A stretch of 64,000 bases of DNA, taken from the NCBI GenBank assembly GCA_030530385.1, contig JAUMVB010000001.1, positions 34,577 through 98,576 on the forward strand, given 5' to 3'. The translations under genes were made by a program, and so were the position numbers. Under the pieces are notes generated by a model, which made no database searches, had not been told where the DNA came from, and saw nothing but the letters and a program-made list of their open reading frames with translations. Shown in pieces: positions 1 through 64,000 of the stretch; positions within the stretch are counted from its first letter, which is position 1; each line of letters opens with the position of its first letter. This stretch comes from a bacterium (GTDB taxonomy: Bacteria; Patescibacteriota; Saccharimonadia; Saccharimonadales; Saccharimonadaceae).

Positions 1-616
1 CGACTTCAAGAACTAGATTTTCTGAACTATCCTTCGGACGATAAATAATTGAGCCAACGATGATTGCATATTTATCATATTCATTATCGCTTTGAACCTG
101 TTTAACGGGCAGAATGCTTCCACCGTAATTTTCATAAGCATCAAAAATTTGCTCAAACTCATTTCTGGTTGTTGCGAAATTATCATCCGGGAAAAAGTAA
201 CCAAAATCACTTTTCCCGATAAATTGGATAGTTTCAGGCGTGCTGATTGGTGCCTCATTCCCGTAGAACGGGCAATTCTGCAAGATAAATTTTGCTGGAG
301 TTAAGAAGCTAACCCGCTCAACTTTATCCGCAAAATCTTTTTTACCTTTAGCACAAAGATCTTCAATTATTTTTTGCTTTCTTTCGAAAAGCTCCTTAAT
401 TGAAGTTTTATCTTTAGAAACCACAATCACAATATTCTGTGGATCAATTCCAGCCTGAACCAGCTTTTCAACCAGAATTACAATTGAGTTTTGTAAATAT
501 CCCTCAAAAGGCAGAGGAATTAACTCTTTTGCAAACCCAATCGTTGCTGGGTATCCACGCGTTCCGTTTCCAGCTGCGGGGATAATGATTTTTAAGTTTT
601 TCCTATTCTTTAGCAT
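1..616 (-). CDS. UTP-glucose-1-phosphate uridylyltransferase-like sugar nucleotidyltransferase. Its N-terminus is in the window and the ORF runs off the window start.
   Basis: Own translation of the minus strand from ATG at 616: MLKNRKNLKIIIPAAGNGTRGYPATIGFAKELIPLPFEGY... (G-x-G-T-R nucleotidyltransferase motif). AAGGAGG RBS lies 5-11 nt upstream. The frame stays open to position 1. It is absent from the ORF track, presumably because its stop codon lies beyond position 1. Confidence 0.6.
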   Translation of the reverse strand, partial: MLKNRKNLKIIIPAAGNGTRGYPATIGFAKELIPLPFEGYLQNSIVILVEKLVQAGIDPQNIVIVVSKDKTSIKELFERKQKIIEDLCAKGKKDFADKVERVSFLTPAKFILQNCPFYGNEAPISTPETIQFIGKSDFGYFFPDDNFATTRNEFEQIFDAYENYGGSILPVKQVQSDNEYDKYAIIVGSIIYRPKDSSENLVLEV

Positions 617-735
617 TTTTAATGCCTCCTTTTCAATAAAGTACCTCAGTTGCCCAAGGTCTGATACTCAAATCATAACACAAAAAGAACTAGCAGTCAA
701 TTATACTAGTTCTTAATGTATTTACCTAAAAGTTA

Positions 736-1932
736 CTATTGCCCTTCACCACCGTATTTTTCAGCATCAGGCTCATCACCATCAAAGTTCTGAATCACTT
801 CACTCTCATCAGCCGAATTAAGCGCATCGAATAATCCATCCTCAACATTACCACGTTGCTTTGGCTCTTCAACTTTAGCGAGCTCAATATCTAGCTCAAA
901 ACCAGTTAGCTGAGAAGCTAAGCGAACATTCTGACCACCACGTCCAATCGCAATAGACTGCTGGTCTTCAGAAACAAGTACTTTCGCCCGAGGTTTTTTA
1001 ACAGAATTCGTTTCTTCAATCTGAACTTCAATAACTTCAGCTGGACTCAAAGCCTCACGGATAAACTCGCTAGGATTTTCGCTCCAAGTAACAATGTCAA
1101 TTTTTTCGCGTTCACCAATTTCATTCATCACCGATTGAACGCGGACACCTCGCCCACCAACAAAAGTTCCAACTGGATCGACACCAGGAATCATTGAACG
1201 AACCGCCATTTTAGTGCGGCGACCGGCTTCACGCGCAATTGCTACAATCTCAACCATCCCGGTTTCGAGCTCAGGAACTTCCTGCTGAAACAAAACTTCA
1301 ACAAACTTACCGTCAGCTCGAGAAAGTATCAATTCAGGTGCTCGACCTTCTTTTTCGATTTCTTTAATCAAAACTTTGACACGCTGACCAACACTGAAAT
1401 ATTCACCATGAATTTGTTCTCGCATTGGCATAATACCTGTAGCTTTTCCTAGGTCGATTCGCACAAATCGCTGATCAACTTTCGCCACACTGCCGCTAAC
1501 TATTGTGCCAATTTTATCTTCGTACTCCTCTAGAACAACTTCTCGCTCAGCCTCACGAAGTCGTTGCAGAATAACCTGCTTAGCAGTTTGTGCAGCCACT
1601 CGACCAAAACTCTCAACTGGGAATTTTTCTTCAACAATTTCGCCTAGGCCAATCTCCGGATTATCTTTGCGAGCATCTCCAAGCGAAATTTCAGTCAAAG
1701 GATCGTAAGCCTCTTCACCATCAACCACTTCATACTGAACGAACACTTCCGCCTCGCCAGTATTAAGATCAAGCTCAGCCCGCACATTTTGTCCGCGCTC
1801 GCCATTTTCGCGACGCCAAGCCGCAGCTATCGCCATCTCAATAACCGAGATAACTTTCTCTTCAGGAATATTTTTTTCTTCTGCAATTGTGCGTGCAGCA
1901 AGGAGCATTTGTTTGATATTTAAATCTTCCAT
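736..1932 (-). CDS. nusA: Transcription termination/antitermination factor NusA
   Basis: The N-terminal domain, S1 and tandem KH regions (IAIGRGGQNVRLASQLTG) are typical of NusA. A GAAAGG SD precedes the ATG. Confidence 0.9.
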   Translation of the reverse strand: MEDLNIKQMLLAARTIAEEKNIPEEKVISVIEMAIAAAWRRENGERGQNVRAELDLNTGEAEVFVQYEVVDGEEAYDPLTEISLGDARKDNPEIGLGEIVEEKFPVESFGRVAAQTAKQVILQRLREAEREVVLEEYEDKIGTIVSGSVAKVDQRFVRIDLGKATGIMPMREQIHGEYFSVGQRVKVLIKEIEKEGRAPELILSRADGKFVEVLFQQEVPELETGMVEIVAIAREAGRRTKMAVRSMIPGVDPVGTFVGGRGVRVQSVMNEIGEREKIDIVTWSENPSEFIREALSPAEVIEVQIEETNSVKKPRAKVLVSEDQQSIAIGRGGQNVRLASQLTGFELDIELAKVEEPKQRGNVEDGLFDALNSADESEVIQNFDGDEPDAEKYGGEGQ

Positions 1933-2089
1933 TTTAACCTTTCGTTTAATAATTCTATTACTAAAAACGCCGACCCACCGGCCGACTTACACTCTAATTT
2001 TAGCCTATCCAAAAATAAAAGTCAAGCAAATAATAAAAATAAAAGCTATCTTAGGAAAATTTGAGATAGCTTTTATTCAAACATTAATT

Positions 2090-4168
2090 TTAGACTTTAT
2101 TCACAACCGGAATCACTATAGGGGTATGTCCAGTACTATCAAAGAGTAAATGTGAAACATCATCCTTTATTTCCTGCTTCAAATCAGCTAGCTCGATTTG
2201 GCGTTCCACTTCGCGATCGGTCTTAGTTCGCAAGTAATGGCGAATTTTCCCAATAAGCTCCTCGCTATCTTTCAAATAGATAAATCCGCGACTAATAACA
2301 TCTGGTGTTTTAAGTAGTCGCCCAGTCTTTTTACTGATAGTTAAAACAATTATGAAAATTCCTTCAGTAGAAATATGAAGACGGTCTTTCACTACCGCAT
2401 CATGAACTGTGTGACCAGTGTTGTCGTATAGAATTGAACCAACTTGAATTCGACCGGATTTGCGAATCTGCTTATCTTTAGTAAGCTCGATAATATCACC
2501 CGAGTCCGCAACTAGAATATTCTCTCGCTTTAAGCCAAGCACCTTCTGTGCCATTTCAGCGTTATGTTCCAGCATATAGAATTCACCGTGAACAGGTAAA
2601 TAATTAAGCGGATTCAGAGCAGTAACTAATCGAACATGATCATCATAATAGGCGTGGCCCGAAAGATGAAGAGGCCCAATACCGTGATAATGACCTTTAC
2701 CATGCTGTACAACACCAGCACCTTCACGAATCAAACCATCCACAGTCGAAGCTACTCGTGGCTCGTTTCCTGGGATTGGACTAGATGAAAATACCACAAC
2801 ATCGCTCGATTTGATCTTAACAAACCTATGAGCACCTGTCGCCATACGATTAAGTACTGCATTTAACTCACCCTGCGAACCTGTACATACAATCGTAACT
2901 TTACCGTCATCCATCTTGACAATATCTTCCATTTTAACAATCACGTCTTTAGGTACTTTAATCTGACGGCTACGAAGAGCAACTTCAATCGCGTTAATCA
3001 TTGAAAATCCAGCAAATGCAACTTTGCGGTCATGTTTAGCGGCTTCATTTAAAATTAACTGTAAACGATAAATCTGACTCGAAAAACAAGAAATAATCAA
3101 GCGTGCATGTGGATATTTATCCATTACGTCGCAAACACTCTCGCCAATCGAGTATTCACTATGCGGATGAGTTCCTGGCACATCAATATTGGTCGATTCG
3201 TTCATGAGTAAATCAATACCTTCTTTTTGAGCTACTTCAACCAACCGAGGCATATCAAATTGTTTATCAACTGGGTCATTCTCGAATCGCCAGTCACCCA
3301 TATGAACAATATTACCATTCGGCGTACGAATAATCATAGCCACGCATCCAGGGATCGAATGAAGCACATGAACAAACTCCAACGTCATATGATCAGAGAT
3401 TCTAATAATTTCATGCTGGTGCGGATCAACCGACTGATAGTTTGGCGAAACTTTTACGGCTGCCTCTTCCATCTGGCGTTTAATCATACCAATTGTAAAT
3501 TCAGTCGCATAAATTGGAATATTATTACCAAACTCAGGCAAAAGTTGGCGTACCGAACCGATATGATCAAGATGGGCATGCGTAAATGCCACCGCTTTGA
3601 CTTTATGCATATTATCTTTCAAATATGTGATATCTGGAGTCATAAAATTAACACCAGGATAATCTTCATTAGGGAAAATAGATCCCATATCAATCACAAG
3701 GATCTCGTCCTTATATTCAATCGCGAACATATTTTTACCAATCCCAAATTCACCAAGCCCACCTAAGGGAATAACTTTCACACTATCATTCGATGGACGA
3801 AGTTTTTTAAGTGTTGAAGTAGTAAGTTGCTCACCATTAAAACCATTAAAAAGCGATTTGTTTACTGGTATGTTTATAATATGCTGACTAGCTCGAAGAT
3901 TAATATCATTTGAAATCATTCGCTGAGCACGAACCACAGCACCACGGCGAGTGGTTGTTGGTAAGTTGACTTTTTTGATGTCATTTTTTTGCGAGTGAGC
4001 CTGCTTAGCTTTTGAGACGAATTTATCTTTGCGCTGATTTTTTAACGTATTTTCAGATTCCTTTTGCTTATTACTTACAACGTATTTTTCGCGATTTTTC
4101 GCTAGATCCTGCGCCTTTTTTTGTAAATTCGCACGCTTACGAGCCTGCTTTTCGTTAAAATTAGTCAT
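2090..4168 (-). CDS. rnj: Ribonuclease J (metallo-beta-lactamase/beta-CASP) with a ~130-aa Lys/Arg-rich N-terminal extension
   Basis: HAHLDHIG motif, and an IPLGGLGEFGIGKNMFAIEY beta-lactamase-fold N-terminus. The start was moved from the track's 4204 to ATG 4168 (MTNFNEKQ), which has an AAGGAG SD 7 nt upstream. Confidence 0.85.
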   Translation of the reverse strand: MTNFNEKQARKRANLQKKAQDLAKNREKYVVSNKQKESENTLKNQRKDKFVSKAKQAHSQKNDIKKVNLPTTTRRGAVVRAQRMISNDINLRASQHIINIPVNKSLFNGFNGEQLTTSTLKKLRPSNDSVKVIPLGGLGEFGIGKNMFAIEYKDEILVIDMGSIFPNEDYPGVNFMTPDITYLKDNMHKVKAVAFTHAHLDHIGSVRQLLPEFGNNIPIYATEFTIGMIKRQMEEAAVKVSPNYQSVDPHQHEIIRISDHMTLEFVHVLHSIPGCVAMIIRTPNGNIVHMGDWRFENDPVDKQFDMPRLVEVAQKEGIDLLMNESTNIDVPGTHPHSEYSIGESVCDVMDKYPHARLIISCFSSQIYRLQLILNEAAKHDRKVAFAGFSMINAIEVALRSRQIKVPKDVIVKMEDIVKMDDGKVTIVCTGSQGELNAVLNRMATGAHRFVKIKSSDVVVFSSSPIPGNEPRVASTVDGLIREGAGVVQHGKGHYHGIGPLHLSGHAYYDDHVRLVTALNPLNYLPVHGEFYMLEHNAEMAQKVLGLKRENILVADSGDIIELTKDKQIRKSGRIQVGSILYDNTGHTVHDAVVKDRLHISTEGIFIIVLTISKKTGRLLKTPDVISRGFIYLKDSEELIGKIRHYLRTKTDREVERQIELADLKQEIKDDVSHLLFDSTGHTPIVIPVVNKV

Positions 4169-4338
4169 TTTTCTCCTTGAATTTAAACGTTCGAAATAAT
4201 GCAATTAAGTTAAGCTAGTTTCGAACAAGTAGTTTTTAGTATTACTATTTTAACAAATCGAAAACGCTTAGTCAAGCTATATCCAAATAAAAATTAGTCT
4301 CCAGCCAAATCTACAGCTATTTATTAATACGCTTCAAA

Positions 4339-4373
4339 TTGATGAAACTATGAAAATTTGTTAAACTAAATAT
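4339..4373 (+). promoter_or_regulatory. Putative sigma70-type promoter: TTGATG, 17 nt, TGtTAAACT, 6 nt, ATG. It would make the transcript leaderless.
   Basis: Read directly from the sequence. There is no SD upstream of the 4374 ATG. Confidence 0.4.
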
Positions 4374-5477
4374 ATGGAAGATGATTTCGACTCAGTCAAT
4401 TTTAGCAGTGATATTTTTAATGATTTTACCCGCAATACACACAAAGTTCAAGCCCGAAGCAGCAAACGTAAAATTCCTGTAGTGATGATTTCTGGCTTTC
4501 TTGGCGCCGGAAAAACAACCCTACTAAACAATATCTTGCGAGATTGTCCAGATATGAAAATTGGCGCGATCGTAAACGATTTCGGCAAAATAAACATAGA
4601 CAATCGACTGGTTTCAGGAACTTTCAATGAAAATCAAATTGATCTCAGTAATGGTTGTATCTGTTGTATGGTTGGTGATAATGGACTTCGTGGACCGCTT
4701 GATCAGCTAGCAAACGAAAACTCGAAGTTAGACGCCATCCTAGTTGAAGCAAGCGGCGTAGCTGAGCCTTATGATCTGATGAATGTTTTACGATACGCTA
4801 ATAATAATTTTACATTTTTTGGCGGAAATATTTACCTGGTTGATGCATCTAATTTTGATTTAGCTAAACAGCAATTCCCAACTCACCTAAAAAAATGTTT
4901 CCAGTCTAGCGACATTATTCTAATCAATAAAACAGACCTAGTCCCTGATGAAAAAACCGCAGAAATTCGTAATGAAATTAGAGATTTAAATAGTCGTGCG
5001 CTAATTATTGAAAGCGATAGTTCTAGAATCGATCCGCGCATTCTTTTTGAAAATATATCATTACAAGATAAAACTATTCAAGAAACAATCGATATTGATC
5101 ATCATTCACCACATCACCACGACCATATTCACGACAAATTTCATTCAATTACTTTCGAAAGCAGCAAGCCACTCGAACCGCAAAAGTTTATTAATTTTCT
5201 TGACAATTTACCGCAAAACCTATTCCGAATGAAGGGTTTTTGCTACTTCGGGATGAAGGGTTATGAACAAAAGTATATACTTCAAATTGTAGGCAAAACT
5301 ATCGACATTAAAGCTGAAAACTGGCACGAAGGAGAGTCACCTAAGACCGAACTAGTTTTAATCGGCTCAGAAATGGATTCATCAAAAATCAACGAAGCAC
5401 TAAATCAACTCGTCGATAAAACTCCCGAGAAAATTACACCAGAAAATATGATGAATTTTGAGCGATTTATGCTTTAG
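4374..5477 (+). CDS. COG0523 (CobW/YeiR/ZigA-like) G3E-family metallochaperone GTPase
   Basis: P-loop GFLGAGKTTLL, a GCICC metal-binding motif, and the His-rich stretch HHSPHHHDHIHDKFH typical of zinc-associated COG0523 proteins. Confidence 0.8.
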   Translation: MEDDFDSVNFSSDIFNDFTRNTHKVQARSSKRKIPVVMISGFLGAGKTTLLNNILRDCPDMKIGAIVNDFGKINIDNRLVSGTFNENQIDLSNGCICCMVGDNGLRGPLDQLANENSKLDAILVEASGVAEPYDLMNVLRYANNNFTFFGGNIYLVDASNFDLAKQQFPTHLKKCFQSSDIILINKTDLVPDEKTAEIRNEIRDLNSRALIIESDSSRIDPRILFENISLQDKTIQETIDIDHHSPHHHDHIHDKFHSITFESSKPLEPQKFINFLDNLPQNLFRMKGFCYFGMKGYEQKYILQIVGKTIDIKAENWHEGESPKTELVLIGSEMDSSKINEALNQLVDKTPEKITPENMMNFERFML

Positions 5478-5497
5478 ATGATTATTTCGAGATCCAA

Positions 5498-8020
5498 TTA
5501 ATAAGACCTCAAAAATTCCTCAATGCCAGTTTTATCTCTTTCAATAAGTTCTACCCGAGATTTAATTTCGTGCTCACCCATTTCTATCGCCCTAGTTAAA
5601 CTTGGATCATTTTTAAGTGGCGCAAAAAATTCGATAAACTCCTCCAGATTTTCACGAGTTCGCAAAATTACCCCAGCGTAGCGCGGGAAATCATTATAAT
5701 TCTTATCACCAGCAAAAGTTTCTTCAATCCAGTCCCAATTATCACGCATCCAATCCCAAGCCAGATTTCGCGCGTGGGAATTTCTCAGCAAATGAACAAA
5801 CCAACTGATTAAATCTTGCGGACGCACGGTTTTAGGATTTTTCATCTTGGTTAATAGATTCTTTACGGTTGATATTTTTCTAGTAGAAGTTAAAGCCACC
5901 ATTAAATCATCGCGATAATCTACATCGGGCGTAGTGCGGTACTCTTCCAACATTTTTTGAATAATCTCCGAGGATTCATCGTGGCGAATTTTCGTAAGTA
6001 AAATCAGCGCTCGTATTTCTGCATCAATTTCGTTCCATTTTTCTGCTCCATCAAAAATCTTTAAAGCCTCAGAGACAACTTCTTCATTTTCGGCGTATAT
6101 CATATGCCCGAGAATAGAGCTTCGCATTTGCGTATCTTCCTCGCTTTCATTTTCTTTAGCAAAAAAACCAAGTCGCTCAAACTGTTTTTTAGCCAAATTT
6201 TCTACAAAAAATTTAATTTTTCGCTCACTCGCCGAATCTTCATCAATAAAAATCTTTAAATCACCAATCGAAATATTCATCATATCCCAAACGTTGAGGG
6301 AGCTTTCATTCTGATAGTACGAAAGAGCTCGCAAAATATCAACACTCTCTACAAGACCACCCCGCGTCAAAAGTGATCGCTCTTGTAAAATTTGAAGTCG
6401 CGAAATTGTGTCAAGATCATGAATATGCGCAAGCAATTTCTCAAACAATTCACCGCTATAATTCGTAATAAAATGAGCAATATTTCCGCGATTAAATTGA
6501 ATAAAGTCACCTTCAAATGGAATAGTAATTTTACGCTGATCTAAAATTTGGGGAAAACTTGATTGAGTTGATCCAAGCAGAATTGGCCAAACCCGACCTT
6601 CTTCACTACCGTCGCCAATAAAGAACTGCTGCTGGGAGATATTAAGCTCGCCAGATTTTCCATTCACAGAGATTACTGGATATCCTGGCTGCGAAAGCCA
6701 AGTATCCATAAAATTAGCTACATCCTTACCCGAAGACTCACTTAGGCATTGCCACAAATCTGCGCCAATAGTATTTTGATATTTAAACTTCTCAAAATAT
6801 ATACGCAAACCATCTCGAAAATCATCATCGCCAAGATAATTTCGCAACATATTCATCAGTCGAGCACCTTTTGCATAAACAATAGCACCATCAAAAATAG
6901 TGCCAATTTCGTCCGGATGATTGACAGGAATATGAACCGATTGAACTCCATCAATCGCATCACGGCGCAAGCTTAAGACAGCCTCGTTTACCGCAAATTC
7001 TTCCCACATATTCCAATTCGACTCCAAGGCATCAACGGCGTAATATTCCATCATCGTAGCGAAAGATTCATTAAGCCATAAATCATCCCACCATTTCATT
7101 GTTACAAGATTGCCAAACCACTGGTGCGAAGTTTCGTGCGCAATCACCAAAGCTACATATTTTTTGGATGAAATTGCAGATTTTTCTCCAGCAAGTAAAG
7201 CCGTTTCGCGATAAGTAATTAGACCCCAGTTTTCCATAGCGCCACTCGAAAAATCCGGTAATGCTAAATGGTCGCATTTTGAAAGTGGGAATTTCTGATC
7301 AAAAAGCCGCTCGTAAAATTCCAAGACTCGCACTGCAAAATCAAGCGGAAAATTCAATAATTCAGGATCCTGAGCCTTAGTTGCTAACACCGACACTTTT
7401 ACTCCAGATTTTGTCTCGGCGGTTTTTCGCTGAAAATCACCCAGCGCGAAAGCCAATAGATACGTACTCATTTTGGGTGTTGGCTTGAATTTAATTGTTT
7501 TTAAGTTTCCATTTTCAGTTTGATGCGAAATTTCAGTATTCGCTAAAATTTCAAGATTTTTCAGTGCAGTTATTTCAAGCTCGAAAGTTGCTTTTGCTTC
7601 CGGCTCATCAACACACGGAAAAACTTCGCGCGCATGATGACTTTCAAACTGAGTAGCAAAAAGCTCTTTCTTCTCACCGTTCTCGTTATAATAGCAAGGA
7701 TAGAGTCCATGCATCCCATCAGTAATCTGGCCTGAAAACTCTATATTAAGATTGATTTTTTCACCAATATCAAAAGACGCATCACCCGCAAAAATTTCAA
7801 GCTCATCATCTTCTTTCTGCGTGAAATCCAGTTCTCGTTCTTTAAACAAAACCTTTGAAATTTTTAGATCTTTCGAATGCAGTGAAATAGAATTTTGGTT
7901 CTTAGCGGATCCTGATGTCTCAACTTTCCCACTAAAAAATCGTTTGTTCGCATTGCTTAAATCTAATTCTAATCTGTAGCTATCTGGCTCAAAAGTCTCA
8001 AATAATCTTTTTACACTCAT
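5498..8020 (-). CDS. pepN: Aminopeptidase N (M1 family zinc metallopeptidase)
   Basis: GAMEN motif and a HETSHQWFGN...WLNESFA gluzincin signature. 840 aa. Confidence 0.9.
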   Translation of the reverse strand: MSVKRLFETFEPDSYRLELDLSNANKRFFSGKVETSGSAKNQNSISLHSKDLKISKVLFKERELDFTQKEDDELEIFAGDASFDIGEKINLNIEFSGQITDGMHGLYPCYYNENGEKKELFATQFESHHAREVFPCVDEPEAKATFELEITALKNLEILANTEISHQTENGNLKTIKFKPTPKMSTYLLAFALGDFQRKTAETKSGVKVSVLATKAQDPELLNFPLDFAVRVLEFYERLFDQKFPLSKCDHLALPDFSSGAMENWGLITYRETALLAGEKSAISSKKYVALVIAHETSHQWFGNLVTMKWWDDLWLNESFATMMEYYAVDALESNWNMWEEFAVNEAVLSLRRDAIDGVQSVHIPVNHPDEIGTIFDGAIVYAKGARLMNMLRNYLGDDDFRDGLRIYFEKFKYQNTIGADLWQCLSESSGKDVANFMDTWLSQPGYPVISVNGKSGELNISQQQFFIGDGSEEGRVWPILLGSTQSSFPQILDQRKITIPFEGDFIQFNRGNIAHFITNYSGELFEKLLAHIHDLDTISRLQILQERSLLTRGGLVESVDILRALSYYQNESSLNVWDMMNISIGDLKIFIDEDSASERKIKFFVENLAKKQFERLGFFAKENESEEDTQMRSSILGHMIYAENEEVVSEALKIFDGAEKWNEIDAEIRALILLTKIRHDESSEIIQKMLEEYRTTPDVDYRDDLMVALTSTRKISTVKNLLTKMKNPKTVRPQDLISWFVHLLRNSHARNLAWDWMRDNWDWIEETFAGDKNYNDFPRYAGVILRTRENLEEFIEFFAPLKNDPSLTRAIEMGEHEIKSRVELIERDKTGIEEFLRSY

Positions 8021-9732
8021 AAAATTTTCTCCTTAAATTCATTCAAAATTCTCTCAATATTTCCACGTTCTTCTGCTTTACTAAACCTCCACTGCGCATA
8101 AATTTTTATTTTTGGCTCAGTTCCAGATGGTCGAATTGTAATTCGTTTTTCATGATCACCAAACTCAAAACTTAATGCATCGCTAGTCTCCGAAAAATCA
8201 ATTTTTGTCTTTTCGCCAGTTTTCAAATTATGACGTTCAAGAACTAAATAGTCGTTCATAAAATCCGCACTAGTCTCAATTTTCCATGACCGCAAACTAG
8301 CCATCAGATCATTCATCCGCTTAAAACCACTCACGCCAGCGAGCTGAATCATATCTGTTTTTTCTGCAAAAAATCCAACCTCATTATAAATTTCGTTTAA
8401 TTTTTCACCTAAAGTTTTTCCGCACCCCTTTAACTCAGACACTAGCTCAGCAATCATTAGACCGATCGTTGCCGCATCCTTATCCCGTGTCTGCGAACCA
8501 ATTAATCCGCCCAAACTCTCTTCAAAACCAGCTAAAAATTTTTCGCCACCGATTTCTTTTTCGCGAATTATCTTACTGATAAACTTAAATCCAACTGGCA
8601 AATTATCATAAATCTTAACATTATATTTTTGCGCTAAAGCATTCAATGCGTCAGTCGTGACAAAACTCTTACAAATAAAGCCATCTTTGAGTTGATCGTT
8701 TCCAAACTTAGAAAATAAATAATCAGCCACCAGAACAGCTACTTCGTTACCCGAAAAAATCCGAACTTCACCATTTTTTTCAAGGCTCATTACGCATATT
8801 CGGTCAGCGTCAGGATCTGTTGTAAATCCAATATCAGACCTTTCTTGTTTTAGCTGATTGATCGCCATTAAATTTGCACTCAAATTTTCCGGATTAGGTT
8901 TTTGATCGGGCAAAGTCGAGAAATTACCATCCATAATCATTTGATCTTTCACTACTGAAATTTGATCAAAACCAGCCGCAAGTAAAGTTTTCAAAAGATT
9001 CGTCCAACCAGTCCCGTGAATTGGCGAAAATACAATCTTAGTGCTACGACTATCAGACAACGAAAGATTTACATTGGCGCGAATATATTCCCGATCAATT
9101 GCTTTACCGATTAACTCAATTTTACCTTCTTTCAAAGCCGAGCTAAAATCTTCGGTTCGAATTTCGTTAATAGTTTTTACAATTTCCATCAATTCTTTAT
9201 CATACGGCGAAGTAATTTGAGCTCCGTCACGCCAATAAACCTTAACACCATTATCTTGCGGTGGATTATGGCTCGCCGAAATTACGACCCCTGCATCGAC
9301 CTCCAGCTCACGAACAGCAAAAGAAATCTCTGGCGTTGAACGAGCTTCATCAAAGAAATACACTTTTATCCCATTCGCTACAAGAACTTCCGCACACAAC
9401 TTGGCTAATTCCTTAGATGAGTTTCGAACATCCCAACCAATCGCGACACTTGGATTTATAATTTTCATAGAATTTAAGTATTCCGCGAGCGCTTGAGCAC
9501 TTTCTCCGATTGTAATTCTGTTGATCCGATTTGGCCCAATTCCAACTTTTCCGCGCCGGCCAGCCGTACCAAATTCTAAAATCTTAAAAAAAGAATCCTC
9601 TAACTCACCCCACTCATTCTCAGTAATCATAGCTTCAATCTCAGGCCAATACTCTTCATATCTAGATTTAGTCAACCAAATACATAAATTATTAAAAGCA
9701 CTCTCCGATAAATTGTCTCTTGCTCTATCCAT
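8017..9732 (-). CDS. Phosphoglucomutase (alpha-D-phosphohexomutase family)
   Basis: FGTAGRRGKVG and the active-site SASHNPPQDNGVK. It overlaps pepN by 4 nt, consistent with an operon. Confidence 0.85.
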   Translation of the reverse strand: MDRARDNLSESAFNNLCIWLTKSRYEEYWPEIEAMITENEWGELEDSFFKILEFGTAGRRGKVGIGPNRINRITIGESAQALAEYLNSMKIINPSVAIGWDVRNSSKELAKLCAEVLVANGIKVYFFDEARSTPEISFAVRELEVDAGVVISASHNPPQDNGVKVYWRDGAQITSPYDKELMEIVKTINEIRTEDFSSALKEGKIELIGKAIDREYIRANVNLSLSDSRSTKIVFSPIHGTGWTNLLKTLLAAGFDQISVVKDQMIMDGNFSTLPDQKPNPENLSANLMAINQLKQERSDIGFTTDPDADRICVMSLEKNGEVRIFSGNEVAVLVADYLFSKFGNDQLKDGFICKSFVTTDALNALAQKYNVKIYDNLPVGFKFISKIIREKEIGGEKFLAGFEESLGGLIGSQTRDKDAATIGLMIAELVSELKGCGKTLGEKLNEIYNEVGFFAEKTDMIQLAGVSGFKRMNDLMASLRSWKIETSADFMNDYLVLERHNLKTGEKTKIDFSETSDALSFEFGDHEKRITIRPSGTEPKIKIYAQWRFSKAEERGNIERILNEFKEKIL

Positions 9733-9752
9733 CCCTCTATTTCCTTTTCTTT

Positions 9753-9781
9753 ATTTTACCATTTTCGACAGCTAAAATCAA
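9753..9781 (-). promoter_or_regulatory. Putative promoter for the pgm-pepN operon: TTGATT, 17 nt, TAAAAT (minus strand)
   Basis: Reverse-complement reading gives TTGATTttagctgtcgaaaatggTAAAAT. A GAGGG SD precedes the ATG at 9732. Confidence 0.45.
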
Positions 9782-9822
9782 AAAGCTTGCGTTTATTATT
9801 TTTTTATGTTAAAATATCTTCA

Positions 9823-10113
9823 ATGAAAAAACAACCAAAGAAAAATATAACAAAACAAATCGCCGACGAAAACGCAAAAGGCGCACAAATCGCAATCATA
9901 GAAGAACTTTTCTACGATCTTTACCCGAACCGCTGGGAAATTTACAAAGTTAATTTCTTCCGCGGAATATCGTTTGGCTTTGGAAGCGTGATTGGAGCCA
10001 CTGTATTAATTTTTGCACTAGTTTGGTTCTTAAATTTATTTGTAAATATCCCCGGCGGAGTCGGTGATTTTGTTCAAGCCGTAATTAACGCCATGAACTC
10101 ACGCACTAAATAA
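9823..10113 (+). CDS. Small hypothetical membrane protein, with the start moved to the internal ATG
   Basis: The track ORF begins at TTG 9787. The ATG at 9823 (MKKQPKK...) is preceded by TGtTAAAAT plus 7 nt, the leaderless pattern. The C-terminus carries a hydrophobic helix. Confidence 0.5.
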   Translation: MKKQPKKNITKQIADENAKGAQIAIIEELFYDLYPNRWEIYKVNFFRGISFGFGSVIGATVLIFALVWFLNLFVNIPGGVGDFVQAVINAMNSRTK

Positions 10114-10131
10114 AATAATTTTTCAAAAAAT

Positions 10132-10161
10132 AAAACGGAGTTATAAACTAAACTCCGTTTT
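10132..10161. terminator. Bidirectional intrinsic terminator between convergent genes
   Basis: Perfect hairpin aaaacggagtt...aactccgtttt, flanked by an A-run upstream and a T-run downstream. Confidence 0.75.
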
Positions 10162-10168
10162 ATTATAG

Positions 10169-12922
10169 TTAATTAGTGATAGCTGGCCCACTATAGCTTT
10201 TTGATGATATATATCCACCTTCATCCGTAGCTTCCACTGAGATATTTTGTCCGCTTTTGCTAAACGCATAATCAACAGAAACAGTGTTACCAGTAGGCGT
10301 AGCAGTGCTTATCGTCGAACCATCAACTTTTATAACCACGGATTTAATCGCAAACTTCCCTTGAGAAATCGTAGCATTTATTCTATAGTTATTTCCACTA
10401 TGTAAAGAGTATGAAACATTACTAATTTCAGGCTTTGAGTCGCTACAATTATGAACATCATCCTCAGCATTGGCATCGTAGCCATCAGGAGCTATGATCG
10501 TTTTCTTTTTTGAAACAGGGTCTGTTGTTTCATAAACTGATATTTTAATTTTCGTTGACTCTGGCGTACAAGATGTAGCTTTCTTTTTCGAGATCGAATC
10601 AAATTCAATTTCTTTCGTTGATGAATTCGTCTTATTCTTACTCCACCAAGATGGGCAAAGATCATTTTTACCACCAATATTACAGTTTTGAATGCCCGAT
10701 GGACGCTTAATTTTATCGCCACTCTTCCACCCTTTAGCTATATAAATATTGTTATGCACAGATCGCATATAGTCATTCATAACTCTACGAACCGTAGAAT
10801 TATCGGCAGAGCGTAGAGATGAGCCATCATGATTTCCGCTCCAAACTCCGGTAGCTACGACAGGCGAATAACTCATCATCCAAGAATCTTTTGCGCGTCC
10901 TTTACTGTCATCTGTAGTTCCAGTCTTAGATGCAGTCCAAACACCAGGGACTACAAACCCATAGCTTCGACCTTGAGCTCCAAATACCGCAGAACGAGTC
11001 GCTGAATCCGCAAGAATATCACTGAGCATATAAGCAGCCTGCTCATCAATCACGTTAGATTGACTATCTTTCCAATCTTTTAATCTTTCTCCAGAAGAAT
11101 TTTTTACTTCAGTCACATATGTCAATGGTTTATAAACACCCCCACGTGCCAAAGATGCGTAAGCATTGGTATGTTCATCCTGACGAACAGAGCATCCACC
11201 ACCAATCGCTGCCGAAAGTCCTGCCGAAGAGCCTTGACAATAAGATTTATCGCCTAAATCTCTAGCTGTCCTAATTCCATTTTCTGCACCAACGATAGAA
11301 AGAGATTTAACCGCGCCAATATTTAATGAATTAGCTAAACTAAATCTAATTGTCACATCACCATAGAATCTATTAGTAAAATTCCTTAATTTACAACTAT
11401 TAGAATTTCCGCCACAATAAAGACTGTCTATGTTTTCGTCACGCAAGATAGTGCCTGGTGTATATACTATATCCTTTTTGTTTAATAGAGCCGCATAATC
11501 TACAATTGGTTTTATGCTTGACCCTGGATCAAGAAGCGAAGTCGCCGCATTCGTTTGGCCATAACCAGTCTTATTGTAATCAACAGAGCCAACCTGAGCT
11601 ATAACTTGCCCAGTTTGAACGTCAATAGAAGTCATTGCGATATTATCTGCGCCAGAAATATATAGGTTCTTTGATCCTGCACCTACAGCACTTTCAGCTA
11701 GCTCTTGAGCTTTTAGATCTAGTGTTGTCTTAACCGTCAAACCACCAGCCCGCACAATCTTAACACCTAATTCACTTTCTAGCTGCTTTTTAACTTCTTG
11801 AATAAAATGAGGTGCTTTAATGTTAGCATATTGATCCTGCTCTGGCTTAATCTGGCTCAAAATATCAATATTTTTCGCTTCCTTAGCCTGAGCCTCAGTT
11901 ATATACCCCATCTCAATCATGTCATTGAGGACTTTATGCTGGCGCTCGATCAAACTTTTATTATAAGCAGTATTATAAGGATTGTATACACCAGGATTAT
12001 TCGGAATAGAAGCTAGTAGGGCAGCTTCGGCTATAGTAAGATCTTTGGAGGTTTTGCCAAAATATGTTTGAGCACCAGATTCTATACCGTTTCGGCGCCC
12101 GCCATACGGAGATTCATTTAGATACAAAGCAATTATCTGATCTTTACTATACATCCTTTCCACTTCAATAGCTAAAAACATCTCTTTAATCTTTCGCGGT
12201 ATACCCTTTATTCCACGCTCTTGTGATTCATCAGAGAAGAAAACTTGCTTCACTAATTGTTGAGTGAGAGTCGATCCACCCTGAGTAGCACCTCCACGAA
12301 AATTATTAACAACAGCTCGCAAAATTCCAGACATGCTAATACCTTTATGTTTATAAAAGTCTCGATCTTCGATCGCTACAGTTGCTTTTTTAGCCCAGTC
12401 AGATATTTCTGAATCTTCAACTACTAACTTATAATCTCCGGAGCCTTTATCTTCCCAGATAAGCTCACCGTTTCGATCATAGTATTTTGAAACCGTAGTT
12501 TGAACTCGTTTAGCTAATTCGCTCGGCTTGATCTTCTGAAGGTCCTTTTGGAAATACACATAAAGACCTAAAATCACTACAAATACAATAGCTACGCCAA
12601 CTCCAGCAATCTTGAGCAGCATAATTCCGCCTTTTTTAGAGAACCAATATTTAAAAATTCTCTTGGGGTGAAAATGGTAAAAAAATCTTTTCACTGGATT
12701 TTTAGGTAGACTAGCTAAGTATTCTGCTCTTGCTCTAGCAGCAGCATCTTTTTTAATCTGCCTCTTACGAGCCAGATTAACATAAAGCCCAAGATTATTC
12801 TTCGATGAATTACTTTTATGCGACGATCGCTGTGTAGTATTCCTCGAACCTTGTTTTCGACCCGATTCCTTCTTTTTAATAGAATCAGATTGCTTACTGA
12901 ATATTTTTCGCATTTTATCCAT
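10169..12922 (-). CDS. Class A penicillin-binding protein (PBP1A; transglycosylase/transpeptidase) with a basic N-terminal tail and a ~200-aa Cys-rich/beta-rich C-terminal extension
   Basis: GT51 motifs (GGSTLTQQLVK), a transpeptidase SSIKP (SxxK) and an SKTG (KTG) motif. 917 aa. Confidence 0.85.
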   Translation of the reverse strand: MDKMRKIFSKQSDSIKKKESGRKQGSRNTTQRSSHKSNSSKNNLGLYVNLARKRQIKKDAAARARAEYLASLPKNPVKRFFYHFHPKRIFKYWFSKKGGIMLLKIAGVGVAIVFVVILGLYVYFQKDLQKIKPSELAKRVQTTVSKYYDRNGELIWEDKGSGDYKLVVEDSEISDWAKKATVAIEDRDFYKHKGISMSGILRAVVNNFRGGATQGGSTLTQQLVKQVFFSDESQERGIKGIPRKIKEMFLAIEVERMYSKDQIIALYLNESPYGGRRNGIESGAQTYFGKTSKDLTIAEAALLASIPNNPGVYNPYNTAYNKSLIERQHKVLNDMIEMGYITEAQAKEAKNIDILSQIKPEQDQYANIKAPHFIQEVKKQLESELGVKIVRAGGLTVKTTLDLKAQELAESAVGAGSKNLYISGADNIAMTSIDVQTGQVIAQVGSVDYNKTGYGQTNAATSLLDPGSSIKPIVDYAALLNKKDIVYTPGTILRDENIDSLYCGGNSNSCKLRNFTNRFYGDVTIRFSLANSLNIGAVKSLSIVGAENGIRTARDLGDKSYCQGSSAGLSAAIGGGCSVRQDEHTNAYASLARGGVYKPLTYVTEVKNSSGERLKDWKDSQSNVIDEQAAYMLSDILADSATRSAVFGAQGRSYGFVVPGVWTASKTGTTDDSKGRAKDSWMMSYSPVVATGVWSGNHDGSSLRSADNSTVRRVMNDYMRSVHNNIYIAKGWKSGDKIKRPSGIQNCNIGGKNDLCPSWWSKNKTNSSTKEIEFDSISKKKATSCTPESTKIKISVYETTDPVSKKKTIIAPDGYDANAEDDVHNCSDSKPEISNVSYSLHSGNNYRINATISQGKFAIKSVVIKVDGSTISTATPTGNTVSVDYAFSKSGQNISVEATDEGGYISSKSYSGPAITN

Positions 12923-12983
12923 AACTACTTTTAATTATACACATCTTTTTATTATTTTTCAACGCTTTTTATACTAGCGTAAA

Positions 12984-13012
12984 TTGATTTTCGCAAATAA
13001 AAATGCTAAAAT
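12984..13012 (+). promoter_or_regulatory. Putative tyrS promoter: TTGATT, 17 nt, TAAAAT
   Basis: Followed ~15 nt later by the AAAGGAGA SD and the ATG at 13038. The leader is too short for a T-box. Confidence 0.5.
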
Positions 13013-13037
13013 TAAACTTATAAATTAAAGGAGAAAA

Positions 13038-14246
13038 ATGAAACTATCAGAAGAGCTAAAATGGCGCGGATTTTGGAACCAAACTACTTTCACTGACGAA
13101 AAAATTATCGATAACACTAAATTCAAACTTTACCTCGGCACTGACCCTTCTGCTGATAGTCTACACGTTGGACACTTAGCGGTTTACATGATGGTTCGTC
13201 GCTTTATCGAATACGGTCACGAAGTTGTTCTACTCGTTGGAGGTGGAACTGGTGCTATCGGTGATATGAGAGATACCGAAGAGCGTGAACTTTTGGCTTT
13301 AGAAGAAATTACTAAAAATACCAAAGCGCTCTCTACACAAGTTTCAAAACTATTCGCTGGTAAAAACTTTGAACTAGTCAACAACTACGACTGGCTAAAA
13401 AATATCCCCCTTCTCCCCTTCTTGCGTGATATTGGTAAGAAATTTAATATGGCCGAGCTTACATCTCGTGAATTCTTTAAAGCTCGCATCAAAAATGGAA
13501 GCGGTCTAAGTTACGCCGAATTCTCATACACAATACTTCAAGGCTATGATTTTCTCCATCTTAATCGCGAAAAAGGAGTCAATCTTCAAATTGGTGGTAG
13601 CGATCAGTGGGGAAACTTGCTCTCTGGCGTAGAATTAATTCGAAAATGCGAAAACCGTGAAGCCTTCGCAATGACTGCACCGCTAGTAATAAATAAATCA
13701 ACTGGGCGAAAATTTGGTAAAAGCGAAGGTGGTGCAGTTTGGCTAGACGAAAATAAAACAAGCGTTTACAAATTTTATCAATTCTGGCTAAACTCTGATG
13801 ATGATGGAGCAATTGATTACCTAAAATTGTTTACAATGTTACCAAAAGAGCAAATTGAGAGAATTGAAGATGAGCACATAAAAGTCCCTCATTTACGACT
13901 AGCGCAAAAAACTCTTGCTCGCGAAGTTACAGATTTGATCCATGGCCAAAATCGCCGTAAAGCTGTTGAAAAAGTAAACGAAACCTTGTTCGGAAATAAC
14001 GATATCAACGCATTATCTAGCATTGAAATTGAAATTCTCGCCAGCGAGATACCTACTTCAAAAATTGGCTGCGATGTAATCTCAGCTCTCACAGAAAATA
14101 ATCTTGTAAAAAGTGCAAGTGAAGCTCGCCGACTAATTCAAAGCAATGCAATATCAATCAATGGTCAAAAAATCAAAGAAAACCAACAGATCAATAAAAT
14201 ATCATTAATTAAAAAAGGGAAAAATAGCTTCGTTCTAATTAAATAA
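13038..14246 (+). CDS. tyrS: Tyrosyl-tRNA synthetase
   Basis: HIGH-type motif (SLHVGHL), a KFGKSEG (KMSKS-like) motif and a C-terminal S4 domain. 402 aa. Confidence 0.85.
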   Translation: MKLSEELKWRGFWNQTTFTDEKIIDNTKFKLYLGTDPSADSLHVGHLAVYMMVRRFIEYGHEVVLLVGGGTGAIGDMRDTEERELLALEEITKNTKALSTQVSKLFAGKNFELVNNYDWLKNIPLLPFLRDIGKKFNMAELTSREFFKARIKNGSGLSYAEFSYTILQGYDFLHLNREKGVNLQIGGSDQWGNLLSGVELIRKCENREAFAMTAPLVINKSTGRKFGKSEGGAVWLDENKTSVYKFYQFWLNSDDDGAIDYLKLFTMLPKEQIERIEDEHIKVPHLRLAQKTLAREVTDLIHGQNRRKAVEKVNETLFGNNDINALSSIEIEILASEIPTSKIGCDVISALTENNLVKSASEARRLIQSNAISINGQKIKENQQINKISLIKKGKNSFVLIK

Positions 14247-14263
14247 TAAAAGAATAAAATAAA

Positions 14264-14295
14264 ATCTCCCACTATTTTTAGTAGGAGATTTTTTA
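14264..14295. terminator. Intrinsic terminator after tyrS, also usable from the minus strand
   Basis: Hairpin atctcccact/agtaggagat (9 of 10 bp paired), followed by TTTTT. An A-rich stretch upstream allows use from the minus strand. Confidence 0.65.
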
Positions 14296-14328
14296 AAACA
14301 AACAGTTCAATCTTTATTTTTGAAAAAA

Positions 14329-14670
14329 TTAAACTTTTTTTCCGAAACCTTTTTTTGCCCCTTCATATGTGTTAAGGGCTCGTTTTTGCAACTTGCCAGC
14401 TTCAATCTTCGCTTCCTCAACGGCTGCTTCAGTCTTAACTTTTGCCTCTTCGACAAATTCGCTAGTTTTTTCCTTAACTTCATCAATAACCTTTTCGGTA
14501 TTTTCTGCAGCTTCACTAGTTTTTTCTTTAACTACTTTTCCAACTTCTTCAGCCTTTTCTTTAAGTTCTTTTCGGGTTTCTTTGCCACTTTTTGGAGCAG
14601 TCAAAATTCCTGCAACCGCACCGACAGCCGCACCAAATAATAACCCTAAACCAAATTTACCTTTACTCAC
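14329..14670 (-). CDS. YtxH-like (general-stress-type) small protein with an N-terminal membrane anchor and a charged KE-rich helix
   Basis: GLGLLFGAAVGAVAGIL, then a K/E-rich repeat region. It uses a GTG start with an AAAGGAGAAAA SD. Confidence 0.6.
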   Translation of the reverse strand: MSKGKFGLGLLFGAAVGAVAGILTAPKSGKETRKELKEKAEEVGKVVKEKTSEAAENTEKVIDEVKEKTSEFVEEAKVKTEAAVEEAKIEAGKLQKRALNTYEGAKKGFGKKV

Positions 14671-14923
14671 TTTTTTCTCCTTTACCTTTAAATTTTTTAA
14701 AAATACTCATCACCGACTTAGCAATAATAATCGGCGAAGTAATTTGCGCAATATTTTGTGTCATCTCATCGACGTTTTTTGCAACATTTTGAATTCGTTC
14801 TGTCACGTCACCAATCTGATGAGTCACCCGAATGATTAAAATGAAACAAATGATTCCGAGGACGATAAAAATCGCAAGCGCAATAGATAGAATTACGACT
14901 AAAATTTCCGCAGCCGAACTCAT
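14663..14923 (-). CDS. DUF948-like small membrane protein, paired with the YtxH protein
   Basis: An N-terminal TM helix followed by a soluble helical region. An AAAAGGAGAAAA SD precedes it, and its 8-nt overlap with the downstream gene indicates coupling. Confidence 0.55.
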   Translation of the reverse strand: MSSAAEILVVILSIALAIFIVLGIICFILIIRVTHQIGDVTERIQNVAKNVDEMTQNIAQITSPIIIAKSVMSIFKKFKGKGEKSE

Positions 14924-14976
14924 TTTTCTCCTTTTTATTTTATGTTTTTATTTTTGATTTTTTCAAATCTGTTTGT

Positions 14977-15005
14977 ATTCTACCATAAAATAATTCTTAT
15001 GTCAA
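14977..15005 (-). promoter_or_regulatory. Near-consensus promoter for the DUF948/YtxH operon: TTGACA, 17 nt, TAGAAT (minus strand)
   Basis: The reverse complement of 14977-15005 reads TTGACAtaagaattattttatggTAGAAT. Confidence 0.55.
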
Positions 15006-15169
15006 TAGTTTTTTGAAATTTTTATTAAAAATAGCGAGAAATTACTTGATTTATATAAGTTCTAATATCCAATACAGAATATCCACCTATCGCAAAATAA
15101 TAAAAATTTTAATACAGCAATATTTTTATCACCGTTAAAATTATCTTAAAATTCAAACTTTTCTTCCAC

Positions 15170-16690
15170 CTACAACCTTTCACGAATCAATTTTTGTGCT
15201 AAAGCTGGATTTGCCTTACCTTGCGACTTTTTCATAATCTGACCAACCAAAAAGCCAATTGCTTTATCATTACCGCTTCGAATATCCTCAATCGCTTTTC
15301 GTGAAGCCGTATCATTCATTACTTCATCAACAATTTTTGCAATCTCACCTTCATCAGAAACTTGGAGAAGATTCATATTCTCAGCGATTTTTTCTGGCAT
15401 AAACTCCAGATTTTCATCTTTAAGCATTGCCAAGAAAATTTGATGGCCGCCATTTGAGCTAACTTTTTTCTCATGAACCAAATGAGCGAGAAGAGTTAAT
15501 CTACGAGGGCCAAGATAACCTTTGTAGAGTTTTTCTAGATCAAGCTCTTCGCTTGGAGTTGATGCAAACCAGTTGAAAATTCGCTTCATGTTTTCTTTAT
15601 GCTCTTCAAGAGTGTAGCTATCAATTCCAACTTCACTGATTAATTCTTCTTGAGAAACCGGCCAAGGACCATCACCCCAAGTTGCAAGGAGTAGTTCAGC
15701 AATTCGATAATCGCTCAAAGCGTACTCAACTACAGAGCTATCAAGCCCAAAAACACTAAATTTTTCACGGAAATAATCTGGCATAATTGGAAATTGTGCT
15801 TGCATTTTCAAAATTTCTTCATCACTCAAAATAATCGGTGGAATATCTGGATCGGGCATATATCGGTAATCTTGAGCCTCTTCTTTACTTCGTTGCGAAA
15901 CTGTTTTTTGCTCGTCGTCAAGCCAACCGCGAGTTTCCTGCTTAATTTTCTCACCTTTTTCAAGCAGTCTCACTTGTCGTTCGAATTCATATTGAGCCGC
16001 TCGTTCAACACTTCGAAAACTGTTTAAGTTCTTAATTTCCGTTCGTGTTCCAAGTTTTTCATCACCAAATTTTCTCGCTGAAATATTTACATCAAAACGC
16101 ATATTACCTTGATATAAATCACCATTTGTAACATCTGCAAAAACCATTCGCTTATGAAGCTCTTCAGCATAAGCACGCGCTTCTTCGGCAGAATGAATAT
16201 CAGGCATTGACACAATTTCAATTAGAGGTGTTCCAGCGCGATTTAGGTCAACCAAAGAACGATCACCAAAATGAGTGAGTTTTCCAGCATCTTCTTCAAG
16301 ATGAGCATGCTCAATTCGAACTTTTGCTTCACCACCACTAGGAAGTGGCGCAATGATCTCACCTTCACCAATAATCGGCTGATAGAGCTGCGATGTTTGA
16401 TAACCCTTTGGTAAATCTGGGTAAAAATAATGTTTGCGGTCAAATCGGCTCACATTGGCAATTTTTGCATTCAGTACTTTCCCAGCTCGAACCGCTAAGC
16501 GAACCGCTTCCTTATTTAGAACCGGCAACATTCCTGGCAAGCCAAAATCAATCGGTGAAGTTGCTTCGTTCGGTGATTTTTCGCGAGCATCATTATCACT
16601 ACCGCTAAAAAGCTTAGTTTTCGTTTTTAACTGAACATGGCACTCAATTCCAATTGTCATTTCATATTTTTTTAAAATATCTTCCATCAA
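15170..16690 (-). CDS. gatB: Asp/Glu-tRNA amidotransferase subunit B
   Basis: A typical GatB N-terminus (TIGIECHVQLKT...) and a C-terminal YqeY-like tail. Confidence 0.9.
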   Translation of the reverse strand: MMEDILKKYEMTIGIECHVQLKTKTKLFSGSDNDAREKSPNEATSPIDFGLPGMLPVLNKEAVRLAVRAGKVLNAKIANVSRFDRKHYFYPDLPKGYQTSQLYQPIIGEGEIIAPLPSGGEAKVRIEHAHLEEDAGKLTHFGDRSLVDLNRAGTPLIEIVSMPDIHSAEEARAYAEELHKRMVFADVTNGDLYQGNMRFDVNISARKFGDEKLGTRTEIKNLNSFRSVERAAQYEFERQVRLLEKGEKIKQETRGWLDDEQKTVSQRSKEEAQDYRYMPDPDIPPIILSDEEILKMQAQFPIMPDYFREKFSVFGLDSSVVEYALSDYRIAELLLATWGDGPWPVSQEELISEVGIDSYTLEEHKENMKRIFNWFASTPSEELDLEKLYKGYLGPRRLTLLAHLVHEKKVSSNGGHQIFLAMLKDENLEFMPEKIAENMNLLQVSDEGEIAKIVDEVMNDTASRKAIEDIRSGNDKAIGFLVGQIMKKSQGKANPALAQKLIRERL

Positions 16691-17100
16691 ATTGCTCCTA
16701 AATCTTTCAAAGCTTGTTTAAAACTATTCATTGCTCGGCGAGTTTGATCAAAATTAATTTGTGCATCATTCTCATGCGCAACCACATTTCGAAGTTTGTG
16801 GGCGTGCCAAATTGAATTCGGGCTTGAAAATTTATCTTTCGAATTTTTCAGCCGCTCACCCATCGTTTGGCCAGAAATTCGAAGCTCCCGCATCGCTGTA
16901 TCAACAAGTTTATCGGCATTAATTAACGCCAAGTGCCAAGTTGCAGGTTCATCTTTTTTGATTGAATTTTCTATAACTAACCAATCACGCTGAAACTTCT
17001 CTTTATCAAGTTGAATCTCATGCGGCTTAGTTAAATTAATCGCAACAAATAACAAAACCGCACAAATTAAAATTGCGACTGCCGGAAAAATTAATTCCAT
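16687..17100 (-). CDS. Hypothetical membrane-anchored protein inserted between gatA and gatB
   Basis: An N-terminal TM helix. Its ATG overlaps the gatA stop (TAATG) and its stop overlaps the gatB start (ATGA), so it is translationally coupled on both sides. Confidence 0.55.
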   Translation of the reverse strand: MELIFPAVAILICAVLLFVAINLTKPHEIQLDKEKFQRDWLVIENSIKKDEPATWHLALINADKLVDTAMRELRISGQTMGERLKNSKDKFSSPNSIWHAHKLRNVVAHENDAQINFDQTRRAMNSFKQALKDLGAI

Positions 17101-18500
17101 TAGTTTTCCTCCAAACTTTCAGCAAGTGCCAAAATTTTTGCATCCGATTTCATCTTTCCAATAATTTGGACACCGACAGGTAGACCATTTTCAGTTTTAC
17201 CAGCCGGAACAGAAACCGCAGGAAGTCCAGCAAGTGAAGCTGGTACGCTCAAGATATCAGCTAGATACATTTTTACTGGGTCATGAGCATTTTCGCCAAT
17301 TTTAAATGCAGGAGTTGGCGCAACAGGGCCAACCAAAAAATCAACTTCTTCAAAAAGTTTATTAAATTCATTAATCAAAAGTGTGCGAGCTTTTTGCGCC
17401 TTCAGATAATAAGCATCATAAAAGCCACTCGAAAGCACATATGAACCAATCATGATTCGGCGTTTATTCTCGGCTTCAAAACCTTCATCACGAGACTTAC
17501 CAAAAACCTCACTCAAGTTTTGGGTAGATTTTGAACGCAAGCCGTAGCGAATTCCGTCATATCGTGCTAAGTTTGAAGAAACCTCAGCTGGAACAATAAT
17601 ATAATAGATAGCGAGCGAATATTTACTCATCGGTAGAGAAACTTCCACAATCTCATGTCCAGCTTTTCGCATTTTCTCAATATAATCTTCAGTTATTTTT
17701 CGAACTTCCGAGTTAACACCTTCATTGATAAATTCTTTAACTACTCCAATTTTTGCCTTTTTTGAGACTTGCTCTTCTTGCCAAAAATCGGGCAAAGTCA
17801 TTGCATCACGCACGTCAAGACCAGCCACAATACGCATCACGAGTTCACTTTCTTTAGCAGTTTTCGTAAAAACACCAATTGTATCAGTTGAAGAAGCCAT
17901 CGCCACCACACCAAATCGTGAAACTGCGCCATAGGTTGGTTTTACGCCATAAACACCATTAAAACTTGCGGGCTGACGAATTGAACCACCAGTATCAGTC
18001 CCGAGCGCAAAAGGTACGATGTCAAGAGCCGTAATTACCGCTGAACCCCCAGATGAACCTCCAGCAACTCGCATTTCATCAAAAGCATTTTTAGTAACAC
18101 CAAAAGCTGAATTCTCGGTTGAGCCGCCGTGAGCAAAAGCGTCCAAGTTTGACTTTCCAATACAAATTGCACCAGCTTTTTCAAGTTTTTCAACCGCAGT
18201 CGCCTGAATCGGTGTTTCGAAATCTTTCAACATTTTACTTGAAGCTGTTGAAGGTGAACCAAATACCAAAAAATTATCCTTCGCCACAAAAGGAACACCT
18301 GCAAGCTCGCCAACTTCTTCACCTTTTGAAATCTTATCATCAATTTCTTGCGCTCGCGCTAAAGCTCGCTCTTCGGTCAAGCTCGTAAAAGCATTGAATT
18401 TTTCAGCATTTTTTGCCTTCGAAATAGCTTCTTTAACAAACTCAACTGCAGTTTTCTTTCCAGATAGAACTTGTTCTCTAATTTCAAAAATATTCGTCAT
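17100..18500 (-). CDS. gatA: Glutamyl-tRNA(Gln)/Asp-tRNA(Asn) amidotransferase subunit A
   Basis: Amidase signature GGSSGGSAV. 466 aa. Confidence 0.9.
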   Translation of the reverse strand: MTNIFEIREQVLSGKKTAVEFVKEAISKAKNAEKFNAFTSLTEERALARAQEIDDKISKGEEVGELAGVPFVAKDNFLVFGSPSTASSKMLKDFETPIQATAVEKLEKAGAICIGKSNLDAFAHGGSTENSAFGVTKNAFDEMRVAGGSSGGSAVITALDIVPFALGTDTGGSIRQPASFNGVYGVKPTYGAVSRFGVVAMASSTDTIGVFTKTAKESELVMRIVAGLDVRDAMTLPDFWQEEQVSKKAKIGVVKEFINEGVNSEVRKITEDYIEKMRKAGHEIVEVSLPMSKYSLAIYYIIVPAEVSSNLARYDGIRYGLRSKSTQNLSEVFGKSRDEGFEAENKRRIMIGSYVLSSGFYDAYYLKAQKARTLLINEFNKLFEEVDFLVGPVAPTPAFKIGENAHDPVKMYLADILSVPASLAGLPAVSVPAGKTENGLPVGVQIIGKMKSDAKILALAESLEEN

Positions 18501-18507
18501 AATTCTC

Positions 18508-18801
18508 CTACAAAACCTTTGGAACTTTTACCTGATTATCTTCAACATTTTCACCCGCTAACTTTAAAAGTTCATCTCGTTTTACACCATAATCATCAAG
18601 TTTATCTTCTCGCCAAATATTTTGATTTTTCGAAACCGAATAAGTTGGTTCAACACCATCAGTGTTTAATTCACTAAGCTGTTCAATATACGACACAATA
18701 TTTCCCAAATCAGTTTGAAGGTTCGAAATCTCCTCTTCGCTAAGTGAAATACTTGAAAGCTCAGCTAAGTGTTTAACTTCATCTTTTGATATTTTTTCCA
18801 T
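18508..18801 (-). CDS. gatC: Amidotransferase subunit C
   Basis: MEKISKDEVKHLAELSSISLSEEE matches the GatC N-terminus. The track ORF starts at an upstream TTG (18891), which was rejected for the ATG at 18801. Confidence 0.7.
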   Translation of the reverse strand: MEKISKDEVKHLAELSSISLSEEEISNLQTDLGNIVSYIEQLSELNTDGVEPTYSVSKNQNIWREDKLDDYGVKRDELLKLAGENVEDNQVKVPKVL

Positions 18802-18868
18802 ACACTTAAGTATATCACTTTTCAAAAGATTTTTAAAATAAAACTCTAAAGAATAGGAGTTTTTAGAG

Positions 18869-19078
18869 TTATTGTTTTTCAAGTTTTTCAATTCGTCGGT
18901 TTAGATTATTTATCAAATTCATTTGACTAACATCAATTTCGCCAGAATCTTTAACTATCTCGTTAATTCTTTGGTGAAGAAAAATTATTCCAATCGAAAG
19001 AATTAAATTCCAAACAACAAACAGAGTAATTACAGCTATTTTAAGAAAGCTCTTGTCTTTTTTGCTAATAAATTTCAT
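18869..19078 (-). CDS. Small hypothetical membrane protein (69 aa) between uvrB and gatC
   Basis: A TM helix plus a C-terminal coiled coil. An AGGAG SD lies 5 nt upstream. Confidence 0.45.
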   Translation of the reverse strand: MKFISKKDKSFLKIAVITLFVVWNLILSIGIIFLHQRINEIVKDSGEIDVSQMNLINNLNRRIEKLEKQ

Positions 19079-19085
19079 AAATCTC

Positions 19086-21062
19086 CTATTTTATCATCTT
19101 TTTTCGAATCTCCGCAATTTGATCCCGCAAATCTGCTGCTTCTTCAAAAAGTAAATTAGCACTTGCAAGATTCATTTGATTTGTTAAATCTTGAATCAAG
19201 TTATTCCATTCTTCACGCGGAATTTTCCTTAAATCTAATTTTGGTTTTTTGTCTTTTTGCGGAATAATCGCACGTAAACCTTCACTAATCTCGCTAGCCA
19301 CACTTTTTGGCGTAATTCCATTTTTGAGATTATATTTTTGCTGGATCTCTCGCCTACGGTTCGTTTCATCAATAGCTTTTTTCATTGAGCGCGTAATTTT
19401 ATCAGCATACATTATTACTTTTCCTTCTTCATGCCGAGCCGCTCGCCCAATTGTTTGAATCAATGCACTTTCTGAACGCAAAAAACCTTCTTTGTCGGCA
19501 TCCATAATTGCCACCAAACTAACTTCCGGCAAATCCAAACCTTCACGTAAAAGATTAATCCCTACGAGCACATCGTAAGTGCCATTTCGCAAATCACGCA
19601 AAATATCACCTCGTTCCAACGTATCAATCTCACTATGAATATATGCTGTCTTAATACCAGCTTCCTCAAGATAGCCAGTAAGATCCTCCGCCATCCTCTT
19701 AGTGAGAGTCGTAATAAGCACACGCTGACGAAGTTTTATTCGCTGACGAATCTCCTCCATTAAATCATCTACTTGATTTTCTGACGAACGAACCTCAATA
19801 ACAGGATCAAGTAGCCCAGTTGGCCGAATAACTTGCTCAATAGGTTTAGGCGAATGTTCAAGCTCGAAATCGCCAGGCGTCGCCGAAACATAAATAACCT
19901 GATTAATATGGTCAAAGAATTCCTCAAAAGTCAGAGGTCGATTATCGAGAGCCGACGGCAAACGAAATCCATTATCCACTAAAACTGTTTTGCGAGCACG
20001 GTCACCGTTAAACATTCCCCTCACCTGAGGTAAAGTCATATGCGATTCATCAACTAAAAGCAAAAAATCATCCGGAAAATAATCCAGCAAAGTTGCAGGT
20101 TGCTCACCAGCCGAACGCTCAGTCAGATAGCGCGTGTAGTTTTCAATCCCTTTAACAAAACCAGTTTCACGAAGCATTTCTAAATCATATTTAGTTCGCT
20201 GCGCTAAACGCTGAGCTTCAAGGAATTTTTCATGCTTTTCAAAATATTCGTGTCGTGCATAAAATTCTTTCTCAATCTGCGGAATAGCGCGCTCGATAAT
20301 TTCTCGAGGTGTTGCGTAATGCGAATTAGGAAAAATATCGAAACTCTGAGGCTTTTCAATAATTTCACCAGTTAAAGGATTTAATAAAACTAAGCGATCG
20401 ATTACATCACCAAAGAACTCTACCCGCAAAGCTAGATCCGAACCTGCTGTAAAAATATCAATCGTATCACCACGAACCCGAAAAGTTCCGCGCGAAAAAT
20501 CAACATCGTTACGATCATACTGGATATCCTTCAAGTGGCGCAAAAATTTCTCGCGATTATATCGCATTCCTGGCGTTAAGTGGAGCGCCATCTCCATATA
20601 ACTTGCCGGCGAGCCGATACCATAGATACAGCTAACGCTAGCCACAATAATCGTATCTTTACGAGTTAAAAGCGCTTCAGTTGCAGCATGGCGGAGTTTT
20701 TCGATTTCTTCATTAATACGCGAATCTTTTTCGATATAAGTATCAGTACTAGCGATATAAGCTTCCGGCTGATAATAATCAAAGTAGCTCACAAAATAAT
20801 GAACCTCATTTTCAGGAAAAAATTTTTTAAACTCGCTGTAGAGCTGAGCGGCTAGAGTTTTATTATGCGCCAAAACTAATGTTGGTTTTTGAACCGCCTG
20901 AATAACGTTTGCCATCGTGAAAGTCTTACCAGAGCCAGTCACCCCTAACAAAGTTTGCTCACGCTCACTTTTTTTTAATCCATCTACTAATTGAGAAATA
21001 GCTTGTGGCTGGTCACCAGTTGGCTGGTATTTTGATTTAAGTTTAAATTCACGTGGCTTCAT
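19086..21062 (-). CDS. uvrB: Excinuclease ABC subunit B
   Basis: Helicase motifs ([10 protein letters not shown]) and a C-terminal UVR domain. 658 aa. Confidence 0.9.
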
Positions 21063-21068
21063 TATGTT

Positions 21069-21097
21069 ATTCTACAATATTTTTTGTACTTTCACAA
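21069..21097 (-). promoter_or_regulatory. Putative uvrB promoter: TTGTGA, 17 nt, TAGAAT, 6 nt, ATG (leaderless)
   Basis: Reverse-complement reading. There is no SD before the uvrB ATG. Confidence 0.45.
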
Positions 21098-21107
21098 ATA
21101 AGCAGGC

Positions 21108-21716
21108 TTATCCGTTACCGGTGCGTTTATCCGATACATGATTATCTGATGACGGCGCCTCAAAATCGGCATATTTTTTATCCAATGCCGCAATAACTTT
21201 TTGTACTAACCGCTCTGGATTATCATCATAGATAATATCTTTAGCACCAGGACTTTGAACATCTTGAAGAAGAGTCGAAACATAATCCGCTAACCCAGCG
21301 GATCCAAGCAGAACGCCACAGACCTTACGAGACTCAAGAGCAGTCGCGAGCTCATGAAGAGATCCCATTCTACCACCAACTGTGATTACCGCATCGCTAG
21401 AAAGCACTAAATGTGCGTCACGACCAACATACCCCATACCGGTGAAATTAATATAATCAAACGGCTCAAATGGTAACCGATAAGTTTTAATATGCTGACG
21501 AAAACTAGAGGCTGGAGAAAAGCCCACACTTAGGCCTTTACGACCTTTTACACTTACAGCTCCCATAGCTGCATAATGCGGCAGGCCAACAGTTGCACCA
21601 GTTGTTAATGTCTTTCCCTGTCTAGAAATCTCTTTTCCTAGTCTAAATGCAAGGTCTTTCGACGCCAATACACTCGGTCCGCTGGCCGCACCACTCACAC
21701 AAATTTGATATCTCAT
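21108..21716 (-). CDS. LOG-family / TIGR00725-like Rossmann-fold protein (possible nucleotide 5'-monophosphate nucleosidase)
   Basis: A glycine-rich N-terminus and a VGGRMGSLHELATAL motif resembling the PGGxGTxxE motif of the LOG/PpnN family. Confidence 0.55.
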   Translation of the reverse strand: MRYQICVSGAASGPSVLASKDLAFRLGKEISRQGKTLTTGATVGLPHYAAMGAVSVKGRKGLSVGFSPASSFRQHIKTYRLPFEPFDYINFTGMGYVGRDAHLVLSSDAVITVGGRMGSLHELATALESRKVCGVLLGSAGLADYVSTLLQDVQSPGAKDIIYDDNPERLVQKVIAALDKKYADFEAPSSDNHVSDKRTGNG

Positions 21717-22165
21717 TTTTTCTCCTTATTTTTATAAAGTTTTTTATTATATTCGTCCAAAAGTTTTTGCTGAATTTCTTGACGCGCATTCTCTAGACTT
21801 CGATCCTTGAAGTCTGCCCCGAGGTTTAAATCTTGCTCAATATCTAATTTATTAATAGAAACAAAACCATCCCTGCAAAGTACTATTGATGAGCTAAATT
21901 TTTGCCAAAAATCACTCTCGCCCACCAAAACCTTATCGCCAAGAAATTTATTTTTCACTGCAGAATAAGCCTCCCGCGCCAAAACATCACTATCCTTAAA
22001 ACCAAGTTCGCGTAAAATTAAGTGGGAATTTTCATAAATATCTGCTGAAATTCGTGCAGATATAGACTCTCCGGATAATATTTTCCGCTCATTTTGTTCA
22101 ATCTCTCGCCGAAATCTTCTTTCTACAGAGCCGCTCAAACCTAAAATTTCCGTCAAACTATACAT
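21713..22165 (-). CDS. Hypothetical protein (150 aa), coupled within the pentose operon
   Basis: No recognisable motif. Its 4-nt and 8-nt overlaps with the flanking genes indicate co-translation. Confidence 0.4.
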   Translation of the reverse strand: MYSLTEILGLSGSVERRFRREIEQNERKILSGESISARISADIYENSHLILRELGFKDSDVLAREAYSAVKNKFLGDKVLVGESDFWQKFSSSIVLCRDGFVSINKLDIEQDLNLGADFKDRSLENARQEIQQKLLDEYNKKLYKNKEKK

Positions 22166-23135
22166 TTAGCCTCTTTTCATACATTGGCATCGAATGTAGC
22201 TCTTCACCTTTTCGCAAGATACCTTTTTTAGCTCCAATATACTGAATTACTGAAGTCGAGTTTGCACTTGCGTAAAGAATTGATTGTTTAATTCCCGCAC
22301 CCTGAGACCATTGACTTAAGAAGCCCGAGCCAAACGCATCACCAGCACCCGTAGTATCTTTGCGCGGAACGTCTTCGTACATACCTGCTCTAACTATATA
22401 ATCCCCATCGGTAGCCCAAACACCATCCGCTCCAGAAGTTACAATAATTATTTTTACGAGATTTTTTGCCCGCAAAGTTAGCTCTTCCGGTTCAAAATCA
22501 CCGAAAAGAGATTGGGCTTCTTCTTTGTTTAAAAGTAGAATCTCAACATCATTTAATAAATTTAAAATCATCTCTGGATGAGCAAGCTCTTTTTTACCAG
22601 GATTCCACATGATTTTCACGCCATTTTTGGTAGCTTCATGAAAAATATTATCTAAAGTATCAAATCTCCCAGATAGATTGGACACATAAATCCAATCAAA
22701 TTCACGAGGTCTAAGTTTAAAATTGTCAGCAAATATACGCGAGCTTGCACCACGATATGTTAGGATTGTCCGCTCGCCATTTGGATCTAGAATAACCGTT
22801 GAATAATCTGTGTTATAATTTTCGGAAATCTCAACACGAGAGGTATCGACAAATTCAGCATCTAATTCCTTCAAGACTTGTTGGCCTGCTAGATCACTAC
22901 CAATAACACCCATAAAACTAGCCATCAAACCAGCCCGAGCAAAAGTTACGGCGGCATTTGTAGCTCCGCCACCAGTTGCAAAATCTATCTTATTAATATC
23001 AATTTTTGAGCCCATCTCAAGAGTAAATAGGTCATGATTGTTTTCTTGAACAGTTTTAATATCTCGAGAATTATGCAAAAAAACATCCTGCGTAGCCGCA
23101 CCAATTGCCAAAATATTTGGGATTTTTCCCTCCAC
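22158..23135 (-). CDS. PfkB-family carbohydrate kinase (ribokinase-like)
   Basis: N-terminal GGGATNAAV motif and the PfkB signature DTTGAGDAFGSGF. Confidence 0.75.
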   Translation of the reverse strand: MEGKIPNILAIGAATQDVFLHNSRDIKTVQENNHDLFTLEMGSKIDINKIDFATGGGATNAAVTFARAGLMASFMGVIGSDLAGQQVLKELDAEFVDTSRVEISENYNTDYSTVILDPNGERTILTYRGASSRIFADNFKLRPREFDWIYVSNLSGRFDTLDNIFHEATKNGVKIMWNPGKKELAHPEMILNLLNDVEILLLNKEEAQSLFGDFEPEELTLRAKNLVKIIIVTSGADGVWATDGDYIVRAGMYEDVPRKDTTGAGDAFGSGFLSQWSQGAGIKQSILYASANSTSVIQYIGAKKGILRKGEELHSMPMYEKRLNV

Positions 23136-23794
23136 TAAATAGCTCCCTTTCGATTTGCTTCAGCGACCATCTCCCTATAGATATGCTCGGGGTCAGGATT
23201 ATCAGCAATCGCACTACCAACATTAACGATATCCACCGATTGAGATAAACTAAATATATTCGAAAGATTAGCACCACCGTCCCAACCAATCTCAACATTA
23301 GAGTTAATCGCTTTAACGAGCCGAATTTTCTCAAGCTGCATAGTACTAGCCTTTCCGCCCATTTCACCTAGATTCCCGGAAAAAATCAATACATGTTCAG
23401 CCTCTTTTATTGCCTCAGCACAAGTTTCCGGAACAGTTGATCGTAGTAGAGCAATTGCCGGTTTGATCATTGTTTCAGCTTTGAGCTTTTTGAATATCGG
23501 TACTAAATCTTCTTCACATTCAGCATGAAAAATCACCATATTTGGATTCATTTGAATAATAGTCGAAAGATGCTCACTTGGTCGAGCAACCATCATATGA
23601 ATATCAGCTTTCCATTCCTTTGGCCACCAAACTTGCGTTTCAGGGATCGTTAAGTTTTGTGCAAATTCACCATCCGTAATATCAATATGAACCCTCTCCA
23701 CGAAACCGTGAAGGCGGCTAATCTGTTGTTCATATTCTTCTGGCGTAGTTGATAAAATTGCTGGTGCTATAGTTGTCATTTTATACCTCGTCAA
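23135..23794 (-). CDS. rpe: Ribulose-phosphate 3-epimerase
   Basis: IAPAILS, HIDITDGEF and GGANLSN match the Rpe TIM-barrel motifs. Confidence 0.8.
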   Translation of the reverse strand: MTRYKMTTIAPAILSTTPEEYEQQISRLHGFVERVHIDITDGEFAQNLTIPETQVWWPKEWKADIHMMVARPSEHLSTIIQMNPNMVIFHAECEEDLVPIFKKLKAETMIKPAIALLRSTVPETCAEAIKEAEHVLIFSGNLGEMGGKASTMQLEKIRLVKAINSNVEIGWDGGANLSNIFSLSQSVDIVNVGSAIADNPDPEHIYREMVAEANRKGAI

Positions 23795-24230
23795 TCATTT
23801 TATTTCTTCGATTAAATCTTGGCGCCTCCGCAAAAGGAGTTTCAAGCCAAATTTTAATAGTATCTTTTAATTTAGCTTCATTTGCAGAATTTTCAAAAAC
23901 GCGAGCTGGCAAACAAAGAACGTTTGAATCATTATCATTCCGTGTCCATTTTGCCTCTTCAGAATCCCAAACTACAGATGCACGGATCCCCTTAAAGCGA
24001 TTGGCCGCCATCGCCATACCTTGCGCGCCACCACAAAGCAAAATTGCTCTAGACCCTTTATCAGCTAGAACTTTAACTGCAGCCCTTTGAGCAAAAACAG
24101 GAAAGTCATCATTCGGATCGTAATTTTCGCCACTAACATCCTCGAATTCATAACTATTTTGGCGTAAAAAATCTTCAACCTTCTCTTTTAAAAAATATCC
24201 TCGGTGATCCGCTCCAACGTAAATCTTCAT
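23781..24230 (-). CDS. rpiB: Ribose-5-phosphate isomerase B
   Basis: MKIYVGADHRGY...LLCGGAQGMAMAANR are typical RpiB/LacAB motifs. Confidence 0.85.
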   Translation of the reverse strand: MKIYVGADHRGYFLKEKVEDFLRQNSYEFEDVSGENYDPNDDFPVFAQRAAVKVLADKGSRAILLCGGAQGMAMAANRFKGIRASVVWDSEEAKWTRNDNDSNVLCLPARVFENSANEAKLKDTIKIWLETPFAEAPRFNRRNKMIDEV

Positions 24231-24240
24231 TTCTTTCCTC

Positions 24241-25248
24241 TTAAATATTCGCAGCTACATCAGAGACAATTTCAACCAACCGGTTAGAATATCCCCACTC
24301 ATTATCATACCAAGCTACAACTTTTACAAGATTACCAGCAACTACATTCGTAAGATTTAAATCAATAATACACGAAAATGAACTACCTTTAAAATCACTC
24401 GAAACTAACGGCTCATCAGTTACGCCTAAAATACCTTGGTAAAAAGGCTCTTTAGCTGCCCGCTGAAATAAATCATTAATTTCTTCCTTTGAGACATTTC
24501 GGCGCAAAACGGCTGTAATATCAGATAACGACACAGTCGGAGTTGGCACTCTCACACTCAAGCCATCAAACTTACCCTCAAGCGAAGGAATAACTTTCGC
24601 CGTAGCAATTGCCGCACCAGTTGTTGTCGGTACGATATTTTCAGCGGCCGAGCGTGCTTCGCGAAGATCTTTAGCTGGCGCATCAAGAAGTCGCTGGCTC
24701 GCAGTATAAGAATGGACGGTGGTCATCATTGACTTTTCGACACCAAATTCACGCTCTAATATCGCCATAATTGGCGCAATACAATTAGTCGTACAACTTG
24801 CATTACTAATAATTTCATCACTTCGACTTAGAGTGTTTTCATTTACCCCTAACACAATAAATTTAGCACCCTCACCTTTAGCTGGCGCAGAAATCACTAC
24901 TTTTTTTGCTCCGGCATTAATATGAGTGCGAGCTTTCGCAGGATCAACAAAAAGACCCGTAGCTTCAACCACGACATCAATACCAAACTCATTCCATGGC
25001 AAATCAGATGGATCTTTTTCGTTCAAAACACGGATTTTTTTGCCAGCCACAACTAGAGAATCGTCTGTGTAAGTCACTTCTTGGTGATAGTTTCCATAAG
25101 TACTGTCATGTTTTAATAGATACGCTAAAGTTTTTGTATCTGTCAAATCATTAATAGCGACAATCTCAATGTCATCTCGCTCAAAAGCGATCTTAAAAGC
25201 ATTGCGACCAATTCGCCCAAAACCATTGATTGCTATTTTTTTAGACAT
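24241..25248 (-). CDS. gap: Glyceraldehyde-3-phosphate dehydrogenase
   Basis: NGFGRIGR and the active-site SCTTNCIAP. An AAAAGGAGA SD precedes it. Confidence 0.9.
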   Translation of the reverse strand: MSKKIAINGFGRIGRNAFKIAFERDDIEIVAINDLTDTKTLAYLLKHDSTYGNYHQEVTYTDDSLVVAGKKIRVLNEKDPSDLPWNEFGIDVVVEATGLFVDPAKARTHINAGAKKVVISAPAKGEGAKFIVLGVNENTLSRSDEIISNASCTTNCIAPIMAILEREFGVEKSMMTTVHSYTASQRLLDAPAKDLREARSAAENIVPTTTGAAIATAKVIPSLEGKFDGLSVRVPTPTVSLSDITAVLRRNVSKEEINDLFQRAAKEPFYQGILGVTDEPLVSSDFKGSSFSCIIDLNLTNVVAGNLVKVVAWYDNEWGYSNRLVEIVSDVAANI

Positions 25249-25358
25249 TTTGTCTCCTTTTATATTTTAAAATTTCTCCCACTATTTTAGCATAAACAAT
25301 TTGCAAAATCCAGATTTAAATCGTTGATTTTTTATTACACTTATGATAATATCCTGAT

Positions 25359-25796
25359 ATGAAAAATATATTCTCTATATTTAAACAAAAGATAAAATTT
25401 GACTGGATAAAATTCTTTATAGTTTTATCAATTTTCAACTTAGTCCTAACAATATCTTGCTTTGCTTTTACAATTTATTCAAATTATATGAGTTCCGAAA
25501 GCCAAATAAAATGGATGGCTGGAACACATAGACTTATTAGCCTTAACTCTGATCATATTCGCTGCCTAGAAACTGGCGGAAATATAAACACAGAAAATCC
25601 TCAGTGTATTTATGCTAAGATGACGGAAAAATCAGGAAATTGCCAATATGATAAAGACGGCAAAATCGATGAAACTTATTGGGATAAAAATGCTATCAAA
25701 GAATGTAAGGAATCTCAAGAACTTAGCAAAAAATTAGAGAAACTTTACGGAGAAAACTGGTTCGAAAAAGTTTTTGAAAATACAAAAAATCACTAG
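25359..25796 (+). CDS. Hypothetical N-terminally anchored, Cys-containing (6 Cys) secreted protein
   Basis: A TM/signal anchor (FFIVLSIFNLVLTISCFAF). Upstream the sequence reads TTGATT, 17 nt, TGaTAATAT, then 6 nt to the ATG, the leaderless pattern. Confidence 0.45.
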   Translation: MKNIFSIFKQKIKFDWIKFFIVLSIFNLVLTISCFAFTIYSNYMSSESQIKWMAGTHRLISLNSDHIRCLETGGNINTENPQCIYAKMTEKSGNCQYDKDGKIDETYWDKNAIKECKESQELSKKLEKLYGENWFEKVFENTKNH

Positions 25797-25909
25797 ACTT
25801 ATTAAAAATAGTTTGACATTCAACAGTCTAAAAGTAATCCATGAACTATACCTAAAATATTCCAAAAGATTGGCTAAGATATATTAACAAGTAATAATGA
25901 AAGGTTAAA

Positions 25910-26431
25910 ATGCCCCGAAATATAGAAATAAAGGCTAAAATCGAAGATTATCAACAAATAAAAAAGATATTTGCAAAAATAACTCAAGATAAGCCCGTAA
26001 AATTAAATCAGCGTGATATTTTTTATAATCTTAAATCTTATAGACTAAAAATGCGAACGATAAATAATGATAGCCACGAATTGATATTTTATAGTCGTCC
26101 TAATTCTGTTGATATGAAACTTTCGAAATATAAACGCTTTAATATAAAACACCCCAAACTTGTTGATAAAATTCTTTCATTCTCTCTTGGTAGGATTGGT
26201 GAAGTTAAAAAGGTTCGGCAGTTATTTTTGAAAGATAATATAAGATTCCACTTAGATAGGGTCGAAAACTTAGGCGATTTTATCGAGTTGGAATATGTAA
26301 TTCCTGAAAAAGAATCAATACAAACCGCAAAGAAAAATGTTAAATTTATAACAGAACAGTTAAATATAAAGAAAAAAGATTACATCGATGTTGCATATAT
26401 GGATTTAATAAATCAGAAAAATAAAAAGTAA
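25910..26431 (+). CDS. CYTH-domain protein (class IV adenylate cyclase / triphosphate tunnel metalloenzyme-like)
   Basis: An N-terminal EIKAKI (ExExK) motif and RFHLDRVENLGDFIELEYV, resembling CyaB/CYTH. Confidence 0.65.
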   Translation: MPRNIEIKAKIEDYQQIKKIFAKITQDKPVKLNQRDIFYNLKSYRLKMRTINNDSHELIFYSRPNSVDMKLSKYKRFNIKHPKLVDKILSFSLGRIGEVKKVRQLFLKDNIRFHLDRVENLGDFIELEYVIPEKESIQTAKKNVKFITEQLNIKKKDYIDVAYMDLINQKNKK

Positions 26432-26624
26432 TCAGCACCGTTCAGAATGATGCTAAATAGGAAAGAACCTAAACAATAGAATGACAAAGCATTTATATGA
26501 AACTACAAGTCTCTGCCTCATCGCCTTGAGCTATACTTGCAGTTTTTTGTTGCCTTCTACTGAATAACTTTTATATTACAAAGTAAATGTTTTATTTTAT
26601 CAATAATTTTCTAAACAAGTACTT

Positions 26625-28199
26625 TTATCTTTCCTGCTTCTCACTAGCTTTTCTTGAGCGAGCCATATCAACGTGTTTAGTCAGGTCCAAATCTCCATTC
26701 TGACGAAGCTGTGAACGAAGCTTAATTCTTGCATGCGAAGTTTTTACCAAATCTAGCCAATCAATTTTAGGCTCAGCATTCTTTCTTGTCATCACCTCAA
26801 CCACATCACCTTCTTTGAGCGGTTTATCAAAAGCGTGGATTTTTTCATTGACCTTAAAAGCATAAGCGTGCTTGCCAATATCGCTATGAACCATATATGC
26901 AAAGTCAAGTGGTAACGCACCTTCTGGCAAATTATAAATATCACCTTTTGGAGAATATACAAAAATTCGATTACCGAAAATATCAATCTGTAATTGTTCT
27001 GGATCAATTTCCTCCCCATCACGCAAACGCTGGGCAACATCTTGAAGTAAAACAATCCATTGCAATTCATTCGAAAGACCGCCATTACCTTTTACTTCAG
27101 TGCGATTTGATACAACTTTTGAAGTTTTACCAGTCAGATAATCTTTGCCTGATTTTTGCTCATGATAATGAAAACTAGCTGCCAAACCGCGCTCGGCGTA
27201 TTCATGCATTTCTTTAGTGCGAATTTGAAATTCCGCAATTAATTTAGACGGCGTAATTACAGTAGTATGAAGCGATTGATAACCATTTGGCTTAGGCATT
27301 GAAATATAATCTTTTATCCGCTCAATCATTGGTTTATAGATTGAATGAAGAACCCCTAAAACACGATAGCAATCTTCTTTGCTCTCAACAATTATCCTTA
27401 ACGCCATTAAATCATAGATACGATCAATATCACCTTTGGTTTTTTCAAGTTTTTTATGGAGCGAATAAATACTTTTTACTCGGCCAGAAATTTCAAACTT
27501 AATTCCAGCTTTTTCGAGCGCGGATTCAACTTCCTCACGAACTTTTCCTAATTTACGAGTTGAACGACCAAGCCGTTTGCGCATTTCGTTCTGTAATCTT
27601 TTATATTCTTTTGGCTCAAGATAAGAAAAAGCCGTCTCTTCTATCGTCATTCGTACACGACCCATGCCTAACCGATCTGCAATTCGCGCAAAAACATCCA
27701 AACTTTCGCGAGCAATTTTTTTCTGTTTTTCAGGCGACATATGCTCTAAAGTCTGAAGATTATGAAGGCGATCAGCCAGCTTAACAATAATCACACGAAC
27801 ATCTTGACTTAGCGCCATCAAAAGCTTACTCAAATTATCCTTTGTTTGCGGAAGATAAGTTTCAAGATTCTTCATCCCACTTCGTGCACGACCAACCTTT
27901 GTCACACCATCCACTAAAAATGCAATATCTTTGCCAAAATTATCTTCTAATTCTTCAAGTGGCGTTTCAGTATCTTCGACTACATCATGGAGTACACCAG
28001 CAATCACCGAGTCAATATCCATCCCCCATTCAACTAGAATACCTGCCACTTTAAGCGGATGCGTGATATATTTTTCGCCAGATTTTCGAAACTGACCTTC
28101 GTGTTTTTCAGTAGCAAAATCAATCGCTTTCTCTAAGCGCAGCAATTCTTCCGCTGTATAGTATTTTTTTGCTAGTTCAAGAAGTTCGCCCTTTTCCAT
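26625..28199 (-). CDS. rel: Bifunctional (p)ppGpp synthetase/hydrolase (Rel/SpoT homologue; HD, synthetase and TGS domains, no ACT domain)
   Basis: HD motif HDVVEDT, synthetase motifs (RVKSIYSLHKKL, YQSLHTTV), and a TGS-like C-terminus. The start was moved to ATG 28199 because the track start (28214) sits inside the predicted promoter (TTGATT, 16 nt, TATAAT, 6 nt, ATG). Confidence 0.8.
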   Translation of the reverse strand: MEKGELLELAKKYYTAEELLRLEKAIDFATEKHEGQFRKSGEKYITHPLKVAGILVEWGMDIDSVIAGVLHDVVEDTETPLEELEDNFGKDIAFLVDGVTKVGRARSGMKNLETYLPQTKDNLSKLLMALSQDVRVIIVKLADRLHNLQTLEHMSPEKQKKIARESLDVFARIADRLGMGRVRMTIEETAFSYLEPKEYKRLQNEMRKRLGRSTRKLGKVREEVESALEKAGIKFEISGRVKSIYSLHKKLEKTKGDIDRIYDLMALRIIVESKEDCYRVLGVLHSIYKPMIERIKDYISMPKPNGYQSLHTTVITPSKLIAEFQIRTKEMHEYAERGLAASFHYHEQKSGKDYLTGKTSKVVSNRTEVKGNGGLSNELQWIVLLQDVAQRLRDGEEIDPEQLQIDIFGNRIFVYSPKGDIYNLPEGALPLDFAYMVHSDIGKHAYAFKVNEKIHAFDKPLKEGDVVEVMTRKNAEPKIDWLDLVKTSHARIKLRSQLRQNGDLDLTKHVDMARSRKASEKQER

Positions 28200-28205
28200 A
28201 AATAA

Positions 28206-28233
28206 ATTATACATAAATTTTAAGAAAAATCAA
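28206..28233 (-). promoter_or_regulatory. Putative rel promoter: TTGATT, 16 nt, TATAAT, then a leaderless ATG at 28199
   Basis: Reverse-complement reading gives gagaaTTGATTtttcttaaaatttatgTATAATttatttATG. Confidence 0.45.
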
Positions 28234-28307
28234 TTCTCACATTTGACTTTTATATTTTAATATATTAAAATATATTTTTAAAAGCACCTTACAAGGAGGA
28301 TATAGCG

Positions 28308-28994
28308 ATGAAAGATGCTATACGAGATTTAGAATTTTTATCTTATGCTAATCCAAAATCAGCAGATAAAATCTGTCGAGAAATAGATTTATTAACAAAA
28401 GAGGAAAAAGAATACAGAGATAAAATAAAAAGAATATCTATGTTTCATAAATTCTTCTTTACCATGACTTCAATGGGTCATAAGAGCAGTTTCGCTATCA
28501 GGCAGATAAATTCAAGCAAGCCAATTCCAAAAGGAAATCCAGTAGAAGTCCCCGAAGATTTATCGGAACATCTCTTGAAACGGATTGATTTACTATATGG
28601 CGAGGAAATCATAACGCCAGAAGAAAATTTCGAGGGAGCTAAAAAGAAGTTACCGTTTGGGATTTTAGAGAATGAAGCGATGATATTATCAAATATCAAT
28701 ATTGTTCTCCTCAGCCGTGAAGATGGCGCAACGCACGCCAAAGATTTCGTTAACCTTTTTGCTCCAGGATCAAAATTAATTGATTCGAGTAAAAGTCGCC
28801 ATGGTGAGAAATTTGCAACACTAATAAAGAAAGACTATGTAGATTTTGGAATAGTTGATTTACGAAGAGTAAATCACCCAGAATATTACAAGCAAAAAAG
28901 GCTACTAAAGAAGATAGGAGAAAAAATAATAGTAATATCTCCAAGTGAATCGCTTAGAGATGCTCTGAGAAAAATTATAAAAATATTACAATAA
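28308..28994 (+). CDS. Hypothetical protein (228 aa), a monocistronic unit
   Basis: A strong AAGGAGG SD 8 nt upstream and its own terminator. No recognisable motif. Confidence 0.5.
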   Translation: MKDAIRDLEFLSYANPKSADKICREIDLLTKEEKEYRDKIKRISMFHKFFFTMTSMGHKSSFAIRQINSSKPIPKGNPVEVPEDLSEHLLKRIDLLYGEEIITPEENFEGAKKKLPFGILENEAMILSNINIVLLSREDGATHAKDFVNLFAPGSKLIDSSKSRHGEKFATLIKKDYVDFGIVDLRRVNHPEYYKQKRLLKKIGEKIIVISPSESLRDALRKIIKILQ

Positions 28995-29017
28995 TCATCC
29001 AATTGGGTGATTTTTTC
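28994..29017 (+). terminator. Intrinsic terminator
   Basis: Hairpin atcatcc-aatt-gggtgat (7 bp including one G-U pair), followed by TTTTTT. Confidence 0.6.
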
Positions 29018-29070
29018 TTATCACAAAATAAAATCAAAATCGAGCCCGTAAGCCCGATTTAAATTAACAC

Positions 29071-29598
29071 TTATTTCTTATTCCAGCGTGCAATTGATTC
29101 TGCGATAACTTCTTTTGCTTCTTCTGTGTCACCGAATTTTTCAACTTTTGTTGTGCCAGCTTTTTTCAAATCTTTATAGTGATTAAAATGAAATTCAATC
29201 TGTTTAATAAGCTGTTCCGGCAAATCTGCCAAAGTCTTATAAGCATTCCCAGTATCACGGTCATCGGCAGGAACAGCGATAATCTTGTCGTCAACTTCGC
29301 CATCATCAACGAATTTCATTACACCCAAGATTCGTGCTTCTAGGAAAATTCCAGTCGTAAGCGGATCATTTGTAATAAGTAAAACATCAAGTTCATCACC
29401 GTCTTCATCTAAAGTTTGCGGAATAAAGCCATAATTAGTTGGCTTCGCAAAAGCCTTTGGTTCCACACGGTCAAGTTGCATTACAGCTAAATCACGATTC
29501 CATTCAATTTTGTGAGTTGAGCCAGTTGGGATCTCCACTACAACATTAATAATTCCATTTTTATAATCGCCAGGAGTTAAAATTTTATTAAAATCTGC
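29071..29598 (-). CDS. ppa: Inorganic pyrophosphatase (family I)
   Basis: The DEDGDELDVLL motif. The start was placed at MADFNKIL (GAAAGGA SD upstream) rather than at the Lys-rich upstream start 29652. Confidence 0.8.
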   Translation of the reverse strand, partial: ADFNKILTPGDYKNGIINVVVEIPTGSTHKIEWNRDLAVMQLDRVEPKAFAKPTNYGFIPQTLDEDGDELDVLLITNDPLTTGIFLEARILGVMKFVDDGEVDDKIIAVPADDRDTGNAYKTLADLPEQLIKQIEFHFNHYKDLKKAGTTKVEKFGDTEEAKEVIAESIARWNKK

Positions 29599-29670
29599 CA
29601 TATTTTCCTTTCTTCTCTTTAAAATTTTAGCATCTTTTTTAGGGTTTTTCAACTTATTAAAGAGTAAAAT

Positions 29671-30609
29671 CTATTCTTTATTAGCAAGCTTTACAAGATC
29701 AGCTTCCATTGACTGTTGAGTTCGACGACGAATCGCCATTTTAGACTTTGCTGCTTTCTGTTTAGACTTAATCGACTTTTGAGTATTATTTTTATTTTTA
29801 GTAGTTTTTTTAGATTGAGATTTTTTATTCTCATTTTTTGATGCTTCTACTTGAATATTTTGAGCTGGCTTTTCAATATTCGAGCTCTTTACAGCTCGAC
29901 CTTTACTTTTAGCATTATCAACCTTTGAAGTTTTTGAGCCAGCAATTCTAGCAAACATCATTTTACCAGCAGCCGTCTGCAACGATCGAATAAACTCAAC
30001 TTCTGCCGTTGTACCAACAAGAGATTCCGCATTCTCAACAACCACCATTGTTCCATCCGGCAAATGACCCACACCTTGTTTTTTTTCATTACCCTTTACG
30101 GTTATATCAAGCATTATTTTTTCGCCCGGTAAATAATCCGCACGAACTGATTGTACTAATTCATTAATGTTTAATACCTCCACCCCTTCAACTTTAGCGA
30201 CCTTGTTTAGATTATAATCAGCCGTCAAAATCTCGGCATTAAGTTTTTTAGCTAGCGAAATCAATCGATTATCAACTCCTTCTTTTGCTGAATTACTATC
30301 CGCTAAAATACTAACATTTAATTTTGATTCATTCTGAAGAGCCGAAATAATATCTAAACCATAACGCGCCCGAACTCGCTTCTCATCGTCGCCACCATCA
30401 GCAAGGATTTGTAATTCTCCCACCACACTACGCGGAATTAGAATATCAAAATTAACAAACCCAGTTTTCGCCACCGCCAAAAATCGACCATCAATCAGAA
30501 TTGAAGTATCAACTAGTACTCGCTTACGAGCTTTTTGAAAAATTGGCGTAGAATCTTTCCATGAAAAAATTATTAAAAAAATGATTATGAGCAATAAAAA
30601 TGTATCCAT
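29671..30609 (-). CDS. PIN/TRAM-domain membrane protein (YacL-like) with a Lys-rich C-terminal tail
   Basis: An N-terminal TM helix, PIN-like LVDTSILIDGR, a TRAM-like beta domain, and a KSKQK-rich tail. Confidence 0.7.
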   Translation of the reverse strand: MDTFLLLIIIFLIIFSWKDSTPIFQKARKRVLVDTSILIDGRFLAVAKTGFVNFDILIPRSVVGELQILADGGDDEKRVRARYGLDIISALQNESKLNVSILADSNSAKEGVDNRLISLAKKLNAEILTADYNLNKVAKVEGVEVLNINELVQSVRADYLPGEKIMLDITVKGNEKKQGVGHLPDGTMVVVENAESLVGTTAEVEFIRSLQTAAGKMMFARIAGSKTSKVDNAKSKGRAVKSSNIEKPAQNIQVEASKNENKKSQSKKTTKNKNNTQKSIKSKQKAAKSKMAIRRRTQQSMEADLVKLANKE

Positions 30610-30622
30610 ATTTTCCTTTTTA

Positions 30623-31975
30623 TTATTGTAAATATTTAATTAAAGCCTCGCGCAAATCACGCACAGCCACAATGAAGTTATTTTTTGAAGCAGTTTTTGG
30701 CGCAAGCGCACTAGTAAATCCAAGTTTTTTCGCTTCGGCGATGCGCCTTTCCGCCTGAACGACAGAACGAATTTCACCACCAAGCCCAATCTCGCCAAAA
30801 ACTACCACACCATCCGAAAGTTTGCGCTTCGCTGCCGCCGACGCAATCGCCATTACTACCGCCAAATCTGCCGCCTGATCGGAAAGCTTAATCCCACCAA
30901 CAACATTCACAAAGACATCTTTATCGGAAAGATCAAGCTTCGTGCGTTGCTGAAGAACCGCAATCAAAAGATTTAATCGATTTAGGTCGAAGCCGCTCGC
31001 GGTTCGTTTTGGATAACCAAAATTTGACGGCGAAACTAACGCTTGGATTTCCACCAAGATTGGACGCGTCCCCTCAAGAGTTGCCAAAATTATAGAGCCA
31101 TCCGTATTTTGTCGCTCAGCAAGGAGAGCGGCTGATGGATTTTCAACAATCTCAAGGCCATTCTCGCTCATTTCAAAAATAGCAGCTTCTGTCGTCGAGC
31201 CGTATCTATTTTTAATCGCTCGCACAACTTTAAAACCACCATAGCGGTCACCTTCAAAATTCAAAACTACATCAACTAGATGTTCTAATGTTTTTGGGCC
31301 CGCGATCGAACCTTCTTTTGTAATGTGGCCAACTAACACGACTGCAGTGCCGGATTTTTTTGCCGCCTGAATAATTAGATTAGATGAATTAGTAATTTGC
31401 GAAACACTGCCCGCAGCGCTAGATATTTCGCTCATCGCTAATGTCTGAATCGAATCAACTACAACTAAATCAAATTTACCGTTCAATATTGTCTCCGCAA
31501 TATCATCGGCAGAAGTTGAACTAGCAAATTTTAAGTTTGGCGATTTTTCGGCATTCAGACGCTTCGCTCGGCCTGCCACCTGCTCAGCCGACTCCTCCCC
31601 GGATACATACAAAACTCTTTTTTGTTGAGCGATACACGACGAAACCTGCATCAAGAGAGTGCTCTTACCAATTCCTGGCTGACCTGCAATCAATAAAACA
31701 CCAGCCGGCAAAATTCCGCCGCCCAAAACATTATCTAGATCAGCAATCCCTGTCGAGATTCGATCTTGCTTTTTGCTTGAAATAATATCATCTAAACTTT
31801 GGGTTTGTAAAATTTTACCATTTCCGATACTTTTTGCAACTGCGTTTTTACCAATAGATTCTTCAACTTCTTCGACTAGAGTATTCCAGCTACCGCAATT
31901 TTCACATTTTCCCATCCATTTTGGGTAGCTAGAACCACAATTCTGACATATAAATTTTGTTTTTAGTTTGGCCAC
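30623..31975 (-). CDS. radA: DNA repair protein RadA/Sms
   Basis: A C4 zinc finger (CQNCGS...CENCGSW), Walker A GQPGIGKSTL, the KNRYG motif and a Lon-like C-terminus. Confidence 0.9.
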   Translation of the reverse strand: MAKLKTKFICQNCGSSYPKWMGKCENCGSWNTLVEEVEESIGKNAVAKSIGNGKILQTQSLDDIISSKKQDRISTGIADLDNVLGGGILPAGVLLIAGQPGIGKSTLLMQVSSCIAQQKRVLYVSGEESAEQVAGRAKRLNAEKSPNLKFASSTSADDIAETILNGKFDLVVVDSIQTLAMSEISSAAGSVSQITNSSNLIIQAAKKSGTAVVLVGHITKEGSIAGPKTLEHLVDVVLNFEGDRYGGFKVVRAIKNRYGSTTEAAIFEMSENGLEIVENPSAALLAERQNTDGSIILATLEGTRPILVEIQALVSPSNFGYPKRTASGFDLNRLNLLIAVLQQRTKLDLSDKDVFVNVVGGIKLSDQAADLAVVMAIASAAAKRKLSDGVVVFGEIGLGGEIRSVVQAERRIAEAKKLGFTSALAPKTASKNNFIVAVRDLREALIKYLQ

Positions 31976-32006
31976 AACATTAATTTTATCATATAAATAT
32001 TAATAT

Positions 32007-33005
32007 TTAAAGTGATTTAATGCCATCAACCTTTTCGATTTTTGAGTTTAGACTGTCATAAAGCCTCTGGATCTGTTTAGAGATTCGTTGAAGTTCTACA
32101 ACTTTTGAATTGTAATCTGTAACTTTTGAATTTATCTGATTGCGGTATTGCTCCATAGAATTACTGCGCTCAACCAAACTCGAACGATCTGCATTAAATG
32201 CACCCTGACTATGATAGTAGCCACTTTTTGCTCGAGAATTAAATAGAAGAATAGCCATATTTAAAGATTGAAGCTTATTTGAATAATCTGTCGTTTCCTG
32301 TTTAATCTCAGCTTTTAACTTTTTCAATTCTCTATCTAAACTTTTTGCGCGATCCTCCAAGCTCTTGAATTTGGCCTTATACCGAGTATTCATAGCTACA
32401 ATATCATTACGATTTTTAAAATACTTAGCATAATGAACCTCTAACTCACTAGAAAGACCAGAGAATTCAGTACCCAATATAGAATGAAGCTCGTTTACAC
32501 GCTCACCAGGCTCAGTTATAGCATAATTAGCTATGGTTTTTTCGAGCTCTGGAGTTTTTATTTTCTTGTAGTTTTCTTCTATCTCCTTGCTTAATCTGTC
32601 TCGCTCGGATTTGCTTGCTCTATTCCATACCGCATGCAATAATTCATGCGCAGCAGTTACTTCTTTAACGCCATCAAGTTCAGAGTTCTCGACATCAAAA
32701 ATCGAAATTTTATCATCATTATAACAACCTAAAATTGTGCTTTTTTCGACTAATTTGGAACAACTAGAATTAAAATCTTGACCTGATAAAACTCGTGGAT
32801 TTGTAGCATAAAAAATTGTCCTAGCGCGATCTGTTAAATTAATTTTTGAAGTAATTTGAGTTATTTTTTCACTCGGCTTAAAATTTTGTGCCTTCAAAAA
32901 ATCGCTAAAATCCTGAGCATAAAAAATGCCAAAAATAGCAATAACTACCACCAATGATACCAACGACGCACTGATTATAATTGATATTTTGTTAATATTT
33001 TTCAT
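32007..33005 (-). CDS. Membrane-anchored HExxH-motif protein (putative metalloprotease) with a C-terminal coiled coil
   Basis: A TM helix, then AAHELLHAVW, then a long heptad-like region. The start was placed at ATG 33005 (MKNINK), which is preceded by TGcTATAAT plus 7 nt. The track start (33029) is a GTG. Confidence 0.5.
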   Translation of the reverse strand: MKNINKISIIISASLVSLVVVIAIFGIFYAQDFSDFLKAQNFKPSEKITQITSKINLTDRARTIFYATNPRVLSGQDFNSSCSKLVEKSTILGCYNDDKISIFDVENSELDGVKEVTAAHELLHAVWNRASKSERDRLSKEIEENYKKIKTPELEKTIANYAITEPGERVNELHSILGTEFSGLSSELEVHYAKYFKNRNDIVAMNTRYKAKFKSLEDRAKSLDRELKKLKAEIKQETTDYSNKLQSLNMAILLFNSRAKSGYYHSQGAFNADRSSLVERSNSMEQYRNQINSKVTDYNSKVVELQRISKQIQRLYDSLNSKIEKVDGIKSL

Positions 33006-33012
33006 ACTTAAA

Positions 33013-33070
33013 ATTATAGCACACATCACACAGTGCTACAATTATATTCCAAAAATGATTATGCTATAAT
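33013..33070. promoter_or_regulatory. Pair of divergent, identical extended -10 elements (TGCTATAAT), ~40 bp apart, each 6-7 nt from its ATG
   Basis: Plus strand: tgctataat at ~33062-33070, then gtagct, then ATG 33077. Minus strand: the reverse complement of attatagca at ~33013-33021, then 7 nt, then ATG 33005. Confidence 0.5.
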
Positions 33071-33076
33071 GTAGCT

Positions 33077-33739
33077 ATGTCGAGTAGCGAAAAAACTTTC
33101 CGAAAACGCCGTATTTTGAGCTTAATAATAATTGCATTTTTATCAATTATTGCAGTATTTTCTAATCCAGATTTTTGGAGCAAGAAAAGTCCAAATCAGC
33201 AAACATCACAAATCTCACAAGATCTAAATTCGCTCCAAGTTAAAGGTCGCGCGCCAAAAACAGGTTATTCACGCGATCAATTTGGTAAAGGCTGGGCTAA
33301 AGATTCTAACGGTTGTGATACTCGAAACCGTATTTTAAAACGTGATCTAAAAGAAGCGCAAGAAAATTCAAAATGCCAAATTATAAGCGGAATATTAGAT
33401 GATCCATACACGGGAAAACAAATTATTTTCTCTAGAGATAAAGCTTCCGCCGTTCAAATTGACCATGTAGTTGCACTTTCTGATGCTTGGCAAAAAGGCG
33501 CACAACAAATCTCTACCGAAGAGAGAAAACAACTCGCCAATGACCCACTAAATCTGCTCGCATCAGATGGGTCAGCCAACCAACAGAAAGGTGATAGCGA
33601 CGCTGCAACTTGGTTACCTTCAAACAAAGTATTTCGCTGCGAATATATCAAACGTCAAATTTCAGTTAAGAAAAAATATAGACTCTGGATAACCCAAGCC
33701 GAAAAATCCGCCATGCAAACAGTCCTCGCAAGCTGCTAA
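33077..33739 (+). CDS. Secreted/anchored DUF1524-type HNH nuclease (GmrSD C-terminal-domain-like extracellular DNase)
   Basis: An N-terminal signal anchor. GYSRDQFGKGWAKDSNGCDTRNRIL...IDHVVALSDAW...NQQKGDSDAATWLP matches the DUF1524/HNH family, which is common as secreted nucleases in Actinobacteria. Confidence 0.7.
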   Translation: MSSSEKTFRKRRILSLIIIAFLSIIAVFSNPDFWSKKSPNQQTSQISQDLNSLQVKGRAPKTGYSRDQFGKGWAKDSNGCDTRNRILKRDLKEAQENSKCQIISGILDDPYTGKQIIFSRDKASAVQIDHVVALSDAWQKGAQQISTEERKQLANDPLNLLASDGSANQQKGDSDAATWLPSNKVFRCEYIKRQISVKKKYRLWITQAEKSAMQTVLASC

Positions 33740-33752
33740 TGCTTGCATATTT
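33728..33752 (+). terminator. Hairpin gcaagc-tgctaat-gcttgc plus a T-rich tail, overlapping the nuclease stop codon
   Basis: A perfect 6-bp stem. The TAA stop and a following ATG sit in and next to the loop. Confidence 0.5.
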
Positions 33753-33912
33753 TGAATATTTTGCTGTAACAGATAAAAAGCAAACAATTTTTGCGACAGA
33801 GATCGTAAAAATTGTTGGAATAGAGAACTTTATTGGTTTTCCACGAGAAAGATGCAAGAGCTTGGCGAGGATGAGTTTCAGAGAAGATATAGCCAAGCCT
33901 ATATTCTGCTGA
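33739..33912 (+). CDS. Candidate unannotated small ORF (57 aa), stop/start-overlapped (TAATG) with the nuclease gene
   Basis: Own translation: MLAYFEYFAVTDKKQTIFATEIVKIVGIENFIGFPRERCKSLARMSFREDIAKPIFC*. It lies between two plus-oriented terminators. Competing minus-strand ORFs (63 and 76 aa) overlap it. Confidence 0.25.
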   Translation: MLAYFEYFAVTDKKQTIFATEIVKIVGIENFIGFPRERCKSLARMSFREDIAKPIFC

Positions 33913-33946
33913 AACCGATAAAATCAACAGATCTCCAGAGTCTATA

Positions 33947-33970
33947 AGCCAGCCATCATGCTGGTTTTTT
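33947..33970 (+). terminator. Plus-oriented intrinsic terminator
   Basis: ccagc-catcat-gctgg followed by TTTTTT. There is no T-run on the minus-strand side. Confidence 0.55.
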
Positions 33971-34955
33971 AAACTTCAAAAATCGACTCAATCGCCAAGT
34001 CTGGCTCACCTTTGACCACTGCAGCTATAAGATGCATATCCACATCCAATAAACCGTTCTGGTGCGCAAAAAGCTCCGCTGCAAACCGCATCTGTTCCAC
34101 TTTTCGCTTAGAGAGAGCTGCAGCAGCACCACCAAAATCATCATTCTTCCGATATTTAACTTCCGTAAAATAATATACTGTGCCTCGCTGGGAAACAATA
34201 TCAATCTCGCAAAATTTAGTGCGCCAATTTCGTGCTAGAATTGTATGCTCTTCTCGCTTTAAAAACTCAGCCACAAAGTCTTCTGCTCGGTCTCCTAGTT
34301 TTTTAGTAGTTATTTTTTCGTTATTATCTTCTTTTAGACTTTCTTTATCTATTTGTTTATTACTTCTCAATAAATCAGCAATTGGCTTAAAACTTTTACG
34401 GTGAATTTGGCTTACTCCAAATTGCTCTAAAGCGGCACGATGCTGAGCTGTGCCATACCCAACATTTTTACCAAAATTATATTCTAAAAATTCTGGTTTA
34501 ATAGCTAGCTCACTCATATAGTTATCTCTAGCAACTTTAGCACAGATCGCTGCTGCTGAAACACTCGAGATCAACAAATCCGCCTTTTTTAGAGTGGAGA
34601 CATACTTTTCAAGGGGCGTATCAGTAAGAAAATTTACAGTGCCATCAATAATAATATCATCAATTTTAACGTTTCGCTCTCGACATTCCAGCTGGACTTT
34701 TCCTACTGCACGACGCGTAGCAAGCTTCAGGCTAGAGCTCAGGCCAATTTCGTCGAGTTCACTATTAGACACCCAGCCCAAACCAACAATCGCAGGACTG
34801 TCGGCAATCTCTTTCGCTAATTTTTCGCGTTGCTTTTTCGAGAGAGTTTTCGAGTCAGCCAAGTCTTCAATCTGAGCGTCATTCAAAATACAAGCCCCCA
34901 CCACCAGCGGGCCAGCCCACGCCCCGCGACCAACTTCATCGATCCCGAGAATCAT
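33969..34955 (-). CDS. rnhB: Ribonuclease HII fused to a YraN/UPF0102-family endonuclease domain
   Basis: The N-terminus ILGIDEVGRGAWAGPLVVGACIL is RNase HII. The C-terminal ~110 aa (DRAEDFVAEFL...ILARNWR...EIDIV...) matches YraN. The start was set to ATG 34955 (AAGAAGGG SD) rather than TTG 34958. Confidence 0.7.
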   Translation of the reverse strand: MILGIDEVGRGAWAGPLVVGACILNDAQIEDLADSKTLSKKQREKLAKEIADSPAIVGLGWVSNSELDEIGLSSSLKLATRRAVGKVQLECRERNVKIDDIIIDGTVNFLTDTPLEKYVSTLKKADLLISSVSAAAICAKVARDNYMSELAIKPEFLEYNFGKNVGYGTAQHRAALEQFGVSQIHRKSFKPIADLLRSNKQIDKESLKEDNNEKITTKKLGDRAEDFVAEFLKREEHTILARNWRTKFCEIDIVSQRGTVYYFTEVKYRKNDDFGGAAAALSKRKVEQMRFAAELFAHQNGLLDVDMHLIAAVVKGEPDLAIESIFEV

Positions 34956-35646
34956 CAAAACCCTTCTTTAATTCACGAATAATATTTTTATCACTATCAC
35001 TAACCATAAGAGATTCAATTATTTTTTGACAAGCCTTTTGAAAAGTCCTCGATTTTAAATTATTCCGCCGCAAAAAAGATAAAGTTTCATCTGGAAATTT
35101 TACATAAATAGCTGAAATCGCCCAGGCAACGCCCATTTCCGAATAATGACCATCACTTTTCATATTATTAAATTTTTCAAAAATTTGCTCCAGATAGTCC
35201 TTCTTTATAAAATTACTAATCACCGACACAACGGCAAAACGAGATTCGAATTCATCTTCTGAAGCAAAATATGACTGAAGAAATTTCCAAAATTCTAACC
35301 TGTTAACTTCCGAAATCTTCAAACTACCACAAAAACTATCACACACCGACCAATTATCAATCTTTGGTATAAATTTTTTAATCAATTCCAGTTTTTCTGA
35401 AAAATCACAATCAGCTCCAGCTATGACCATGCCCTCAAGCATTGTTTGTTCAAAATATTGATTGTCGTTATCTCGAATAAATTCCCGCCAATTCGTTTTA
35501 ATAATCTTTTTTGAAATTTTACGCAAAGCCGGCAACCTTACACCTAAGATATTATTAACGCCCGGCAATAGTCTCATCGAAAATTGACGATATTTTTCTT
35601 CAGCCAAAACTCTGAGTTCTTGTTTTATATCTTTATTTTTCATCAC
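34936..35646 (-). CDS. DNA alkylation repair protein (AlkD/AlkC-like HEAT-repeat glycosylase family)
   Basis: Similar in length and helical-repeat pattern to pfam08713 proteins. This is a moderate-confidence call. Confidence 0.5.
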   Translation of the reverse strand: MMKNKDIKQELRVLAEEKYRQFSMRLLPGVNNILGVRLPALRKISKKIIKTNWREFIRDNDNQYFEQTMLEGMVIAGADCDFSEKLELIKKFIPKIDNWSVCDSFCGSLKISEVNRLEFWKFLQSYFASEDEFESRFAVVSVISNFIKKDYLEQIFEKFNNMKSDGHYSEMGVAWAISAIYVKFPDETLSFLRRNNLKSRTFQKACQKIIESLMVSDSDKNIIRELKKGFDDSRDR

Positions 35647-35753
35647 TTATTTTTATTATAGTAAGAAAGTATATCTTAAGCAAGTCATAAAGCCATCTCA
35701 ATTACATATATAAAAAATCACCCAGAGCTATGGGCGATTTTATAATTCAAAGA

Positions 35754-36197
35754 TTAAGCCTCTTTTACTTCTTCTACTTTTTCGTTTGTAGCTTCAACTT
35801 TTTCTGCTTTTGAAGTTTCTGGTAAGGTATTTATAGTTTCACGATCGAAAGCAATTTGCTTAAGGCGAGCGCTTTTACCACTTCGATTTCGCAAGAACGA
35901 AAGATAGTTTCGGCGAACCTTAGCACGGCGAACAATTTCAATCTTTTCAACAAGCGGACTATGAAGAAGGAATGATTTTTCTACACCCACACCACTTGCA
36001 ATTTTTCGAACAGTAATTCGTGAGGTGTGTGATTTTTTACGATCAGTTCGAATAACTACACCTTCAAAAACCTGAATTCGCTCTTTATTACCCTCTTTAA
36101 TTTTTTGATGAACGCGAACCGTGTCACCACTTCGCACATCGAGAACAGCGTCTTTTTGCTGCGCTTCGTTAACTTTTTTGATTAATTCAAAACTCAT
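35754..36197 (-). CDS. rplS: 50S ribosomal protein L19 with a ~30-aa acidic/Lys C-terminal extension
   Basis: VRSGDTVRVHQKIKEGNKERIQVFEGVVI is the L19 core. Confidence 0.85.
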   Translation of the reverse strand: MSFELIKKVNEAQQKDAVLDVRSGDTVRVHQKIKEGNKERIQVFEGVVIRTDRKKSHTSRITVRKIASGVGVEKSFLLHSPLVEKIEIVRRAKVRRNYLSFLRNRSGKSARLKQIAFDRETINTLPETSKAEKVEATNEKVEEVKEA

Positions 36198-36268
36198 ATT
36201 TTCTCTCTTTTACTTTAATATATACAATTCAAGAAATATTATAACAAACTAGTATAAATTTGTAAAGA

Positions 36269-37903
36269 CTAAATTACGCGATTGATTTCCTCGATAGTTG
36301 TCTCGCCACGAAGAGCCATAACAATACCCTGCTGAACTAGTGTTAACATACCGTCTGCACGAGCTTGAGCCTCAATTGCTTCGGTAGAAATTACACCACG
36401 TTCACCGCGCAAAAAAGCTTGGATATTTTCACCAACAATCATTTGTTCCATCAAAACAATTCGCCCTTTATATCCAAACGGATTACCCGTACTTGGAACT
36501 GACCTCCATAGTCTAAAATCTCCAGATATGTCCTGAGGTATTTTTTTGCTCGGAACATTTTTCATTACGTCACGAATCCATTGTTTTAAAGCCTCACTCG
36601 GCACATATTCTTGCTTGTTATCATCTAGACGACGTACTAACCGCTGCGCAATAAGCAGTCTAATCGCACTAGAAAATATTGGATTGTGACCAATCATATC
36701 AATCATTCGCGAAAAGGCTGCTGAAGTTGAGTTGGCGTGAAAGCTAGAAAGCACTAGATGCCCTGTAATTGAAGCTTGAATCGCAGTCCTCGCAGTATCA
36801 ACATCACGAATCTCGCCTACCATTACGACATCTGGATCAAGGCGCAAAACAGACCGAAGCCCATCCGCAAAACTTGCACCATGAGTCGTATCAATTGGAA
36901 TCTGAGAAATTCCAGCAATACCATACTCGATCGGATCTTCAAGAGTAATAATCTTTTTATCGGTTGTATTTAAAGCGTTTAAAATCGAATATAAAGTCGT
37001 TGACTTACCAGATCCCGTTGGACCAACCATCAATACCATACCTCGTGGATGTGAAATAATCTCATCAATTTCGGCGCGTTCTTTAGGTTCGATACCTAGT
37101 AAATCCAAATTTAGCATTGATTCATCAAAGTTGAATAGTCGTAATACAGCATCCATACCATACATAGTTGGAACAGTTTCAACACGCAGATTCAATAAGT
37201 GAGAACCACCATCTCGATAAATATCTTTTTGAATGTGACCCGACTGTGAAGTTTTTGAAGCGCTTGATACACCTGCGCGCGAAGAAAGTTCACCCATGAT
37301 CACCCTATAACGATCACGAGAAAGTTCTGCAACAGGATGAAGAGCACCATCAACACGCATCCTGATACGTATTGATTCACGCTGATTCTCAATATGAATA
37401 TCACTAGCTCCAAGACGATCAGCTTGATCAATTAAATAATCGAAAACTTTATCGCTAGCTACACCCGCCAAAGTTTGCGACACTTGGCTCAATGTAGCAC
37501 TATCACCTTCGCCAGCGATAGTGATATTGTCATAAATAACTTCCTTAGGAGGGTCGTAGCGACGCATTATTTTCTTCCAGGCGGACTCAGAAATCAAATA
37601 AAAATCAATTTGCTTACCTTTGTCTTCATATGACTTTTTCAGCTTTTGGATTACCGACCTTGGAGTTTGTGAAGTAATCATCACTCTCCATGGCTGATTC
37701 TCTTCGGCATTTCCTTCCTGAAGTGGAGCAAGTTTTGCCGCATACATTTGTTCATTCGAAAAAATATCTTTAACTAAAGGAAAAATATCTTCAAACTCTC
37801 GCGTATCCAAATAGACTAATCCTAAAATATCCGCCCGTTTAGCCGTTGCGCGCTCTTCATCATCACGTCTTCGCTGTTGAATTTTCTGTTCATCCATTAG
37901 CAC
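36269..37903 (-). CDS. pilB: Type IV pilus / type II secretion assembly ATPase (PilB/GspE family)
   Basis: An N-terminal GSPII_E domain, Walker A GPTGSGKSTTL, and Asp/His boxes. Confidence 0.8.
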   Translation of the reverse strand: MLMDEQKIQQRRRDDEERATAKRADILGLVYLDTREFEDIFPLVKDIFSNEQMYAAKLAPLQEGNAEENQPWRVMITSQTPRSVIQKLKKSYEDKGKQIDFYLISESAWKKIMRRYDPPKEVIYDNITIAGEGDSATLSQVSQTLAGVASDKVFDYLIDQADRLGASDIHIENQRESIRIRMRVDGALHPVAELSRDRYRVIMGELSSRAGVSSASKTSQSGHIQKDIYRDGGSHLLNLRVETVPTMYGMDAVLRLFNFDESMLNLDLLGIEPKERAEIDEIISHPRGMVLMVGPTGSGKSTTLYSILNALNTTDKKIITLEDPIEYGIAGISQIPIDTTHGASFADGLRSVLRLDPDVVMVGEIRDVDTARTAIQASITGHLVLSSFHANSTSAAFSRMIDMIGHNPIFSSAIRLLIAQRLVRRLDDNKQEYVPSEALKQWIRDVMKNVPSKKIPQDISGDFRLWRSVPSTGNPFGYKGRIVLMEQMIVGENIQAFLRGERGVISTEAIEAQARADGMLTLVQQGIVMALRGETTIEEINRVI

Positions 37904-37940
37904 AATTTTAGCACAACCAGTTTATTTTTTCAATCAAAGA

Positions 37941-37956
37941 TGTTAAAGTATATGTA
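37941..37956 (+). promoter_or_regulatory. Extended -10 (TGtTAAAGT) followed 7 nt later by the ATG (leaderless pattern)
   Basis: Read directly. There is no SD before 37957. Confidence 0.35.
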
Positions 37957-38514
37957 ATGAAAAACCCTAATTCTCTGGAAAATAAAAATAGAAAACAATA
38001 TCGAGAAATCATTGTCTTAGCACACAATATTCGCTCAACCCACAACATCGGCTCAATCCTCAGAACTAGCGAGGGCTTTGGTGTATCTAGAGTTATTTTT
38101 AGTGGATATTCGCCCTTTCCAATCTTAGATAATGAAAATTTTCAAGAAACAAATCGTCTCCCCCATATCGCACAAAAAATTACCACGCAGATTCATAAAA
38201 CAGCTCTTGGTGCAGAAAAAATTATCCAGTGTGAAATATCAAAAAACATCACAGAAAAAATCGCCAAATTAAAATCTGAAGGGTTTGAAATTATAGCGCT
38301 AGAACAGTCTATAGAATCAATTAAAATACCAGATTTTTCCACAGATAAATGCGCAAAAATAGCACTCCTTCTAGGAGAAGAAGTGGATGGTATAGAAGAA
38401 CGCCTACTCGCTCTTTGCGACAAACATCTTGAGATTCCCATGTTTGGACAAAAAGAAAGCTTTAACGTATCGGTTGCAGCAGGGATTGCTCTTTATAAAA
38501 TTGCTTGCGAATAA
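37957..38514 (+). CDS. SpoU/TrmH-family (SPOUT) RNA 2'-O-methyltransferase
   Basis: IIVLAHNIRSTHNIGSILRTSEGFGV is the SpoU methylase motif. 185 aa, about TrmH/TrmL size. Confidence 0.7.
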   Translation: MKNPNSLENKNRKQYREIIVLAHNIRSTHNIGSILRTSEGFGVSRVIFSGYSPFPILDNENFQETNRLPHIAQKITTQIHKTALGAEKIIQCEISKNITEKIAKLKSEGFEIIALEQSIESIKIPDFSTDKCAKIALLLGEEVDGIEERLLALCDKHLEIPMFGQKESFNVSVAAGIALYKIACE

Positions 38515-38520
38515 TTATAC

Positions 38521-39057
38521 CTATCGTGCAATTCTGCTAATTTCTTGAGCTAATTTTTTAAAGTCAAAATTATTATAGAAAGCAAACTGATCCCTATCTT
38601 CAGCAATCATCTCGGACAATTCATTCAGAGCAATTAGTTTCACATCTGAGATCTCGCTATTTTCAATTTTTAAATCCTCTAAACTAAAATCTGCAATTGC
38701 CCAAAAAATCTGCGTAAAACGCCGTTTCCCTTTGCTAGTCTCAGTAAAAATCTTTTCACTATAATGAATATCATCAGGCGATAGCTCAAGACCAATCTCC
38801 TCTTTAGTCTCACGAATTATAGCTTCGATGTATGTCTCACCAAAATTAACATGACCAGCCACGCTAGCTAAATCCCATTTGCCAGGGGAAGTTTGTTTTG
38901 TTTCGGCTCGTTTCTGGATCAATATTCTGCCATCTAAATCAAACAAAAAAAGAGAAGTTGTACGATAGATTCTGCCTGTAGATTTATCGAAAGAGTTCTT
39001 CTCTACACGGTCAACCACATTATCATTTTCATCAACGATTGGAATAATTTCACCCAC
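38521..39057 (-). CDS. NUDIX hydrolase
   Basis: Nudix box GHVNFGETYIEAIIRETKEEIGL. Confidence 0.8.
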   Translation of the reverse strand: MGEIIPIVDENDNVVDRVEKNSFDKSTGRIYRTTSLFLFDLDGRILIQKRAETKQTSPGKWDLASVAGHVNFGETYIEAIIRETKEEIGLELSPDDIHYSEKIFTETSKGKRRFTQIFWAIADFSLEDLKIENSEISDVKLIALNELSEMIAEDRDQFAFYNNFDFKKLAQEISRIAR

Positions 39058-40364
39058 TATACTTCATCCTCTTCAAAATTTGAAAAAGTTTCAAAAAAAT
39101 CGTTCTTCTCACAAACCCACTTCTCATCTTGGCGGACTAATTTCGAAATATCGCTTTTATCTTTTAGCAAAATTTTTGTAGCTTCTTCAAGGAAAATTCC
39201 ACCTTGAGATCCTTTCAATAAAATGGCGCAACCTTTCTCCATAACTTTTCGCGCAAAAGTGGCCGCCTCTATAGCATTTGCACAAGTTTTTACCTGACAG
39301 CCTCTATTGCGAGCTGCAGCAGCAAGAAACTGGTTTGCTTTATCCCCAACTGTAATAACCCAAGACAAAGATAGTGGATCGCAAAAATTACCAATTTTTT
39401 GGTGTTCAACCGCAGAAATAGCGCCCAATTCGTTCATATCACCCAAAATAGCTATACGCGATGGTACATGGAGATTATAAAGCGTTCGAAGAGCCGCCTC
39501 CGCAGCCGCCGGACTCGAATTATAGGTATCATCAATCAGAATAGAATCTTCTACTCCGCGCAGAAAATTCATCCTTCCAAATACAGGTTGGATTTTTGCA
39601 AGGCCAGAAATAATCTCATCGGAAGCCAAGCCCATCTTCGCTGCCACAGCTACCGCAGAGGTTACAGGCAAAAGTGAATGCTCTCCAAAGACTTTAATCT
39701 TGACTGGAATCTGACCGAATTCAGCTGTATTCATTTTTCCTATATAACCCTCAACAAGGTTTAAATCATCAACTTCAAAACTATACTCTGCCGAAACAGT
39801 TGTACCATAAGTTGAAAAATTAGGATTGGTGATTAAATTTGAATATTCTGAGCTAATAGCATCCCTATTCAATATTGCAATTTTTGCAAAATTCGCTGCA
39901 GACAATTCCTCTCGAGCAACAGCATTCATATTTTCGAAAAACTCCATATGCTCAGGTGTCACCGCTGTAATAACAGCAATATCGGGTAAAAGATAGTCGC
40001 TAAATCTCTCAATATCACCCGGCCGATCTGTTCCTAATTCTTGAATAATCACTTGTGGTTCATTCTCAAATGGAGATTTGATTCTTTTTCGAGCAGCCTT
40101 AAAGACTTTATGCCACTCCCAAAAACTACGCGGATTACCAGGATAATCAATCCCTAAAATAGCAATTGGTGCGCTAAGATGAGTGTTATGATTACCCGTA
40201 TGCAACCTAACTCGATATTTTTCGTTCAAAAGTGTGGCAATTGCTAATTTAGAACTAGTTTTTCCAACCGACCCTGCCACTACAATCAGTTTTATATTCT
40301 GGTGCTGCTTGAAATATTTCTTAACATATTTTTCAAGCTTTTTAGTAATTCGCTTCTTAAACAT
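39057..40364 (-). CDS. murF: Mur ligase family protein, MurF-like (UDP-MurNAc-tripeptide--D-Ala-D-Ala ligase), apparently lacking the N-terminal domain 1
   Basis: The P-loop VVAGSVGKTSSK begins at residue ~31. LIDDTYNSSP matches the MurF DDSYNANP motif. A C-terminal Mur ligase domain is present. Confidence 0.55.
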   Translation of the reverse strand: MFKKRITKKLEKYVKKYFKQHQNIKLIVVAGSVGKTSSKLAIATLLNEKYRVRLHTGNHNTHLSAPIAILGIDYPGNPRSFWEWHKVFKAARKRIKSPFENEPQVIIQELGTDRPGDIERFSDYLLPDIAVITAVTPEHMEFFENMNAVAREELSAANFAKIAILNRDAISSEYSNLITNPNFSTYGTTVSAEYSFEVDDLNLVEGYIGKMNTAEFGQIPVKIKVFGEHSLLPVTSAVAVAAKMGLASDEIISGLAKIQPVFGRMNFLRGVEDSILIDDTYNSSPAAAEAALRTLYNLHVPSRIAILGDMNELGAISAVEHQKIGNFCDPLSLSWVITVGDKANQFLAAAARNRGCQVKTCANAIEAATFARKVMEKGCAILLKGSQGGIFLEEATKILLKDKSDISKLVRQDEKWVCEKNDFFETFSNFEEDEV

Positions 40365-40574
40365 AATCTTTTTAAATTATACTAAATAACCGGCTCCTTT
40401 TCAAGAGTCGGCTATTTTGCTGATGTGCGCCCACCCAGGGGCGTTTGTTTTATTTGTTTTTATTTAATAAGTGCTATTTAGGAGATGAATAAGAACAATC
40501 GCCCTATTGTTAGCACATCAACTATGCTCTTATAATAGCATAAGTATTTTAATATAGCAATAGTTTTTGATGAA

Positions 40575-41387
40575 TTATAAAAATGGTTTATATTTTGATA
40601 TCTGTTCACTTAGTTCATCTGTCAAAAATGTCTTATCGGCGATAAACTCCTCCCAGTCTTCAATAATCTGGATATCTTCACCACCCAAATTCAATACTCT
40701 TCGCCAAGTAAAATTATCACGAACATCGCTACTATTATAAGGATTCACACGAGAATATTCAATTAAACCAAGATTTGGTACATCATACTTACGATTGTCA
40801 TAAATTTTATCCCAATCTTCAGGAAGCATTTTTTCAATATCATAACAAGCTGTCTGGATTAGCTGCTTATGCGCCACAATCAGAACGTTCTCTCCTGAAT
40901 GCTTTTGCCACAACTTAGAGCGAAAGGATTTAAATCGAGTATAAACATCAAAAAGACTCTCTCCGCCATCATATCTGATATACCATGGATCATCATTCGC
41001 TAAACGAGCTGTTAATGGAAAGTGCGATCTCTGTTCCTGACGACTAACCACCCCATAAATACCCCAGATTCGTTCGCTCAATCTGTCATCAATTCGCCAA
41101 CGCAAATTAGTCTCACCACTTATTTTAACAGCTGTTTCTCGCGCACGAACAAACGGCGAAACATATAATTTATCAAAAAAATCCATTCCGCCATATATAC
41201 TTCGTAGATGATGAGCTGCATTTTCTGCCTGCTCACGCCCAAGTGGGCTTAGTCGTTGTTTCCAATCAACTCGAGTATTAATTTCATCTTCTAATTTAAA
41301 TTTTCCACCAATTTTCTGATGCTGCTGAACAATATTAGATTCACTTTGACCGTGTCTAATCATCACTAGCCGTAAAGGATTTGCCAT
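40575..41387 (-). CDS. Histidine phosphatase superfamily protein (phosphoglycerate-mutase-like)
   Basis: An N-terminal LVMIRHGQSESN (RHG catalytic motif) and a downstream His in LIVAHKQL. Confidence 0.7.
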   Translation of the reverse strand: MANPLRLVMIRHGQSESNIVQQHQKIGGKFKLEDEINTRVDWKQRLSPLGREQAENAAHHLRSIYGGMDFFDKLYVSPFVRARETAVKISGETNLRWRIDDRLSERIWGIYGVVSRQEQRSHFPLTARLANDDPWYIRYDGGESLFDVYTRFKSFRSKLWQKHSGENVLIVAHKQLIQTACYDIEKMLPEDWDKIYDNRKYDVPNLGLIEYSRVNPYNSSDVRDNFTWRRVLNLGGEDIQIIEDWEEFIADKTFLTDELSEQISKYKPFL

Positions 41388-41482
41388 TTCTACCTTTCTT
41401 TATCAAAATCCTGTTCTTATAGATTTAAATTATAGCATAGCTTAAGCATTTATAAAAGTACTATTTACTATTACATAAAAAA

Positions 41483-41497
41483 TGTTATAATTAAGAA
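41483..41497 (+). promoter_or_regulatory. Extended -10 (TGtTATAAT) followed 6 nt later by the ATG (leaderless pattern)
   Basis: Read directly. There is no SD. Confidence 0.4.
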
Positions 41498-42313
41498 ATG
41501 AACTTAAAAGCTTGGCGGAAAAACCTACAGCATCATTTCGTCCAAATCAATAATATAAAAATTTCAATATATAAAAACATCCAAAAAAACAAACCGACCG
41601 CTGTGCTTCTCCATGGATTTGGAGGTAATTATTTCGGGCTTACGCCTCTAGGTTATGAGCTCTCTAAAAAATATTCAATAATCATATGTGATCTACCAGC
41701 GCATGGTAAAAGTTCACTCCACTCTTTCAGCAGTATCGATACTTACCATTCTTTTTATCAAGATCTTATCTCTGAACTTAAAAAAATAAACGAGATTGGT
41801 CTTGTAGTAGCTCATTCATTTGGATGCTATCTAGCAAGTGACCCAAAAATATCCAACCAAATACCTACCGTGCTACTAAATCCAGTCTATGATCCTAGTA
41901 GATCTTTCTTGTTTGGAATGAAGTCCTCTTATAGCTCTAGCCCTTTAATGATATTGTCAAACATACCGATATTTTCACCAATTAAAGCTGTTACACTTCA
42001 AAAAACATGGTCACTAGAAGCCAGTAAAAATATCTATCAAAATATATTTGCTTGTCAAAATTCAATTAAAAAATTACTTGCGCAGAAAAAAACTATACCA
42101 ATAGCACTAAACAATAACGCTTTCAAAAATAAAAATAATGTCAAATTAGTAATTATAGCAGATAACGACACAACCGTTAAACCTTTCCAAGAAAAGTCCT
42201 TTCGAACATTTTTTCCGAGTGCAGATTTTAAGATCATAGAAAAAAGTGGTCATTTACTGCCAATGGAAAAACCACGAGAAATTGCTAAAATTATTTTCGA
42301 AAATATTCAATAA
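41498..42313 (+). CDS. Alpha/beta-fold hydrolase
   Basis: An HGFGG oxyanion region, the nucleophile elbow VAHSFG, and a C-terminal His (GHLLPMEKP). Confidence 0.65.
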   Translation: MNLKAWRKNLQHHFVQINNIKISIYKNIQKNKPTAVLLHGFGGNYFGLTPLGYELSKKYSIIICDLPAHGKSSLHSFSSIDTYHSFYQDLISELKKINEIGLVVAHSFGCYLASDPKISNQIPTVLLNPVYDPSRSFLFGMKSSYSSSPLMILSNIPIFSPIKAVTLQKTWSLEASKNIYQNIFACQNSIKKLLAQKKTIPIALNNNAFKNKNNVKLVIIADNDTTVKPFQEKSFRTFFPSADFKIIEKSGHLLPMEKPREIAKIIFENIQ

Positions 42314-42338
42314 GCTCCGTTTATCACGAAGCTTATTT

Positions 42339-43796
42339 TTACATTGTTTCAATCTCTCGTAGAGAATTTTTAAGGCGTTTTATGCTTTCACTCTTACCGA
42401 TCGCTCGCAAAGTTTGATTTAAAGCTGGCGAAAATGGCGCCCAAGTTAGTGAAATCCGGATGATCTGGAACAGAATTCCCGGTTTCTGACCAGTCTTTTC
42501 AAGCAACCTATTTAACAATTCTTGGATTTTATCATCCTTCCACTCCTCAAGCTGTTCTAATTCAGAAATAACCAAACCCAAAAGCTCCATAATTTGCGAT
42601 TTTTCAAGTTTTTTGAGCTGCTTATTTTTTGAAATCATCTCTAAATCAACTTGCTGTTCAGCAAAGAAATATTCACTAGCGAGCGGAAGATCTTTAAGTG
42701 TTTTTAAGCGATCAAAAACTAGACTAAGAACTTCTTTTTTGTATTCTTCGCTAGCGTTCTTAGCATTTTCTCCCCAAAAATCTTGCACACGCTCAAATAA
42801 ATCTTCGAGAGAAATTTTGCGAATCCACTGGCCATTAAGCCACAAAAGTCGCTGTTCGTCAAACCTCGCACCAGATTTTTGCACACGGTCAAGAGAGAAT
42901 TTTTCAATTAGTTCTTCTTTAGTAAAAATCTCTTGTTCAGTACCATCATTCCATCCAAGTTGAGCCAAAAAATTCAGCATCGCCTCTGGTAAAATTCCGT
43001 CTGCTCGATATTCGCTAACACTTTTCGCTCCATCGCGCTTACCAAGTTTTTTATTACCTTCCGGCGCTAAGATATGCGGTAAATGAGCTAAAATTGGTGG
43101 TTGAATCTTGAGCGCCTCATACAACGAAAGATACTTTGGAGTGCTAGCAACGTATTCTGAGCCACGAATTACATGTGTAACTTTCATTTCGAAATCATCA
43201 ACAATGTGTGCAAAATTATAAGTTGGAAGGCCATCCGCTTTAATTAAAATAAAATCATCCAAAGCTTCTGGCCCAGCCGAAAGTTCACCCATTACAGCAT
43301 CATACCAAGTGTAGCGTTTAATTTCTGGCGTCTTAAAACGGAGTGGCATTCCAAGTTTCCATTCTGGTGGGTTTTCTGGGCGATGGTTGCGATATAAAAA
43401 TGCACGCTTTTCAGATTTAGCTTTTTTTCGAAATTCTTCAACTTCTTCTGGCGAATATGGGTCAGCGTAAGCTAAGCCTTTCTCAATCATTTTTTGCGCC
43501 CACTCAAGATATTTTTCACGACGTTGAGTTTGATGATATGGCCCAAAATCACCTTTTTCTTGATTTTTTTCGTTATAAACTGGGCCTTCATCCCAGTCTA
43601 GCCCAAGCCATTTTAAAGTATCAAGGATTAAATCTTCTGCACCATCAACAAATCGAGCTTGGTCGGTATCTTCAATTCGTAGAATAAAATCTCCACCAGT
43701 TTGTTTGGCGATTAAATAAGGGTAAAGTGCGCTTCGAACATTTCCAACATGAATATAACCAGTTGGACTTGGCGCAAAACGAGTTCTTGCTTTCAT
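42339..43796 (-). CDS. gltX: Glutamyl-tRNA synthetase (probably non-discriminating, given gatCAB)
   Basis: HIGH motif PSPTGYIHVGN, KMSKS-like KLGKRDG. 485 aa. Confidence 0.85.
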   Translation of the reverse strand: MKARTRFAPSPTGYIHVGNVRSALYPYLIAKQTGGDFILRIEDTDQARFVDGAEDLILDTLKWLGLDWDEGPVYNEKNQEKGDFGPYHQTQRREKYLEWAQKMIEKGLAYADPYSPEEVEEFRKKAKSEKRAFLYRNHRPENPPEWKLGMPLRFKTPEIKRYTWYDAVMGELSAGPEALDDFILIKADGLPTYNFAHIVDDFEMKVTHVIRGSEYVASTPKYLSLYEALKIQPPILAHLPHILAPEGNKKLGKRDGAKSVSEYRADGILPEAMLNFLAQLGWNDGTEQEIFTKEELIEKFSLDRVQKSGARFDEQRLLWLNGQWIRKISLEDLFERVQDFWGENAKNASEEYKKEVLSLVFDRLKTLKDLPLASEYFFAEQQVDLEMISKNKQLKKLEKSQIMELLGLVISELEQLEEWKDDKIQELLNRLLEKTGQKPGILFQIIRISLTWAPFSPALNQTLRAIGKSESIKRLKNSLREIETM

Positions 43797-43834
43797 ATAT
43801 CTATATTAGCATTTTTTGGCTTTTTTTCAATTAG

Positions 43835-44845
43835 TTAAAAGCTACTGGCAATCTTTCCGATATCTTCATTAGAAAGATTACTGTTAGCTTCAATATTATA
43901 AATAATTCCATTATTAACCCAAGTGGCCTCATTATTTCTATTTTTATAAATAGTTAATCCTTTTTCCTGATACGTAGAATAATCACGATCCCATTTATCC
44001 TGAACGTAATTTTCAAGTAGCGCTACACTATCCCACGAAGTCTGAGCTTGTTTTATCTTGTAGAATTTTTCACCATTAATATATTTTAAATTAACACTAT
44101 TTCCGTCAAAATAGGCCAGACCTTTTAGGCTGTAGCCTTTAGCAGAATATTGAGGAAGGCTAGCATTAACACCGGACTGAATAGCAGCCACCCTGATTGA
44201 TAAATTCGGAGAATTTATATAAACAAAATACCCAAAGAATATAATCAAAAATGAACAGCTCGCTACAAAGCCTACAGCTCGCTTCGAAAACCAACTCTTT
44301 TTTTGAACACCACGAATCTTTTTTATGTTTTTAGAATTATCTTGTGATTTTTCAAGAGCTGTAGCTATAGCGTTTTTTTTAATCTCTTGCGGTGTTTGAA
44401 ATCTTTTAGTGATCTTTTGCTCGCGCATTGCCACAAGAGCTTTTTGATGAATTGGATTTTCCTGAACAGGAAGAATGGGATCTTCATCTACAGTTTTACT
44501 GATTATTTTATTCTGCGAAGATATAGGAGAAATCATACGCCCAGCCGATCCACGGACGCCCTCAAACTTAGAAATTCGGGTATGAGACTCATTACCAGAT
44601 CTAAGAATAGCCGACTTACGTGCCTCAATATAATTATGACGCATCTTAAATTGCTCAATAGCATGAGCTTGAGATAAACCTATATCATTAGGTCTCTTAA
44701 CAAACTTCCGGCTTAGGGTTGATGAATGCTGTAAATTATCGTGAATATTTTGTGCAGAATAAGCAGCTTGTTTATTTGAAATTTCAATTTTTTGTCCAGT
44801 TATAGCATCGTATTTGATACCATTTACTTCTATAATCTCTCTCAT
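43835..44845 (-). CDS. Hypothetical single-pass membrane protein (N-terminus inside, ~130-aa C-terminal extracytoplasmic domain)
   Basis: One TM helix (AVGFVASCSFLIIFFGYFVYI) and a GGAGA SD. Confidence 0.5.
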   Translation of the reverse strand: MREIIEVNGIKYDAITGQKIEISNKQAAYSAQNIHDNLQHSSTLSRKFVKRPNDIGLSQAHAIEQFKMRHNYIEARKSAILRSGNESHTRISKFEGVRGSAGRMISPISSQNKIISKTVDEDPILPVQENPIHQKALVAMREQKITKRFQTPQEIKKNAIATALEKSQDNSKNIKKIRGVQKKSWFSKRAVGFVASCSFLIIFFGYFVYINSPNLSIRVAAIQSGVNASLPQYSAKGYSLKGLAYFDGNSVNLKYINGEKFYKIKQAQTSWDSVALLENYVQDKWDRDYSTYQEKGLTIYKNRNNEATWVNNGIIYNIEANSNLSNEDIGKIASSF

Positions 44846-44869
44846 TTTCTCTCCATTTAGCTTATGTAT

Positions 44870-44898
44870 ATCATACCGTAAATGGTTATTTTTTTCAA
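44870..44898 (-). promoter_or_regulatory. Putative promoter: TTGAAA, 17 nt, TATGAT (minus strand)
   Basis: Reverse-complement reading gives TTGAAAaaaataaccatttacggTATGAT, ~25 nt upstream of the ATG at 44845. Confidence 0.45.
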
Positions 44899-45009
44899 GA
44901 ATTTAATCGCTAAATAAAAACCTATAGCGGATGCTTTCGCTTTGTTTATTTTTTAATACGCATCTACTATAATAACAAGGCAGGAGAAGATGACGAAAAC
45001 ATCATAGAA

Positions 45010-45048
45010 TAATTAAAACCAAAAGACGACCCCTATTAAGCCGTCTTT
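45010..45048 (-). terminator. Putative eno terminator
   Basis: Stem aaagacg/cgtcttt with a 13-nt loop, followed on the minus strand by a U-rich stretch (uugguuuuaauu). Confidence 0.4.
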
Positions 45049-45118
45049 AGTCTAATCACAGAATGTATAAACTCAAATCTGTCTAAATTTATCAAATTTG
45101 TATACTATGTTAATTATG

Positions 45119-46396
45119 TTACTTATTAAATGGTTTCGCAAGTTCAAGCTCTGGGTGAGCTTCTGCAATACGCATCAGCTCATTATATTTCGCAACTCGA
45201 TCAGTTCGTGAAAGTGAACCAGTTTTAATTTGTCCACAGCCCAATCCTACCGCTAAATGCGCAATTGTCACGTCTTCAGTTTCACCTGAGCGGTGGCTCA
45301 TAACAGTATTGTAGCCGTTATTTTGTGCTAATTTTACAGCTTCGATTGTTTCTGTCAAAGAGCCGATCTGGTTTGGTTTAATAAGAATTGCGTTCGCAAC
45401 GCCTAAATCAATTGATTTTTGAAGAAGTTTTGAGTTTGTTACCATCAGGTCGTCACCAACAAGCTGAATTTTTGAACCGAGTCGCTCAGTTAATGTCTTC
45501 CATCCATCCCAGTCATTTTCAGCTAAACCATCTTCGATCGAAACGAAAGGATATTTCGAAGTTAGATTTTCATAAAACTCAATCATTTCTTCGCTAGAAA
45601 GAACTGCATTATTAGCTTTCAAATCATATTTTTCTTCTTTATAGAATTCACTTGAAGCTGGGTCTGAGGCAAAGGCGATATCTTTACCAAGTTCGTATCC
45701 AGCGTCTTTAATGGCTTCTGAAATCAATTCGAGTGGTTCTTCATTACCATTTTGAACTTTTGGAGCATAACCACCTTCGTCGCCAACAGTTGTTGGGTAA
45801 TTTTTAGTTTTCAAAACTTTTGCTAAAGCGTGGAAAGTTTCTGCACCCATTTGAACTGCTTCGAAAATAGTTTTTGCACCAACTGGCATAATCATATACT
45901 CTTGAATATCAGTTGCCCAGCCAGCATGTGCGCCACCATTCATCACATTCATCATAGGAAGCGGAAGGTTCGGTGTTGAATTTGTTCTTTCGGCGATATA
46001 TTGCCAAAGTTCTACACCTTTCGCATTTGCAACAGCTTTTGCAGTAGCAAGTGAAACCGCTAGGATTGCATTTGCTCCAAGGGAAGATTTATTTTCTGTA
46101 CCATCAAGTTCAATCATGATTTTATCGATTACCTCTTGATCTTCGGCGTTCTTACCGATTAGGGCTTCACGAATTTGATTATTTACAGATGAAACAGCTT
46201 TTGTTACAGCTTTTCCACCAAAAGCTGAACCGCCGTCGCGAAGTTCAAGAGCTTCACCTGAACCTGTTGATGCTCCACTTGGAACCGCTGCTCGGCCAAA
46301 AGCTCCGTTTTCTAAAATTACATCCGCCTCAACTGTTGGGTTGCCACGGGAGTCTAAAATTTGTCGTCCTTTGATATCTTTAATTATGTATTCCAT
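45119..46396 (-). CDS. eno: Enolase
   Basis: Canonical enolase sequence throughout (SGETED, the KPNQIGS region). Confidence 0.95.
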
Positions 46397-46506
46397 AGTT
46401 ATATTTTACATCTTTTCATGCCACCATTCAAGACTTTAGCATTTTATTCTAATAGAAATCAAACAGTTAAATATGTCTAGTAGTTTATACCATACAAAAC
46501 AATAAG

Positions 46507-47853
46507 CTAGCTCCAATCCCAAGTGAATAATCTCTCAAAAAATGTTTTTGAATTTCTAGGTAGCTCTACAGCAGAACTACTTTCTTCAGCCGTATTTTCA
46601 GCTTGCTTATTCGACTCTGGATCTGGAGAAACCTGCTCCGCAAAAACTAATAACCTCTTATTCGCCGTACCTAATGGCGTGCAAGTAATTAGTGTTAACC
46701 AAGATTTTCCATCATTTTTTATAACCTTCGAAACCTCAGTCGGCAGAACCACTTCAGTCTCTCGTACCACATATGAATATCGAGTTCCATTATAATTAGC
46801 ATAAATCACGTCACCTTTTTCAAGTTTTTCAAGTTGCGCAAAAATAAACTTATATGCTCCCGTATCAAAAACATCATTACTCGAATGACCGCTCAAAACA
46901 ACATTTCCAGCTTGCCCAGGAACACTATTCGCACCAGGCACTGCAAAATGTGCCACACCACGATTCATTGCATCAAGCTGGGATTTTTTATCATTCCCAA
47001 CCCCATATACTACCGGCACATCCACATTGATCTTGGGAATAATTAATTTTGGATCATTACCAACAGATACGGTAGAATTTGGGGTCTGGATTGTTTCTTG
47101 AGCAGTAGCATTCCCAGGGCTAACATAAGCTTCGACAGTAGCAAAAATAAGTCGATTATACTGCAAAAATAGGAATATAGCCACAACTAAACCAGTAGAT
47201 ACGATAGGCATAAAATGACGAGATTTTCTAATCTTTTGACTTTTTTCTCTAGCTTTATCAGCAATATTTTGTCGCAATTTTATTAATGCTCGTTTTTGTC
47301 GCTGATCTTCACTTAAATTTTCGATAAGCTCTGGCTGAATGTTGGCTACTGCCTTCTTTTGCTGATTAAGGGCTGCTGTATAATAACTTTCGTAATATTT
47401 TTGATAATAATTTTGCCAAGCCGCATGATATCGTCTCCACTGATCCTGAGCTGCACTATTAGTTTGCGCTGGGTGATTTTTAGCTTGTGTAGACACAGGA
47501 GAATATTCAACCGCTCCTTGCTGCTTCGGGGTTGCCGAATCAAGAGACGAGATTATCTTTTTCGAGTCTCCAATGTAATTTTCGGGAGAATTAAGTGAGT
47601 TTTGCATATTAGAATTATAAACGTGTTCTAATTTAGAATTTTGACTCTTAATATCACCTTGAAGCACTTCACTATCTAAAATTGGGCTAGTCTGTGGGGT
47701 TTTATAGTCTGTTTTTCCAGCGTAAATCTGATTAACTTTTTCTCGCCTATAATTAATCATAGCTTGACGCTGAGAATCAGTAAGCTGAGTACTTCGTCTA
47801 GGCGGTATTTTTAAACCTTGATTTTGTGACTGAAGATTATTTTCGTTATCCAT
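46507..47853 (-). CDS. Sortase-family transpeptidase with a long Q/N/S-rich N-terminal cytoplasmic region and one TM helix
   Basis: C-terminal catalytic motifs: His in LSGHSS, TLITCTP (TLxTC), and a downstream Arg. The start was placed at ATG 47853 (MDNENN) rather than the track's 47919. Confidence 0.7.
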   Translation of the reverse strand: MDNENNLQSQNQGLKIPPRRSTQLTDSQRQAMINYRREKVNQIYAGKTDYKTPQTSPILDSEVLQGDIKSQNSKLEHVYNSNMQNSLNSPENYIGDSKKIISSLDSATPKQQGAVEYSPVSTQAKNHPAQTNSAAQDQWRRYHAAWQNYYQKYYESYYTAALNQQKKAVANIQPELIENLSEDQRQKRALIKLRQNIADKAREKSQKIRKSRHFMPIVSTGLVVAIFLFLQYNRLIFATVEAYVSPGNATAQETIQTPNSTVSVGNDPKLIIPKINVDVPVVYGVGNDKKSQLDAMNRGVAHFAVPGANSVPGQAGNVVLSGHSSNDVFDTGAYKFIFAQLEKLEKGDVIYANYNGTRYSYVVRETEVVLPTEVSKVIKNDGKSWLTLITCTPLGTANKRLLVFAEQVSPDPESNKQAENTAEESSSAVELPRNSKTFFERLFTWDWS

Positions 47854-47858
47854 TTCTC

Positions 47859-47887
47859 TTGATTTTTCCTTATATCTATTATACAAT
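47859..47887 (+). promoter_or_regulatory. Putative tRNA-Leu promoter: TTGATT, 17 nt, TACAAT
   Basis: About 35 nt upstream of the mature tRNA 5' end. It is divergent from and abuts the sortase start. Confidence 0.5.
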
Positions 47888-47921
47888 AGATTCAGTTTTG
47901 AGTAAATAAGCAAAACCAAAA

Positions 47922-48008
47922 TGCCGTGGTGGTGGAATCGGTAGACACGCTAGACTCAAAATCTGGTGAGCATTAGCTCGTGCCGGTTCAAGTCCGGCCC
48001 ACGGTACC
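47922..48008 (+). tRNA. tRNA-Leu (anticodon CAA), type II with a long variable arm and a genomically encoded CCA
   Basis: Hand-folded. Acceptor stem GCCGTGG/CCACGGT (a G1-U72 wobble), anticodon stem-loop CTAGA-CTCAAAA-TCTGG, variable-arm stem GAGC/GCTC, T-arm GCCGG-TTCAAGT-CCGGC, discriminator A. Confidence 0.85.
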
Positions 48009-48012
48009 AACA

Positions 48013-48050
48013 AAATAACAGCTATTTATTAATTAGCTGTTATTTTGTTT
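48013..48050. terminator. Bidirectional intrinsic terminator for the tRNA and the convergent sodA
   Basis: A perfect 10-bp hairpin aataacagct/agctgttatt followed by a T-run. An A-run sits on the opposite side. Confidence 0.75.
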
Positions 48051-48663
48051 TATAACGATTTTCGTAATTTTCACTTACCTTATCCCAGTCTAAGACTTCA
48101 AAGAAACTCTTAACATAGTCTCCCCTTAAATTCTTATATTGCAAATAGTAAGCATGCTCCCAAACATCAATACCTAATATAGGAGTGTGTCTTCCCTCTT
48201 CCATCAAGGGATTATTCTGATTTGATGACTTTGTTATATAAAGTCTCCCACCCTGATCAGCGGAAAGGAACGCCCAACCAGAACCGAACTGACTAATAGC
48301 CGTTTTCTCCAAAGACTCTATTAAATTAGCCAAAGAACCAAACTCCCTTTCAATGGCTTCCATTAAAGCTGGGCTGGGCTTAGTTTCATTTTTTGGACTC
48401 ATAATAGAAAAATATAGATTATGATTATAATATCCACCTCCGTTATTTCGTAAAGTATCTCGTAAAGATTCATCAGAAACAGAAGAAAGAGAAGAAAGAA
48501 TTTCCTCTATTGATTTATCAGAGAGACCAGCCTTCTCCACGGCTTCATTAAAATTCTTAGTGTAAGTTGCGTGGTGTTTCTCATAATGAGTCTTCATGGT
48601 TAGTGTATCTATATAAGGCTCTAAAGCACTAAAATCATAATTTAGTTTTACTTGTTTAAACAT
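48040..48663 (-). CDS. sodA: Fe/Mn superoxide dismutase
   Basis: HHxxH in MKTHYEKHHATY and a DVWEHAYY C-terminal motif. Confidence 0.9.
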   Translation of the reverse strand: MFKQVKLNYDFSALEPYIDTLTMKTHYEKHHATYTKNFNEAVEKAGLSDKSIEEILSSLSSVSDESLRDTLRNNGGGYYNHNLYFSIMSPKNETKPSPALMEAIEREFGSLANLIESLEKTAISQFGSGWAFLSADQGGRLYITKSSNQNNPLMEEGRHTPILGIDVWEHAYYLQYKNLRGDYVKSFFEVLDWDKVSENYENRYKTK

Positions 48664-48743
48664 AATTTTCCTCCTTGGAATTATTCTTTATTTATAATAT
48701 TTCAATACTCTCAATTGTTTACAACATAAAGTATATAAGTAAT

Positions 48744-50174
48744 CTATAAAATCATTTTTAATCTTACTAGTTCAAATTTATCATCTTTTTTCTGTCTAAA
48801 ACCATAGATAAATTTTTCGTCTCTTGATAGTATGGCGCCAAAATCGTGAGAGCATTCTAGAACACTATGAACGTTAGACCCATCAAAATCACGCAAGGTA
48901 ATCTTGTCATTTTTAAAATTATATAGAATGAAATTATCAAGCCAAGAAAGATCCCCACTAGCTATATCATACTTACTATTAGTCTCAATATCGTAAGTGG
49001 CCGTTTTATCATTCGAAAAAGCACTAATAATTCGGCCTTCTTGGTTTAAATTAATACCAGTTGGCTCAAAATCAAACTCTACCTTTTTAACAAGCTTAGG
49101 TTTATTTGTCCCTACCCAATCAGATCCTTTATAAATTTGGAGTTTTTTATTAGCTAAAGTATGAACGTAGTTTTCGTTATAATATCTACTAATGGCAATT
49201 TTCGGCAAAGAACTATTATCTTTTGATAAAATTACGGACTGCTTCCCTTTCTCAAAAATGCCAACAGAGAATACTCCTTCTTTCTCCTGCTGAATAAAAG
49301 ACAATACACTATCATTATAATTTTCAAAATCTACAATATCATTCAATAAATTAGCAGATATAGTCATCCTATCAAAATCTAACTCTCGAAGTGCTTTTTC
49401 GGATAAAACATAGAACTTAGAATAATCTCTGTTTAATGGCCGTATCTTAGAAAAATTAAGACCAAAATTATCATTTAGATTCACCGATTTAGAGCTGTCA
49501 TTAAAATCAGCCAAAATCCATTTCTGAGAATCATCCTTTTTCCATCTCAAAATTGCTCGAGTAGCGTTTTCGCTTAGATTTTCAATAGTTAAATAGCTAG
49601 CAATTCCCTGTAAATATTTCTCTCCGTCCGCTAAATTTCTATCAAAAAGTTTTTCAGGAAGACTAATTTCAGAAATCTTTGGAGATTCTCCAAATTCGAC
49701 AATCCAAAATTTAGCTATACCCACAGAATCTTCACCAATAATTAGTGCCTTTTTATTATCGACTGAATATTTAACAGCTTTCACGTTTTCAATATTAAAA
49801 AATGATTGAACTTTTTTCTCTTTCGGTATCAATCGTGCATAATTCAACCATAGAATCCGCCCACCCCTCACGGAAGTCTTCCTATACCAAGTCTCATACC
49901 CTTCGCGCCAAATCTTAAACTCATATTCACCTGGAATCACTTGAGACTTAGTAGTAGTCTTTTCGTTTAAAGTTTTTTTACCAATCTCAACAGTAGCGCC
50001 ACTTATATTTGAAGCAAATTGAACCAAGCCAGTCTGAACTGTTTCACCTTTAGAATTAATAACCCATCCCTGAATAACAAAAACTAGAACAACTACCAGC
50101 AAGAACACTGTACATATAGTTAAAAAGTTTTTTAGGATAATCATCAGGTTTTGGTGATTTTTTTGCTCATACAT
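48744..50174 (-). CDS. Hypothetical membrane-anchored protein with an N-terminal PEGA-like beta domain
   Basis: A TM helix followed by ...ATVEIGKK...IPGEYEFKIWREGYETW, a PEGA-like motif. Confidence 0.45.
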   Translation of the reverse strand: MYEQKNHQNLMIILKNFLTICTVFLLVVVLVFVIQGWVINSKGETVQTGLVQFASNISGATVEIGKKTLNEKTTTKSQVIPGEYEFKIWREGYETWYRKTSVRGGRILWLNYARLIPKEKKVQSFFNIENVKAVKYSVDNKKALIIGEDSVGIAKFWIVEFGESPKISEISLPEKLFDRNLADGEKYLQGIASYLTIENLSENATRAILRWKKDDSQKWILADFNDSSKSVNLNDNFGLNFSKIRPLNRDYSKFYVLSEKALRELDFDRMTISANLLNDIVDFENYNDSVLSFIQQEKEGVFSVGIFEKGKQSVILSKDNSSLPKIAISRYYNENYVHTLANKKLQIYKGSDWVGTNKPKLVKKVEFDFEPTGINLNQEGRIISAFSNDKTATYDIETNSKYDIASGDLSWLDNFILYNFKNDKITLRDFDGSNVHSVLECSHDFGAILSRDEKFIYGFRQKKDDKFELVRLKMIL

Positions 50175-50209
50175 AACAAAAATATTATACCATATTTATC
50201 TTAATAGCG

Positions 50210-51151
50210 CTAATCTCTATGTAATATTTTAGAAATTTCGATCGCTGCTTTTGCTCCACTTGCTGCCGCTATAACTAGTTGGCGCTCCGCATTCTCTATA
50301 GCATCTCCGCTCGCAAAAATATTCTTTAATGAAGTACTAAATTTATCATCAACAACAATCTCTCCACGTTGATTTAGTTCTATACCGGAACCCTCAAGAA
50401 ACTTCGTTTGAGGATCCAGGCCAATAAACTCAAAAATTGCTGCCGCTGGAATATTAAATTCACGAGTGTTACCATCAAGATGCTGACAAGCTCTTACGCC
50501 AATTATTTTATCTCCTAAATTGAGTTCTTCAACCAAAAGTTCCTCAATCTCGGTACCTAAAAATATCTCGATTTTTCCTTCATTAACTGCTTTTTGCAAC
50601 CGTTTTTGTAAAATATCCTGAGCTTTTATATCAGTCCTGACAAGCATTTTGACTTTTGACGCAAATCTACTCAAAAACAAAGCTTCTTGAACAGCTGCAT
50701 TTCCACCGCCAACTGTAATTACTTCTTTCCCAGCATAAAACGCCCCATCGCAAGTAGCACAAAAATGAATTCCACGACCGATAAATTCATCCTCGCGAGA
50801 CAATCCAAGTTTACGATAAGAATTACCGACCGCTAAAAGAACTGTACGCGCCTCAAGATAATCTCCGTCGACCTTCATACTAACTCTATCTCCTAGATCC
50901 CGAATTTCCGTAACCTCTCCATAATCAACTATAGCACCAAATTTTTCAGCTTGTTCTCTCATTTTTCGACCAAGATCAATCCCAGAAATACCATCTTCAA
51001 AGCCTGGATAATTCTCAACAAGTTCTGAAGTTGAAATAATTCCACCGATAACTTCTTTCTCAAAAACTCTAACGCTTAAACCATCTCGAGCAGCATAAAT
51101 CGCCGCGGAAAGAGCTGACGGGCCAGCACCAACAATAACTAAATCTATCAC
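50210..51151 (-). CDS. trxB: Thioredoxin reductase
   Basis: FAD-binding GAGPSA and the redox-active CATCDG. Confidence 0.9.
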   Translation of the reverse strand: MIDLVIVGAGPSALSAAIYAARDGLSVRVFEKEVIGGIISTSELVENYPGFEDGISGIDLGRKMREQAEKFGAIVDYGEVTEIRDLGDRVSMKVDGDYLEARTVLLAVGNSYRKLGLSREDEFIGRGIHFCATCDGAFYAGKEVITVGGGNAAVQEALFLSRFASKVKMLVRTDIKAQDILQKRLQKAVNEGKIEIFLGTEIEELLVEELNLGDKIIGVRACQHLDGNTREFNIPAAAIFEFIGLDPQTKFLEGSGIELNQRGEIVVDDKFSTSLKNIFASGDAIENAERQLVIAAASGAKAAIEISKILHRD

Positions 51152-51160
51152 TTCTACCTC

Positions 51161-51835
51161 CTAAAATTTAGTATAATCTGGATAATCAATATCTTTCACT
51201 TCTGATGCGGGGATAACCATAACTATAAACTTTAATGGTGTATTTGGAGGAATAGTTTTAGATTTATCAGCACTATTACTTCCAGCAGCACCATAAGCCT
51301 TATCTGAAGGAATTGTGATTTCACGAATGCCACCAATCTTCATACCTCTTAAACCTTCCGTCCAACCATCAATCATCTTACTGCCTTTAGAAATTTTCAA
51401 AGGAGATTTTAAAGCACCTTTACTAAAGCTTCCGTCAAAAACTGTACCATCTGGCTTCCAACCGACATAGTATGCCGCATATTCTTGCGCAATCTCCTCG
51501 CCATCACCAGCCTTTAGATCTGTAGTTTTTAATTCTTTCACGCTCGAAGCATTAAATGCGCTTGGATATTTTTCATATTCCTTGAAAGAGTCGTAGTATT
51601 TCGCCGATAGTTCTTTTCCTTGCGCTTCAATTTTAGCTTGATATTCTTTATAAGCTTTTTGATATTTAGCTATTCTATCTTGCTGAACTTTAGCATCAGC
51701 GGTTTCATTTTTATTAGCTAAAAGACTACCGACATAGAGAGCTGCAGTCGACACGATTGTTAAAATCAAAATTGTCCAGATAGCAATCCTCTGTCCTCGG
51801 CTAGTTCCAGTTTGTAAAGTTTTTTTCTTTGACAT
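51161..51835 (-). CDS. Membrane-anchored FKBP-type peptidyl-prolyl isomerase
   Basis: An N-terminal TM helix, a coiled-coil linker, and an FKBP domain (GTVFDGSF...IDGWTEGLRGMKIGG). Confidence 0.8.
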   Translation of the reverse strand: MSKKKTLQTGTSRGQRIAIWTILILTIVSTAALYVGSLLANKNETADAKVQQDRIAKYQKAYKEYQAKIEAQGKELSAKYYDSFKEYEKYPSAFNASSVKELKTTDLKAGDGEEIAQEYAAYYVGWKPDGTVFDGSFSKGALKSPLKISKGSKMIDGWTEGLRGMKIGGIREITIPSDKAYGAAGSNSADKSKTIPPNTPLKFIVMVIPASEVKDIDYPDYTKF

Positions 51836-51843
51836 TTTCCTCC

Positions 51844-54330
51844 TTAGATTATTTCTGCATTTAGTTTTTTACCAGCTTCTTGCTCAATTTGTTTCATAAT
51901 TTGCTGAATTTCATCGCCGCTTAAAGTCTTATTAAAAGGCGTAATCTTAAAGCGCAAAGCAACATTTTTTGTTTTTTCATCAACCTTATAAATGTCTATA
52001 GGTGATATTTCTACTAAAACTTCATCACCAAAAGTTTGGCATTTTTCACGCAAAGTTTCAAAAATCTGTGCAAACGCTAGCCTTCGCGAAACACGCAAGC
52101 TAATATCGCGCTCAACACTCTGAAATTTAGATATTCTGCGCAAAGATTTTTTATTATTAATAATCCTTAACAATTTTTCTAGATTAATCTCAAATCCAGC
52201 AGAGTTTTCTGGCAATTTCAAATTTTTCTGAACTGATTTTTTAAATTCACCAATAGCGCCTAAAAGCTGCTTAGATCCATCCTCTTCAAAAGTCAAAATT
52301 GCAGCTCGCTTAGGTTCAAACTGAGTCGCAAGCGGAGCGAAATCTATATTAAATTTTTCAAAACTTACCTGAACACCAAGCTTACTAAATATAAAATTAG
52401 CATAGTTTTTCACTTCATAAAACGCGCCCTCGCCCTTTTTGTTAGCATAAACAAACGCCATACGTTGTGATTCATTCGGCACATTTTCATCATTCAGGCC
52501 TAATAATTTATGTGTCGTTTTATTAATCTCGAAAATTGAGAATTCATCAAAACCAGCACGAATATTTTGATTAACTTTCGCTAGCAAACTCGGTAAAATT
52601 GTCTGTCGGTAAAATTGCAAATCTGGTGAGATCGAATTAACGATCTTGTATGAATTTTGTGGATTCTGCCCGACCTTTTCAATCAAATCTCCATGCACAA
52701 AACTATACGTCAAAACTTCGTTGGCACCACTTGCGGCCAAAATTTCACGAATCTGTTTTTTTAACAAATCAATTTCAGCCAATTTTGCAGCTCTAAAAGT
52801 TCGTCGTGGCAATTGAAGCGGAATCTCATCATATCCATTCAAACGACCAATTTCTTCAATTAGATCTTCTTCGATATGGATATCAGTCCGCCAAAACGGA
52901 GCAATGAATTTATCCCGACCAAAGCTTTCAAAGCCAACATTCTCAAGAGTTTGAGTAATTTCTTCTTGAGAAAAATCTTTTCCGAGAACTTTGTTTGCGC
53001 ATTTTACAGAAATTGGGCTTCTTTCAAAATTTACAGATTCAGCAATAGATACGATTTGTGAAATTTTCTCACCACCATTTTTTTCAAAACGAGCGATAAA
53101 TTCATCTAAAACTGGCAAAACTGCACCAGCTGGCTGACCTTTCGTAAATCGCGTAATCGCTTCTGAAAAAATTCCATGACGCATCTGAGTATTACGTAAA
53201 TCATAAAGATTAAAAGTAGCGCTCTCTACTAAAATCCGTGTCGTATTTTCATCAATCGCTGTTGATTTACCGCCCATCGCTCCAGCTAAAGCAACAGCAG
53301 CTTCTGCATTTTGCCCTGTTGCAATCACGATATCATTTTCACTCATTAAGATTTTTTTGCCATCCAGAAGTTCCAATTCTTCGTCCCGTAAAGCTCTACG
53401 AACCGTTAATTTAACATTTTCACCGCCATTTATTCTAGCTAACTTATCAAAGTCAAAAGTGTGAAGCGGCTGAGCAGATTCGAGCATAAGCTCATTTGCT
53501 AAATCTGTAATTGCGTCAATTGGTCGCATACCCGACCGTAAAAGATAAGTTTTTTCAACTGTTAAAGCTGGATTTTTCAAAATTTTTGAAGCATCTAAAA
53601 TTACTGCCGAATATTTTTCGCAAATTCCAGAATCTTTAATTTCTACCTCAATATTTACAGCTTTAGATGATTGATTCTCTCTCTCAAAATACCAATCCGG
53701 ATTTTTAAATTTTTGACCCAAAATTCCCGCAACTTCACGAGCAAAACCAATAATTCCAAAACAATCTGGGCGATGAGTTAGGCTTTTATTTTCAACTTCA
53801 AGCAGAAAATCATTTAATTCAAACTTCTCCGCAAAATAATCACCAGCTTGAATGTCGTCTTCAAAAACCTCTGGTGAAATTTCAAGAATGCCATCATGTT
53901 CGTCGCCCAAACCAAGCTCACGAAGACTCGCAATCATTCCGTTGCTCATATAGCCCATCAGTTTTCGTGCGCCAAGCTTAAAGTTTTCACCACCAAAAGT
54001 TTCTGGCACGATCGATTCTGGTGGAAGCCAAGCCACAAAAATACCAGCCCGTACATTTGGTGCACCGCAAACCACCTGAATAAACCCATCTTCATCTCGA
54101 GCAATATTTTCCCTAACACCACCATCATCAATCTTACATAAATTTAGGTGATCAGAATTTTCAACTTTTTGCGCAGAAACAACCTTGGCAATAATCACAT
54201 TTTTATACTTTTCGCCCAAATTTTCAATACTTTCAATTTCAACCAGCCTTGCACCAATCAATTTCGAAAGTTCACCAATATCTGGCAAATCTGGAACAAA
54301 TTTTTTAAGCCAATTTACTGAAATTATCAT
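51844..54330 (-). CDS. pheT: Phenylalanyl-tRNA synthetase beta subunit
   Basis: An N-terminal tRNA-binding domain plus B3/4, B5 and FDX-ACB domains. 828 aa. Confidence 0.9.
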   Translation of the reverse strand: MIISVNWLKKFVPDLPDIGELSKLIGARLVEIESIENLGEKYKNVIIAKVVSAQKVENSDHLNLCKIDDGGVRENIARDEDGFIQVVCGAPNVRAGIFVAWLPPESIVPETFGGENFKLGARKLMGYMSNGMIASLRELGLGDEHDGILEISPEVFEDDIQAGDYFAEKFELNDFLLEVENKSLTHRPDCFGIIGFAREVAGILGQKFKNPDWYFERENQSSKAVNIEVEIKDSGICEKYSAVILDASKILKNPALTVEKTYLLRSGMRPIDAITDLANELMLESAQPLHTFDFDKLARINGGENVKLTVRRALRDEELELLDGKKILMSENDIVIATGQNAEAAVALAGAMGGKSTAIDENTTRILVESATFNLYDLRNTQMRHGIFSEAITRFTKGQPAGAVLPVLDEFIARFEKNGGEKISQIVSIAESVNFERSPISVKCANKVLGKDFSQEEITQTLENVGFESFGRDKFIAPFWRTDIHIEEDLIEEIGRLNGYDEIPLQLPRRTFRAAKLAEIDLLKKQIREILAASGANEVLTYSFVHGDLIEKVGQNPQNSYKIVNSISPDLQFYRQTILPSLLAKVNQNIRAGFDEFSIFEINKTTHKLLGLNDENVPNESQRMAFVYANKKGEGAFYEVKNYANFIFSKLGVQVSFEKFNIDFAPLATQFEPKRAAILTFEEDGSKQLLGAIGEFKKSVQKNLKLPENSAGFEINLEKLLRIINNKKSLRRISKFQSVERDISLRVSRRLAFAQIFETLREKCQTFGDEVLVEISPIDIYKVDEKTKNVALRFKITPFNKTLSGDEIQQIMKQIEQEAGKKLNAEII

Positions 54331-54911
54331 TTATCACTCCTTAAAATTTCTTCTAAAACCGCAGGTTGATTTTTTTCAAAAAAATGCCGACCTGATCCTT
54401 CTATAATTCTATAATTAGCATCTTTCAATTTTGATTTTATTTTTTCGATCGACATAAGTACCTCTACAACCTCGTGTTCAGCCTCTAGCAAGATTATATC
54501 TTCTAAGACTTTTTCATAAATACTATCGTTAAGATTAAAATTGAAAAAGGATTCATCAAATTCATATCTGTCTTTATCATTATCAAAAGTCCCAATCCAT
54601 GGTGCAAGTAAGACTAGTTTTCTAACCCGAATATTATTTTCGCTCAAATATCTAAGTAAAAATCCACCGCCACAAGACCAGCCAACCAAAATAGTTTCTT
54701 CGTCTAATTCAAATCTTTCAAGCTCCTTTTTCCAAATTTCATAATCCGGTGCGTAAGAATTAGGCATTTCAATAGCAATAGGATGAATTCCTCTAACCAT
54801 CAGCTGCTTAGACAGCCAAGGAATAAAAGCCGCATTACTTGGCGAAGGCCTATCTAGCTGTTTCCAATCTTCAAATTTTGACCATCCATGAATAATAATA
54901 GCCTTCTTCAC
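54327..54911 (-). CDS. Alpha/beta hydrolase (YdeN/RBBP9-like serine hydrolase) inserted between pheS and pheT
   Basis: HGW and the GWSCGG nucleophile motif. 4-nt overlap with pheT. Confidence 0.6.
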   Translation of the reverse strand: MKKAIIIHGWSKFEDWKQLDRPSPSNAAFIPWLSKQLMVRGIHPIAIEMPNSYAPDYEIWKKELERFELDEETILVGWSCGGGFLLRYLSENNIRVRKLVLLAPWIGTFDNDKDRYEFDESFFNFNLNDSIYEKVLEDIILLEAEHEVVEVLMSIEKIKSKLKDANYRIIEGSGRHFFEKNQPAVLEEILRSDK

Positions 54912-55931
54912 CTAAAACTCCTTTAAAAATTCTAACTTTGCGCTTTCAAAATAACGAATATCCGAAATCCCATATTTAAGCATTACGAGGCGCTCAATTC
55001 CCCCACCCCAAGCAAAACCACGATATTTTTTACTATCAATTCCGGCAGCTTCGAGCACATTTGGATGAATCATTCCGCAGCCAAGCATCTCAAGCCATTC
55101 ACCTTTTTTGCCGCCAAGCGCCTCAGGTTTCTCAATCAAAAATTCAAGACTAGGTTCGGTAAATGGAAAATAGCCCGGCTGAGTGCGAATTTCTAGTTTT
55201 TGGCCATAGTATTCTTCAAAAAAAGCGTGAAGTGTACCAAGCATTTGTGCTAAGTTTGCAGTTTTACTCACAAAAACGCCCTCGCATTGATAAAAAGTAT
55301 GCTCATGCGTAGCGTCTAAATCTTCATTCCTAAAAACTCGCCCATAAGAAACATGCGCAATTTGCCCCTCTTCTTCAAGTTGTTTTTTGCCATATTTCAA
55401 AACACGGTTCTGCATTGTTGAAGTGTGAGCTGGCGGAATAAAGTTTTCTTCAGTTCGAAAAGTATCGTAGCCATCTCGTGCTGGGTGGTTATCAGGGAAA
55501 TTTAACGCACCAAACATATTCCAATCATTATCGATCTGGCGAGATTCTACCGCTTCAAAACCCATTCGCGTATAAATATCAATTACTTTTTCAAGCTCTT
55601 TTTGGAGTGGATGTTTCGAACCATTTTTTGCACTCAAAAGTTGCGGTTTTCGAGAAATTTTATCGCGAGAGCTTTCTGCAAAAGGTGCTGAAATATCAAT
55701 CTCTTCAACTTCAGCATTTTCTTTTTCTTCAAGTTTTTTCGAAACTTCAGCCTGAATTTCATTTTTCAAATCATTCACTTTTGCGCCAAATTCACCTTTT
55801 TGTTCATTTGGTAGAGTTGGAATAATTTTATAAAGTTCTTTAATTTTTGGCGACTTCAAAATATCGCTCGGGTTTTCGAGTGCCTGAAGCTCCGCCAAAA
55901 GTTCATTTCTAATCTGTTGAATTTGTTCCAT
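54912..55931 (-). CDS. pheS: Phenylalanyl-tRNA synthetase alpha subunit
   Basis: Class II motifs (FRNE, GFAWGGGIERL). Confidence 0.9.
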   Translation of the reverse strand: MEQIQQIRNELLAELQALENPSDILKSPKIKELYKIIPTLPNEQKGEFGAKVNDLKNEIQAEVSKKLEEKENAEVEEIDISAPFAESSRDKISRKPQLLSAKNGSKHPLQKELEKVIDIYTRMGFEAVESRQIDNDWNMFGALNFPDNHPARDGYDTFRTEENFIPPAHTSTMQNRVLKYGKKQLEEEGQIAHVSYGRVFRNEDLDATHEHTFYQCEGVFVSKTANLAQMLGTLHAFFEEYYGQKLEIRTQPGYFPFTEPSLEFLIEKPEALGGKKGEWLEMLGCGMIHPNVLEAAGIDSKKYRGFAWGGGIERLVMLKYGISDIRYFESAKLEFLKEF

Positions 55932-56020
55932 AACTACTTATAATTCTACCACAAAAACAGTAAAAAGTCGATTCTTCAAACTTTTATTTATAATCTGCAA
56001 CACGCTTAGAATGTGTCAAT

Positions 56021-56872
56021 TTATTTTTCAATTAGCTCAAGCGTAGAATCAACAATTGAATATTCCATTAATATTCTGGAAACTACACGCCGGATCTTAC
56101 CTAGATCGCTCAATCTATCAACAAAAAGCCTTGCTGTAAAAACATTTAATTCTCCATCAAGACTCCAAAAATGAATACTATCAATTTTCTTTACTTCTGG
56201 AATTTTCATAATTTCTATTTTTATAGTTTTTAGGTCTTTTTCATCGGGAGCCGCTTGAAGTAAAACACCAACTATTCGCCAAATATTTTCTAGCGCATTC
56301 CAAACTACAATCATTAAAATCAAAATAGACACAATCTGATCAAGCTGATGTACACCGGTGAATCCAATTAATACGGCAGTTAAAAAGCTCAAAACCCAAC
56401 CCAATAAATCCTCAAGCAAGTGAGTGAAAACTGTTTTATCTAAAATATTTTTTGAGCCATATACACGCAAGGCAGCAATCAAATTAAACACTATACCTAA
56501 AATAGATACCACTAAAAGACCTGGAATATTTACATAAGGGTGCTTGTGAGAAAATACAACCTCAAAATACAGCCATTTAGCAATTTGCCACGAGCCAAAA
56601 AGGAGAACGGCAGAATTCAAAATCGCGCCAAATACAACAAGCCTACGAAAACCATAAGAATATTTAAGCGTTGGCTTTCTTCGGGATATCTTATCTACAA
56701 TCAATGAAGTTGATAACAATAAAACATCACCTAAATCATGAAGTGCATCGGCGAGAATAATTTTAGAGTTAAACCAATTACCGCATATCAATTCTACGAC
56801 AAAAAATACTAAATTAAGTAAAATCGCAACGGTTAAATTTCTTCCAGACTTATGAGTATGACAGTGCTGCAT
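56021..56872 (-). CDS. Cation diffusion facilitator family metal efflux transporter
   Basis: Six TM helices with HDLGD/HLLEDLLG metal sites and a C-terminal cytoplasmic domain. Confidence 0.8.
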   Translation of the reverse strand: MQHCHTHKSGRNLTVAILLNLVFFVVELICGNWFNSKIILADALHDLGDVLLLSTSLIVDKISRRKPTLKYSYGFRRLVVFGAILNSAVLLFGSWQIAKWLYFEVVFSHKHPYVNIPGLLVVSILGIVFNLIAALRVYGSKNILDKTVFTHLLEDLLGWVLSFLTAVLIGFTGVHQLDQIVSILILMIVVWNALENIWRIVGVLLQAAPDEKDLKTIKIEIMKIPEVKKIDSIHFWSLDGELNVFTARLFVDRLSDLGKIRRVVSRILMEYSIVDSTLELIEK

Positions 56873-56876
56873 TAGA

Positions 56877-57647
56877 CTATTCCATTGTCAGAATTTCAAC
56901 GCCATCCTTAGTTACTAAAACCGTATGCTCAAAATGACATCCAATAGATCCGTCATGAGTCAAAACATCCCAACCATTGTCTGTTTCATTAAAATCAACC
57001 TTCCAACCGCCGAGAGTTACCATAGGTTCAATACAAAAAGTATCACCTTCATAAAAAGTTTCCCCAGTACCTTTGTGGCCCTGATTCGGGACTTCTGGAC
57101 TTTCGTGCATCGTCTTACCGATACCATGACCAACTAGTTCTCGGATATTGCCAAGCTTGGCCTTTTTTAGTGATTTTTCAACGGCGTAGCCAATATCACC
57201 CGTTTTTACACCAGGCTTAACAACTGAAATTCCTGCCAAAAGAGCTTTTTGAGTTTCATTTAATAGAAATTTAACCGCACCCTTTGGCTCCTCGCCAACT
57301 ACCGTCGTGACACACGAATCTGTCATCATACCTTTATATTCAATAACCATATCAAAAGAAACCACATCCCCCTTTTTAAAAGGGACGTCGCTCGGCGCAC
57401 CATGAACAATACAATCGTTACTAGAAATACAAACTACACCTGGAAAATTTACATCTGGTGTTAAATAAGCCGACTTCGCGCCATATTGTTTAATTTTTTT
57501 CCGAGCAAATTCATCAACCTCAAGACCAGTCATGCCAGGCTTCACAAATTCAGTCAGCTCACGTAAAATTCGCGCAAGAATCTTTCCACCTTCACGCATT
57601 GCTTGAATTTGCGCTTCAGTTTTATTTCCAGTAATTAAATTTCGCAC
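56877..57647 (-). CDS. map: Methionine aminopeptidase type I
   Basis: Pita-bread fold motifs (HGIG, FCIEPM). Confidence 0.9.
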   Translation of the reverse strand: MRNLITGNKTEAQIQAMREGGKILARILRELTEFVKPGMTGLEVDEFARKKIKQYGAKSAYLTPDVNFPGVVCISSNDCIVHGAPSDVPFKKGDVVSFDMVIEYKGMMTDSCVTTVVGEEPKGAVKFLLNETQKALLAGISVVKPGVKTGDIGYAVEKSLKKAKLGNIRELVGHGIGKTMHESPEVPNQGHKGTGETFYEGDTFCIEPMVTLGGWKVDFNETDNGWDVLTHDGSIGCHFEHTVLVTKDGVEILTME

Positions 57648-58183
57648 GATTCAATTTCCTCCATGATTCGGTCATGAACTTGCCCAACCGTACCAGTTCC
57701 ATCAATATGAGCAATTTTTACGCCATTTTCATTAAAATAATTCAAAACTGGATACATTTCTTGGCGATAAATTCGAAGTCGTTCATCAATAACATCTGGA
57801 GTATCATCAAGCCGACCACGAATTTCAAGCCGGCGCATCAATTCACTGCGCGGAACCTCTAGAACGATCACCAAATCAACATTTCGACCGTGATTTTGCT
57901 TATTCTCAATCAACCATTTCGCCTGAGCAAGCTGGCGTGGGTAGCCATCAAGAATAACTTGTTTAACATTTTTGCTATTTGCACGATCAAGAGCTTCGCC
58001 CATAACGCGATTAACGATTTCTGGGTCAACTAACTTTCCTGTACTCATCTGCGCAAGAAGTTCAGGATCTTTGCTATCGCGCAAAAGCTGGCCTGCACCA
58101 AGCCAGCGCCAATCATTTCGTGCGGCCAATAAATTACCTTGAACACTTTTACCAGCACCCGCTGGACCAAAAAATACAATCAT
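57635..58183 (-). CDS. adk: Adenylate kinase (short form)
   Basis: P-loop GPAGAGKSVQG and GYPRQLAQAKWL. It overlaps map by 13 nt. Confidence 0.85.
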   Translation of the reverse strand: MIVFFGPAGAGKSVQGNLLAARNDWRWLGAGQLLRDSKDPELLAQMSTGKLVDPEIVNRVMGEALDRANSKNVKQVILDGYPRQLAQAKWLIENKQNHGRNVDLVIVLEVPRSELMRRLEIRGRLDDTPDVIDERLRIYRQEMYPVLNYFNENGVKIAHIDGTGTVGQVHDRIMEEIESCEI

Positions 58184-58221
58184 TTTTTACCTTTTCTGTC
58201 TTAAATTATATCTAAAATCTA

Positions 58222-58791
58222 TTATATCACTATTTTTGAAACTTTACAGTTCTCTAGTTTATCTTTTGCGAATTTTTCTATCAAATCTTCACAAATTTCA
58301 AAAATCTGGGGTAGTTTTTCGCTTTCGTTTTTCGAAAATTTTGCAAGAACAAAATTCATCGTGCCGATTGTTGGCAAAAAATCATTAGCGATGCCAATTT
58401 TAATTCTTGGAAAATCTTCACCAAAAACCGAAATTAAAGATTTCAAACCATTATTTCCGGCCGAGCTTCCGCTTTTTCGAACACGAACCACACCAAAATC
58501 TAAATCAAGATCATCATGAACGGCCAAAAAATCTTTTCGAAAATCCACTTTATAAAAATCGCAAATTGCTCGTGCTGAAAATCCAGTTTCGTTATAAAAA
58601 GTTGTTGGTTTAACAAGCAAAACTTTCTCACTAAAAAGCAGAATCTCGGCAATAAAGGCTTTAAATTTTGGCTTTTCTTGAAATTTTGCATTAAATTTTT
58701 TTGCTAAATAATCTGCAAAATTAAAGCCGAGATTGTGGCGAGTTCCGTTGTATTTTTCGGGGAAATTACCTTGAAAAAGTATGACTTTCAT
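58222..58791 (-). CDS. pth: Peptidyl-tRNA hydrolase
   Basis: GNFPEKYNGTRHNLGF is the Pth N-terminal motif. Confidence 0.9.
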   Translation of the reverse strand: MKVILFQGNFPEKYNGTRHNLGFNFADYLAKKFNAKFQEKPKFKAFIAEILLFSEKVLLVKPTTFYNETGFSARAICDFYKVDFRKDFLAVHDDLDLDFGVVRVRKSGSSAGNNGLKSLISVFGEDFPRIKIGIANDFLPTIGTMNFVLAKFSKNESEKLPQIFEICEDLIEKFAKDKLENCKVSKIVI

Positions 58792-58798
58792 TTTATCC

Positions 58799-58826
58799 TT
58801 TCGAAAATCGCCCCAAGCGCGGGGCG
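58799..58826 (-). terminator. GC-rich intrinsic terminator after der
   Basis: Reverse-complement reading gives tcgccccgcgcttggggcga followed by TTTTCG. The hairpin stands out in the AT-rich background. Confidence 0.65.
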
Positions 58827-58830
58827 AAAT

Positions 58831-60288
58831 TTATTGATTTTGAATTCGAGCGAGTTTTTCGTCGCGTTTGCGTTCGCGTTTATTCTGTGTGTCGGTTGCT
58901 TTTTTGAGCGCGCCCGAAGCTTTATTGATAACTTTTTTACCAGCCGAAATTCTTGCACGGTTTTCTTTGATTTGCTTTTCGTCACGGAAAGAAAACTTAA
59001 TTGGTGTTCCAGAATAATCAAAATTCTCACGAATTAAGCGCTCTAAATATCGTTTATAGCTCCAATGAACAAATTTTAAATTCGAGCCGTGAATAATAAA
59101 CCAAGGCGGATTACTGTCGCTTTGCGAAATGTAGCGCAATTTTGGGTGAGTATTCTTCAAACCTGCTGGCGGATGGGCTTGAGTTGCTTTCTGTAGAAGC
59201 TGATTTAAGATTGAAGTCTTCGCTTGTCTTGCGCGGTTGCGGTGAACTTTTGAAATCAAATCATAAATTTTGGTCACATTTTGGCCAGTTTTCGAACTCG
59301 TAAAAATTAACGGAGCCCAAGGAGTAAATTTGAAGTAATATGCAATTCGTGGTGCTAAAGCATCACGGGTGAAGGCATCTTTTCCTTCAACGCTATCCCA
59401 TTTTGAAACTACGATAATCATCCCTTTTCCGGCATCATTAATTAAGCCAGCAATTCGTTGATCTAGCTGAGTATTAAGTTCGTTTGCATCCATTAAAAGT
59501 AAACAAATATCGGCTTCGTCAATCGCATTTAGAGTTCGAAGCACACTAAATTTCTCAATTCCAACTTCTTGTTTGCCGGGTTTTCGCATTCCAGCTGTGT
59601 CGATAATTTCGATGGTTTTTTCATTAAAACGAATTTGCGTTTTGTTGGTATCGCGTGTTGTTCCAGCGACGTTTGCCACAATCGCCTGCTGTTTGCCCGC
59701 CATTGTATTGAAAAGATAGGATTTTCCAGCATTTGGGCGACCAACCAAAGCCACACGAATTATATCTTCATCGCGTTCTTCTTCTTTAACTTTTGGAATT
59801 TTTTCAGCGATTTCAGTCAAGAGCTCATCAACACCGGCATTGTGCTCGGCGGAAGTTCGAATAATTGGTTTAATACCAAGTCGCAAAAATTCTTCATTTG
59901 GTAAATTGCCTCTTAAGTCAGTTTTGTTCAAAACTAAAATTACTGGTTTCCGAGATTTTAAAGCCTTTTTTGCAATCAAGCGATCTTCGTTCGAAAAAGG
60001 CTTCGTGCTATCAAGAACTACTAAAATCAATTCACTAGCATCAACTGCGTCTTGAATTTGCTCTTGAATTGTGGCTTCAAACTCATCGTTCGGGTCTTTC
60101 AAGCCGGCTGTATCAATTAGCCAAAAAGCCTGTTTTTTATAATTAACTTTGCCAAGAACGCTGTCACGCGTTGTTCCGGCTTCTCGCGCAACAACGGCTT
60201 GCTGAGCACGAATCATTCGGTTAAAAAGCGAAGATTTTCCGACATTCGCCTGACCAATAATTGCAACTTTAGGAAGATTTTTAGACAT
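58831..60288 (-). CDS. der: GTPase Der (EngA) with a basic C-terminal tail
   Basis: Two G domains (GQANVGKSSLFN, GRPNAGKSYLFN), a KH-like domain, and a KKATDTQNKRERKRDEK tail. Confidence 0.9.
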   Translation of the reverse strand: MSKNLPKVAIIGQANVGKSSLFNRMIRAQQAVVAREAGTTRDSVLGKVNYKKQAFWLIDTAGLKDPNDEFEATIQEQIQDAVDASELILVVLDSTKPFSNEDRLIAKKALKSRKPVILVLNKTDLRGNLPNEEFLRLGIKPIIRTSAEHNAGVDELLTEIAEKIPKVKEEERDEDIIRVALVGRPNAGKSYLFNTMAGKQQAIVANVAGTTRDTNKTQIRFNEKTIEIIDTAGMRKPGKQEVGIEKFSVLRTLNAIDEADICLLLMDANELNTQLDQRIAGLINDAGKGMIIVVSKWDSVEGKDAFTRDALAPRIAYYFKFTPWAPLIFTSSKTGQNVTKIYDLISKVHRNRARQAKTSILNQLLQKATQAHPPAGLKNTHPKLRYISQSDSNPPWFIIHGSNLKFVHWSYKRYLERLIRENFDYSGTPIKFSFRDEKQIKENRARISAGKKVINKASGALKKATDTQNKRERKRDEKLARIQNQ

Positions 60289-60361
60289 AGTAAATAAATT
60301 ATACCAGATTAAGAGACTACCTTCAACCTTAAGCTTTTATGTTTGCGACTTAAAGAAAAAT

Positions 60362-60370
60362 ATGTTAAAA
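60362..60370 (+). promoter_or_regulatory. Extended -10 (TGtTAAAAT) for the 60404 gene, which is SD-led with a ~25-nt leader
   Basis: Read directly. An AGGAGG SD lies at 60385-60390. Confidence 0.4.
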
Positions 60371-60403
60371 TATTAAAATCTTTATTTATAGGAGGAACCT
60401 TTT

Positions 60404-60949
60404 ATGTTTAACATAACAAAATGCATATCAAAACTCTTTATGCACAAGGAAAAATTCTCGCTTGAAGAGCGGCGAGAACTAGCAAATATACAAAGAGATG
60501 CTTTTGAGTTAATCATTAGCAGACCACAAGTTTACGACCACAAGAGAGACGTTCATGACAAAAGCGACTTTGAGAAAGTTGTCGACAATATTGAATGGCT
60601 AGATTCTTTCTTGAAGGACAATAGAATTATTAGTGAGATAGACTCTTTATGGGTCAATGTCGTTAATAGAAAAAAACAGATTAGAAATCTAAATAATAAT
60701 CTGATTAGAGCTTTAATGTGCGACGGATTTAAAGAAGATGACGCGATAGAAATTGCGTCCTTCTCAAAGAGCTACATTTTGAGAAGCTCAATTAAGTACG
60801 ACCTAGAAAAGGTAGTTGAGGCGATGACACAGCAGAATGAGCTATTCTGCGATATCCTAGAAGATCCAACAGTACACCTTCTAGATGAAGTTTTTCTCTG
60901 CGTTGAGGAAAATTCTCTCCCAATAGTAAAGAAAACATCCTTTAGATAG
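60404..60949 (+). CDS. Hypothetical protein (181 aa), a monocistronic unit
   Basis: A strong AGGAGG SD and its own terminator. No recognisable motif. Confidence 0.5.
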   Translation: MFNITKCISKLFMHKEKFSLEERRELANIQRDAFELIISRPQVYDHKRDVHDKSDFEKVVDNIEWLDSFLKDNRIISEIDSLWVNVVNRKKQIRNLNNNLIRALMCDGFKEDDAIEIASFSKSYILRSSIKYDLEKVVEAMTQQNELFCDILEDPTVHLLDEVFLCVEENSLPIVKKTSFR

Positions 60950-60977
60950 TCTTCAAATTGAAGGCTATTTTTCTTTT
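60948..60977 (+). terminator. Intrinsic terminator
   Basis: Hairpin agtcttc-aaatt-gaaggct, followed by a T-rich tail. Confidence 0.5.
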
Positions 60978-61681
60978 AGCTCAAAAAAATCACCCTCGCA
61001 CATCTCCTCCGGCAATCTATAAATACCAAAAATGATGCGGTGAAGATATACAACAGTATAGCCCAAAGCCGCAAAAGTCCGACGAATCTGTCGATTTCGT
61101 CCTTCACTCATAGAAACCCGCCAAAATTTCCGCGTATCATCAAGTCGCTCAAGGCCAAGCTGAGATTTACCATCTGGTAAATTAATACCAAAATCAGCAA
61201 TCATCTGCTGATGAAGCGGCTCCAATGGTACGTTAATTTTAACTAGATACTCCTTAATTTTTCGAAATTTTGGATGAGTCATTTGAAAAGCAAAATCACC
61301 ATCGTTAGTAAGTAAAATTAGTCCGCTCGAATCTTTATCAAGACGACCGACAGGCTTGAGATTATGATATTTTTTAGGCAAAATAGAATAAATTGTCTCA
61401 TTATCACCTTGCCTCTTGCGTGAACAAACATAACCTTGAGGTTTATTTAGTAGTAAATAGATTTTTTCTTCTGGGGTTTTAGAGATTTTTTTATTACCTA
61501 ATGTAATTTCATCAGCTTTAAAAAACCTAGCACCGAGTTTTGCAGTCTCTCCGTTTATAGAGACTTTACCAGAAGATATCAGATCATCGGCCTGACGCCT
61601 AGAAACGCCAAGCTGAAGAGCCAAAAACTTATTTAAACGCTCCCCCACTCCTTTTTTTTGATTTCGAGCGTACTCCAGCAT
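60965..61681 (-). CDS. S4-domain pseudouridine synthase (RsuA/RluB family)
   Basis: An N-terminal S4 domain (RLNKFLALQLGVSRRQADDLI) and the catalytic GRLDKDSSGLILLTNDG. Confidence 0.85.
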   Translation of the reverse strand: MLEYARNQKKGVGERLNKFLALQLGVSRRQADDLISSGKVSINGETAKLGARFFKADEITLGNKKISKTPEEKIYLLLNKPQGYVCSRKRQGDNETIYSILPKKYHNLKPVGRLDKDSSGLILLTNDGDFAFQMTHPKFRKIKEYLVKINVPLEPLHQQMIADFGINLPDGKSQLGLERLDDTRKFWRVSMSEGRNRQIRRTFAALGYTVVYLHRIIFGIYRLPEEMCEGDFFELKEK

Positions 61682-62695
61682 TTACTGGGCTCCAAAACGA
61701 GGGCCAACCGAAATTTGTCTAGAAGGAGTTGCAACATCAGATCGAGGTACCGTAGAAGCGGGCATTTGAGGCTGCGATTGACCACTCATTGATTGATTGA
61801 TTACTTGAGCTGAATCAACTACCTGGGTGTTTAACATCGCTGCGTCTTCAGTAGCTTGAGGGATTCGAGGCTCTATATTCTGTTCAAAAACAGGAGAAGC
61901 AGACTGAGGCTGAGATTGAGCAATAGACTGTTGGTTTAGATCTACAGGAATATCAACCGGCCGGTTAGAAAAACTTCCCAACACGCTATTAAGTTCCGCT
62001 TCGAATTGAGCTTCTTTCATTTCACTTTCTAAGTTTTGGACTGGCGGCTGAATTACTCGCTCCCCAAGCCCAGCCGGTCTATTGGTCGAAAAAGGGGCTG
62101 TAGGTTGTGGCAAGGAGCTCGCTTGATCATTATTACCTTGCTGACCAGACAAATAATCCCCATTTTGAGCAGGAGAAGAAGATGAAGCTCCGTCATTCTG
62201 ATAGGATATTGGTTGCGTAGCAGGTTGCACAACTCCTGAAGTTGCATTATGCGATTGTGACTGATCATGATATACAGGCATTTGTGACCCTTGTTTATCT
62301 GCAGTACGCTGTTCTGGAGTTAAGTGCCCATCAGCGAGAACCTCATGAACAGTTCTTACAACATCTTCAATACCAACCTGAGACTTAACTAGATAACGAT
62401 CGGCGCCAAGTTGCTCACCCCGTTTCCTTTGATCTTCGCTTGAAAGCGCTGTCATCATAATTACTTTAATACCTCGAGTCTCTGTAGTTGACCGCAAAAT
62501 ATCCAACATGTCAAAGCCTGAAATTTTAGGCATCATAACGTCAGAAACAATTAGATTAGGGCGTTCTTTAATGGCCATCGCAAGAGCCTCTTCGCCATCG
62601 CCAGCCGAAACAATATCATAACCCTCTGCGAGCAAACGAACTCCATAAATTTCGCGTAAACTTTTGTCGTCTTCTACTAATAAAATCTTTGTCAT
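61682..62695 (-). CDS. Response regulator: a CheY-like receiver domain followed by a ~215-aa Q/S/P-rich low-complexity tail with no recognisable output domain
   Basis: REC motifs (ILLVEDD, phospho-acceptor D in SDVMMP, the KSQ region), then compositionally biased sequence. Confidence 0.7.
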   Translation of the reverse strand: MTKILLVEDDKSLREIYGVRLLAEGYDIVSAGDGEEALAMAIKERPNLIVSDVMMPKISGFDMLDILRSTTETRGIKVIMMTALSSEDQRKRGEQLGADRYLVKSQVGIEDVVRTVHEVLADGHLTPEQRTADKQGSQMPVYHDQSQSHNATSGVVQPATQPISYQNDGASSSSPAQNGDYLSGQQGNNDQASSLPQPTAPFSTNRPAGLGERVIQPPVQNLESEMKEAQFEAELNSVLGSFSNRPVDIPVDLNQQSIAQSQPQSASPVFEQNIEPRIPQATEDAAMLNTQVVDSAQVINQSMSGQSQPQMPASTVPRSDVATPSRQISVGPRFGAQ

Positions 62696-62750
62696 ATTAC
62701 TCCTATTATATATTACTTTTATTAAAATCCCAAAGCTTTTATGCTTAATT

Positions 62751-64000
62751 TTATTTCCTACGCTCAGCTAGCATTTTACGAACATATTCTTCACGCATTC
62801 TTTCAATTTCAGATAGTGTAGGTGGCTGACTAGTCTTAATGTTTTCGTTATTTATACCTAGCTTAGGCTCGTTATGGGGTAGTTCGGTAGGGCGTTCTCG
62901 AGAATAGCTCACGGCGCCAAACTGTACAGGTGGGTTAGTGTTAGTATCGGGCTTTTTATAATCAGGTTGATTGTTAATTTCTTGCGGAAAATATTGGGAT
63001 TGTGCCAGATCAAGAGGATTACCTACAGGGATGGTATCTTCTTTAGGTTCTGCCTGAATAATGTTCGTTTGAGCCTCTTTGATGTAATCTTGTATTTCTT
63101 CATTATTTTGCTTTGTATTATCGCTAGCGGTAGCCCTTTCTTCTTCTTTTAATTTCTCAGCCTTATTACGATCTATCCTAGGTAACTGAACGGTAAAAAT
63201 TGAACCTTTTTTATACTCACTCTCTAGATATAATTTGCCTCCAAGACCTTCAACCAGTTTGCGCGATAAATAAAGGCCCAAACCGGTTCCCCTAATTTCA
63301 CGAGTTTCAGAATTGTCAACACGATAAAATTTCTGAAAAAGATGTGGAATATCCTCCGCCGGAATACCAATACCAGAGTCCTCCACAGAAATTCGCACAT
63401 TCTCATTATCTCCGCTAACATTCACAATTACCCTACCAAAGGGCGTATATTTTATAGCATTTTCAAATAAATTATCTAAAACTTCCCGCAAATGGTCCCT
63501 ATCGGCATAAATAAAATAAACAGGCGCTAGCGTTCTCTCACTACTATTTTTTTGATCGGGCATAAAAACATACTCTAAATTCTTATCTTTAGCTTTTGAT
63601 TTTAGCCCTTCCCAAATATCCCGAGTAAAAGCTATGGCGTCTAAAACTACAGGTTCGTTTTTCATGCGTCCATCTTCTGCCTTTGAGATATCCAACAAAT
63701 CTCGGAAAAGCTGACCTAAATATCGAGTGCTTTCATGAGCCTTTTGTAAATAATCACGTGCACGATCATCAATCGTAGCAGTAGCAGGATTTAAAGCTAA
63801 GCCAAGATATCCTTCAATACTAGCTACAGGAGTTCTCATTTCGTGGCTAGCAGTCGAGATGAATTCTGCCTGTTCTCGATTTTCTTTAACTTCCCTAGAT
63901 ATATCACGAAAGACAACAACTAGTCCAGTTTTCATATTATCAACTGGATTAATCTGTAAAAAAATTTGACGCACTCTCCCGCTTTGCGTCTTTAAAAATA
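62751..64000 (-). CDS. Sensor histidine kinase (PAS-HisKA-HATPase_c) with a ~140-aa low-complexity C-terminal tail. The N-terminus lies beyond the window end.
   Basis: H-box ISTASHEMRTPV and G-boxes (DSGIGI, GTGLGLYLSRKLV). The reading frame remains open upstream of the GTG at 63974 through position 64000. Confidence 0.75.
   Translation of the reverse strand, partial: FLKTQSGRVRQIFLQINPVDNMKTGLVVVFRDISREVKENREQAEFISTASHEMRTPVASIEGYLGLALNPATATIDDRARDYLQKAHESTRYLGQLFRDLLDISKAEDGRMKNEPVVLDAIAFTRDIWEGLKSKAKDKNLEYVFMPDQKNSSERTLAPVYFIYADRDHLREVLDNLFENAIKYTPFGRVIVNVSGDNENVRISVEDSGIGIPAEDIPHLFQKFYRVDNSETREIRGTGLGLYLSRKLVEGLGGKLYLESEYKKGSIFTVQLPRIDRNKAEKLKEEERATASDNTKQNNEEIQDYIKEAQTNIIQAEPKEDTIPVGNPLDLAQSQYFPQEINNQPDYKKPDTNTNPPVQFGAVSYSRERPTELPHNEPKLGINNENIKTSQPPTLSEIERMREEYVRKMLAERRK

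Follow-up and report, generated by a model that had tools for sequence, protein, structure and literature searches.

Predicted promoters next to start codons

The window (the whole 64,000-nucleotide stretch of DNA analysed here) belongs to a member of the Saccharibacteria (TM7, Patescibacteria/CPR) and encodes a UvrB 92% identical to that of uncultured Ca. Saccharimonas MAGs. Twenty-one of its genes have a predicted promoter immediately upstream of the start codon: in 14 of them the -10 hexamer is separated from the start codon by 6–7 nt (N6-7), and in seven the separation is 8–11 nt (N8-11). An initial annotation of the window had listed nine such starts and proposed that they share one layout, and the -10 hexamer does end 6–7 nt before the ATG in all nine; its count was an understatement, since five more N6-7 starts exist (gatC, radA with GTG, a pilB-like ATPase, gltX and eno), and the seven N8-11 starts (35646, 50174, 60288, 62695, 12922, 40364 and 55931, all on the minus strand) were absent from it. 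Its description of the promoters as often TG-extended and often preceded by a TTGATT-like -35 at 16–17 nt was apt: seven of the nine are strictly TGn-extended and in the other two (21062 and 28199) a TG directly abuts the hexamer, while TTGnnn stands at the expected place in six of the nine, the remaining three being weak (TTATAT, TTTATT and TTTACT). None of the nine gaps of 6–7 nt contains a GGAG-like sequence, as the annotation had said in calling these starts free of a Shine-Dalgarno (SD) sequence, and its protein labels (COG0523/CobW-like, UvrB, RelA/SpoT, SpoU-type methyltransferase and alpha/beta hydrolase) hold as well.

The N6-7 promoters are given here as -35, spacer, -10 with any TGn, gap and start codon. 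On the plus strand they precede the COG0523/CobW-like GTPase (4339..4376; TTGATG, 17 nt, TGT TAAACT, N6, ATG 4374), a DUF5665 membrane protein (9787..9825; TTGCGT, 17 nt, TGT TAAAAT, N7, ATG 9823), a 145-aa membrane protein with five Cys (25324..25361; TTGATT, 17 nt, TGA TAATAT, N6, ATG 25359), a GmrSD_C/HNH nuclease (33042..33079; TTATAT, 17 nt, TGC TATAAT, N6, ATG 33077), the SpoU-type methyltransferase (37921..37959; TTTATT, 17 nt, TGT TAAAGT, N7, ATG 37957) and the alpha/beta hydrolase (41464..41500; TTTACT, 16 nt, TGT TATAAT, N6, ATG 41498). On the minus strand they precede gatC, which heads the unit gatC-gatA-ORF137-gatB (18799..18837; TTTAAA, 17 nt, TGA TATACT, N7, ATG 18801), uvrB (21060..21097; TTGTGA, 17 nt, (TTG) TAGAAT, N6, ATG 21062), the RelA/SpoT gene rel (28197..28233; TTGATT, 16 nt, (ATG) TATAAT, N6, ATG 28199), radA (31973..32011; TTTAAA, 17 nt, TGA TAAAAT, N7, GTG 31975), a HExxH membrane protein with the motif HELLH (33003..33041; TTGTAG, 17 nt, TGC TATAAT, N7, ATG 33005), the PilB/GspE-type ATPase (37895..37933; TTGAAA, 17 nt, TGC TAAAAT, N7, ATG 37897), gltX (43794..43830; TTGAAA, 16 nt, TGC TAATAT, N6, ATG 43796) and eno (46394..46431; TTGAAT, 17 nt, TAAAAT, N6, ATG 46396). 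The -35 elements of the divergent 33077 and 33005 promoters abut, and the promoters of 37957 and 37897 interdigitate.

The N8-11 promoters, on the minus strand, include that of a DNA-alkylation-repair gene whose start is ambiguous (35644..35683; TTGCTT, 17 nt, TATAAT, then N8 to GTG 35646 or N11 to ATG 35643). Three have N9: a PEGA-domain protein (50172..50212; TGG TATAAT, ATG 50174; predicted leader 3 nt, t|Gtt), der (engA) (60286..60326; TTGAAG, 17 nt, TGG TATAAT, ATG 60288; predicted leader 3 nt, t|Act) and a response regulator (62693..62733; TTGGGA, 17 nt, TATAAT, ATG 62695; predicted start t|Aat) that has an AGGAG in its discriminator, 5' of the predicted transcription start. Those with N11 are PBP1A (12920..12962; TTGAAA, 17 nt, TATAAT, ATG 12922; predicted leader 4 nt, gT|Agtt), which matches the consensus at 11 of 12 positions in a promoter scan, a murF-like ligase (40362..40404; TTGAAA, 17 nt, TATAAT, ATG 40364) and pheS (55929..55971; TGG TAGAAT, ATG 55931; predicted leader 4 nt, gT|Agtt), whose unit continues with the SD-led 54911 ORF and then pheT. 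A tRNA-Leu at 47923 was considered as a further transcript of the leaderless type and was dropped, having no -10 at 6–8 nt.

Leadered genes, operon position and start-codon calls

The layout is restricted to the first genes of transcription units: gatC is followed by gatA, the 137-aa ORF and gatB, all with an SD, and radA by two SD-led genes. Other units begin with an SD-led gene (RNase J, NusA, GAPDH, TyrS, SodA, L19), and in these the identical promoter consensus lies 20–78 nt upstream in addition to the SD, so that the spacing between -10 and start codon is bimodal (6–11 nt or at least 20 nt). For tyrS (12984..13040, plus strand) the order is TTGATT, 17 nt, TGC TAAAAT, 25 nt containing AAAGGAG, and ATG 13038; for GAPDH (25246..25293, minus strand) it is TGC TAAAAT, 36 nt containing AAAGGAG, and ATG 25248. 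The initial annotation had set five genes with strong SDs (rnj 4168, gap 25248, tyrS 13038, 28308 and 60404) against the nine starts and had concluded that two initiation modes are in use; the contrast is borne out, and the two modes would coexist as leaderless first genes on the one hand and, on the other, SD-led downstream genes together with other, leadered first genes. SD 4-mers peak 4–10 nt 5' of the remaining genes, and 32 of the 57 ORFs in the window are SD-only. A 16S 3' end (anti-SD) was sought in the fetched loci and none was found there, the use of SDs being judged from AGGAGG enrichment alone.

By our own count the window holds 21 leaderless or near-leaderless units and about 13–16 leadered ones; about a quarter of the genes, and about half of the transcription units, have a full promoter whose position predicts an mRNA opening on the start codon or at most 5 nt away from it. 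About eight of the 14 N6-7 starts have a divergent neighbour (4374, 9823, 25359, 28199, 33005/33077, 37897/37957 and 41498), and the others (gatC, uvrB, radA, gltX and eno) lie behind a co-directional gene. Since the gap to that gene is only 31 nt for radA, 38 nt for gltX and 45 nt for uvrB, read-through transcripts with an internal, SD-less AUG may also exist.

The start codons themselves deserve care. For nine of the N6-7 genes the motif-adjacent start is the first possible start codon in the ORF; for the other five (9823, 18801, 28199, 33005 and 37897) we preferred it, partly by the motif itself, over an upstream in-frame alternative. The earlier suggestion that the regular spacing can be used to re-call starts stood up: five mechanical ORF starts fall inside predicted promoters, and family profiles favour the shorter forms where this can be tested. 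Thus the mechanical start TTG 9787 is the -35 of the 9823 promoter, ATG 28214, the other candidate start of RelA/SpoT, falls within the -10 of that gene's promoter, and GTG 33029/ATG 33026, GTG 37903 and TTG 18891 are likewise reported inside predicted promoters. Profile alignments open 1–6 residues from the proposed start in UvrB, GltX, RelA/SpoT, GatC, RadA, enolase, Der and the response regulator; residue 4 of GatC (97 aa), residue 1 of RadA and residue 5 of enolase align to profile position 1, and residue 6 of RelA/SpoT to profile position 7. ATG 4374 is the first start in its ORF, and the KIPV...GAGKT domain of that protein starts 5' of the next possible start. The proteins at 25359, 33005 and 50174 have no family match that would anchor the N-terminus. 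A simple rule for re-calling starts in Saccharibacteria MAGs would be to take the first ATG/GTG 6–12 nt after TGnTAnAAT.

Promoter anatomy, positional statistics and conservation

On its anatomy, the start-adjacent motif is a predicted sigma70-type promoter and not a ribosome site. The elements of a sigma70-type extended -10 promoter are present (TG at -15/-14, TAnnnT, and a TTGnnn -35 at 16–18 bp): TTG occurs at spacer 17 in 12 of the 21 sites and at spacer 16 in two, with none at 10–15 or 18–20 (P about 4e-14), TGn stands directly 5' of the hexamer in 11 of the 14 N6-7 sites, and clade-wide the -35 signal reads T.40, T.44 and G.36 at -23 to -21. The discriminators of all N6-8 genes are free of GGAG, GAGG and AGGA.

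Counting the motif against a shuffled control, as had been proposed at the outset, gave numbers above expectation for the whole window, but only mildly so (7 vs 2.9 and 7 vs 3.0); this roughly twofold excess is indecisive alone, and statistics anchored on gene starts were therefore used instead. Among 1765 ATGs, TGnTAnnnT-N6/7-ATG has 14 matches in the window, ten of them on gene starts, giving a rate of 0.20 at gene starts vs 0.0023 at other ATGs (Fisher p = 1.2e-13), and the four matches off gene starts are within the shuffle expectation. A -10 sits 6–9 nt 5' of the first ATG/GTG in 26% of the ORFs in the window and 23% of those in Saccharibacteria loci, compared with 4% in other phyla and 1.4–3% at internal ATGs. 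A generic two-hexamer promoter scan of this AT-rich DNA found 54 sites vs 55.7 in shuffles, only its top-scoring sites being useful, and because it does no better than shuffles, specificity rests on position and conservation rather than on motif counts.

For the comparison we drew on about 120 related loci, which are not independent, many being close relatives and only exact duplicates of upstream sequence having been removed. In 1.83 Mb of Saccharibacteria loci, TGnTAnA[AC]T occurs at 924 unique sites, and at 220 of these an ATG/GTG that begins an ORF 80 or more codons long follows at a distance (d) of 6–9 nt. There is no start at d = 5; from d = 6 the counts run 84, 59, 40, 37, 35, 15 and 10 and then fall to a baseline of about 2–4, so that in the related loci a start codon never lies less than 6 nt from an extended -10. 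Non-Saccharibacteria loci gave 6/213 and no distance peak, and the d = 6–9 peak holds in relatives with 45–56% GC. The predicted transcription start, 7–8 nt after the -10, coincides with a pyrimidine-purine step: at d = 6 a pyrimidine precedes the start codon in 83%, and at d = 9–12 there is a conserved T|A step at +6/+7 or +7/+8 after the -10.

Conservation is specific to the gene across the class, the layout being kept gene by gene although the flanks diverge. Orthologues have the leaderless layout in 42/44 cases for uvrB (20 of them with GTG), 51/58 for gltX, 28/31 for gatC, 20/24 for rel and 8/9 for der, and, in small sets, in 4/4 for the PilB/GspE-type ATPase, 3/3 for the SpoU-type methyltransferase and 4/4 for the alpha/beta hydrolase; for SD-led genes the figure is about 3.5% (10/283), with 0/20 for gatA, 0/27 for gatB and 0/25 for gap. 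In Actinobacteria, Shell et al. reportedly found in 2015 that ATG and GTG both serve as 5'-terminal start codons. The ATG/GTG at d = 6–9 remains the first in-frame start in the orthologues studied here. Other genes are looser: the -10 of PEGA-domain gene orthologues lies at 5–9 nt in 14/24 and at 10–12 nt in eight more, those of the response regulator are mixed (leaderless 7/20, SD 11/20), the murF-like ligase keeps an N10-12 spacing in 5/5, and the layout of the DUF5665 gene (9823) is kept only in the closest relative, L001. Where the N-terminus of a gltX orthologue is extended the promoter moves with the ATG, and rpiB is leaderless as the head of a unit and SD-led when operon-internal; since promoters track N-termini and the mode switches with operon position, the architecture appears to be under selection and not a relic. 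Two Clostridia loci (L050 and L062) each have a single leaderless-looking uvrB gene, similar to the sporadic leaderless type.

Probable leaderless initiation, alternatives and known systems

Very probably, many transcription units of this window yield leaderless or near-leaderless mRNAs with the 5' ends predicted above; it is from the promoter geometry that we infer both the actual 5' ends of these genes and the ribosomal pathway by which they would be initiated. From a promoter with a -35 of TTGAnn, 17 bp, often TGn, and a -10 of TAnAAT/TATACT, RNA polymerase would start 7–8 nt after the -10, so that a spacing of 6–7 would open the transcript on the A/G of the start codon and a spacing of 9–12 would open it 3–5 nt before. 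As a Shine-Dalgarno does not fit into so short a stretch, initiation on the first cistron would have to take place at a 5'-terminal AUG/GUG, presumably by 70S or IF2/fMet-tRNA-loaded ribosomes by analogy with other bacteria, while downstream cistrons and first genes with leaders of 20–80 nt would use canonical AGGAGG-type SD pairing.

Alternatively, TAnAAT might be transcribed and recruit ribosomes as an A/U-rich, non-SD element, an S1-type enhancer like that of GeneMarkS-2 group B, with leadered mRNAs coming from promoters further upstream. The motif is A/T-rich and stands where a ribosome binding site would, and transcription from upstream is plausible, some genes being only 31–45 nt behind a co-directional gene; however, neither a -35 TTG phased at 16–17 bp nor a TG at -15/-14 has a role in ribosome binding, distances that stop abruptly at 6 nt, and a pyrimidine-purine step 7–8 nt after the hexamer, fit the geometry of RNA polymerase and not that of ribosome binding, and the identical consensus recurs 20–78 nt 5' of SD-led genes. 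A group-B-type system would also place one non-SD motif before all genes, operon-internal ones included, and here internal genes have a canonical SD and no such motif in front of them; we regard this alternative as very unlikely. That AT-rich intergenic DNA and closely spaced genes should have produced the layout by chance has next to no probability, even though the whole-window motif counts are only about twofold over shuffles and generic promoter-like sites are as frequent in shuffled sequence: the rate at gene starts (0.20 vs 0.0023 at other ATGs), the persistence of the d = 6–9 peak in relatives of 45–56% GC and the gene-by-gene conservation within diverged flanks effectively refute it.

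It could also be that the promoters are real and the start codons mis-called: an in-frame codon further downstream would then be the true start, and what looks like the initiating ATG would stand at the very beginning of an ordinary 5' UTR. The three proteins whose N-terminus no family match anchors (25359, 33005 and 50174) would allow this, but eight others have profile alignments that begin 1–6 residues from the proposed start, the conserved domain of the CobW-like protein opens upstream of the next candidate start, the downstream candidate codons have no SD, and the ATG/GTG at d = 6–9 is the conserved first in-frame start in orthologues, which makes mis-calling highly improbable. A mixed mode, with start-proximal promoters that are secondary or internal and most protein made from longer polycistronic transcripts, on which 70S ribosomes would come to the internal AUGs by re-initiation or scanning, is suggested by the tight co-directional gaps at radA (31 nt), gltX (38 nt) and uvrB (45 nt), which leave no room for a terminator. 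Full promoters with their -35 are conserved even in such gaps, and about eight of the 14 N6-7 starts have no upstream co-directional transcript because their neighbour is divergently transcribed, and we think it unlikely.

Leaderless first cistrons have several precedents. The lambda cI mRNA from PRM and Tn1721 tetR have a 5'-terminal AUG and a -10 about 7 nt upstream, a layout that resembles the sites described here; such mRNAs are rare in their genomes and AUG-dependent in E. coli, whereas the mode described here would involve about a quarter of the genes and include GTG (radA and 20/44 uvrB orthologues). Archaeal leaderless genes (GeneMarkS-2 group D) are similar in being operon-first genes without a 5' UTR and with a promoter element at a fixed distance, but that element is a TATA box/BRE about 26 nt upstream, used by an archaeal polymerase, in place of the bacterial -35/-10 promoter seen here.

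As read from the DNA, the layout matches the "group C" leaderless architecture already known from Actinobacteria and Deinococcus, the defining features of that GeneMarkS-2 group (Pribnow box spacing, no SD, a dual model and a substantial fraction of units) all being found here. According to the main text of Lomsadze et al. (2018; PMC6028130), Actinobacteria (90%) and Deinococcus-Thermus (97%) are the only lineages in which group C is common, and the group includes Mycobacterium tuberculosis, M. smegmatis, Streptomyces and Corynebacterium (Cortes 2013 and Shell 2015, cited there). The group C Actinobacteria of that text likewise have a Pribnow box 6–8 nt from the start codon of operon-first genes, no SD on those first genes and SDs on internal and leadered ones, and 25–50% of their units are leaderless, a fraction comparable to ours (PMC6028130). 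They differ in having more than 60% GC, compared with 35–56% in the genomes studied here; in addition, our promoters are usually TGn-extended with a recognisable TTG -35, and the lineage here, CPR/Patescibacteria, has genomes below one megabase and reduced ribosomes. In Deinococcus deserti (de Groot et al., 2014, as described in PMC6028130), a majority or near-majority of mapped transcripts also have their 5' end on the start codon and a -10-like motif directly before it, but this was established by dRNA-seq and proteogenomics, in another phylum with another GC content, while ours is a reading of sequence.

The mode is thus known in bacteria, and it is its description for Saccharibacteria that appears to be new. 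Our full-text literature searches returned no paper tying leaderless architecture to Saccharibacteria or CPR, and where papers mention "leaderless" together with Saccharibacteria, TM7, CPR or Patescibacteria, they do so in citing the GeneMarkS-2 paper by its title, or in the context of leaderless secretion or of YchF. The one start set found for TM7x comprises 188 RNA-seq-inferred sites whose distance from the -10 is given as variable, with no analysis of leader length (PMC12641261), and the TM7x transcriptome paper, in its bioRxiv version, analyses neither transcription starts nor UTRs.

We hold in even balance a broader proposal: that Saccharibacteria, possibly with the wider CPR/Patescibacteria, are a third major lineage, alongside Actinobacteria and Deinococcus-Thermus, with leaderless first-cistron initiation as a principal mode, one fixed gene by gene over class-level divergence, with GUG as well as AUG in routine use, and exploited for genome compaction through abutting or interdigitating divergent promoters and the lack of UTRs. 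The CPR ribosome is reduced, with a short bS1 and with uL30 and other proteins missing. If the proposal is true, this ribosome would be naturally proficient in leaderless initiation, and many public Saccharibacteria protein N-termini would be mis-annotated. Abundant leaderless initiation would then extend to a low-GC, ultrasmall, ribosome-reduced lineage, a natural system in which to ask what a ribosome requires to initiate on a 5'-terminal AUG/GUG. Saccharibacteria have become transformable only recently, with expression cassettes that take whole native promoter regions (PMC10633639); such cassettes would need an added leader for the many genes that apparently have none, and the compact consensus could serve as a minimal portable expression signal. 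Whether by coincidence or not, the Actinobacteria that are hosts of Saccharibacteria are leaderless-rich as well.

Promoters adjoining start codons

Nine gene starts (4374, 9823, 21062 [uvrB], 25359, 28199 [rel], 33005, 33077, 37957, and 41498) had been proposed in the initial annotation to share a layout in which a -10 hexamer stands just before the ATG and no Shine-Dalgarno (SD) sequence is present. Inspection of the 60 nt upstream bore this out: a TAnnnT hexamer ends 6 or 7 nt 5′ of the ATG (N6-7) in all nine, none of the nine intervals contains a GGAG-like sequence, and the TG extension, described as frequent, is strictly TGn in seven, with TG directly adjoining the hexamer in 21062 and 28199. 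In the genes put forward as a contrast, AAGGAG or AGGAGG is present 6-10 nt before the start (RNase J at 4168, GAPDH at 25248, TyrS at 13038, and the genes at 28308 and 60404). While the listed starts are real, their number was set too low. Listing all long ORFs of the window with their candidate starts added, on the minus strand, gatC (18801), radA (31975, with a GTG start), a PilB/GspE-type ATPase (37897), gltX (43796) and eno (46396) with the N6-7 layout, as well as 35646, 50174, der (60288), a response regulator (62695), PBP1A (12922), a murF-like ligase (40364) and pheS (55931), also on the minus strand, with the same promoter at N8-11. The shared leaderless-type layout is thus confirmed and extended.

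When the 21 sites of the window are aligned on the hexamer, 12 have TTG at a spacer of exactly 17 nt, 2 have it at 16 nt, and none has it at 10-15 or 18-20 nt (P about 4e-14). The -35 consensus is TTGAnn; TTG at 16-17 nt, suggested to be frequent, is present in 14 of the 21. SD-led first genes carry the same TTGAnn-17-TGnTAAAAT consensus 20-78 nt from the start codon, making promoter-start spacing bimodal (6-11 nt or at least 20 nt), and operon-internal genes (gatA, gatB, pheT, and others) are preceded by an SD and not by the promoter motif. These features mark the hexamer as a promoter element, and the idea of two initiation modes in one genome, start-adjacent promoters without an SD versus SD-led leadered or internal genes, is supported. 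By predicted promoters, the units of the window comprise 21 that are leaderless or near-leaderless (transcript start within 5 nt of the start codon) versus about 13-16 that are leadered.

Could such motifs arise by chance in DNA of 37% GC? A generic two-hexamer promoter scan of the window performed no better than on shuffled sequence, and the motif count over the whole window exceeds that of shuffles only about 2-fold, an excess not decisive by itself; what carries the signal is the position of the matches. TGnTAnnnT-N6/7-ATG has 14 matches among 1765 ATG triplets, of which 10 are real gene starts (a rate of 0.20 at gene starts versus 0.0023 elsewhere; Fisher p = 1.2e-13), and the other four lie within coding sequence, no more than shuffles predict. 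In 26% of the window's long ORFs and 23% of those in related loci, a -10-like hexamer precedes the first ATG or GTG by 6-9 nt; other phyla show this in 4%, and internal ATG/GTG controls in 1.4-3%. An upstream in-frame start exists for 9823, 18801, 28199, 33005, and 37897, where the motif-adjacent codon was preferred; at the other nine N6-7 starts the chosen codon is the earliest possible in the ORF. These calls are supported because family profiles begin near the proposed N-termini (the first profile positions align to residue 5 of UvrB, 3 of GltX, 6 of RelA/SpoT, 4 of GatC, 1 of RadA, 5 of enolase, and 6 of Der).

Two divergent leaderless pairs are near the limit of compactness for divergent expression signals. 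At 33003-33079 two promoters exactly fill the 71-nt intergenic region, their -35 hexamers abutting (33036-33041 and 33042-33047), and at 37895-37959 two promoters interdigitate within 59 nt, with -35 hexamers at 37933-37928 for the minus-strand gene and 37921-37926 for the plus-strand gene.

Geometry of the predicted transcription start

The Saccharibacteria loci, 1.83 Mb in all, contain 924 distinct TGnTAnA[AC]T sites, and 220 of these have, 6-9 nt downstream, an ATG or GTG as the first codon of an ORF 80 or more codons long; loci from other phyla gave 6 of 213, with no peak. By distance, the counts are 0 at 5 nt, 84 at 6, 59 at 7, 40 at 8, 37 at 9, 35 at 10, 15 at 11, and 10 at 12, then a baseline of ~2-4. 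The sharp minimum at 6 nt is what would be expected if the transcript starts ~7 nt past the -10 and must contain the start codon. At 6 nt, a pyrimidine immediately precedes the start codon in 83% of cases, which would make the A of ATG the purine of the Y/R start step; at 9-12 nt, a conserved T|A step at +6/+7 or +7/+8 past the hexamer predicts leaders of 3-5 nt. The N9-N11 genes of the window agree, with gT|Agtt-ATG (12922 and 55931), t|Act-ATG (60288), and t|Gtt-ATG (50174). PBP1A (12920-12934, minus strand) and pheS (55929-55943, minus strand) share both the predicted short leader and the context AAGT|AGTT-ATGGA, which may represent a preferred 4-nt leader sequence. In the response regulator gene (62693-62733, minus strand) the stretch from the -10 to the ATG contains AGGAG; since transcription is predicted to start 3′ of it (t|Aat), this AGGAG is probably non-functional as an SD. 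Orthologues of the gene have in part leaderless-like and in part SD-led layouts.

Leaderless mRNAs of Mycobacterium, Deinococcus, and E. coli are initiated at the 5′-terminal start codon independently of SD pairing. Here, the first genes of units have complete promoters, and no SD, directly against their start codons, in the window and in related loci. From established RNA polymerase geometry, transcription would begin on the start codon itself or 3-5 nt ahead of it; by analogy with those mRNAs, ribosomes would initiate on the 5′-terminal AUG or GUG without SD pairing, and downstream cistrons would initiate via their SDs. The sequence evidence supports the leaderless interpretation originally offered for these promoters.

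Conservation across Saccharibacteria

A UvrB scan of one genome per species placed the window in Saccharibacteria (TM7) and supplied relatives, and a GltX metagenome scan gave 80 further loci; UvrB of the window is 92% identical to that of uncultured Ca. Saccharimonas MAGs, 87% to Ca. Nanogingivalis, and 75% to Nanosynbacter. In nearly all of 44 uvrB orthologues (GC 36-52%), TAnAAT or TAnACT lies 5-8 nt before the first in-frame start, the -10 being retained although the flanks are unalignable, and 20 of the 44 start with GTG. The gltX orthologues show the same pattern, and where the N-terminus is 14 codons longer the promoter shifts along with the ATG. When all window proteins were compared with the loci by tblastn, with starts set by alignment position and the motif ignored, the leaderless signature was found for gatC in 28/31, uvrB in 42/44, rel in 20/24, gltX in 51/58, and der in 8/9, and in every orthologue of the pilB-like, spoU-like, and hydrolase genes; murF kept its N10-12 spacing in 5/5. 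Orthologues of SD-led genes carried it in 10 of 283 (3.5%). The frequent GTG at Saccharibacteria leaderless starts resembles mycobacteria and differs from E. coli. TTG served as a leaderless start in 1/24 of the 50174 family and in none elsewhere, a near-absence that fits a purine requirement at +1. Across the class, purifying selection maintains promoters in this start-abutting position. For the small DUF5665 gene (9823), the leaderless layout is confined to the window and the closest relative.

In the lineage of the window rpiB (23781-24230, minus strand) is operon-internal and SD-led (taagagga); ~20 other Saccharibacteria lineages (within loci L005-L048) have a strongly conserved cTTGCA-17-gcTTATACT-N6/7-ATG leaderless promoter. 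The predicted initiation mode of this gene changes according to operon position.

Some loci carried other labels. One of 32% GC, labelled only "bacterium" (L044), has the Saccharibacteria uvrB-gatCAB gene order with leaderless uvrB and gatC and probably belongs to a Saccharibacteria-related organism; another, labelled Verrucomicrobiia (L011), has a UvrB 74% identical to that of the window and a leaderless start, and was probably misbinned or mislabelled. In two Clostridia loci, from Ca. Copromorpha (L050) and Christensenellaceae (L062), uvrB near position 10001 looks leaderless (TGgTATAAT-N6-ATG and TGaTATACT-N6-ATG) among neighbors that are all SD-led; uvrB may be prone to this architecture outside Saccharibacteria too.

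Known systems and other features of the window

The architecture is that of GeneMarkS-2 group C, in which a Pribnow box lies 6-8 nt from the start of operon-first genes and an RBS model describes the others; this group is reported to be common in Actinobacteria (90%) and Deinococcus-Thermus (97%), with few cases in Firmicutes (3.4%) and Proteobacteria (5.6%) (PMC6028130). Full-text searches for leaderless together with Saccharibacteria, TM7, Patescibacteria, CPR, Nanosynbacter, or epibiont gave incidental co-occurrences only, so within the searchable literature, outside which other papers may exist, this lineage seems to lack any account of the phenomenon. Anti-SD loss in some Parcubacteria is treated in a study of CPR ribosomes that does not discuss leaderless mRNAs (PMC9297842), and a 2025 promoter survey, which used 188 RNA-seq-inferred TM7x start sites, leaves leader length uncommented (PMC12641261). 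The NCBI pipeline used on these genomes includes GeneMarkS-2 and may therefore already model leaderless starts internally. The results bear on start-codon annotation and on expression-tool design for the newly tractable Saccharibacteria, and they offer a natural case of abundant leaderless initiation, GUG included, in a ribosome-reduced, low-GC lineage.

The best promoter match of the window, TTGACA-17-TGgTAGAAT (15005-14977), precedes two small SD-led genes in 14329-15005 (minus strand; DUF948-like, 86 aa, and YtxH-like, 113 aa), which gene selection by longest ORF had left out; the leader is ~53 nt. A 137-aa ORF with its own SD (16687-17100, minus strand) lies between gatA and gatB and recurs in 24 related loci. 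The RNase J homologue (2090-4168, minus strand) has ~129 residues N-terminal of the family-profile start and a good AAGGAG before ATG 4168; either this is a lineage-specific extension or the start may be miscalled. The sole RNA gene found in the window is a tRNA-Leu(CAA) (47923-48009, plus strand). Throughout the window GC skew is strongly negative, and the minus strand carries ~80% of genes, which places the window within a single replichore.
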